From assembly GCF_001194135.2 (NCBI RefSeq), contig NC_068986.1, forward strand, positions 84,825,683 to 84,872,899: a stretch of 47,217 nucleotides of DNA, given 5' to 3'. Of the stretch, positions 1 to 47,217 are shown in pieces. A program made the translations under genes and the position numbers. The notes under the pieces were generated by a model that did not search any database, was not told the origin of the DNA, and saw nothing but the letters and a program-made list of their open reading frames with translations. The first letter of the stretch is position 1. The number at the start of each line of letters is the position of its first letter. The stretch is from Octopus bimaculoides. Lineage: Eukaryota.

Positions 1-276
1 TATATATATATATATATATGTATGTATATATGTATTTCTCTTATCTTCAAATAACATTAATTCCTTAAAAGTCATCTAACTTAGTAATTTAAGCACATTA
101 AGTAATTTCGCCATGCTCGGGTCTATGTTATTTACTCAATATTGCAATATTGTACACCGATATCAATTAAATACTTAGAGTTTTCATTCTCATTAAATAT
201 TTTATAAATACAACATATTAACTGAAATAAATTTTCGTAAGTAATTTAATTGTCATTGATTTCAATATATTTACAG

Positions 277-531
277 CTTGGATGTTTGGAGATCCTCATA
301 TTCAAACTCTCGATGGCCTGAAATATTCCTTTAATGGTTTGGGTGAATATAGCTTACTAAGTGTACGTAATAAAACCTCAAACATAAATATGCTAGAAGT
401 TCAAACAAGGACCACTCAGGCGAAAAATGCAAATGGTACTCTGATCAACGCCACAATATTTTCGGCTTTTGCAATGAAAAACTTCATTACCAATACCTCT
501 GCACAGGTTGAACTAGCTTCTGATGAAAAGA
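277..531 (+). CDS. Mucin-like transmembrane protein (MUC4/SUSD2-like), window exon 1: start of vWD domain (AWMFGDPHIQTLDG...ASDEK)
   Basis: ttacag acceptor at 271-276 and A|gtaagt donor at 532; phase 1-1; FGDPHIQTLDGLKYSFNGLGEY is the typical vWD N-terminus of MUC4/SUSD2-type proteins. The gene continues upstream of the window. Confidence 0.93.
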
Positions 532-678
532 GTAAGTTTTGTTACTTTGTCAAACTTAATTTCATTTTACATGTTATAATGATGAAGTGTTGTAGTGAAT
601 AAAACCTGACGCTTTTGTTTAATGCTGGAATTTACATTTCATATTGAGTACAATTCTTCAATACCTATTACAGAGCTT

Positions 679-892
679 AAGGCGGTGATCTGACAGGATC
701 ATTAGCACTCCGGGCAAAAAGTTTATCGGCATTTCATTCGTCTTTACGTTCTGAGTTCCAATTCCTTCGAGATCGACTTTGATTTCCATCATTTTGGGGC
801 TGATAAAGTCAGTACCTGTTGGGCACTGGATTCAGTGTAATCGGCTTATCTGCACCTTCGAACTTGCTGGACTTGTGCCAAAATTAAAAACG
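679..892 (+). mobile_element. SINE family A (tRNA-like head, central gtcgactttgcctttcatcctttcggggtcgata core), diverged copy
   Basis: Alignable by eye to the better copies at 11226 and 41488. Confidence 0.75.
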
Positions 893-978
893 AATATCTG
901 TTACAGAGTTGTTTCTTTATTTCCAAATTGTCTAAGTGGTATTACTCCAAGTAAATTTTCTTTTGTTTTCTATTTCAG

Positions 979-1122
979 CTTTGGTTATCTACCACAATGG
1001 TATTGATAAAACATCTGACTTCCAAAAAGATTCTGACTATAGGCTGATTGACACCGACCTGTTTATTACCAGAAAGAATGACAACAAAACTGACCAGTCG
1101 GTGTCTCTAACATTCACATCTG
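979..1122 (+). CDS. Exon 2, vWD domain (TLVIYHNGIDK...VSLTFTS)
   Basis: tatttcag acceptor, G|gtaagc donor, 144 nt, phase 1-1, open and in frame with exons 1 and 3. Confidence 0.9.
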
Positions 1123-3086
1123 GTAAGCCAATTTACAGTAAATCTTAAATAAAATTGTTTTAGCCTCGATAGACTCTTGTTCGGGATATTGTGATATGAT
1201 AGAAATATTTTGTATTTTGATGCCTTCAGTGATCTGCTCTATGACGATAGTTACGTGCCGATATAACGTCCATTATTTATCACATATTACTATGCCCTTG
1301 CCAGCTAGGCTCATGTGTTACTTGGGAAATGCTAGATCACAAGCACTACAATAGATCTTAAACAAATAAGTTGTACAAGAGCCTATTTCCACGTGGTGAA
1401 ATCAACACCAAAAACATATATGTAATTTTCACGGGGACAAAACAGATAACTAGAGTTTATTTTCATGAACTTGCTTCACTTAAATCTCCCTATCCGTAGT
1501 TAGCAAATGTATTCCTTTCACAAACTTTTCGTTAATCCCTTCATAGTATGGAAATGGGATCTTGGAGCTAAAACTTTTTCCCCTTCGTTATGCTTCCAGT
1601 CAAGAGAACTGTCTTAGTGAATGCCTCTTCATGTGCTGTTCTGGCGTTTTGAGGAAAAATTTCGGCAGCAAAACTCATACTGCATTTTGTAATTTGCTGT
1701 ACTATACCCATGGATGGAGTATGTAGGACACTGGACTGAAATTACTGTAACATGAGCCAAAGAGCGTTTATATAAAAATTTGCCGGTTCAATCGCTTTGA
1801 TCATCTGTGGAATGAAGACTCTGAGTCTGCTGAGCCACAGTAAAAGATTTTCCGATTCCTAAGAACAGAGCAGCTTGACTACTCGCCACGTTGTGATCAC
1901 TCCTGCAACTATTATGTCTTCTGAATATGTTTAAACTGAATCCGTTGAATCTGTAGCATTATCAAATTATTCAAATACTAGTGAAGCTGACCCTTTGGAA
2001 TACATTGAGTTTGAAGAATGTTCAGGAACATCCATATATGCAGCAACATTCTTCCTAATAAATCGTCGAATAATATAATATATCTATCTTCAAAAGAAAA
2101 AATGGCAAAAATTATTCGAACACAGATCCTAGCTAGATTAAGAAACCTAACAGTGTTATTCTGTATCATAGAATAAATTGAGTAATATTGCAGTGAAGCT
2201 AAGCCCATGATTCAGATACAACATGAAGATATTGCAAAATATTTTGATCACGTAATAAAAATATTTGATTTTTTTTTTTTAATTAACACATGCCTATAAC
2301 ACCCGCAACTTCTAGCAATAGGTTATAACAGAAGTCATTTTATTATCTCCTTCAGCCGAATATGCTGATGACGTTGACAATATTGTCACGTATAACTACA
2401 TTTAGGGTACAAAATCACTCAAAATATATAACGGCGCAGAAAACGTGAATAAAATTTGAAGTGCATTTCTAACTCAAGTATTAGATGTCGATACCTAGTT
2501 GTATGTATAGCAAATATTCAAACAGAAATCTTGTTCGAAATTTCCATTTTTTTGCAATGGGGACCATCAGCCATACTCGGGCTTTCTCTTCTGGTACACT
2601 GCAAACTCTAAGAAAGAAATATAGGACGAATAAAAAGGTAAAAGCTGAAGCTTAGCATGAAGTAATATTTCTAACCACGTATTGAATGTCGACACGTGGT
2701 TCATTGCACAACGCTACAACTTTCAAAATAAAGCATGAATACAGAATTAATGGGATATAGAGGGTCACACTAAGATAAAAGATAAGGGAAGAAGGGCCAA
2801 AGTTACTGGAAAAGTCTAGTTTTGCCCTGGACGGATACAACGAGTACTTTTAGCTGGCTATAATAATTAAAACTGTGTTATTACGTCTATCTTCTAATTA
2901 GTTTTGAATGCAATCTAAGAAAACGATATAACAGTCATCAAACAAAAACAGAAAACTAATCAAATGTTTGAAAAATATTCTAAAACAAAATTTACTTGGC
3001 ATGGCTATGATACTTTCCGCTGTTAATTCTTTTCAGCATCATATTTCGAAGGTCCAAAAAGGTTATAATTATTCTTATCTTTCTAG

Positions 3087-3290
3087 GTGTTGATGTATCA
3101 GTGACGGTTGGTATTCGCATGCTTGCAGTAACCGTGAGTTTACCAGAAGGCTTTAAAAACACTACAGTAACCAGCGGTCTGATGGGAGTGTATAATGATA
3201 ACAAGACGGATGATCTCACAACACCAAATGGGACTGTTTTGCCTGAAAATTCTAGTGAAAGGGATATTTTTTATAACTTTGGTCAACATT
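3087..3290 (+). CDS. Exon 3, vWD domain (GVDVSVTV...SGLMGVYNDNKTDDLTTPNG...FGQH)
   Basis: ttctag acceptor, T|gtaagt donor, 204 nt, phase 1-1; GLMGxYNxxxxDDL..PNG and FGxxW are vWD motifs. Confidence 0.93.
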
Positions 3291-3714
3291 GTAAGTAAAA
3301 TAATTGTATTATATTTTTCACTATGTTTGCCACTAGGCAACTGATTAACTGTAGAGCCAGATGTTAGAAAAAAAATTAACTATAGAGTCAGATGTTACTG
3401 TATTGTCACAGTTATTTTGTTATGCTTTTTGGCATTGCACATATTGCATTGAAAATTGGTCAGTCAGTCAAAGGTACAAGTGCAATAGTTGAAGCCCTGA
3501 ATTATCAGATAAGATTGATCACATCCACGAAGGCTACAGTCACATAGGAAACTAAATGCTTGGAATATTGAGAGAAATAAATGTTTGTCATTTCATTCAA
3601 ACTCTGCTCGAGTACAAAACCATAAATACGATACGGTAATATATATATATGTCTGTATATGTATATAAGACTAAAGTACTGTGTATATGTCTGTAAATGT
3701 ATAGAATACTAAAG

Positions 3715-4090
3715 TACTGGGTCAAGGTGACAAGCCACTCCAACACTATCACCATCAACAACTACAAGGTAGAGGTAGAGCATGAATTCACTTACCTCGG
3801 CTTTACTATCGCTGAGCCTAAGATCAACAAGCGAATTGAACAAGCATCTTCCATATTTGCCAGGCTCGCAAAGAGAGTCAGGGAAAGCAGAAAAGTGGCG
3901 GTAAACACTAAAATTCCTGTCTATAAGAGGTGCCTCCTTAGTACGCTAATTTATGACTGTGAGACTTGGAGCCTCTACAGCACGCAAGAGAGGCGTCTCA
4001 ACGTCTTCCACTTTGTAATTTGCGGCACATCTCGGATACCAAGTGGATTACCAACACCGAAATCCCCAACCACGCCAAGATACCAGCATA
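3715..4090 (+). mobile_element. RTE-clade LINE fragment, C-terminal RT region, degraded
   Basis: Translation FTYLG...INKRIEQASSIFARL...KIPVYKRCLLSTLIYDCETW resembles the RTE/BovB post-RT motif. Confidence 0.8.
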
Positions 4091-4119
4091 TTACGACACT
4101 ACTTTTGGTCCTTACCCGT

Positions 4120-4190
4120 GTACCAGTTATGCACTGGGTTCGATGTAATCGACTTAATCCCTTTATCTGTCCTTGTTTGTCCCCCCCTAA
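4120..4190 (+). mobile_element. SINE A 3' tail fragment
   Basis: gtaccagttatgcactgggttcgatgtaatcgacttaatcc matches the tails at 11360-11400 and 41625-41660. Confidence 0.7.
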
Positions 4191-4399
4191 TGTGCTAGTA
4201 ATGTATTATGACACGTTCTCGGTGCTCAATAATTCATTTGGCTATAGGCTATGTAGTTTCACTGTATCTTTGTAGTTTATAAAACAAAGTCATAGTCTTT
4301 ATCCTGAACTATTGCTGTAATGTATTTTGTATTATTTCACCTCTTTATTTGTTTTGCATTTTAAACTAATACCAACATTGTTTTGTCTTTTCTTCTCAG

Positions 4400-4639
4400 G
4401 GGCTATAAATACTTCTCTGTTTAAATATCAGAAGGGTTTTTCAAGTGCTGACTTTACCGACACTTCTTTTGTCCCCCTTTTTATTGATAAAAACTCGGAG
4501 ATTTACAAGAAAGCTTTACAGATATGTAAAGCAGACGATAACGCTTGCATTTATGACTACATCGCAACTGGTGATGAAAGTATTGCTAAAGCAACTGAAT
4601 CCCTTGATACGGAAGCTGAAGCTGACTTCCAAGCTGCAA
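4400..4639 (+). CDS. Exon 4, post-vWD region (WAINTSLF...CKADDNACIYDYIATGD...FQAA)
   Basis: tcttctcag acceptor, A|gtaagt donor, 240 nt, phase 1-1; C-x5-CxYDY..TG motif as in MUC4/SUSD2-type proteins. Confidence 0.92.
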
Positions 4640-4845
4640 GTAAGTAATATCATTTTATTTTCAATTTCTGGTTTTGGCCGATCAATTTCATGAGATCCAA
4701 CCTAATAGCCGAAGTTGGGTGAGTGCGTGTGTGTGGGTTTTGAATTATTTCTAACACTATCAAAGTAGCATAGACAAGACAACTCTTCCGTTCTTGTTTT
4801 AGTTCATATTCACCGTTATGCTGTGGCATATTGAGGTCTGTTTTT

Positions 4846-4890
4846 ATGAAGATGATGATAATCATGATGTTGCTGTTGCTGCTGCTGCTG

Positions 4891-4958
<68 letters not shown>
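4846..4958. repeat. Compound trinucleotide microsatellite (GAT)(GCT)(ATA)n
   Basis: Direct reading. Confidence 0.95.
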
Positions 4959-4959
<1 letters not shown>

Positions 4960-5378
4960 GTCAAAGATCATGAAGAAAAAAAATGCTTTCTAATTGATGT
5001 ATCAATACCAGCAGATGACAACGTTTCTCTAAAAGAAATGGAAAAACTTTCAAAATACAAAGACCTGGAAATAGAGATAACTCGAATGTGGAATCTAAAA
5101 ACAGAAACAATTCCTATCATAGTAGGTGCCTTAGGTATAATAAAAAGATATTCAGACAAATACATAACAAAAATACCAGGACTTACAAATATATATAACA
5201 TACAGAAAATTGCACTACTGGGTACTGCACACATTCTACGCAAAACACTTTCAATACAGTAAACATAAGAGCACCACAGCAAACCACAGCACATACCCAA
5301 GGCGCACAGAGCTGCGCTCGGTAGTGAAGTGAAAGCACGTTATAAAAATAAAACTACTGAACAATAATAATAATAATA
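4957..5378 (+). mobile_element. 5'-truncated RLE-type (R4/Dong-like) non-LTR retrotransposon, endonuclease end plus 3' UTR, embedded in (TAA)n
   Basis: Intact frame KKCFLIDVSIP...EKLSKYKDLEIEITRMW...IPIIVGALG...LLGTAHILRK, stop at 5260-5262, (TAA)n on both sides. Confidence 0.85.
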
Positions 5379-5577
5379 GTTTCAAATTTTAGCAGAAAGT
5401 AGGCGATCTGGGAGAAGGGAATAAGTCGATTCCATTGACTCGAGTACTTTAGTGGTGCCTTATTTTGGTGACCCCGAAAGAATGAAGACAAAATTCCAAT
5501 TGAAAGTATTTGAACGCAGAACGTAATTTGGCCCTTAAACATTCAGTCTGATGCACTTACGATTCTGCCAGCTCATC
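5378..5577 (-). mobile_element. SINE A, antisense, diverged
   Basis: Reverse complement of SINE A (gaccccgaaagaatgaag...gaacgcagaacgta...gattctgccagctc). Confidence 0.7.
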
Positions 5578-6000
5578 AGTTCCATAAAATAATACGATAT
5601 GAAGTAAGAGCGGTACAACTTGTAGGCATACTTATTATATTCAGAGCATTGTAGGTCTCCTAGCAATGAAATGAAACGACTACGCATATATATTCTGTGA
5701 TTATCAAAGATCAGGCCATAAATAACTTACAGCAGCCACACTACACGGCTGACCCTCGGTAATAAGTCATGCGCACATGCACTCATTATTTCTATCTTTT
5801 CTATCTTCTATAGAATAACGTTTGAAATAAGATTTCAGTGCAGTTCTAGAAGCACACGTACTAAGCAAATGAACACCGCCGAACAGGCATCAGTCACTAC
5901 GGCGACTGATGAAACCAGAGGTTGATACTACACCGAGTGCATTGTACAAGGTGTAGTTCATGAACCAAATTAGGTGTTGTCTGGATTATACTATTTCATA

Positions 6001-6375
6001 GTGGCTGTGTGGTAAGTAGCTTGCTTACCAACCACATGGCTACGGGTTCAGTCCGACTGCATGACAGCATGGGCAAGTACTTTTTACTACAGCTTCGGGT
6101 CGACTAAAGCCTTGTGAATGTATTTGGTAGACGGAAACTGAAAGAAGCCCNNNNNNNNNNAAGCCCTGTGTGTGTGTGTGTGTGTGTGTGTGGGTCCCCA
6201 ACTTCACTTGACAATCGATAGTGGTGCATTTACGTACCCGTAACTTAGCGGTTCGGCAAAAAGGACCGATAGTACTTGGTTTACAAAGAATAAGTCCTGT
6301 GGTCGATTTGCTCGACTAAAGACTGAGATCTAGCTTGGCTGCAGTCAAATTACTGGAACAAGTAAAAGAATAAAA
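6001..6375 (+). mobile_element. SINE family B (tRNA-like head, internal TG microsatellite, long tail)
   Basis: gtggctgtgtggtaagtagcttgcttaccaaccacatgg...gggttcagtcc...ggtagacggaaactgaaagaagccc is shared with copies at 17270, 26848 and 43855. Confidence 0.85.
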
Positions 6376-6613
6376 GGAAAGAATATTTTAACCTTCTCTG
6401 TTCCACTGATACCTTTAGTAAGGTAACCAATATTATTTGTATGTCGACTGATAATTTCATTAATTTCCCCATAAATTTCTGTAAGGTAGTATATAGACGG
6501 AAGATAAAATTTCAAATAAGTTTCACCGACCGACAACTATTAATTTCTTCGGTTTTTAACTTATTTTTATGATACTTAACAAAATTATTGATGACAATTC
6601 TGCTTTATCACAG

Positions 6614-6821
6614 GAAACACAGCCCCTGAAATTTCCGGTGAAGAAACTGTTAATATAATTATAAATCAAACAGCCACTGCCATTCTCAGTGTCACAGATG
6701 CTGAAAATGATACTATCACAGTCATAAAGCAACAAGGTGGCGAGTATTTTAATGTCAGTAAAAACGGATCCAATATTACATTATCAATATATTTGATGCA
6801 TTCAAATGCAGTTAATATCAG
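6614..6821 (+). CDS. Exon 5, cadherin/Ig-like beta module (RNTAPEISG...VTDAENDTITV...NAVNI)
   Basis: ttatcacag acceptor, AG|gtgagt donor, 208 nt, phase 1-2, open frame; not in the ORF track because it has no ATG. Confidence 0.88.
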
Positions 6822-7679
6822 GTGAGTTAAAGATGAATTTTTAACCATGTTATTTCATTGTATCATTGACGCACATTGATGAAATTTTGCAGAGCTCTTA
6901 AATTCACAGAATACTGTTGTTCTCATACAATTAAAATTCAGTGCTGCAGTTCGATTTGAAGTAACAAAAGACTTCATATCAAATTGACTTGAGATTTGAA
7001 ACTCCTGGAAAATATAACCTTAAAACGTTTCATTGTGTATATTTGGTAGAGCAATTTACATTTTGCATGGAATAAGGTTCCTCATCGAAAACCCAGCCCT
7101 ATTTTTATAGTTAAACCATAAAGGTTTAAGTAATGCTAAAATAGAACCGCTTAATATAGTTTAAACAATAATCAAATACAATGAGTTTAGTTTAACCATA
7201 GTTAAACAATTGCTATAATCAAATTACTTAATTTTATGCAGTGATGAAATCATATCGTTTGATTAACCGGTAATAAAATCAAATGAATTGAATTTAATAG
7301 ATACTAAAATTAAATAAGTGATAAAAAATTAAATAACTTAATGTTTAATCAGTAGTAAGATTAATTATTTAAAAATTAAACGAATGATGGATTTGTTCGA
7401 AGTTTAATCGGCGATAAATTTTAAATGCACCAGAAAAACTTACATCCATGTGCACGTACATATATACATACATGCATACATACATACTTCATACATACAT
7501 TACATAAATATTCCGGAATAATCATTATCATAATCCCCCTCCCCCCTCTTAATCATCATCATCATCATCATCATCATCAAGTTTACACGACAAACGTTGA
7601 AATAGCATAACGGAAAACTTTAAAATATGTTGTATGTTTAATTAATGCATATACTGATATTGTTATACTTCTTTTTCAG

Positions 7680-7843
7680 CATTATTGCTCAAGATGGCAA
7701 AAATGCTTTCTCTGCCGAATTCATTATGAATATTGTGCTATGCAGTGGATGTTCTGGTCACGGAAGCTGCGCAAAAGATAACCCAAAAATCAGAACAGAA
7801 AACTTTATGCTGCAGTCATGTGACTGCAAAAAAGAATATGCTG
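7680..7843 (+). CDS. Exon 6, end of beta module plus first EGF-like repeat (SIIAQDG...CSGCSGHGSC...CDCKKEYA)
   Basis: ctttttcag acceptor, G|gtgaga donor, 164 nt, phase 2-1, complements exon 5. Confidence 0.9.
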
Positions 7844-8202
7844 GTGAGAATTATAAATCATGTGCACAAACTCATATGAATATTTTATTTATAATAATAT
7901 AATGTATATTGTGAAAAAACAGTTGCTGACTAAATGTATGTGCTTAGCCAAACCCAATCTATATGAGAATTTAGACAAATGAAATGTAGTGGCAATTTAA
8001 AGGAGTAAAGATTTTGACCATGTGAACCTCCGATGTACATTGCTCATGTCTCAACAAAATACACATCTCTCTTCTCATGGACAAGTAGTTTTCTATGGCA
8101 AGAAACTTTTGCAGTGTATGCTGCAGTCTCCTATTCCGATGCAGAAATGCAGAATGAAATAACTTGAATGAGTGGCTCAACTTCACTATATTATATACGT
8201 AT

Positions 8203-8261
8203 TTCTTCTTCTTCTTCTTCTTCTTCTTCTTCTTCTTCTTCTTCTTCTTCTTCTTCTTCTT

Positions 8262-8292
<31 letters not shown>

Positions 8293-8312
8293 TTATTANN
8301 NNNNNNNNTCTT

Positions 8313-8398
<86 letters not shown>
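8203..8398. repeat. Compound (TTC)n/(TTA)n microsatellite with a 10-N gap
   Basis: Direct reading. Confidence 0.95.
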
Positions 8399-8401
<3 letters not shown>

Positions 8402-10616
8402 TATACACGCTACAGATGAGACTACTGGAAAAGAAAAAATCCTAGCTTCGAGCTACAACAAGTAAACTTAGATGCTAAGGACCCTCCTAAATATCCTATC
8501 TGTCCCTAATAACACTGTTTTCTGCAGCTGTACTAAACTGGGTTTTATGCGTATTTCCTCAATCTATCTGTTCAAATCTTTTACGACAGTTCCTAATGCA
8601 CCTATAACTACTGGGATGCAGTTTACCCGCACTTTCCATAATCTCTGTAATTCAAAAGCTAGCTCCTCGTACTTTGTTATTTCTTTTATACGTTTCATAT
8701 TATTTTTTTCATCATTTGCGATTGTAAAGTTAATTATCTGGCACTTTCTGTTCTCGTTATCTAAATCAGGTCTTCTAGCTTCTATTACTATGTCAGTCTA
8801 AATGTTTAAGTCCCACAACATATTTTATTTCTTACATTCTAGTAATTTACTAGATTTATGTTCATACCATTTATAAGTATGTTCAAATCCTAGCTTTCTA
8901 CAAAGCTTCTAGTGGATTGCTTTCCCTAGATTATTATGTCTTTTCTTGTCTTCTTTGTGTGCCAGCATGCTACATTCACTTACTATATGAGTAACAGTTT
9001 CCGCTTTTGATTTGCATAATCTACATTGGAAGTCTACTTGGTTTTTGTCTATTTTGGCTTTTATCCAATTAGTCCTCAATACTTGATGTTGTGCAGCTTC
9101 TAACAATCTTTCTGTCTCCCTCTTCAGCTTTCTTTTCTGCAACCATATCCATGTCTCACTACTACTATTTGCTGCAACTATCTTTGGGAATCTACTATGT
9201 AACACCTTCTCCTGCTAGTCAGATAATTTCTGTTCTTTTTTCTAGTTTTTGAAGTTCGTTTGGTATTTTAGTTTCCCTATGTCTTGCTGTGGCTCTAGCA
9301 GCCTTTAATAAACTTTGTTCACTATATCTACTCTAGCTAAGTACACACAGTCTTCCACTGATATTAACCCGCTTCCACCTTCCTATCTAGGTAGGTTTAA
9401 ACTTTCTAATCCTGCCCTTTGGTGCATTGCTCCATTCATAGTGAATTCCTTCCTATTTCTTTTGTCCAGCTGCGCTAATTCTGTTTATGTCCAATCTACA
9501 AAAACTGTTGCGTATCTAAGTAATGATACTGTTCAAGGACTTACAGCCTTCACTAGATTCGGACCACATCGCTTTGACTTCATTAGGTTCCTCACCCTTC
9601 TGGTGTACTCCTTTTCAATTTTCGCTTTCATTTTTGTAGTTAGTACTTTGTCAGATACCTCTCTCCTTCTTTCAATGATTTTAATGTCTGGCCCTGTGGT
9701 AATTCACTGCCTTCGCTGTTGACTACCTGTTCTCTTCTCATGACTAATATTGCAGACTTATCTATGCCAAATTCCACGCCTATATCTTTGCTTAAGAGTC
9801 CTACAATCTGTTTTAAGGAATCTATCTCTATTTCATTCTTAGTAAAAAGCTTCAAATCATCCATGTAGAACAAGTGGTTAATTTTTCTATTATTATTTCT
9901 GAACTGATACCTTGTCTCCTTTTCCACAATTGCTCTGTTCTTTTTTTTTATCTTTTCCCGTCAGATACCTAATCTTCTGGTGACTACTATCCCCACTGCG
10001 TAGATCAATAAGTTAGTGTCTTTTATATTTTCAGTCCTCTTGTGTCTTTTATATTTTCAGTCTTCTTTCCAGTCTCTTCTACCTTCAATTATATCATCGA
10101 CTTTCTTCTAATGGCATTAGTTTGATCAACTATACACTGCTCAGTCACTTTAAAATACCTTTCTGTACCCAAAATGATAATATCTGTTTTCTGTAATCCC
10201 TTTCTTAGGTTCACTTCCTAAGTAGAACTGTATCATTATCCTGTTTTCTACGCTAGTCCACTTCCTCCTCTTTGCTCTATTATCTGCTGATGCTCTATTA
10301 GGATGACATCTGTGGTCAGTCTGATTCTTTACTGTTCCATTGCCGAGAGAGTGGCCTTCCCTTAAAGGTCCAGATTCATTTTCGCTGTTACAACCAGAGT
10401 TTTTCCGAAACTCTTGTCGCTCATACACTGAGGTAAGGTAAAGTTCGTCAACATCGTCATCATCATTATTGTTTCTCGACATCTGAACATTTCTAATAAC
10501 ATTTTATTGCATCATCTGTTACACCCTTGTGTTGCGTGATGCGTTAAGCATTTTTTGGGAGGGGGGGATATTGTATCAGTACGTTTTGTTATAGGGTCTT
10601 GTTAGAGGTATGTATT
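8399..10616 (-). mobile_element. RLE-type (R4/Dong-like) non-LTR retrotransposon, internally deleted pseudogene copy
   Basis: Minus-strand pieces in order: N-terminal RRKWTSVENRIM, RT motif INHLFYMDDLKLF, CCHC knuckle CRLCKSKAETVTHIVSEC, C-terminal QKTVLLGT; several frameshifts. Confidence 0.85.
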
Positions 10617-10649
10617 GTTATTATTTTTATTATTATTATTATTATTATT

Positions 10650-10727
<78 letters not shown>

Positions 10728-10738
10728 GGTGGTGTTGT
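10617..10738. repeat. Compound (TAT)(TGT)(TGG) microsatellite between two retrotransposon copies
   Basis: Direct reading. Confidence 0.95.
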
Positions 10739-10740
10739 TA

Positions 10741-11988
10741 TATGTTTGATTTTACTTTGTATTTGTACGAGTTGACTCCAGGTCTCCCCCAGAGACCTCA
10801 ATAGACAACAACTTAGAAGCTCGCGTTCATGTTATGCCTAGGGTGCCATATCTTTGGTTGTCAACATAGTATTGTTTTAGAGAATGTTTAGGAAAATATA
10901 AGTAAATTGTAAGTTTGTTTTAAAATTCGAGATTACATAGACAGTATTTTACGCAAGATATGGGCAGTCCTCATGAACACTATCTTTTGAATTTCTGCCA
11001 TTTGGGGGTTTCCTGATATCTGAGCTAGGTAGCAATCAGCCTTTTTGCTATAATTCCTAGGGCACCTATGACAACAGGTATGGTTTTAGTCTTGAGGTTC
11101 CACATTTTGCCAATTTCTATTTCAAGATCTTTATACTTGCTCAGTTTTTGGTAGGTCTTGGAACAGTAATATCAATGAAGAGGCATGATTTTTGCCTGAA
11201 CTTTTTCAATATAATGTATGGCCTAAGGCGGCGAGCTGGCAGAATCGTTAAGCACGCCGGGCGAAATGCTTAGCGGTATTTCGTCTGCCGTTACGTTCTG
11301 AGTTCAAATTCCGCCGAGGTCGACTTTGCCTTTCATCCTTTCGGGGTCGATAAATTAAGTACCAGTTACGCACTGGGGTCGATGTAATCGACTTAATCCG
11401 TTCGTCTGTTCTTGTTTGTTCCCTCTATGTTTAGCCCCTTGTAGGCAATAACGAAATAGGTATTTTGTCTGCTGTTACGTTCTGAGTTCAAATTCCACCG
11501 AGGTCGACTTTGCCTTTCATCATTTCAGGGTCGATAAATTAAGTACTAGTTGCGTACTAGGTGCGATTTAATTTCTAGCCTTGTGCCTAGAGTAGAAAAG
11601 AACACAATGTCTGGCCTATTCGCGTCTATCTTTCTGTCAGTTTGAACGGTGGAGTTCCAGAGGAATGAGATGTGTTCATTTTCAAGCACTGTAGGTGGCT
11701 TGTGTTCCCACCAGCTTTTATCATGGGGCAGGTTCAGATTTTTGCAAATTACTCAGTGCTGCTCTATCATTCCTGTTGAGATACTCTGTAGGCGCAAGAA
11801 GACTGCACATGGAGACATGTCAAATGGTTTCATTTTGTTGTTTACATTCACGACATGTTGGGCTATGCCGTTCTTTGATATTTTGGCTTGGTAGGTCCTT
11901 GTAGGTAGGCATTGATCTTGGGCTGCTATGATAACCCTTCTGTTTCTGATTTTAAACCAGAAGATACTAACCATTGAAGAGTAAGTGC
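10741..11988 (-). mobile_element. 5'-truncated RLE-type non-LTR retrotransposon interrupted by a SINE
   Basis: Minus translations IIAAQDQCLPTRTYQAKI, CHS-knuckle region, DANRPDIIL (RLE PD motif), YQKLSKYKDLEIEI; (TAA)n-type tracts at both ends. Confidence 0.82.
11226..11600 (+). mobile_element. SINE A dimer/nested pair with about 13-bp target-site duplication
   Basis: aatgtatggccta (11213-11225) versus aatgtctggccta (11606-11618); second monomer restarts at ggtattttgtctgc. Confidence 0.88.
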
Positions 11989-12003
11989 TTTATTATTATT
12001 ATA

Positions 12004-12062
<59 letters not shown>

Positions 12063-12085
12063 CATTAGTAGTAGTAGTAGTAGTA
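11989..12085. repeat. (TTA)n(TAG)n microsatellite
   Basis: Direct reading. Confidence 0.95.
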
Positions 12086-12086
12086 T

Positions 12087-12590
12087 TTCATGTCTGACTT
12101 TTGCTTTGCATTTGTACAAGCTGGCTCCAAGTCTCAGCCAGAGAACTCAAGAGACAAGTTAGAAGTTCATGTTCGTGTTATGCCTAGAGTGCCATGTATT
12201 TGGTTTTGTACATAGTGTTGTTCCAGAGAATGTTTAAGAAACAATAAGAACATTATGTGGGAATTTTTTAGATTGCATGGACATTATTTTACGTAGGATA
12301 TGGGAAGTTCCCATGAACACTGTCTTTACAATTTCTGCCATTTTGGGAGTTTCCTGGTATCTGAGCTAGGTAGCAATCAGTCCCTTTTGCTATCATTTCT
12401 AGGACACCTATGACAATAGGTATTGTTTTAGTCTTGAGGTTCCACATTTTGCTAATTTTTATTTCAAGGTCTTTATACTTGCTCAGTTTTTGGTAGGTCT
12501 TGACAGATGCGTTTATATCGATTGGGACAGTCATATCAATGAGGAGGCATGATTTTTGTCTGAAATCTTTCAATATAATGTCTGGAAATT
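12087..12590 (-). mobile_element. 5'-truncated RLE-type non-LTR retrotransposon, same subfamily as 10741-11988
   Basis: ORF 12289-12573 QKSCLLIDMTVP...YQKLSKYKDLEIKISKMWNLKT; 3' UTR clearly alignable to 10741-10900. Confidence 0.82.
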
Positions 12591-13339
12591 ATAAGGGATG
12601 TCCTCATTCCACGGATTGCGTTAATCCCATATGACCACCCCTTTGAATTTAAACGGTTCCAGTTCGCAGTGAAACTAAGTTTCGCTATGTCAATAAAGAA
12701 GTCTGAAGGACAGTCTCTCAATGTTGTTGGACTTCACCTTGCTTCTCTCATGGGCAATTATATGTTGGATGTTCGCAGGTTGGAACTCCCCAAAATCTTT
12801 TCATTTATACACCAATTAAAGGACACGCTCAAAACATCATATATTTAGAAGCTCTACATAATTAAACTGTGACTGATTTCCGGATTTATTTCCACACATT
12901 TGTTTATACTCACGTCATCTGATAGAATTTTTGTTAAATGTACTTATTAGCAGGAGGGGAGCGCCCGCAGGCCGGCTCTTCTTCAATTTATGCAGTTTCA
13001 GATATGTGTTTCAAATAAATACTGACAATTGAAGGTGATTGCAAAATCAAAGAATTACCTGTTTTTTTTTTTAACAATTTTAACTGTGAGAATTCGGATA
13101 AAACATGTTATTGACTTTTTTGTACCTCAGCTAATTACTGTTGAGAACTGCATCATCCATGTTTCAGTTTACTTAGAGATTTAAAAGACATACTTAAATT
13201 TCATCATTTTCAATAACCTAGGACACGCCGGGTTATTAAAGTATGAAGTTGGTATCTCAGTTACTAGGAGGTAAGACCTGCGTAGTCTATGTGTCATGTT
13301 AGAGATCTAAAAGGCATTTCTAAATTTCCTTATTTTCTT

Positions 13340-13371
13340 TAACCCAGGAAACGTCGAGTATTTCTGCTAGT
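13340..13371 (+). mobile_element. Possible non-autonomous Helitron 3' end (degenerate hairpin plus CTAG|T)
   Basis: cccaggaaacgtcgagtatttctgCTAGt; a related motif at 13216-13240; no 5' end identified. Confidence 0.4.
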
Positions 13372-13748
13372 AATAATAGAATAGTATAATCTTCATGAAG
13401 CATGTCTGGTATATATATGTATAAATGTTTTCAAATATTTTTTGAAGCTAAAAGAAGTTATAAACAGTTAAACTGTCATCGATGATTAGTATTCGTATCT
13501 TGTATTTCACTATTCAAGAGGTGACAGCGATCAATACCTTTCCTACGTAGATTTTTCTGAAGAAGAGGTCCTAACTTTGGAATAGTTTAAATACCAAATA
13601 GTAGAATTAATACCGACCTAAACTTTTAATGCTTTGTAACTTGCATTGTTTTAGTTTTAATAAATATGATAATATACGTTATTTCATTATTATTATAAAT
13701 TCTCTAAAAATTGTCTTTCTAATAATAATGTTACGTTTTAATCAACAG

Positions 13749-13913
13749 GTGATAACTGTGAAAAAGACTTTGATGGATGCAGCGGTAATCCTTGCCCTGG
13801 GATAGGAAAATGTACAGACTTACATCCAGACGAACACAGAGCCCAAAATACATCTTTCCGGTGTAATTGTCCACAGGGTTACGTTTTGAACAATGCAACA
13901 TTCCGTTGTCTAG
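13749..13913 (+). CDS. Exon 7, EGF-like (GDNCEKDFDGCSGNPC...FRCNCPQGY...FRCL)
   Basis: atcaacag acceptor, G|gtaaca donor, 165 nt, phase 1-1; EGF cysteine spacing. Confidence 0.9.
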
Positions 13914-15894
13914 GTAACATATATCTACTCACAGTATTCTGAAACTAACACCAAACAATATTCAACTCACATCATCTCAATGTATTTTTATTTATTGCAA
14001 AGAAGAGTGTCTTTCGAATTCAAAAAAAATAGTATTTACAAGTGCTTAAACATTAATTAATTAAGCATAAACTGTAATTAATAATTAATAGACAAAATTT
14101 ATAACTGACAAATCTCTCGTACTAACTCAGTTAAGATACCGATACATTTAAAATGCAGTAAAGTAGAAATATGGATACAATAGAAAAAATAATTTTTAAC
14201 ATTAGGTTTTCTCTTACATTTATAAGTTTAAATAGCATTAAGCTCATTTTTTATTTTCAACGTTAGTGAGTCAGTCAAATAGTTGCCAATCATGCATGGG
14301 TCGAAATTGTTATCCAGTGACTCTATCTAATAATACTATCGAATATAACGAGCTAGGATGGGATTGTGTTACATAATAAACTTCAAAAGTATGTAATCCC
14401 GATTCAATCCAGCTATGCTGTACTGAGGACAAGCATCACCTACAACAGCCTCCGATGAGAAAAAGCTGAGTGATTGACACTCAAAAGAAAATATATATTG
14501 TGTTGAAACCCGTGAGAACAAAGCTTTCTGTTTCTGTGTAATGATATTCATCCATTGAACACAAACATAATCTCTGTATTAGCAGCCTGCCTTTAACGGT
14601 ACTCTATTGACAGCGTTTGAACCATGTCTCCGGCGTGACAATAACTCTTTTTCTTCTTCACTTTGCATCTGTTTTCGGAGGCCATGAAAAGAGTTATACA
14701 TATTGTCTTTCTCACCTGACAGATTTAAAATGATAAAATAAAACTAATAAAGATTCACTGACCCATGTTACTTATACTTCAGTCCAATATCTTACAAGTA
14801 TTTCAGCTAGATCTCCAAGCAAAAGGTAGTTTCTTCCTTTCTTCCTGATTTCATGAATAGATAACGGTGTAGGTGTTACCATCTTTGCTCCACCTACGCG
14901 ATCGAAAAATACGCATATTTACTTACAACCATATTCATCATTAGTGTTTATGCACGTGCGCACGCATGCACGCACGCACGCACGTACGTACGCACGCATG
15001 CACGCACGCACACTCACACATACACAAACATACACTTTGTATATGACAGATTCTCCCCGTGTACTTATAAAAGTTTCTATACTATTTGTTGCTGGTTACC
15101 GTATATCATTCCCTACTTGCCGAGATAACAGTATGGGATTGTTGTTTATGCGGTACGTCATGCAACGTAGGATAAATATATTAATAACGAGAAATACATC
15201 ACGAATGGAGATGTTTATACATATGATTCAGCAGGACATGCATATTTATGGGACCACTTCACTATATCCATAAGGTATTATTAAATATTATTTATAATAT
15301 CTATGGTCCGAATGGAAGCCCATTAATTCGACATGCTTCATTCGTCAGACAATTTTTGCATTAATTTTCATCGGATCTTCCTTTTGTTTAGACTTCAGTA
15401 TATTAATCTTTCTACACCAATCAAAAAGCTGTTTGTTTAACAGGCGGTGCCTGTGAATTCTTGCAAACTACAATATAGATGACCATATTAATTTATCTTC
15501 TTCATCCTCTTTTCTTTTACTTTCTCATTCCCAACTTCCATGTCAATCAGCATTAATATGTAAACAAGGAATAAAACTATATGCTCAGATTTCTTCTCGC
15601 TGTCAATTCATCTGCCTACTGATCGGTGTAGAATGATTAATATCTTGAAGTTTATACAACAAGAAAATCCGACGAAAATTAATGCAAAAATTGCCGGAAG
15701 AAGTATGCATTTCGAATTAACGGGCTCCTATAACGTCCATGGATATTCTAAATAATATTTAAGCACGCCCTATAGATATGTTGAGGTGATCCCGTTATAA
15801 TACATGTTTTGCAGAAACATATGTAGCAGTGTATTAATAAAAATATAAAATCTCCATCCGTAAAGTATTTCTTGTTATTACACACACATACCAA

Positions 15895-15929
15895 CACACG
15901 CATACACACACACACGACACACACACACA

Positions 15930-15982
<53 letters not shown>

Positions 15983-16226
15983 NNNNNNNNNNNNNNNNNN
16001 NNNNNNNNNNNNNNNNNNNNNNNNNNNNNNNNNNNNNNNNNNNNNNNNNNNNNNNNNNNNNNNNNNNNNNNNNNNNNNNNNNNNNNNNNNNNNNNNNNNN
16101 NNNNNNNNNNNNNNNNNNNNNNNNNNNNNNNNNNNNNNNNNNNNNNNNNNNNNNNNNNNNNNNNNNNNNNNNNNNNNNNNNNNNNNNNNNNNNNNNNNNN
16201 NNNNNTATATATATATATATATACAT

Positions 16227-16282
<56 letters not shown>

Positions 16283-16290
16283 GTGTACAC
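15895..16290. repeat. (CA)n/(TA)n microsatellite block with assembly gap (representative of many: 17405-18020, 20668-20960, 21075-21535, 27013-28080, 45945-46365)
   Basis: Direct reading; N runs are usually bounded by dinucleotide repeats. Confidence 0.9.
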
Positions 16291-16619
16291 ACATACTCAT
16301 GCATGCACGTACGTAAAATTATACACACACTTATTTTCACCCTTTCAATACAGTAACATAATTGCGATGTACGCGACACAGAACGTGTTGTACTGTTTAT
16401 AGCAACGGTGTGTTCAATCGAGTAGTAGAGATTAATTTTAGTATTTCAATATATAACACACAGATACATACACACACATACATACACACACATACGTATA
16501 TATGTCTGTATATAACTTTTAATTCGAGAAGATGGAATAAAAAGGTTTTATTACAAATCTATCAGCTAATTACTGAATGTTACATATATAATATACATTA
16601 TTGCATTAATATTATTCCG

Positions 16620-16787
16620 CAAATTCGTATGTCTTTACCTTCCGAGTTCAAATTCCTCCGACGTCAACTTCACTTTTCATCCTTTTGGGGTCGATAAATT
16701 AAGTACCAGATGTGCACTATGGTCGATCTAATCGTCTGGTCTCTTACCCCAAAACTTCTTGCCTAGTACGTAGACTAGAAAAGAATA
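16620..16787 (+). mobile_element. SINE A, 5'-degraded
   Basis: gagttcaaattcc...tcatccttttggggtcgataaattaagtaccag...tagactagaaaagaat. Confidence 0.75.
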
Positions 16788-16835
16788 TTATGCTTCAATA
16801 TCTGTATACATGAATGCTTTCAGTTATATAAATAA

Positions 16836-16878
<43 letters not shown>

Positions 16879-17074
16879 CTCACACGTACTAAGGTGAACC
16901 AGAAAGTTGTGTAACTTTTATTCGCATGTGTGTCTTTCAGCGCGTTAAGTTGTGTCCGTCTTTGCGTGCATACGTTTGTGTGAGTGAGCATTTTTATTAA
17001 CACTATTCACCAACCAAGCATCTTTGGACGAACGTTTATTTTCATTGATAATTTTATTTTCTTCTTTCGGTCAG

Positions 17075-17191
17075 ATGAAGATGAATGTCTAAGTAATAAA
17101 TCCTGTGAACACAAGTGTATAAATACCGACGGCGGTTTCAAATGTTCGTGCAACCCTGGTTATCAAATTGTTAATAATGTGAAATGTGAAA
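17075..17191 (+). CDS. Exon 8, calcium-binding EGF (DEDECLSNKSCEHKCINTDGGFKCSCNPGY...CE)
   Basis: tcag acceptor, A|gtaagt donor, 117 nt, phase 1-1; cbEGF consensus. Confidence 0.93.
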
Positions 17192-17269
17192 GTAAGTATC
17201 ACTCCCATGTTTAGTCTTGTTTCTGGAACATTTTCTTTTCTAGACATTTTCCTACATATGTGTTAAGAA

Positions 17270-17395
17270 GCTAGCTTTTCAACTACATAGTTCCAGGTTC
17301 AGTCACACTGCGTGACACTTTGGTCAAGTATCCTCGGTGTCGATCAAAATCTTGCGAGTGGATTTCGTAGGCGGAAACTGAAAGAGGCCCATCGC
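17270..17395 (+). mobile_element. SINE B 5' half, running into microsatellite and gap
   Basis: ccaggttcagtcacactgcgtgacactttggtcaag...ggcggaaactgaaagaggccc. Confidence 0.72.
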
Positions 17396-17412
17396 ACGAA
17401 CACAAGCACACA

Positions 17413-17444
<32 letters not shown>

Positions 17445-18019
17445 NNNNNNNNNNNNNNNNNNNNNNNNNNNNNNNNNNNNNNNNNNNNNNNNNNNNNNNN
17501 NNNNNNNNNNNNNNNNNNNNNNNNNNNNNNNNNNNNNNNNNNNNNNNNNNNNNNNNNNNNNNNNNNNNNNNNNNNNNNNNNNNNNNNNNNNNNNNNNNNN
17601 NNNNNNNNNNNNNNNNNNNNNNNNNNNNNNNNNNNNNNNNNNNNNNNNNNNNNNNNNNNNNNNNNNNNNNNNNNNNNNNNNNNNNNNNNNNNNNNNNNNN
17701 NNNNNNNNNNNNNNNNNNNNNNNNNNNNNNNNNNNNNNNNNNNNNNNNNNNNNNNNNNNNNNNNNNNNNNNNNNNNNNNNNNNNNNNNNNNNNNNNNNNN
17801 NNNNNNNNNNNNNNNNNNNNNNNNNNNNNNNNNNNNNNNNNNNNNNNNNNNNNNNNNNNNNNNNNNNNNNNNNNNNNNNNNNNNNNNNNNNNNNNNNNNN
17901 NNNNNNNNNNNNNNNNNNNNNNNNNNNNNNNNNNNNNNNNNNNNNNNNNNNNNNNNNNNNNNNNNNNNNNNNNNNNNNNNNNNNNNNNNNNNNNNNNNNA
18001 TATATATATATATATATAT

Positions 18020-18473
18020 GCATATATGGATACAGGACGTCAGCAACTGTGTAAACAACATGAAGTACCGAAACAAACGAGTTAAATACGCAAACGTCGA
18101 AAGAATAAAATGGACAACAGGACAAGTAAACAGAGAGAACAACACTTGATCAGTTGTCGGCTGTCTATCTACTCCTCATTTCGAGCATTTAACGACCATA
18201 AGAGTCTGCAGAGTCAGTTGCTCACATAAATTCCGAAATAAAATTTGGGTTTTATGGGGGTTCAGAGTTGGGAATACAAATAGCACAGTGGGGACATACA
18301 AGGAAACCGACCAGAACGAGAGGAAAGTAGTGAACGCTGCGAGAAATATTTTCTTTGAAAAGAGAAACGATAGAAGATAGAGAAAAGAAAAACCTACAGT
18401 CCTTAGAACGTCGTGCCGGAAAAGATGGTCACGAGATAAGAAGAAAGATGGACGCTGGTCACGTGTGAGCAAC

Positions 18474-18520
<47 letters not shown>

Positions 18521-18955
18521 GGGAGAGAGATAGAAAAAGGTGAAGTGGAGAAAAGGGAATAAGAGAAGGATAGGGAAGAAAACAGTTTAGAGTAGACTCG
18601 CATCAAAACGGTTAAGATAAACTTACTTAGAAATGGATACATGGCGTTCAATTAAATAATAATANNNNNNNNNNNNNNNNNNNNNNNNNNNNNNNNNNNN
18701 NNNNNNNNNNNNNNNNNNNNNNNNNNNNNNNNNNNNNNNNNNNNNNNNNNNNNNNNNNNNNNNNNNNNNNNNNNNNNNNNNNNNNNNNNNNNNNNNNNNA
18801 TATATATATATATATATATATATACGTATGTATATATATGCATATATAGGTACAGGACTTCACCAACTGTGTAAGCAACATAAATGTCAAAACAAACGTG
18901 TTAAATATGCAAACAACGAGAGAGCAAGACAAGTAGACACAGAGAATGATATACA
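18020..18955. repeat. Interspersed repeat with a direct duplication of its terminal about 120 bp (18020-18140 and 18840-18955), possibly Penelope-like terminal repeat
   Basis: gcatatatggatacaggacgtcagcaactgtgtaaacaacat versus gcatatataggtacaggacttcaccaactgtgtaagcaacat; the class assignment is a guess. Confidence 0.45.
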
Positions 18956-20059
18956 CACATACACAGATAAATAGATCGATCGATCAATCGATAGAGACTA
19001 GCAATGACACAGAAATCCGCATTTTTTTGGTTAGTTTTCACTATGACTTTGATGGTTTCTTTTCCTCAGAAAATTGTTACATGCCTAACTTCATTTTCCA
19101 GGCCTAGATATCATTTCTCATCAGAATTAGTTTGTCACTAGCCTTAAATTCTTCCTTAAGTATTTCAACAATATGAAAGAACAGAAGTCTTTCTTCTTCA
19201 GCCACGTCGTTATTCTCTATGCCCTTAACTATAATAATATCATTGAAGAACTGCAAATATTCTAAACCACTTACTCCACCCCATGTGACTAAATAAAAAA
19301 TTGAAAAGCATATCAGAACGCAAAGATAAAGAGAAAATACCCAAACTGTACAAAATGAATGCGAGTTTTCAAAACCATCAAACTGTGATAAGGATTTTCT
19401 AAAAGACCTTACTGAAGTATTTATCTATTCATATTTTATTAAAAAAAGAAAAAAAAAACGTATTCGAGAATATGTTTTCTGATATTAATCTAAGAAAACC
19501 AAAATATTAATAATTGATTGAAATACTATGAAACACTTATTAAAAAGAGTACTAGAAGGTATTGAAAACGGATCGGCAATGGAGTTTGATATACCTTTAA
19601 TAATTATTTTAATATATTTGAAGAACTAAAATTGTATGCATCAAGCTGGAATTGTCTGTTGCGTACGGTTTGTTACAGAGATCGTCTGAAAAATTAAATA
19701 TCAAAATAGTTCTTTGACTGTATTTATTTATTTAGTGAAGATTTGTCGACAAAAATACATCGGTAATTCGGTATCACAGGGAAATTAAACTGTCAATATA
19801 TGATATTAAGTGATCCTTAAACCTTTAAATATACTCATGAAAGCCATAAACATCTGTTGAAACAACTAGGCCATTATTAATAAACCAGTAGTACATATAT
19901 GTATTGGAAAAATAGTTTTATAAATTTTGAGACAACGTGAAATATTACTTTTTATGGAATATCTCGAAACACAAACATAAAGCTATCAACAATAGCATGT
20001 AAATAGGTAATTCACAGACAGATTCACAGACAGATTCAACATGATACAATTCATTATGG

Positions 20060-20170
20060 CCAGGTGAGAGAACCGGAGCAACGTGACATAGTTTTACTCA
20101 AAGACAATGAGATGTCGGCAATCGAACTAACGACTTTATGATTGAGAATTAAATAATCTAACCACTAAAT
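20060..20170 (-). mobile_element. SINE family C fragment, degraded
   Basis: ggagcaacgtg...ctcaaagacaa...ggcaatcgaactaacgactt...taaccactaa resembles the copy at 43075-43180. Confidence 0.5.
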
Positions 20171-20426
20171 TTCAGGCTTTTCGTAAGTGTCAACAATATT
20201 GTAATAAAGATTACTAAGGTTTCATAATGCGCAATGAAATGAAATGAAATAATTTATAAAACAGAAATACAACTATCTTTGATCAAATATCAGAGCTATG
20301 ATTACTAAAAATATCCTTTCTTTTCTCTAGGCATCAATGAAAATAGTTAGTTACTAATAATTTAAACCCCAACTAACGTAATTTAAAGTGAATAAATTTA
20401 ATTTTGAGATTTTGCCTCAATTTCAG

Positions 20427-20558
20427 ATATCAATGAATGCAGACTCAACACTCATACATGCAAACAATTGTGTAACGATACAAATGGTAGTTACAAGTGC
20501 AGTTGTTACGAAGGATATATAATACAAAGCAATGGCAGCTGTACAAAGAATATTTCAA
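20427..20558 (+). CDS. Exon 9, calcium-binding EGF plus short extension (NINECRLNTHTCKQLCNDTNGSYKCSC...KNIS)
   Basis: tttcag acceptor, A|gtaaga donor, 132 nt, phase 1-1. Confidence 0.92.
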
Positions 20559-20667
20559 GTAAGATATATTACTGCTACGTGCAATTTTCTCCTAACCTTT
20601 CAATTTAATGATGTTGTTATCAATGGATGCAGGCACCGAAATGTAACAGAAACTAATTACAGTGACG

Positions 20668-20722
<55 letters not shown>

Positions 20723-20891
20723 NNNNNNNNNNNNNNNNNNNNNNNNNNNNNNNNNNNNNNNNNNNNNNNNNNNNNNNNNNNNNNNNNNNNNNNNNNNNNN
20801 NNNGCGTGTGTGTGTATGTGTGTGTGTGTGTGTGTGAGATATGTATGTATGTATGCATGTATGTATGTATGTATGTATGTATGTATGTATG

Positions 20892-20950
<59 letters not shown>

Positions 20951-21493
20951 ATATATATTTATATAAGGGCATTATTACAGAATAATGCCCTTATATAAAT
21001 ATAAACGAATAATTATATTCTTGGGAATAGAAATTTCCCTTATGAATTTTTTTACACACTAGCTTCCTGATAAANNNNNNNNNNNNNNNNNNNNNNNNNN
21101 NNNNNNNNNNNNNNNNNNNNNNNNNNNNNNNNNNNNNNNNNNNNNNNNNNNNNNNNNNNNNNNNNNNNNNNNNNNNNNNNNNNNNNNNNNNNNNNNNNNN
21201 NNNNNNNNNNNNNNNNNNNNNNNNNNNNNNNNNNNNNNNNNNNNNNNNNNNNNNNNNNNNNNNNNNNNNNNNNNNNNNNNNNNNNNNNNNNNNNNNNNNN
21301 NNNNNNNNNNNNNNNNNNNNNNNNNNNNNNNNNNNNNNNNNNNNNNNNNNNNNNNNNNNNNNNNNNNNNNNNNNNNNNNNNNNNNNNNNNNNNNNNNNNN
21401 NNNNNNNNNNNNNNNNNNNNNNNNNNNNNNNNNNNNNNNNNNNNNNNNNNNNNNNNNNNNNNNNNNNNNNNNNNNNNNNNNNNNNNNNNNNNN

Positions 21494-21535
<42 letters not shown>

Positions 21536-22775
21536 CGTATCGCTCTGAAACTATTTTCCTGAGTCACTAACGGTGCACGTAACCTAAATAAATGTCGTTA
21601 TATGTAAAGCATCCTGGTACGTTGTCCAATGCAGATCATAACAATTTTTTGAAGATGATTTGATTATAACTTAAAAAAGATATTACCACGACACCAACCT
21701 ATCATTAAATCTTCCTTAGAATATTTCAGTTCCTTGAAATCAAACTATCCGACAGAATGCTACTGAATAGACAGAATATCTATTTGAATTTTCATAAATA
21801 CTGTTCATGGAACAAATCATATTCCACCAAACCAAAGTCTGAAATAGTTTAGATGTTACCATCACACTAAAATAAAACAGTCACTAGCCTTCTGTGAAGG
21901 TAATGCTGACAATTTTGTTAGACAAATTTCTTGTTGAACCTATGATAAATAAGTCCAGAGGGGTCCGTAGAATTGCACTCTGCAACAATAAATCGTGTTC
22001 CATCCAGACTTTCACGAAACAATAATTTCAAAATGATTTTTTTGGCTAGAAGTGATAGGAAAATTTCTCTGTTCAAGAAAAATGTAAAACCTGGACCCAA
22101 ATTTTCAATAATGCAAGCTATATATACATGAAAGGAAATGTTTTACTTGTTAATGAGTAATAGAACGAATGTCTCAAATCATTTAAACTGAAAGACATAG
22201 AATTTTAAAATGAGGTTCCTAGAAATACAACAAAAATGAAACATTCCAATTAGAAGAGATCAGAAAGAGTACCTACACTGTAGATTTCTCATAAACGGAT
22301 TTTAAAATTTTCTGCATATTTTCGGATTGTCAGCTACGGAATTATACAAAATATGGCCAGTTTTCTAGAAAAATAGCTCACCATTTCCTGTGGACACCAA
22401 ATGTTTGACGGAATACTAAATGAACAGTTTGACGGAATCTGTTGGACACATACAATATATAAGCGAGAGAAATTCTTTGGCTCTACAACATCACACAGTG
22501 AATCATTAGCCATTGATCAAATCGACATAAGAGTGTAAGATGTAATATCGTCCATAGATGAAATGAGTTAAATTCAGCAAATGGCACTGACTGATTCTCA
22601 GTGTAGTTAATGACCTGAATCACCTATGCTTACTTGAACAGATGAGAATTGTTTATTACTTTGGTGTAGTGGTTACTTAGGCCTTCAAACGAGAGATTGC
22701 GTTTATGCACGCATGTGCCTTTACATAGACCATATATGTAAGTAAAGGATTTTTATGGTTTACTTTCTATTGCAG

Positions 22776-22892
22776 GTAACTCTATTTGTTTTAACGAATG
22801 CAATGGAACTGATGGATGTAATGTGGTGAACGGAAAACCTGAGTGTTTTTGTAATATCGGTTACAATTTAACAAATAATTCCTCTTGTGTTG
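22776..22892 (+). CDS. Exon 10, EGF-like (SNSICFNECNGTDGCNVVNGKPECFCNIGY...CV)
   Basis: tgcag acceptor, G|gtaagt donor, 117 nt, phase 1-1. Confidence 0.9.
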
Positions 22893-23158
22893 GTAAGTAA
22901 TATTTACTATAAAAGACGTTGCATTGTATATGTTATATTCCCTTGTTTGTTGTTCAAATCATATTTATTAGCATAATTTCAAAGTATAGATATACTACCA
23001 TGAATTACTGCAGCATTCCACGAAGATATCAATAATTGCAACTATTAATATTTCGTTGTATTTCGGGATCAGAAATATATATATATATATATATGTATTG
23101 AATATTTTCTTTTTCAAATAATCTTTAAATTAAATGTACTATTCACTCTACGATTTAG

Positions 23159-23272
23159 ATATCGATGAATGTCAGAAGGATCCCTGTGAAGGTACATGTA
23201 GGAACCTTAATGGCACATTTGAATGTAGCTGTCCTCCCGGGAAAAAGGTGTTCCAATCAACTAAATGTGTTG
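23159..23272 (+). CDS. Exon 11, calcium-binding EGF (DIDECQKDPCEGTCRNLNGTFECSCPPG...CV)
   Basis: tttag acceptor, G|gtaagt donor, 114 nt, phase 1-1. Confidence 0.93.
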
Positions 23273-23699
23273 GTAAGTGTATTTCTGCTAAAATGATTAC
23301 TTAATGGAATGGATCGACTATACCACAATATACAATATTTATATTAAGTCGAGCTGTTATTTTCGTTGCTTCGTTATTTATATGCCAATATGTTCCAATC
23401 TTTCGCATCTTTCATTATATTCTTTCTATAATATTTCTGCTACGCGTTTAATGTTTTATGATTACTGCTCTTTATGCAATTTAACCTAGTGGGTGTCTAT
23501 GCATATGTTCTTGATATTTTTGCTATTAAAAAATTGTTTGCCTAAAAAAAAAAATGAAATCAAGCATTTCTTTAAATTTAACTTCATTTAGTAGTCTAGA
23601 ATTATTCTATAAATTATGAATTTATGAGGGTAATATTTCATATATATTTTATTATACTTTTATATGTGTTATATATATTTGTTATGCTTTTGTCGGTAG

Positions 23700-23954
23700 A
23701 TTGTGATGAAAATCATTTTGGTGAGAAATGCGAAGGAGATTGTAACATGTGTAACGAGAAATCAACTGAAAGATGTGATAAAGTAAGTGGATGTATCTGC
23801 AATGAAGGTTGGAAAAATAAAACATGTGAAACTGATATTGACGAATGTCAAAATGCAAGTGTCTGCTCTGCAAATGAAATTTGTGGAAACCAGAATGGAA
23901 CTTACGAATGCAAATGCCAATCAGGGTACAAAAAGGAAGAAAATACGTGCGTAG
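23700..23954 (+). CDS. Exon 12, laminin/MEGF-type EGF plus calcium-binding EGF (DCDENHFGEKC...DIDECQNASVC...NTCV)
   Basis: ggtag acceptor, G|gttggt donor, 255 nt, phase 1-1; matches ORF 23624-23971. Confidence 0.92.
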
Positions 23955-24024
23955 GTTGGTATGAATTTTGAAATTTTATTGAAATTTGTATGTTCATTTG
24001 CTCATTATAATGCAAAGATTTCAT

Positions 24025-24231
24025 AAGGGTGGCGAGCTGGCAGAGTCATTACTATGCTGGGAAATGTTTAGCGGCATTTCGTCTGTCTTTAAACCCTCAG
24101 TTCAAATTCCCCCGCGGTCGACTTTGTCTTTCATCCTTTCGGAGTCAATGAATTAAATACTAGTTACATACTGAGGTAATTGACTAGTCCGTGTACCCAC
24201 AATTTCAGGACTTGTGCATATAGTAGAAAGG
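24025..24231 (+). mobile_element. SINE A, full-length diverged monomer
   Basis: ggtggcgagctggcagag...gcggtcgactttgtctttcatcctttcggagtc...tagtagaaag. Confidence 0.8.
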
Positions 24232-24236
<5 letters not shown>

Positions 24237-24298
<62 letters not shown>

Positions 24299-25030
24299 GG
24301 TAGTTTTATTTTTATAACGTGCTTTCACTTCACTACCGAGCGCAGCTCTGTGTGCCTTGGGTGTGTGCTGTGGTTTGCTGTGATGCTCTTATGGTTACTG
24401 TATTGAAAGTGTTTTGCGTAGGATGTGTGCAGTGCCCAGTAGTGCAATTTTCTGTATGTTATATATATTTGTAAGTCCTGNNNNNNNNNNCTATGATAAG
24501 AATTGTTTCTGTTTTTAGATTCCACATTCGAGTTACCTCTATTTCCAGGTCTTTGTATTTTGAAAGTTTCTCCATTTCTTTTAGGGAAACGTTGTCATCT
24601 GCTGGTATTGATACATCAATTAGAAAGCATTTTTTTCTTCCTGATCTTTGACAATTATATCTGGTCTATTGGCCTTAATTTCTCTATCTGTTTGTATTGG
24701 CATATCCCAGAGTATGGTTGCTTTCTCGCTTTTTGTGACCTTCTCTGGCGTGTGTTTATACCATCTTTTTTCTGTTGTTATTCCATAGTGTTGGCATAGC
24801 TTTCAGTGTACATAGGTCCCAGCTCTGTCGTGTCTGTGAATATATTCCTTTTTAGGACTGGGCAGCCAGAGATAATATGATTTATTGTTTCTTGTCCATT
24901 GCCACATATTCTGCAGTTACTTGTTATGTTTCTTTTCATTATATGTTTTTGGCAATTTCTGGTGGGAGGCTTTGGTCTTGTGCAGCAATTAAAAATCCTT
25001 CAGTCTCTTCTTCTTTTTTGTATGTATTAT
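24237..25030 (-). mobile_element. 5'-truncated RLE-type non-LTR retrotransposon with (TAA)n tail, same young subfamily as 4957-5378
   Basis: 3' UTR nearly identical to 5262-5361; minus translation ETEGFLIAAQDQSL...CRICGNGQETINHIISGCP. Confidence 0.85.
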
Positions 25031-25750
25031 CTTTTTGTTTCATTCATTGATATATAATATCAGTAAAATATCCAAAGCAGGTCAACATATACTCTATTTT
25101 TCATTGCAATATCCAAAATAAGCGCAGGTTTCCTACCAAGTTTTAAGCTATCCACTTGTTGATAAATGTAAGTCGGACTAGACATTACGATAAGAATTCC
25201 CATACGTGTTGTGTAAAACGTCATTGAGAAATTGCGAGTGTTTTGTTTCGTTTTATAAACAAAACCTATATCCGGCTGGAAACTTTTCTCCAAAATTTTC
25301 CGCATAAAGAATTTTTCTCTTTTGGAATGATTTGTTTAATCTAATGCTAGACATAAGGTTAAAAAAGAAAATTTTTAAGTTGTTGAGTTTTCTTTACTTA
25401 GAATAACTGAAAAAGTGAATGTTGTCGGTACTGTATTCAAATAAAATTTGTCAAGTGATGCAGAGCAGAAATGTTTAATATAGAAATAGATATTTCTGAT
25501 ATTTTCGTAAGACTAATGGTGGCAGATACATTTGTTCCGCGCGAAGAGGGCAAATGTTAGCAAATCATGTGTCCACAACTTTCATTTTCTTAAAAGTAAA
25601 AATGTTGTTAGGGTTTGATTCATTGTTCTTAAGTTATGAAAATTTCAACCCGCAACACTGAAATATTATGTACGTCAACAATAATTTATTGATTTTGCCA
25701 TACTACCTTTTTCCTATATTAAATTTACCAATTGAAAACTATTTTTACAG

Positions 25751-25861
25751 ATATTGATGAATGCCTTAATAGTTCGTGCCCACAAGACTGCGTAAATAAG
25801 CCGGGTAGCTATGAGTGTAAATGTCGAAGTGGCTATAAAAGAAACGGAACTACATGTGAAG
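25751..25861 (+). CDS. Exon 13, calcium-binding EGF ([29 protein letters not shown]...CE)
   Basis: ttttacag acceptor, G|gtaaga donor, 111 nt, phase 1-1. Confidence 0.93.
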
Positions 25862-26562
25862 GTAAGACAGACTACTATATAGGGCCCCAATTGATCTTCT
25901 AACCAATTATTGCTGTAAGAATTATGTCTAGCAGAATTTTTGCCGCTGGCTGCGAAATTTCAGTTTTCCAATAATTGAAAATGCTGTCTGAATATTTAGA
26001 CATATTATAGATAAACAACCAAGTCTACCAATATGGTATACAAACGTGGTAATCATATGAGGTGTTTGGGGTCCTATTTCCGCTATTTAACAAAGTAATC
26101 CCTTTCAGCATTACAATTATGTTAGATTTGCTGATAGAAAATATGAGACATTGTTTCTACAACTACTTTTAGTATGCTATATCTCATGTGGAACATAGAT
26201 TTTACAATAAAACGGAGACAAACACCTAAAATACAAACGATTATGAGAAAATATATTCGTATGAAAACTCCCAGCAAATGTGTCGAACGTATGGACGAGT
26301 AATGCTAACGTGTTACACTTTCTGGGTGGATACGATAAATGGAAACATCGCATATACCAGCTTACCCTAGCATGGAACATTGAATACTGAATGTTATGAA
26401 GAGGATTATTATCTCCATGATGAGATTATGGATAGAGAAATGTTTTTACATAAAAAGAACAAGAAATTTAAAAGCAAGTACGTATTTGAAAAGATATTTA
26501 ACATCTTTTGCCACTAGACATTTCATTATTTATCTCTATAACATGTTGAAATATTTATTCAG

Positions 26563-26694
26563 ATGTAGACGAATGTGCAAACGATGTTGATGACTGCGAA
26601 CATACATGTGTAAACACGGACGGCTCATTTCAATGCGAATGCTACACTGGTTACAAGCTGGATACAGACCGCAAGAAATGCATCAAAACGAAAG
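26563..26694 (+). CDS. Exon 14, calcium-binding EGF plus extension ([31 protein letters not shown]...CIKTK)
   Basis: ttcag acceptor, G|gtacta donor, 132 nt, phase 1-1. Confidence 0.92.
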
Positions 26695-26847
26695 GTACTA
26701 GAATTCAGTTAAATACTTGAAATTGATTAAATATAAATAAAACTTTAGTTAAAAATATGAATTATTAACGAAACTTTAACTAATAAATAATGTACCGATT
26801 GTCACTGTTGTAGGTCCCAATTATATTTTATGACCAATATATCTATG

Positions 26848-27012
26848 TAGGCGCAGGAGTGACTGTGTGGTTAGTAGCTTGCTCACCAACCACATGGTTT
26901 TGGGTTCAGTCCCACTGCGTGGGACTTTGGGCAAGTGTCTTCTAGTATACCCTCGGGCCAACCAAAGCCTTGTGAGTGGATTTGGTAGACGGAAACTGAA
27001 AGAAGACCATCG
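26848..27012 (+). mobile_element. SINE B 5' half
   Basis: ggcgcaggagtgactgtgtggttagtagcttgctcaccaaccacatgg...ggtagacggaaactgaaagaagacc. Confidence 0.85.
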
Positions 27013-27014
27013 TA

Positions 27015-27055
<41 letters not shown>

Positions 27056-28049
27056 ATATANNNNNNNNNNNNNNNNNNNNNNNNNNNNNNNNNNNNNNNN
27101 NNNNNNNNNNNNNNNNNNNNNNNNNNNNNNNNNNNNNNNNNNNNNNNNNNNNNNNNNNNNNNNNNNNNNNNNNNNNNNNNNNNNNNNNNNNNNNNNNNNN
27201 NNNNNNNNNNNNNNNNNNNNNNNNNNNNNNNNNNNNNNNNNNNNNNNNNNNNNNNNNNNNNNNNNNNNNNNNNNNNNNNNNNNNNNNNNNNNNNNNNNNN
27301 NNNNNNNNNNNNNNNNNNNNNNNNNNNNNNNNNNNNNNNNNNNNNNNNNNNNNNNNNNNNNNNNNNNNNNNNNNNNNNNNNNNNNNNNNNNNNNNNNNNN
27401 NNNNNNNNNNNNNNNNNNNNNNNNNNNNNNNNNNNNNNNNNNNNNNNNNNNNNNNNNNNNNNNNNNNNNNNNNNNNNNNNNNNNNNNNNNNNNNNNNNNN
27501 NNNNNNNNNNNNNNNNNNNNNNNNNNNNNNNNNNNNNNNNNNNNNNNNNNNNNNNNNNNNNNNNNNNNNNNNNNNNNNNNNNNNNNNNNNNNNNNNNNNN
27601 NNNNNNNNNNNNNNNNNNNNNNNNNNNNNNNNNNNNNNNNNNNNNNNNNNNNNNNNNNNNNNNNNNNNNNNNNNNNNNNNNNNNNNNNNNNNNNNNNNNN
27701 NNNNNNNNNNNNNNNNNNNNNNNNNNNNNNNNNNNNNNNNNNNNNNNNNNNNNNNNNNNNNNNNNNNNNNNNNNNNNNNNNNNNNNNNNNNNNNNNNNNN
27801 NNNNNNNNNNNNNNNNNNNNNNNNNNNNNNNNNNNNNNNNNNNNNNNNNNNNNNNNNNNNNNNNNNNNNNNNNNNNNNNNNNNNNNNNNNNNNNNNNNNN
27901 NNNNNNNNNNNNNNNNNNNNNNNNNNNNNNNNNNNNNNNNNNNNNNNNNNNNNNNNNNNNNNNNNNNNNNNNNNNNNNNNNNNNNNNNNNNNNNNNNNNN
28001 NNNNNNNATACATACATACATACATACATGCATACATACATACAATTGG

Positions 28050-28087
<38 letters not shown>

Positions 28088-28206
28088 ATAAAATATAAGG
28101 ATAAAATCTATATAAGATTTTATTGAGTTGCCTGCGTGAAAAACCAATTAAGGAAAAAAGTAATACAAAGTATATAATTCTTTTCCTTTATATATAAAGT
28201 ACCTTA

Positions 28207-28550
28207 TAATATCAAGAGCTGTTACTATGCGTAAAAGCCGCAAGCTTTAATGTTACTCTAACGTCAAACTACTTCAATAAGTGTATACACGCGCCGACTT
28301 CGAGTGGATGAAACTAGAAGAAATTCCTTAAAAAAAAAAAAATTAGCTGCATACGATTAATGATCTCGTGGTAATACATGCTGACCTCGAAATGATTAAT
28401 GGTATACATCTAAACCTCTGTGTATTGTAGGAATTTCTCCTAGTTCCATTCCCTAGAAGTCGGGGCGTGTGTACACTTATTGAAGTAGTTTGACTTTAGA
28501 TGCCCATTAAAGCGTGTGGCTTTTACGGATTCTAATAGCCCTCGATATTA
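28207..28550. mobile_element. Foldback/MITE-like element with about 122-bp terminal inverted repeats
   Basis: 28207-28328 is the reverse complement of 28429-28550 (about 20 mismatches by hand alignment, including a perfect 23-nt block gtcaaactacttcaataagtgta). Confidence 0.85.
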
Positions 28551-28555
28551 CATAT

Positions 28556-28604
<49 letters not shown>

Positions 28605-29088
28605 ATATTAGGGACAAAATCCAAAATTACAAGTAAAAACTCAATTAAAATCAATTTATAAAAAAAATAAAATTAAATTGAGCTTTATAGATTAAAATAT
28701 ATATAAAAATATATAGTTTTAGGGAANNNNNNNNNNNNNNNNNNNNNNNNNNNNNNNNNNNNNNNNNNNNNNNNNNNNNNNNNNNNNNNNNNNNNNNNNN
28801 NNNNNNNNNNNNNNNNNNNNNNNNNNNNNNNNNNNNNNNNNNNNNNNNNNNNNNNNNNNNNNNNNNNNNNNNNNNNNNNNNNNNNNNNNNNNNNNNNNNN
28901 NNNNNNNNNNNNNNNNNNNNNNNNNNNNNNNNNNNNNNNNNNNNNNNNNNNNNNNNNNNNNNNNNNNNNNNNNNNNNNNNNNNNNNNNNNNNNNNNNNNN
29001 NNNNNNNNNNNNNNNNNNNNNNNNNNNNNNNNNNNNNNNNNNNNNNNNNNNNNNNNNNNNNNNNNNNNNNNNNNNNNNNNNNNNNNNN

Positions 29089-29130
<42 letters not shown>

Positions 29131-29264
29131 CCTACAAGCTTTAGGTGCTTACATAGTCACGTGCATGCCTTCTCACTCTGCACTCAACGAAATATGATAG
29201 ACGTGATAGATGGGTGAAGAAAGAACTGCAGTAACAGCCGGAATGTGTTTGTTTAAAACTGAGT

Positions 29265-29370
29265 AGAGTGGAGCAATGAGAAATGGCGTGCGTTGTTCTA
29301 GGACACAACACGCCACCCATTCCAGAAATCTAACTCTCGTTATTATAATCGTGAGTCTATCACCTTAACG
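29265..29370 (-). mobile_element. SINE C fragment
   Basis: gagtggagcaatg...ctaggacacaacacgcc...cagaaatctaact matches the SINE C pattern. Confidence 0.55.
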
Positions 29371-30188
29371 GTTCAGCAAAAGGTTGGTACAATCTTCAGG
29401 TTCATTCTTGCGAGCGAACGACAGCCAAGCTTTGATATATATATATAACATGTTAAATAATAATTATATCATATCATACTTCTTCTTTTAAGTTAGTATT
29501 AAGCCTTATATTGAACATTAATGTCTCCCGGAAAAAGAAACACATTTGGATATAATTGATGCATAGAGTTGTTTACTAGACTACGGTTAGATACTACTTT
29601 TCTCGTACGTGTTATTACGAATAATTTCGTTGAGTAGACTACTCCAAAATTACATGATATCAGACATGAAGAGTGATGTCGATGGAGCCACCATTAACAA
29701 ACTTGCTTCATTAAAGTGCCCAATAAGAAATTAAACGAAATGTTTGTGTTGTATATAAAGTAATGAACAATGACCTTTTCGTGCAACACAGTCTGTGATT
29801 TAAGATCTAATGTATCATAATATTTCATACTCTATAACATAGACATATAGGTAGAATCTCTATACTCTCTAACTTTAACTATATAGAAAAGACAAAAACT
29901 GGAGAGATTTTCCAATCTATTATCATACTCTGGATTTACTTCCAACATAGTGAAATATAGAGGCGTTTTGTACAATGTATAATTTGTAATAGTACTTTAT
30001 TTTCTTTCCTCGGATTACTGAGTAAAACCATATTTGTATCCTGTTCATGCAAATATTTTTGTGAATACCGTCTCATACAAATATTATTGAGCCTGTTACT
30101 ATATGTATGTATGCATGTATGTATGTATGTATGTATGTATGTATGTATGTATGTATGTATGTGTGTATGTGTGTGTATGCGTGTATGA

Positions 30189-31104
30189 CATTATTTAGTT
30201 TTATTTGAAGATTTGTTATTTATAGAGTAAGAGCCAGTGTCTAATCTACGTCCAAGGCCCTTTTATTGGAATTTTAACAACATCAACAGGGAATGTTTGT
30301 ATATATGAATACAAGTAATATTTGGTGTCAGCGCATGTGAAGATATATATATGTTTTGTTTTATGCATATATTCTCATGCATATCTAGACAGGTTAATAT
30401 AAAATTAAATGGTAAATTTCTGGAAAATTTTATAGACTTTTACAGTTCCAGTGAAGGCTTGGATCAGTAGTCTTCGAATCAGCTTTCTCCATTTTGCTTA
30501 TGAGAAGCTTAATTTCTCAAGATTCGTACTTAGGAAGCGTGTTAAATAACAACGTACCCAATAATTACTAGTATAAATCTGAACTTGTAATGTTGGTAGA
30601 GTAACCGTAGATTCCTCAATAGTTCAGCGTAGGTAATTTCTTTTTCGCTGATCTTTAGCTTTATATTGACATTCGCTGGGCAGCCAATTTCCACTCTCTT
30701 TCCTTTGTTGATGTTGTCAAGTCCAGTCACGTTGTTAGTAGTAACTCTCTGCATGCTAAAGTCATGTTTCAGTCAAAAATCATTACGATCTTCTATAAAA
30801 GAGTCCCTCAGTTAATTCGTCTAAAGATTACATAGGTATTGAACAGGACTGATAGTTGTGGCTTCAAAGACGAAGATAGTAGTCATTGTATTTTCGATAA
30901 ATAGTGTCACACGCACAAATACGCGACTTGTTGCATTGAGTGTGTGATATGTATGTATGTGTGTATGTATGTATTATGTATGTATGTATATCATTATTCA
31001 GTTTATTTCAAGATTTCCTGCCAATAGAGAAAGAATCGGTTTGTAACCTAGATCCAAGGCTCCTTCATTGGAATTTCAACATCAACAACAGGGTATTTTG
31101 TTTG
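30189..31104 (+). repeat. Two direct copies (30189-30300 and 30991-31104) of an about 110-bp microsatellite-flanked interspersed repeat
   Basis: cattatt(t/c)agttt...aagattt...ccaaggc...ttattgg/ttcattggaattt..caacatcaacaggg present in both, each after (TATG)n. Confidence 0.7.
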
Positions 31105-31124
31105 TATGAATGTATGAATGTATA

Positions 31125-31177
<53 letters not shown>

Positions 31178-31245
31178 TTATAAACACACAATTCACATAT
31201 GCAATATATTGCTTATTATTACATTTTAATACTTTGACTTTATAG

Positions 31246-31365
31246 TTATCAATACATGCGAGAATCTGAACTGCTCCTACGCCTGTGATATAAACAATGG
31301 AACAGCTTCCTGTCAATGCCAGAAGTTTTATAAACTTGATCCCGCGACAAACACTACATGCATAA
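31246..31365 (+). CDS. Exon 15, EGF-like (VINTCENLNCSYACDINNGTASCQCQKFY...TTCI)
   Basis: ttatag acceptor, A|gtaagt donor, 120 nt, phase 1-1. Confidence 0.9.
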
Positions 31366-31994
31366 GTAAGTCCTGCCTCCTTATATCTTTTGTGTTACAC
31401 ATTCATATGCACATGCATACATACATATATATATATATACATACAAGCACACATGCGCATGCGTGAGAAAATACGACAAAGTATGAAAAATTATCAATTA
31501 TTTAATCAGCCACACGTTTTTCATTCAGATTGGCGAAACCAAATTCTTGCATATTAACGTCTGCATATTTAATCGATCCCATACTTGAGCGGCTAATATG
31601 TTACAGAGAGGAATTAACTTCCTTGTGTTCCCATCAAAGTTATTCTTATCATTATTTTGTTCTTATTGTATATAAGTACAGATACACGCACACGTACAAA
31701 TACACATACACACACACATACATACACACAAACACACACACATATCAAGCCTTCTTTTCTTTTCAATGGATAAAATATTTACAAAACCAGCCAATATGTT
31801 TACCTTGATTAGACTTCTCTCTATTGTGACGTTCAGTTATATCGATCTCAGTTCTAAAAATGGTAATTTTCGAGTTTGGAATGTTGGACAGCAATTCGAC
31901 CCTGGTGCTATTTGAACAAGTTATGTAATGCAAGTAGCACTGTATACGCTGGCAGGCTTTTGATTCTGCCAGTTACCGTTTTTATTTATCCAAT

Positions 31995-32062
31995 ATTCTT
32001 TTCTTCTCTAGGCCCAAGGCCCGAAATTTTCGGGGAAGGGGCTAGTCGGTTAGATCGACCCC
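31995..32062 (-). mobile_element. SINE A 3' tail fragment, antisense
   Basis: attcttttcttctctaggcccaagg...ctagtcggttagatcgacccca is the reverse complement of the SINE A tail. Confidence 0.7.
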
Positions 32063-32260
32063 ATCTTAATATACTTATCACATTAAAAATACAATTTGCA
32101 TAACTGAAACGACTATAATCCATTGTATTGCGAATGGTAAGTGTATCAAATATTTATGTGTAACTTAATAGATGACCAACAAGAAAGCTTTACACAATAT
32201 GGTGTATCATCTGCAGTATTCTTAACACCGTACTTTATTCATTATTCTCTTTGTTTTCAG

Positions 32261-32334
32261 TTTTCTCCTACGATGTTGTCATCAGAATCTATATGCCTTT
32301 CACAGCTAATCTAAATGAGACACTACGTCAAACG
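32261..32334 (+). CDS. Exon 16, probable first part of SEA domain (IFSYDVVIRIYMPFTANLNETLRQT)
   Basis: Strong pyrimidine tract ending ttgttttcag, ACG|gtgagt donor, 74 nt, phase 1-0; beta-strand then helix-like sequence fits an SEA N-terminus. Confidence 0.72.
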
Positions 32335-34030
32335 GTGAGTTTATTCTCTGCTTTTTAGTGTTACATGCACAGAGAGATATTATATCAACTTTTATATACA
32401 TTATTCTTCACCTGGTCGTTACCATACACGTTTAATACCATCTAACCCACAGAAGCTGATTTTAGTTTCATCAGAAAAAAGAATTTTATTCCAAAACTAC
32501 TGCCCCTTACTCACCGACCAGTAGCTTTGTACATTTGAATTACTTTGACAACTGTAAAACACGCTGTTGGATCCTAAACTATTCTTGTGCAAATTAAAAA
32601 AAAAATTTCTTCAAATTTTCATACAATTCTTTTCCTTTGGTGCCATTTTAATCACAATAAAGGTACATAAATCAAAATTTCTGCAGATACATTAACAACG
32701 ACTGGCGTAAAAATGTCAGGAGAAATTATTCATGAGAATTGAAATTATCAGCAATATCTGAATTTAGTAAAAAGAAAGTGAATAAAATATTGAATATAGC
32801 AAATTTCCTTTAGGTTGTACATATTTCTGTAACGTTTGAAAATTAATATTTCGTGCATACCTTTGAAATTGTTCATTGTTTTGTGTTCCAAACTTGTATA
32901 ATGCTTGCATGTATAATATATCTTATACAGAATAAATTTCGTTTAATTTCCTCTGGTTTTAACATAGTAATGGCAATTTTACGGAAATTTTTAGGGGTGT
33001 ACATACTTCTGTGAGATACNNNNNNNNNNNNNNNNNNNNNNNNNNNNNNNNNNNNNNNNNNNNNNNNNNNNNNNNNNNNNNNNNNNNNNNNNNNNNNNNN
33101 NNNNNNNNNNNNNNNNNNNATGCATATATACATACATATACCCATACATGTGTATATACATACACATATATAATGTGATATGAAAAATAAAATATCATGT
33201 ATATATGAAGATATATAATGCGCGTTCGGTTGAGTTTTGTTTGCTTGTTGGTAGATTAAGAAGAAATATAATTAGTCCACCGAGAGATAAGTATTATTAA
33301 ATTAGTTCCGGAATTATCTCTCAGCTACCCAGCTACGTCTAGTTTCAAGCTCACTCAGTGAATTAATTGGGTTGGCTTGATATCATATCGTGCCTGAGCT
33401 AGAAATCATCCACATTCAAATGTGGATGATTTTCTGAAAATGTTTGACAAATTGCATGGGGGAGGGGGCCATGAAAACATGATGGAGAACAGAATGAATG
33501 ATTAAGCCCTTTAACCTGTTCGTTGATAAGTAGTCAAATGTATATTTCTAAATGAAAATTCATTTGTTTGTATATACACTGACCAGTAAATTAATTTTGT
33601 TCCTCTTTGAACAATTTACTTGTTAATGCATTGTAAATGTTATGTAATGCATTAAACATATCCTGCAATTGTCCATTGATATTAGTATTAATTCGCAAGA
33701 CCTTCCCGGTTTTGAAGTTCTGTCTTAGAAATGTTTGATTGAGACTACGACAATATAAAAACTTTTCTTGCATTCGTTGAAATCTCTGGAGTTTCAAAAT
33801 CGAAAGTGTTATGTAAAACTTCCAACTTCTATTCTTAGTCTTACTTCTGATTTCATCATTCGCCATCACCGTATATATTTACGGTATTGCCTTTCCTAAG
33901 CACATATTTATCTCTGTAATATCCACCACCACTAATGCAACAGTTTAATAAACTTAACATTCTTTGGGTTTTAAATATCCTTTCGAAACAAATTTCTCTG
34001 AAACTAACTTTAATAAAATTTATGTTTCAG

Positions 34031-34182
34031 GAACGGTTCTATTATTGTGGATCACACTGTTAAAACCACAAATGGGTCGCTAGATGCTCTGAATAAAACT
34101 TTGGCAATTATCGAAAATCAAGGGCTGCAAGTTGGAAATAATACTTATAATACAACAGCAGTCTCACTACAAAGAGCATATA
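34031..34182 (+). CDS. Exon 17, SEA domain second half with GSIIV motif (xNGSIIVDHTV...LQRAY)
   Basis: tgtttcag acceptor, A|gtaagt donor, 152 nt, phase 2-1; NGSIIVD matches the SEA GS[VI][VI]V motif. Confidence 0.85.
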
Positions 34183-35539
34183 GTAAGTATGTTCCACAAA
34201 ATTTTAGTAATTTAACTTTGTGATATACTGTGAGAATACAGTCATGCTTCACCTGAATACAGTCATGCTTCACCAGAGTATACATACTATTCAGATTCTT
34301 CCGCATATGATTTAAAAAGAAACGTCTTTAATGCTATTTCATTTTGTCCGTTTTATTTGCAACAATTTCGACATAATTGATGCCACTTATATATGGAGAT
34401 GTATGGACAGGTATATAAACTGAATTTATGTCAAATACTGTAAAATATCATACATAGCGCTTGAAGAATATGTATGTTGGGTATGTGAGGGAAAATATTA
34501 ATGGGGGCACAAATAGGTGTTTAAATACTATAGAAACAACCTACGTGTAACTCATTGACAACTGCATTTTTTATAAATGTTGGCTAATGTATACACTGTA
34601 GATTATGAGGTATCTATGTAAGATATTTTATGAAGTAAAAAAAGATTATTGTGTGCAGTTTAGTAGACAGTAAATAGCTACGCGTTTCCAGAAAAGAAGG
34701 GGATAATATCACTTGCAAATAAACAAATAGACTCTATAATGAAAGGAAAAACAAGATAAACACGAGCATGCTGCAAGAAGAAAGAGTAGAATTATCAAAA
34801 CTACAAACACATTCAATCAGTTAAAAGCATATTTCTCCTGTAAACGTTTTTCAATTCATTGAATACGCATCATCCTTTTACTTAAACATCTCATTTCGAA
34901 GTTGAGCTAAATATCTTTAAAAAACTGCTCAGTCAGTAATAAACAATTCTACCGTTTGAAAAATAAATGTAAGATTTTTCTCTTCAATATTTCTTCATAG
35001 CCAATAATTGTTTAACCTTTAAATTCATGAAAACATTTGCTATCGAAAATAAAAGAATAATACTCTGAAACTTACCATTTACTAATTTATGTATGAGGAA
35101 ATGTTATTGAAATATAAAACAAAATCATTTGATATTTACCATCTGAGATAAATATTGCTAATACATATTTACAAGTATGAGCTGTTGTATATTGTTTGTT
35201 GGTCTGTTATCTTGGGGCCAACTCTTTAAAAGTAGTCAAAACCCACATTATAATGATAAAGCAAATGCTTGATAAGGAACAATATTTATGGCGGAGTATT
35301 TTTACATAAATAACTATTGATGGCGTCGCTGGGCAATTAAAGAACGTAAAAAATCATACATACATACATACATACATACACACATACATATATTCATACA
35401 TCGTTATATAGACACACATAGACTCACGCATACACACACACACACACATACAAATACATACACACATCTACACTTTTTATTAGAGGATTAATAGGATGAA
35501 GCTAACCTTGCCTAACGGAATTCCAACTGCGATTCATTG

Positions 35540-35995
35540 CAGAATATAAGGAAAACGATCCTGTAGGAAGAAAATGGAGACGGGAAACAAAAAATTGAGT
35601 ATCTGCAACATGATAGTAAACTATCATGGGGCAAGTGTGGCCAACCGCAACAATGAATGTCCAAAATAGGACTTCATCTGAAGAAGGTTATACTTCCAAT
35701 TTGGTGGGGTTGGAAGGGTATCGTCTTTTACGAGCTTCTTCACAGCGACACGACGATTAATCCGGATGTATACTGAAGCCAGCTTAGCAAATTAAACACA
35801 TCGATCCATCAGAAGCGTCCAATAATTGTTAACCGTAAGAGTATTGTCTTTAATTAAGACAATACCAGACTACACATCTATTTGCAGCACAGGTTACTAG
35901 GGCCTTTCAGGGTGGGGTGGGGGCAACTGGTGTTGCAACTTCCACATTCACGGGACATTGCGCCATCAGATTTCCACCTATATAACAGGTATTTC
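35540..35995 (+). pseudogene. Mariner transposase remnant (DD34D region)
   Basis: Translation GLHLKKVILPIWWGWKGIVFYELL...TINPDVY*SQLSKL...DNTRLH and LPHSRDIAPSDFHL; stops present. Confidence 0.85.
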
Positions 35996-36539
35996 AACAA
36001 TATATAAACATTACATATATATATAAATATTTGCGCGAGTACGCGCGCGCGCGTGTTTGTGTGTGTACAAGACACAGAGACTCACACACACACGTATATA
36101 TGTGTGTGGTGATATGTGTGGTCTGTTTTTATGTGTATGGAATCTATTGTTATTCTTGTGCAACCACAGGTTATTAAACATTTTGGTAACCAACCAAACG
36201 ATATGTGATAGAAATGGCGCTGAGCTGGCTGAACTTTAGACACGCAGAGCAAAATGCTTAGCAGCATTTCGTCCTTTTTGTGTTCATATGCCACCGAAGT
36301 CGACATTGCCCAGTTGATGAAATGAGTAACAGTTACGAACTGAAATCGACGTAATCGACTAGACCTCCAGCATCTCTTCTGGCTAGACTTTCCACGTATG
36401 AATTTTTGTTCTGATGTCACGACTGAGAGAGATTGTAATAAAGAGAAGCTAAATATCATTGTGAGACAGGAACAGTATCTTGTAAAGGTGTTATATGGCT
36501 ACTCTGCATCGTATAAGGGTTTTTGCTCCTCTGAATGAA

Positions 36540-36718
36540 AAATGTTCTTAAAGGAAAACCCTTTGTAGATGTGGAAGAGTTGAAGAAAAAAACGACGGAG
36601 GCGTTAAGAGGCATCAGTTTTAACAGTAGAAAACGCGTCTGAACCGATGCATTGCTTCAAATAGAAAATATCTTGAAGGCGATAAAAGTATAAACATGTA
36701 AAACTAAGTGAATAAAGT
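36540..36718 (+). mobile_element. Mariner 3' fragment
   Basis: LKGKPFVDVEELKKKTTEALRGI...RCIASN; alignable to 41145-41330. Confidence 0.7.
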
Positions 36719-37244
36719 AATATAGGCAGGTAATTATGTATGTACGTATGAATGTATATATGCATATATGTATATATGTATGTATGTATAACATATAGAC
36801 AGACGCTCTCACAAACCCATGTATATTTATGTGTGTCAATATGCGTGTGTGGTGGTGTTGGTGGAATTTAGCTATTGATATTCTTGTGAAACCCCAGGCC
36901 AGTAAACATTTTGGTAAGCAATGAGATACAAAGTCATGAGATGCAAAGATTGTAGTCTCTGACAGTGTGACATATCTTATTTATATTTCTTCACAACTTT
37001 TGCTTCGTTTTCTTTAGTATTTCTGTTTTCTTTTACGATAACCTTTATACATTCATTTGTTAAACCATTTTTCTGGGATCTTTGATATGAAGTCTGGGAG
37101 AGTTTTGGACTATATTTTGATACGTTTTCAAACTTTCTCATTTCTTCCGAGTGGTTGGGTACATTTCATAATTGAACACTCAAATAGCTATTACCTTACT
37201 CGTTAATTATAATAGTATATTTTATGATCTTACTTTTTTTCCAG

Positions 37245-37268
37245 ATAGTACAACTCCAACAGAAGAAG
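37245..37268 (+). CDS. Exon 18, 24-nt microexon, Thr-rich stalk (NSTTPTEE)
   Basis: tttttttccag acceptor, AAG|gtaaat donor, phase 1-1, in frame between exons 17 and 19. Confidence 0.72.
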
Positions 37269-38930
37269 GTAAATAGTGGTTTATAATTTCTCGCTATTCA
37301 TTGTCTTTTATTCTTAAAATTTGTTAAAAACTCATTGACTTCGTTCGCATATTTTGCGCCGCAACAGATGTAAGCAATTTGTTTTCAAATTTGAACACTC
37401 AAATAACTATTACCTTACTCTTTAATTATAAAATATATTTTATGATCCACATCAAATTTATGCAACTTGTTTTATCCTGCTGATGATCTCACGTTGGAAT
37501 GTCAAATCACCGTAGTTATACATCACTAAAAGAAAAAGGTGTTTGTTTTATCTTTCTGTGACATGGCAATCTATATTGAGTGTTATCGTTGCTGCCAAAC
37601 TGCAGAATCTGAAATAAGCACGACTTCTTATGATATAGTTAACGACTACGAAATAGCCAAGACGATGAATCTGATAACACATTCGAGTCTTTTGTGTCCC
37701 TGTCACTTAGCATTCATTTTACCTATAACAGTATCGATTAGTAAAATTTAAAAAGTGACCATTATCACGAATAGTACCGTCTCACTATTTATCGTTATCA
37801 TAGTTACGCAGTTGATATTAATATAATAGCTCTCCGAATTAATGATGCCATCTTCTGGGACTTATAGCTGATATTATAATACTTGTGCAATCTAGAATCG
37901 AATAGTGCAAATACTCCAACAATATTGTTCACTTAATAATTTAGGCATAACTAAAAAACCAAAGACAATTCTTTACAGTCATTACTCCTATTTACAGAAA
38001 CTGCGTTGCTTCGCCCTTTTTGAAAACGTTTATGATTTTCAAAATGCTCTCCTTCCATGTGTGTCTATCCGCGAGTGCACTTAGAGCAACGCAGATTGCT
38101 CAGCCGACTTTAACAAGATGACAATATTGATGTTCAATAATGGAACAAGATTATTTTAGGAACTAAAAGTACGAATGTATTACAGTTACAAAGCATATTT
38201 GAAATGATTTTGGCTGCGTAGAATACTAGAGATGGAAATGGAACTTGGAGGTGATGAATCCTGTGGGTATTTCGTAAATTTCGGTGCTAGATCTTATTAT
38301 TAGCTAAGCGTAATGTTCGGAATTATGCCTGCCAATTTAGTCAAAGGAACTTTATATACAATACTTCTCACCTAAGTCTCACACAGTCTACACATGTCCA
38401 CAGACCATAGATTTACGAAGTGGTCTGACAATAATCAAAATGGAATAGTCAAAAATGGAACAAAGTCTGGTGCATTGTGAGAGCCAGTCTACTAAGTATG
38501 AGGTTAGATGTCTTGCTCCAACAGGAGCGAATATGATTTCTGAAAAATCTACAAGCTACATATCAACAGTATATGAGTCACAAACGTATATTCATTGCGA
38601 CAACATAGTTCTGAAGGCTATGTGAGTCACAAATGTCTATTCATTGAGACTGTATATCGAAAAAAAAATGTAGAAGCATAAACTTCCAATGAACAAGTCG
38701 GTACTCCATACGCAATCTTTCACGATTTCTAACAACTCTGTACGCTTTACATGTTCCTGACAAACCGATAATTTAACTGTCACTAAACTTGATTTCACAC
38801 ATATTGCCAATGTTCCGGAAAGGAATGTCTTTATTTTTTTTTATACCTGTATAACTTAAATAAATTTAATTAACTGAAATGAAGAAACTAAAAAGTTAAT
38901 ACAATATTCTTTCCTCGTTTTTCCATGCAG

Positions 38931-39063
38931 ATTCTACAGATTTAATTCTCGGTCTTGGCATTGGAATTTCTGCAGCAGTTATTTTACTGGTCATAATTCT
39001 GCTTTGCATTTGGTTTAAATGGAAAAAGAAAAATACTGAATGTCTTCTGAACACATCAGATAT
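38931..39063 (+). CDS. Exon 19, transmembrane helix and stop-transfer (DSTDLILGLGIGISAAVILLVIILLCIWFKWKKK...)
   Basis: ttccatgcag acceptor, AT|gtaaga donor, 133 nt, phase 1-2; long hydrophobic run followed by KWKKK. Confidence 0.92.
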
Positions 39064-40394
39064 GTAAGATGACCAATACTTCTTTGTCTTTCCTCTATGT
39101 TAGAAAATATGTGTAAACAATGAAATCTTATTTAACGTTAATGTCATGCTAGCTATACAGTATGTCTTGAACTAGTAATGCTTCTGTCGGTAATAACAAA
39201 TTAAAAATGTCAGCCACGCTTTTGCAGTACCTGTAATTTATTGCTCACTGTTTTTCTATATCAGTAGAATCTCAATTTGCCTAAGCATGCGGTTAATAAT
39301 CGATACTTAACACATATGGCACGCAATGACGCAGAAATCTTCACTTAGCAATTTCACTGCCACTTGAGGGCGCTTTTCGTCTGCTACTAAAACATTTCTG
39401 TGCTTTTAATCAGTGGTATGCACTCCCGAGATGAATACTGTAATTGAGTAGTAATCTACTGTATATCCACGTTAAATAAGAGTATTACTTTGAATTAATA
39501 TATTCCTCGTTGCCAGTGATTTGCGACAGCAGTGATTTTTTAATCACTATTTTTCAATATATACAGAGGCTGATATAATAACTTTTCTGACAGCGCAGTT
39601 AGGACATTTATCAGTCAAACAAGTGGCGTCGAACTTGACTCACATGTCTAGTTTGGCTTTCACTGATGTCCAGGATTTCCTTGCGAATATTGCCGCTTAT
39701 ACCTGTCAATACCCTATATAGGATGCTAGTGTTGACAATCCAGCGATCATGTTTACTATAATTCCTAATTTAAGCAAAAGAACCACTTATCGTTTTAAGA
39801 TGTTATAATAGCTCATGTAGCGGCTGCAATAACTGAATAGAAGTCATTTTATATTTCATGGTTTGATGAAAAGCGGATTCTATCTGATTTCCTTTGGTTT
39901 GTTGTAATTTTAGTTATATCCCAAAATAAATAAATATATATATATATATATATCGGTTGAGTAAAAGTTAAACAATGTCTTGAACATTGAAGTATGTGTA
40001 CTGGAATCTTGCACGGTTTTGAATTTCTTCAGACAAATTTTTTGCAATTGTCTGATAATACAGACATAGACTTGCTCAAATGCATCAATAGATTAACGTC
40101 GACTCTTTTTCGCCGTTGTTACTATCATCTGAAATTGATCGGTTGGTTTGGACGTCTTTTGGTAATTATTCCGATTTCTGTTCGATTTATTACCGATTTG
40201 TTGAACTTTCATTCTGTTTGTTTTGAAATACACTCTATTTCTCTGCCTTTTGGCAGATTTGTTAACGGTTTCCCCATTGGGGGAAATGTTTCCCTTCTTT
40301 GAAAAAAATTTTTCTTCATCATGTTCAACATAAACTCATGAGATGTGTCTTCATCGGACGAAGATTTGAATGAACAAGATCACGATTTAAGCGA

Positions 40395-41377
40395 GGAATT
40401 GCGAATTAAAAAAATTGCAGTAAAATTTGTGCCCCTTTTGCACACGGAAGATCAAAAGCAGTCACGACTGAATGCGTGTCATTAACTGAAAGAACAGTTG
40501 GAAGTTAATCCAAACCGTTTATCAAAGGTTATTACTGGTGACGAAAGCTGGTGCTACAGTTACGATCTGGAAACGAAGCAGCAATCAAGTCAATGAAAGC
40601 TGTCGATGTCACCACACCCTTAAAAAGTGTATCAGATGAAGACCAATGTCAAGACAATGCTGATTTGTTTCATCGATGTGAAAGGAATTGTCCACACAGA
40701 ATTTGTTCCCCCCGGTGAAACTGTTAACCAGACAGTTTACTTGGCAGTTCTGAAGCGTTTGCAAGACACAGCGAGACGAAGACATTCTGACCAGTGGCAG
40801 AGTGGAACGTATTGGTGTCATCACCACAATGCACCTGCACACAACTCCTTGCGCATGTGGCAGTTTTTGACCAAAACTTACATAACCCAGCTTACCCACC
40901 CTCCCTCCCTATCNNNNNNNNNNNNNNNNNNNNNNNNNNNNNNNNNNNNNNNNNNNNNNNNNNNNNNNNNNNNNNNNNNNNNNNNNNNNNNNNNNNNNNN
41001 NNNNNNNNNNNNNNNNNNNNNNNNNNNNNNNNNNNNNNNNNNNNNNNNNNNNNNNNNNNNNNNNNNNNNNNNNNNNNNNNNNNNNNNNNNNNNNCAATCT
41101 TGCTCCATGAGACATTTTTCTGTTCCACCAAATGAAAATAAGTCTTTAAAGTAAGACGTTTGCAGATGGAGAAGAGGTGTATAAGAAAAACGATGGAGGC
41201 GTTAAAAGGCATCACTTTGCAAGAGTCCCACGTCTGGCTCGAACAGTGCAAAAAGCGTCTGGACCGTAGCATGGCTTGAAATGGCAAATACTATGAAAGT
41301 GGTGAAAATATAAACATGTAAAACTAATTCAATGAGATAATACTGCAAAATTCCGGTTTCTTTCAGGTAGCCCCTCG
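40395..41377 (+). mobile_element. Mariner transposon remnant with right TIR ending cccctcg|TA
   Basis: KFVP...ITGDESWCYSYDLETKQQSSQ*, MLICFIDVKGIVHTEFVPPGETVNQTVY, HHHNAPAH, HPP; gap over the SPDLAP region; TIR-like end 41345-41377. Confidence 0.88.
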
Positions 41378-41487
41378 TATATAAATTATGACATCTAATA
41401 GCTAAAGAATAAAATATAAATATGGAAACACTATGCCATCGTCAGTTTAAATACTAAACTGGCTTTTTCTTAGTATATAATATGTCT

Positions 41488-41894
41488 AAGGTGGCGAGCT
41501 GTCAGAAACGTTAGCGCACCGAGCGAAATGCTTAGCGGTATTTCGTCTGCCGTTACGTTCTAAGTTCAAATTCCGCCGAGGTCGACTTTGCATTTCATCC
41601 TTTCGGGGTCGATAAATTAAGTTCCAGTTACGCACTGGGGTCGATGTAATCGACTTAATCCCTTTCGCTGTCTTTGTTTGTCCCGTCTATGTTTAGCCCG
41701 TTGTGGGCAATAAAGAAATAAGAAACGTTAGCCCGTCGGGCAAAATTCTGAACCGTATTTCGTCCGTCTTTACGTCTTTACGTTCTGAGTTCAAATTTCA
41801 CCGAGGTCGACTTTGCTTTTCATTCTTTCGGGGTCGATCTAATCGACTGACCCTCTCCCGCAAAATTTCGGGCTTTGTGACTAGAGTAGAAAAG
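41488..41894 (+). mobile_element. SINE A dimer/nested pair with perfect 16-bp target-site duplication
   Basis: agtatataatatgtct at 41472-41487 and 41895-41910. Confidence 0.92.
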
Positions 41895-42109
41895 AGTATA
41901 TAATATGTCTTCTTAATGCTCTTTTGTCTGTGATCATGTATTGTAATCTTTATATCAGTTCGCTTGGAATTCAAACTGTTATGGGTTATCTTTATATAAT
42001 TGTGTTCGTATAGATTTCGCATGCATGGAATGTTACAATCGAACGAATATGAATCGATTTGTATGTTATACTTTTTTTCTATATGTTTAAATGCTTGAGT
42101 GGAGATGCC

Positions 42110-42290
42110 TGGATTAATGGCTAGAGTGTTGGATTCATGAGCGTAAAACAATGGTTTCGATTCCTGGAAAGGGCGTTGTGTTCTTGAATACAAACACTTC
42201 ATTTCACGTTGCTCCAGTCCATTCAACTGGTAAATATAATTTTGCGACGACCCGGTATTCCGTCCAGTGGAAGATATATACAGCATGGAA
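42110..42290 (+). mobile_element. SINE C, sense, diverged
   Basis: tRNA-like head (ggtttcgattcctgg), gcgttgtgttcttga...catttcacgttgctccagtccattcaactgg. Confidence 0.65.
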
Positions 42291-42591
42291 ACCAGGAAAC
42301 CGACCCTCGGGAAGGAACTTCACTTTCTTTTTAGAAATACACAATTGAAACAATCATTTGTCTAATATGATGTAAGCGTTTAGTAAATATGTAATATTCT
42401 CCAAACGTTGTTATGTAGTCTGTATTACTTGGAATTCTTCGAAGCGATCTTTCGGGGCAATTACCCTGGATGTTAATCTTCATAGGATCGATTGCTTTCT
42501 GGTAGTTTGATGTAGTCAACCAAGTTTACTTACACACTGAGTCCATACTAGCTATCTGTTTTGGTTTATTAATCCCTACAACTACTTACAC

Positions 42592-42667
<76 letters not shown>

Positions 42668-42669
<2 letters not shown>

Positions 42670-43180
42670 TTGCACTCCGTCGCTTACAACGACGAGGGTT
42701 CCAATAGATACGATCAACGGAACAACTTACTCGTGAGATTGACGTGCAAGTGACTGAGTACTCCACAAACACGCGTATCCCTTCATATACTTCTCAGGGA
42801 GATTCAGTAGGACACAGTGTGGCAAGGTTGGCCCATTGAAATACGAGTACTACCCATTTTTGCCAGCTGAGTAGACTAGAGCACCTTGACCGTTGACTGA
42901 ACACTATTCAATTTTTTTTCTCCGTGTTTTTCTCCTTGTCTCCGTATTCTTTCTGTTGAAGAGCGTAGCTCGAAACGTCAAAGACTTTCCGTATTCCCGA
43001 GCGTCATACTAATACATCCTTTTGTTATTTACACCACCTGTCCTCGTCTGTTGTTATTATTTGTATATTCTCCCACATAAAATAAAGTATCTTGTTCAAG
43101 GACACAACGCGCCGCCGGGAATCGAACTTGCGACCCTACAATCACGAGCCGAATACCCTAACCACTAAGCCACGTGCCTT
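42668..43180 (-). mobile_element. SINE C, antisense, interrupted by an about 190-bp insertion (42883-43074)
   Basis: Head cttgttcaaggacacaacgcgccgccgggaatcgaac...taaccactaagccacgtgcctt and body gccagctgagtagactagagca are separated by foreign sequence. Confidence 0.8.
42948..42984 (+). ncRNA. Minimal type I hammerhead ribozyme fold with variant core (CUGUUGA), inside a Penelope-like terminal-repeat fragment
   Basis: Stem I TCTTT/AAAGA; core CTGTTGA+A; stem II GAGC-gta-GCTC; GAAAC; palindromic ACGT helix III; cleavage triplet GUC (42977-42979). Invariant A6 is U in this copy. Confidence 0.6.
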
Positions 43181-43188
43181 GACTATAA

Positions 43189-43263
<75 letters not shown>

Positions 43264-43324
43264 TCCCTGATGGAGATTTAATATTTAAATGTATTTACGT
43301 TAATCAATATTTTGTATTTCACAG

Positions 43325-43428
43325 TTTACAAGTAGATAACACTTATATGGATAACGCCCCAGGCTGGAAGAAGGAGAATATCGGCATAAACAAAGATTTC
43401 GATTGGCACGAGGGACCTCAACAGAAAT
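43325..43428 (+). CDS. Exon 20, cytoplasmic tail (ILQVDNTYMDNAPGWKKENIGINKDFDWHEGPQQK)
   Basis: tatttcacag acceptor, T|gtaagt donor, 104 nt, phase 2-1 matching exon 19. Confidence 0.82.
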
Positions 43429-43854
43429 GTAAGTCTATTTTCCCGCAAATAAATATCCTTATTGCAATATGTTTCCCAGTTTTGATGACTTTATTAAATT
43501 CTTTTCCAAGACTGTGTGCTGACAGATTCGTTAGCACACCGAACAAAATGCTTGACAGCAGTTTTTCCACATTCTGAGTTCATATTTTGACCAGGTCGAG
43601 TTTATCTTTTTATAATTTCAGAGTCTTTAAAATAAGTAACAGTGAAATATCGAGGTCAAGTAGACTTATAGTCACAAAGTTTCCATCCCTCGTTTACTTT
43701 TCTGGCATAAAATACCTTCAAACATTTTGTCTAATGTATATCTTTTTATGTAACGTAATATAGCATTGATGTTGCCACCGTCTCTAGCTGGTCGGATGAT
43801 AACGCCAATTAAATGCCTGATTCATGAAATTGTTTGTTGTTGGAATTTTTATCG

Positions 43855-44232
43855 CTTACTTGTTTCGGTCATTAGGCTGCGGCCATAGTGGGGGTACCAT
43901 CTTGAAGAGTTTTACTCCAACTGATTGGCCCCCGCACTTATTTTTCAGTCTGGTACATATTTCGTCTTACTTTTTGCTGAGCTCCTAAGTTAGTGGGACA
44001 TAAACAAATCAGAACCGGTTACCAAGACTGGGGAGTGAACAATTACCGACACAAAGATGCATACACGCACACACATATATGTACGGCGGGCTTCCAGTCG
44101 TTCCATCTACCAAATTCATTCATACAGCATTGGCCATTCTGGGGTTATTCTATAAAAAACACGAAAGGTGCCACGCTGTGGGATAGAACTTGAATCTATG
44201 TGGTTTCAAAACGAGCTTCTTAACAACTCATC
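43855..44232 (-). mobile_element. SINE B, antisense, diverged full copy
   Basis: Reverse complement of SINE B head (ttccatctaccaaattcatt...ggtgccacgctgtggga...gaacttgaatctatgtggtt) and tail. Confidence 0.72.
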
Positions 44233-44659
44233 AATTCCTGCAACTATAATGTTTATTTTATGGTTATTTTCGATCAAGGAGTAATATTTGACCAAAGCCA
44301 TTCCAGGTTATGCCTTCATTTTTCTTCTGCATGCATTCTGTAGATAGAACTAAAAATTCAAAATATTCAATGTCCTTTCCCTTTTTATATGACAGCACAT
44401 GATGCGATGCAAATTTTAATACTATTTCTAGGATATCATGTGTACATGGAGGTTCCACCATTTTCTCGTTCGTAGATAGAAATGAATGACATTTTGTGAA
44501 TACAATATTTCACCAAGTCACACTTAGAAAAAAATTAAAAACATTTTGGGACACCGAGAAATTGATTGAACAGTTTATAATCTTGGGAAAGAAAAACTCT
44601 TGAGAAACTTTGGAAAGAAAAGTCCTTCGTTCAGTTTGCTAGATCGTATAAGTAAAGGT

Positions 44660-45180
44660 ATCTGTTTACTTTAAGGCTTCAGTTATACTGACACTGGCTC
44701 GCGACCTCTCGAGCTATCAATACATTCTGATCGGCTCTGATAGAGCAGCTCAATGTTTTGAAGTGTTCTTCTTGAGACCAAACATGTTTTCTAATGAAGA
44801 AAACCGTCCACAATATATCGCATGTCTTCAATGCTGCTGACCACGAAAGCTGAGTCATTTGCGTGTAGCAACGCCCTAACTCAAATCTCCCAGATATCGG
44901 TGAAGGCACGAAGACTAGCTTCGCATCTCTTCTGGGGTGGATAACGATCCCCTTCTGCAAATAGACCAGCCTTCACGGTGTCTAGCACAACTGAGAGTTA
45001 AAGTGCGACGAGCGAAAGGGCAGGCATAAAGCTCTGCTTCACACCATGGTTGACCGTAAACGCTTAACTAAGTACTCCATCAAATAAGACTGGCCCTTTT
45101 ATTACTGCATGGAACTCCTTGATAATGTGAACAAGCTTTTCGGGACATCCATAAGTCTCTAGCACTTTCAAAAGGTATTT
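44660..45180 (-). mobile_element. RTE-clade LINE reverse transcriptase fragment, degraded
   Basis: Minus translation AFTVNHGVKQS...ALLHANDSAFVVSSIEDMRYIVDGF resembles the RTE GVKQG...LLFADD...EDLQ motifs. Confidence 0.65.
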
Positions 45181-45690
45181 GTTAGTTCAAATGCCTGGAA
45201 AAAGTCCACAAACACCATGAAAAGTGACCAGTGTTGCGCCGCTGCTTCTTCCTATAGCTGTTGCAGTGAGAAGATCATGCCTGTGGTTGCTCTCCATATA
45301 TACATAGGCAGATAGATACATAGATAGATGGAAATACAGAAGGGAAAATAAATGTAGACATATAGCTGGATAGATATATAAGTGTGAATATATGGGTGTG
45401 TTTATATATGTGTGCATGTGTGTATGTGTGTGGGAGTGTGTGTGTGTGTGCGGATGCATGTGTGAATGGGCGTGTATGTGCGCGAGTGTGTGTGAATGTA
45501 TGGGTGTTGGTGAGTGTGCGACTATGTGTATACGCGTCTGCAAGTGTGTGTTCTTATGGCCTTCAAATACATTTTGCTCGCAACAGAATTGTACACTTTA
45601 TCAATTAATAAATGTATCAATCTCTTATATCCGTTTTTCTTAACTCCTATCACTTAAGTTTATTGCTTAATATTTTATATCTCTTTGCAG

Positions 45691-45725
45691 CGTATTTTGA
45701 CTATGTCCTCGAAAGTGAAGACCAA
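45691..45725 (+). CDS. Exon 21, cytoplasmic tail (SYFDYVLESEDQ); gene continues beyond window
   Basis: ctctttgcag acceptor, CAA|gtgagt donor, 35 nt, phase 1-0 matching exon 20; no stop codon reached. Confidence 0.75.
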
Positions 45726-46109
45726 GTGAGTAATTTTGTCATTCTTTACATTTTGTAATCGATAGACTGCAAAGAATAGAACTGTGAACCTTCAAAATTT
45801 AAAATATTTCTTTAAGAAACGTAAATTTCACAATAATACATGAAAATTTCTGTTGCGTCAGCTTGGATGTGCGAGGAATACACTCACACATATGCCACCA
45901 AACGCATATATACGCATAACACATATATATGTATGACACCAAACACACACACATATATATATATATGTTTATTTCCACACACAAACACGTAGATATATTT
46001 ATATATACATATATATACATATATACATATATATATACATACATACATACATACATATATACATATATATAATGTATATATATACATATATATATTATAT
46101 ATATATACA

Positions 46110-46148
<39 letters not shown>

Positions 46149-46399
46149 NNNNNNNNNNNNNNNNNNNNNNNNNNNNNNNNNNNNNNNNNNNNNNNNNNNN
46201 NNNNNNNNNNNNNNNNNNNNNNNNNNNNNNNNNNNNNNNNNNNNNNNNNNNNNNNNNNNNNNNNNNNNNNNNNNNNNNNNNNNNNNNNNNNNNNNNNNNN
46301 NNNNNNNNNNNNNNNNNNNNNNNNNNNNNNNNNNNNNNNTATATATATATATATATATATATGCATGTATACGCATAGATGCGAGAGTGTATGTGTATA

Positions 46400-47088
46400 T
46401 ATAGAGAGAGAATCTGCATCAAATTTTGCGAAAAGCTTCGTGATACCTGTTCAGTGGCTTACGCGAAGTTTTCAAAACGCTTTCATCGTTCTCGACACAA
46501 TCAAGGAGATCTTGTGCAACTGAAACCCGAGTGTCTTTTGGGTCAGCTGAATGCAGTTTTGGCACAAACTTGGCAGACATGCGTCTCATACCCAAACCTT
46601 CAGTGATAATCGACTGAACTGAATCGTAACTAATTTGCACTTCCTATGATCACTGAAAAATGGTGATTCTACGATTTCCACTCATTGATGCACGCACATC
46701 TTACGATGTTTTTTTCAGTTCTGCTTGTTGCGCGTCTCCGAGAACGTTCGTCAATATGGACATTTTTTCGGCGGTCTTGGAAACGTTTGAACCACTCGTC
46801 TAATGTGGCTCATACACTCCTCTCCATACACTTTCTGCAAATTTGCGCAGCCCTCCGAGCGGGTATCGCCATGACAACGTCCTCTGTCTGTCATAGTCAA
46901 TGCGATCAATCACACGCTATATACCTTCCTTCCAAGCATTGCTGTAAATAACAGAAGCGACCTAGAACGTTAAAACTTAGTGCGCATGCCAAGCAGTTTT
47001 CATGATCAATCTTGCCAAGTGGCTTCATTGTGCGTACTTTGGCATCGCTACTATGGCAACAGTCCGGACACTTATTGATCAAATCTAG
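46400..47088 (-). mobile_element. Mariner transposon 5' remnant with left TIR
   Basis: Minus ORF IITEGLGMRRMSAKFVPKL; TIR-like agtccggacacttattgatcaaatctag (47061-47088) followed by TA. Confidence 0.85.
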
Positions 47089-47181
47089 TATGTATGTATG
47101 TATGTATGTATCTCTCTATCTATACATATACATACATATATATATATTCGTATATAGATGTTTATATGTATATGCATATAA

Positions 47182-47217
<36 letters not shown>

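What the first reader, a model, noticed from the sequence alone, without database searches (positions are those of the whole stretch)
277..45725. Hybrid membrane mucin-like receptor carrying both autoproteolytic modules (MUC4-type GDPH vWD and MUC1-type SEA GSIIV)
Seen: one spliced frame runs vWD(GDPH) - beta module - about 11 EGF - SEA(NGSIIVD) - stalk - TM - tail. Established: in vertebrates MUC4 is cleaved at GD|PH and has no SEA, while MUC1/3/12/13/17 are cleaved at G|S[VI]VV in SEA and have no vWD. Inference: this protein could be cut twice into a distal NIDO/AMOP-side subunit, a middle vWD-EGF subunit and a membrane stub. That would give a two-stage sheddable or mechanosensing epithelial coat receptor, possibly an ancestral or lineage-specific union of the two mucin classes.
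Basis: partly seen in the sequence, partly recalled or inferred. Interest (0 to 1): 0.75.

Follow-up and report, generated by a model that had tools for sequence, protein, structure and literature searches.

The report
Octopus MUC4-like receptor with SEA-like domain
This is a real, expressed octopus gene for a MUC4-family membrane glycoprotein that also carries a divergent SEA-like domain next to the membrane; the combination is uncommon but has already been described in sea anemones, and neither predicted self-cleavage has been tested.

Summary
I rebuilt 21 in-window exons (277-45725, + strand). All have AG/GT borders and consistent phases. They encode GDPH-vWD, C8-3_MUC4, a beta module, about 11 EGF-like modules, a SEA-like domain, an 8-residue stalk, a TM helix and a tail.

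RNA contigs from the same species confirm the joints E6>E7>E8 and E14 through E20. One correction matters: the middle exon of the SEA-like domain (62 nt) is missing from the assembly, most likely in the N gap at 33020-33119. Without it the frame breaks. I recovered it from RNA.

The vWD/MUC4 assignment is solid (Pfam VWD 48 bits, C8-3_MUC4 43 bits). The SEA assignment fails Pfam's own test, with no PF01390 hit. It is supported by remote homology:
- a homologue scores 21.8 bits on Pfam SEA;
- the family profile finds the ADGRF1 SEA region and SEA-annotated proteins;
- an AlphaFold model of a homologue is beta-alpha-beta-beta-alpha-beta with G-S in the beta2-beta3 hairpin.

Both cleavages are inferred from motifs only. 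The architecture (MUC4-like plus a C-terminal SEA) was published for sea anemones in 2022, so this is a new member of a known kind. The O. vulgaris orthologous locus lacks the SEA exons.

The parts
277..531 (+). Exon 1: start of the vWD domain, xWMFGDPHIQTLDG; GDPH codons at 288-299
   Evidence: Acceptor tttacag|CT at 276/277; Pfam VWD 48.4 bits, E 1.6e-12; GDPH conserved in O. vulgaris, Mytilus and Pinctada homologues
979..1122 (+). Exon 2: vWD
   Evidence: AG/GT, phase 1-1; collinear with P0001; 92% nt identity to L001
3087..3290 (+). Exon 3: vWD C-terminal part
4400..4639 (+). Exon 4: C8-3_MUC4 domain
   Evidence: Pfam PF23263, 43 bits, E 2.6e-11
6614..6821 (+). Exon 5: beta-rich module with no Pfam family
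   Evidence: AG/GT, phase 1-2; collinear with P0001, P0002 and P0003
7680..7843 (+). Exon 6: end of the beta module plus the first EGF-like Cys motif
   Evidence: Its 3' end is joined to exon 7 in RNA contigs
13749..13913 (+). Exon 7: EGF-like module
   Evidence: RNA contigs show E6>E7 and E7>E8
17075..17191 (+). Exon 8: calcium-binding EGF
   Evidence: The RNA loose end behind 13913 equals the exon 8 start; Pfam EGF_CA/cEGF
20427..20558 (+). Exon 9: calcium-binding EGF
   Evidence: AG/GT, phase 1-1; orthologous exon in L001; joints not tested by RNA
22776..22892 (+). Exon 10: EGF-like
   Evidence: joints not tested by RNA
23159..23272 (+). Exon 11: calcium-binding EGF
23700..23954 (+). Exon 12: two EGF-like modules
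   Evidence: present in P0001 and P0006
25751..25861 (+). Exon 13: calcium-binding EGF
26563..26694 (+). Exon 14: calcium-binding EGF
   Evidence: Its 3' end is the loose end before exon 15 in an RNA contig
31246..31365 (+). Exon 15: last EGF-like module
   Evidence: RNA joint 31365>32261, GT..AG, in 4 runs
32261..32334 (+). Exon 16: SEA-like beta1 and the start of alpha1 (FSYDVVIRIYMPFTANLNETLRQT)
   Evidence: RNA joints on both sides
33020..33119 (.). Assembly gap that most likely hides the 62-nt middle exon of the SEA-like domain (LLEKYRQILSNVEDVIIHSI)
   Evidence: RNA contigs carry 58 unplaced letters between 32334 and 34027; the sequence was read from loose ends; it restores the frame; paralogue P0005 has the same segment
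34031..34182 (+). Exon 17: SEA-like beta3-alpha2-beta4; RNG|SIIVD, with the GSIIV codons at 34035-34049
   Evidence: 100% identical to database protein P0004
37245..37268 (+). Exon 18: 24-nt stalk, NSTTPTEE (short Thr/Pro-rich linker)
   Evidence: RNA joints E17>37245 and 37268>38931
38931..39063 (+). Exon 19: TM helix (LILGLGIGISAAVILLVIILLCIWF) followed by KWKKK stop-transfer residues
   Evidence: RNA joints; the homologous segment is modelled as a helix in P0007
43325..43428 (+). Exon 20: cytoplasmic tail
   Evidence: The RNA loose end behind 39063 equals the start at 43325; P0004 and P0001
45691..45725 (+). Exon 21: cytoplasmic tail (SYFDYVLESEDQ); the final exon lies beyond the window

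Best explanation
The window holds most of a cephalopod gene, probably from Octopus bimaculoides, for a type I membrane glycoprotein of the MUC4/SUSD2 family.

Reading outward-in, the encoded protein is:
- (NIDO and AMOP upstream of the window);
- a vWD domain that opens with GDPH;
- a C8-3_MUC4 domain;
- a beta-rich module;
- about 11 EGF-like modules, several of them calcium-binding;
- a divergent SEA domain whose beta2-beta3 hairpin reads R-N-G-S-I-I-V-D;
- an 8-residue Thr/Pro stalk;
- one TM helix;
- a tail of about 70 residues.

Shown: the exon structure, its expression, the joints E6>E7>E8 and E14 through E20, the vWD/C8-3/EGF identities, and that the SEA-like module belongs to a conserved cephalopod family.

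Inferred. During biosynthesis the chain would cut itself twice. One cut is at Asp-Pro of GDPH, as in MUC4, SUSD2, RGM and FCGBP. The other is at Gly-Ser of GSIIV, by the strain-driven N-to-O acyl shift known from MUC1-type SEA domains. In both cases the fragments would stay non-covalently associated within their folded domains. That would give a three-chain cell-surface complex whose outer parts could be pulled off by force.

The SEA module is a three-exon cassette (74+62+152 = 288 nt) with phase 1 on both sides. It can therefore be gained, lost or skipped without breaking the frame.
For: Gene model: AG/GT borders and consistent phases.

RNA joints:
- E6>E7>E8.
- E14>E15>E16 and E16>62 nt>E17.
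- E17>E18>E19>E20.
- Contig depths are similar along the gene in each run.

Domains and homologues:
- VWD 48.4 bits and C8-3_MUC4 43 bits; EGF_CA 110 bits.
- Homologues are named mucin-4-like or MUC4 in O. vulgaris and Mytilus, and the Mytilus one carries NIDO+VWD.
- AMOP-like and NIDO-like exons lie within 9 kb upstream of exon 1 in the orthologous O. vulgaris locus.

SEA:
- Family members P0005 (O. bimaculoides), P0006 (O. vulgaris), P0008 (Argonauta), P0012 and P0007 keep R-x-G-S-V/I-V/I-V invariant.
- P0007 hits Pfam SEA at E 2e-4.
- The family profile hits the ADGRF1 SEA region at E 0.008 (that residues 181-224 fall in the SEA domain is from my memory of the UniProt annotation, not a tool result).
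- It also hits four PF01390-annotated proteins among its eight best non-family hits.
- hhalign gives 96% probability.
- The AlphaFold model of P0007 is beta-alpha-beta-beta-alpha-beta with G-S at the beta2/beta3 turn, pLDDT 73-91.
- SEA structures (TMPRSS6; 2e7v, which has the highest identity at 20%) are among the Foldseek hits.

Background on GDPH cleavage: PMC10880436.
Against: - Pfam SEA gives no hit on the window's own protein, even with the recovered exon and at E<=10.
- phmmer against PDB finds no SEA chain.
- The P0007 SEA score (21.8 bits) is below Pfam's gathering score (26.4).
- Foldseek does not separate SEA from other ferredoxin-like folds; all E-values are about 1e-3 to 1e-2.
- The hhalign test is not independent, because A3 was chosen by score against A2. 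The word prefilter also favours proteins that share GSV(I/V)V.
- The structure model is of a 28%-identical homologue, not of the window protein.
- No single RNA record spans vWD to SEA. E8 through E12 joints were not seen directly.
- Cleavage at either site is untested. Many SEA domains with imperfect context are not cleaved.
- The O. vulgaris orthologous locus lacks the SEA exons.
Confidence: 0.72

Rival explanations
1. The architecture is right, but the juxtamembrane module is only a SEA-shaped spacer that is not autoproteolytic, or the GDPH is also uncleaved. The mature protein would then be one or two chains, and there would be no two-stage shedding.
For: - No Pfam SEA hit.
- Foldseek is non-discriminating.
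- Established knowledge (from memory): several SEA domains, such as most MUC16 repeats and agrin, are not cleaved, and cleavage depends on hairpin strain, not on the motif alone.
- GDPH cleavage mainly stabilises the vWD fold rather than releasing fragments (PMC10880436).
Against: - G, S and the following beta-branched residues are invariant across all family members found, including the 28%-identical P0007. That is the conservation pattern expected of a functional site.
- The G-S pair sits at the beta2/beta3 turn in the model.
- GDPH is conserved from octopus to bivalves.
Confidence: 0.3
2. The SEA exons do not belong to this gene. On this view a draft-assembly error or a near-identical paralogue put them between the EGF exons and the TM exon, and the true gene resembles its O. 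vulgaris ortholog (EGF, then short PTS exons, then TM) without SEA.
For: - The long-read O. vulgaris orthologous locus aligns with the window on both sides (to 32060 and from 34293) but has nothing matching 32060-34293. It has no SEA-like exon by blastn or tblastn.
- The window has an N gap exactly there.
- RNA shows a second upstream exon (...TTEKTTAAQ) joined to exon 16 and a second variant of exon 18. Neither is in the window.
- Paralogues with SEA-like modules exist.
Against: - RNA contigs join exon 15 to exon 16, and exon 17 to exons 18 and 19, with zero mismatches to the window on both sides of each joint.
- Depth is comparable with the rest of the gene.
- The cassette is phase-compatible with its neighbours.
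- Database protein P0004 runs from exon 17 to the tail at 100% identity.
Confidence: 0.07
3. The domain reading is right, but the function is not that of a mucin. On this view the protein is an adhesion, junction or matrix receptor in the manner of SUSD2 or Drosophila Mesh, or of EGF-rich matrix receptors, rather than a sheddable glycocalyx or mechanosensing coat protein.
For: - The 1021 residues encoded here contain no long Pro/Thr/Ser repeat. There is only an 8-residue stalk, plus 43 N-glycosylation sequons and 72 Cys.
- Eleven EGF modules, several calcium-binding, are typical of interaction scaffolds.
- SUSD2 and Mesh share NIDO-AMOP-vWD without being mucins (from memory).
Against: - PTS-like exons are seen joined to the SEA cassette in RNA and in the O. 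vulgaris locus.
- The N-terminal part of the gene, where MUC4 carries its mucin domain, lies outside the window and was not examined.
Confidence: 0.3

Closest known systems
Vertebrate MUC4 (rat sialomucin complex ASGP-1/ASGP-2)
   Same: Both have a vWD domain opening with GDPH, a C8-3_MUC4 domain, EGF-like modules, a single TM helix and a short tail. NIDO-like and AMOP-like exons lie upstream in the orthologous locus.
   Different: The octopus protein has about 11 EGF modules instead of 2 to 3, and an extra SEA-like domain next to the membrane. No PTS repeat domain is seen in the part encoded by the window.
Sea-anemone mucin4-like proteins with a C-terminal SEA (Actinia tenebrosa and others; PMC9080433)
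   Same: The same domain-level union: NIDO-AMOP-VWD plus a SEA domain before the TM.
   Different: They are cnidarian rather than molluscan, and were described from transcriptome Pfam annotation only. Their SEA passes Pfam whereas the octopus one does not. Their EGF content and cleavage motifs were not compared here.
SEA-type membrane mucins MUC3/12/13/17 and MUC1
   Same: A juxtamembrane SEA with G|S[VI]VV in the beta2-beta3 hairpin, EGF modules adjacent to the SEA, and a PTS linker (established knowledge; the motif and position were tested).
   Different: They have no NIDO/AMOP/vWD. The octopus SEA is too divergent for Pfam PF01390.
SUSD2 / Drosophila Mesh
   Same: NIDO-AMOP-vWD(GDPH) type I membrane proteins that are not classical mucins (from memory; SUSD2 GDPH cleavage is discussed in PMC10880436).
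   Different: They carry a Sushi domain instead of an EGF array, and no SEA.

Membership tests
MUC4/SUSD2-type NIDO-AMOP-vWD proteins | vWD domain recognised by the family model | tested here: met
   Pfam PF00094 at 48.4 bits (cut-off 22.9), residues 2-182 of the model. It was not listed when the whole 825-residue draft was scanned.
MUC4/SUSD2-type NIDO-AMOP-vWD proteins | GDPH autocleavage motif at the start of the vWD domain | tested here: met
   WMFGDPHIQTLDG at 288-299. It is conserved in P0006, P0002 and the Pinctada locus. Cleavage itself is not testable here.
MUC4/SUSD2-type NIDO-AMOP-vWD proteins | MUC4-type C8-3 domain after the vWD | tested here: met
   PF23263 at 43.1 bits (cut-off 25)
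MUC4/SUSD2-type NIDO-AMOP-vWD proteins | NIDO and AMOP domains N-terminal to the vWD | tested here: inconclusive
   They lie outside the window, which has only 276 nt upstream of exon 1. In the orthologous O. vulgaris locus, tblastn with the Mytilus MUC4 N-terminus finds AMOP-like exons (E 1e-4 and 8e-4) and a NIDO-like exon (E 0.14) within 9 kb upstream. Mytilus P0002 has Pfam NIDO.
Mucins in the strict sense | Long Pro/Thr/Ser-rich, O-glycosylated repeat domain | tested here: not met
   Within the window there is only the 8-residue NSTTPTEE stalk. PTS-like exons exist in RNA and in the O. vulgaris locus. The N-terminal part of the gene was not available.
SEA domain (Pfam PF01390 / SEA superfamily) | Match to the family HMM at or above its curated threshold | tested here: not met
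   No PF01390 hit on the window protein with or without the recovered exon, at E<=10. Homologue P0007 scores 21.8 bits against a cut-off of 26.4.
SEA domain (Pfam PF01390 / SEA superfamily) | Detectable remote homology to recognised SEA domains | tested here: met
   The family profile A2 hits ADGRF1 residues 181-224 (E 0.008); that these residues fall in its SEA domain is from my memory of the UniProt annotation, not a tool result. A2 also hits PF01390-annotated proteins P0013, P0014, P0017 and P0019. hhalign gives 96% probability, but that test is not independent.
SEA domain (Pfam PF01390 / SEA superfamily) | Beta-alpha-beta-beta-alpha-beta fold with the G-S site in the beta2-beta3 hairpin | tested here: met
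   Met in the AlphaFold model of homologue P0007: E13-21, H29-47, E53-62, E66-74, H79-91, E102-110, with G64-S65 at the turn and pLDDT 73-91. The window protein itself could not be folded. Foldseek is consistent but not specific.
SEA domain (Pfam PF01390 / SEA superfamily) | G|S[VI][VI]V cleavage motif, with actual autoproteolysis | not testable with these tools
   The motif RNGSIIVD is present, and G and S are invariant in the family. Cleavage needs an experiment.
Calcium-binding EGF arrays | EGF_CA/cEGF HMM matches | tested here: met
   EGF_CA at 110 bits in 6 stretches; cEGF at 105.8 bits in 7 stretches

The most novel reading that the evidence does not exclude
The octopus gene may be a bilaterian survivor of an ancestral MUC4-type protein that still had a juxtamembrane SEA domain, as proposed by Zaretsky and Wreschner and seen in sea anemones. 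If so, vertebrate MUC4 lost the SEA secondarily. The SEA module would persist in cephalopods as a frame-neutral three-exon cassette that is still being gained, lost or alternatively joined: it is present here, absent from the O. vulgaris ortholog, and joined to at least two upstream and two downstream exons in RNA.
Probability: 0.3. Interest if true: 0.55.

Novelty: new member of a known kind. Interest (0 to 1): 0.38.

Why it matters
It gives a molluscan, RNA-supported example of a protein that unites the two classes of membrane-mucin self-cleaving modules. That bears on how MUC4 and the SEA mucins are related. It would also provide a natural test case for whether two non-covalent 'break points' in one receptor act in sequence under force. 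In practical terms, the gene is split and truncated in current annotation because one exon is lost in an assembly gap. It also shows that a cephalopod SEA family escapes Pfam's model.

Tried and rejected
The tool does not print the letters between a joint's two sides, so I read the missing exon from loose ends in two further calls (33, 34).
- My first guess at the stalk exon, taken from a mixed loose-end consensus, matched nothing in the window. The real exon 18 came from joints.
- Pfam SEA on the window protein gave no hit. phmmer against PDB gave only chance-level hits.
I used P0004 and homologues instead.
- The PDB profile search was topped by spurious summed hits to designed PPR repeats, which I rejected as repeat artefacts.
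- Foldseek did not discriminate SEA from other ferredoxin-like folds.
- The locus of paralogue P0006 could not be fetched. Its gene range is 163 kb, so that gene model may be a fusion, and I gave it little weight as evidence for the architecture.
- The Pinctada locus showed GDPH-vWD and EGF exons but no SEA-like or TM exon within 10 kb downstream. This neither supports nor refutes conservation in bivalves.
- The minus-strand GDPH at about 6199 is chance, next to a TG microsatellite and a gap.

Full report
WHAT THE WINDOW IS

The window is AT-rich (about 34% GC), full of microsatellites, and has 13 N gaps. Its coding parts are 85% identical in protein to an Octopus vulgaris 'mucin-4-like' protein, P0001. 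They are 80-93% identical in DNA, introns included, to that gene's locus L001. A 160-residue database protein, P0004, matches the 3' exons at 100% identity. A paralogue, P0005, is annotated in O. bimaculoides. The source is therefore an octopus, probably O. bimaculoides; that last step is inference.

CHECKING THE OBSERVATION

As bare motifs they are at chance level, since a second GDPH occurs on the minus strand beside a microsatellite. The evidence is the gene around them.

From stop-free segments, splice-site consensus and phase bookkeeping I built 21 in-window exons on the + strand, from 277 to 45725. All have AG/GT borders, and most introns are phase 1, as is usual for EGF exons.

RNA contigs of four runs from the same organism show these joints:
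- E6>E7 and E7>E8.
- E14>E15, and 31365>32261 (E15>E16).
- E16>unplaced letters>E17.
- E17>37245, 37268>38931 and 39063>43325, that is E17>E18>E19>E20.

Contig depths are similar along the gene within each run.

THE GAPS

All gaps named by the scan program lie in introns of this model. RNA joints span three of the gap-bearing introns (E6/E7, E7/E8, E14/E15), and the O. vulgaris protein spans a fourth (E4/E5). The joints E8>E9 and E9>E10 were not tested.

One gap that the program did not list, 33020-33119, matters. E16 ends in phase 0 and E17 begins in phase 2, so joining them directly breaks the frame. The RNA contigs carry 58 letters between 32334 and 34027 that are not in the assembly.

I laid the contigs on each flank separately and read the loose ends. 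This gives a 62-nt exon that encodes LLEKYRQILSNVEDVIIHSI and completes the Arg before NGSIIVD. With it, the frame runs through 1021 residues. The O. bimaculoides paralogue P0005 has the equivalent segment, MLFEEYRKNMGNVLDVIINEIRNGSVIVD.

DOMAIN IDENTITIES

The N-terminal 405 residues hit Pfam VWD (48.4 bits) and C8-3_MUC4 (43.1 bits). The EGF array hits EGF_CA (110 bits) and cEGF (105.8 bits). Counting cysteine patterns gives about 11 EGF-like modules.

GDPH is conserved in the O. vulgaris, Mytilus and Pinctada relatives. NIDO and AMOP would lie upstream of the window. In the orthologous O. vulgaris locus, tblastn finds AMOP-like and NIDO-like exons within 9 kb upstream of exon 1. Membership of the MUC4/SUSD2 family is well supported. 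'Mucin' in the strict sense is not, because the window encodes no long PTS domain.

IS THE JUXTAMEMBRANE MODULE A SEA DOMAIN?

Pfam SEA does not hit the window protein, even with the recovered exon, and phmmer against PDB finds nothing. The tools would not accept the reconstructed sequence, so I went through homologues.

1. An exhaustive HMMER search with P0004 found a small family. It comprises P0005 (O. bimaculoides), P0006 (O. vulgaris mucin-4-like), P0008 (Argonauta), P0012, and a more distant P0007 (E 4.8e-13).
2. In their alignment R, G, S and a following V are invariant.
3. P0007 hits Pfam SEA at E 2e-4, 21.8 bits, just under the 26.4-bit cut-off.
4. A profile of the family hits residues 181-224 of ADGRF1, E 0.008, as the best non-repeat match in PDB. 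That these residues lie in the ADGRF1 SEA domain is from my memory of the annotation, not a tool result.
5. In the large protein database, four of the profile's eight best non-family hits are PF01390-annotated proteins with the same FRNGSVI(V/A)D core.
6. hhalign between the two sets gives 96% probability. That test is not independent, because the second set was chosen by the first profile.
7. An AlphaFold model of P0007 gives beta-alpha-beta-beta-alpha-beta with G64-S65 at the beta2/beta3 turn, pLDDT 73-91.
8. Foldseek returns ferredoxin-like folds in general. These include the SEA-bearing TMPRSS6 and the mouse SEA structure 2e7v, but without discrimination.

Together these make a divergent SEA domain the most likely reading (about 0.8). 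It rests on transitive evidence.

MECHANISM

Shown: the architecture and its expression.

Inferred from established knowledge of the families. GDPH in vWD domains is cut between Asp and Pro early in the secretory pathway, and the fragments stay together (MUC4, SUSD2, RGM, FCGBP; PMC10880436). SEA domains with G|SVVV are cut by a strain-driven N-to-O acyl shift, and the two halves stay associated through the shared beta-sheet until pulled apart (from memory).

Applied here, this predicts a three-chain complex. The chains would be the NIDO/AMOP side ending in ...FGD, a middle chain running from PH... through vWD, C8-3 and the EGF array to the SEA N-half ending in RNG, and a membrane stub made of SIIVD..., the stalk, the TM helix and the tail. 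Nothing here tests cleavage.

UNEXPECTED FINDINGS

The SEA cassette (74+62+152 = 288 nt) is phase 1 on both sides, so it can be inserted, deleted or skipped in frame.

The O. vulgaris orthologous locus aligns with the window up to 32060 and again from 34293, but has no SEA-like exon by blastn or tblastn. Instead it holds about 12.7 kb with ORFs I read as retroelement-derived (not checked against a family model), PTS-like exons and a 5.27-kb tandem duplication.

In RNA, exon 16 is also joined, at similar depth, to an exon ending ...TTEKTTAAQ. Exon 17 is also joined to a variant of exon 18. Neither is in the window. The locus is therefore more complex than this draft assembly shows.

A misassembly explanation for the SEA exons is unlikely, because the RNA joints match the window exactly on both sides.

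COMPARISON WITH WHAT IS KNOWN, AND NOVELTY

However, sea-anemone mucin4-like proteins with NIDO-AMOP-VWD plus a C-terminal SEA were described in 2022. They were discussed there as support for a SEA-bearing MUC4 ancestor (PMC9080433). My searches found no equivalent description for molluscs. The octopus proteins are annotated only as 'mucin-4-like' or 'uncharacterized'.

I rate this a new member of a known kind, with moderate interest.

Noticed in passing
window 33020-33119 (N gap): A 62-nt coding exon present in RNA contigs is missing from the assembly. Current gene models are split here: database protein P0004 starts exactly at exon 17.
   Followed up: yes
window 32259-32261 (acceptor of exon 16): RNA contigs join exon 16 to a second upstream exon, at a depth similar to the E15 joint. 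That exon ends ...AACCACAGAAAAAACCACGGCAGCACAAG (TTEKTTAAQ, PTS-like) and is found nowhere in the window.
   Followed up: partly
window 34182 (donor of exon 17) and 37245-37268: A second, Thr-richer variant of the 24-nt stalk exon is joined to exon 17 in RNA, at equal or higher depth than the assembled exon 18. It could be an allele, an unassembled duplicate or a paralogue.
   Followed up: partly
L001 38205-50918 and 50918-61641 (O. vulgaris ortholog): The orthologous locus lacks the SEA cassette. It carries long ORFs at 41291-44379 that look retroelement-derived (my reading of the translations, not scanned against a family model), PTS-like exons (for example 45827-46045) and a 5.27-kb tandem duplication containing exon-18-like exons.
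   Followed up: partly
window 8912-9960, minus strand (intron 6): A decayed retroelement, with sub-threshold Pfam hits to RVT_1 (18.4 bits, with a YMDD motif) and zf-RVT (21.3 bits).
   Followed up: partly
window 11251-11424 and 41489-41686 (minus strand); similar pieces near 16604-16791 and 24011-24148: A short interspersed repeat whose translation reads ...RPRKDE(R/M)QSRPRRNLN(S/L)ERNGRRNTAKHFAR... It recurs in several introns and also in the O. vulgaris locus.
   Followed up: no
window 34068 and 13787: Expressed single-base variants: A>T at 34068 (Thr to Ser in the SEA-like domain) in runs X1 and X4, and A>G at 13787 in X1, X3 and X4.
   Followed up: no
window 40342-40715 (+) and 46422-46948 (-): ORF fragments that look like transposase remnants (for example ...KFVPKLHSADPKDTRVSVAQDLL...) lie in the last introns and downstream. 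They have no Pfam hit at E<=0.01.
   Followed up: partly
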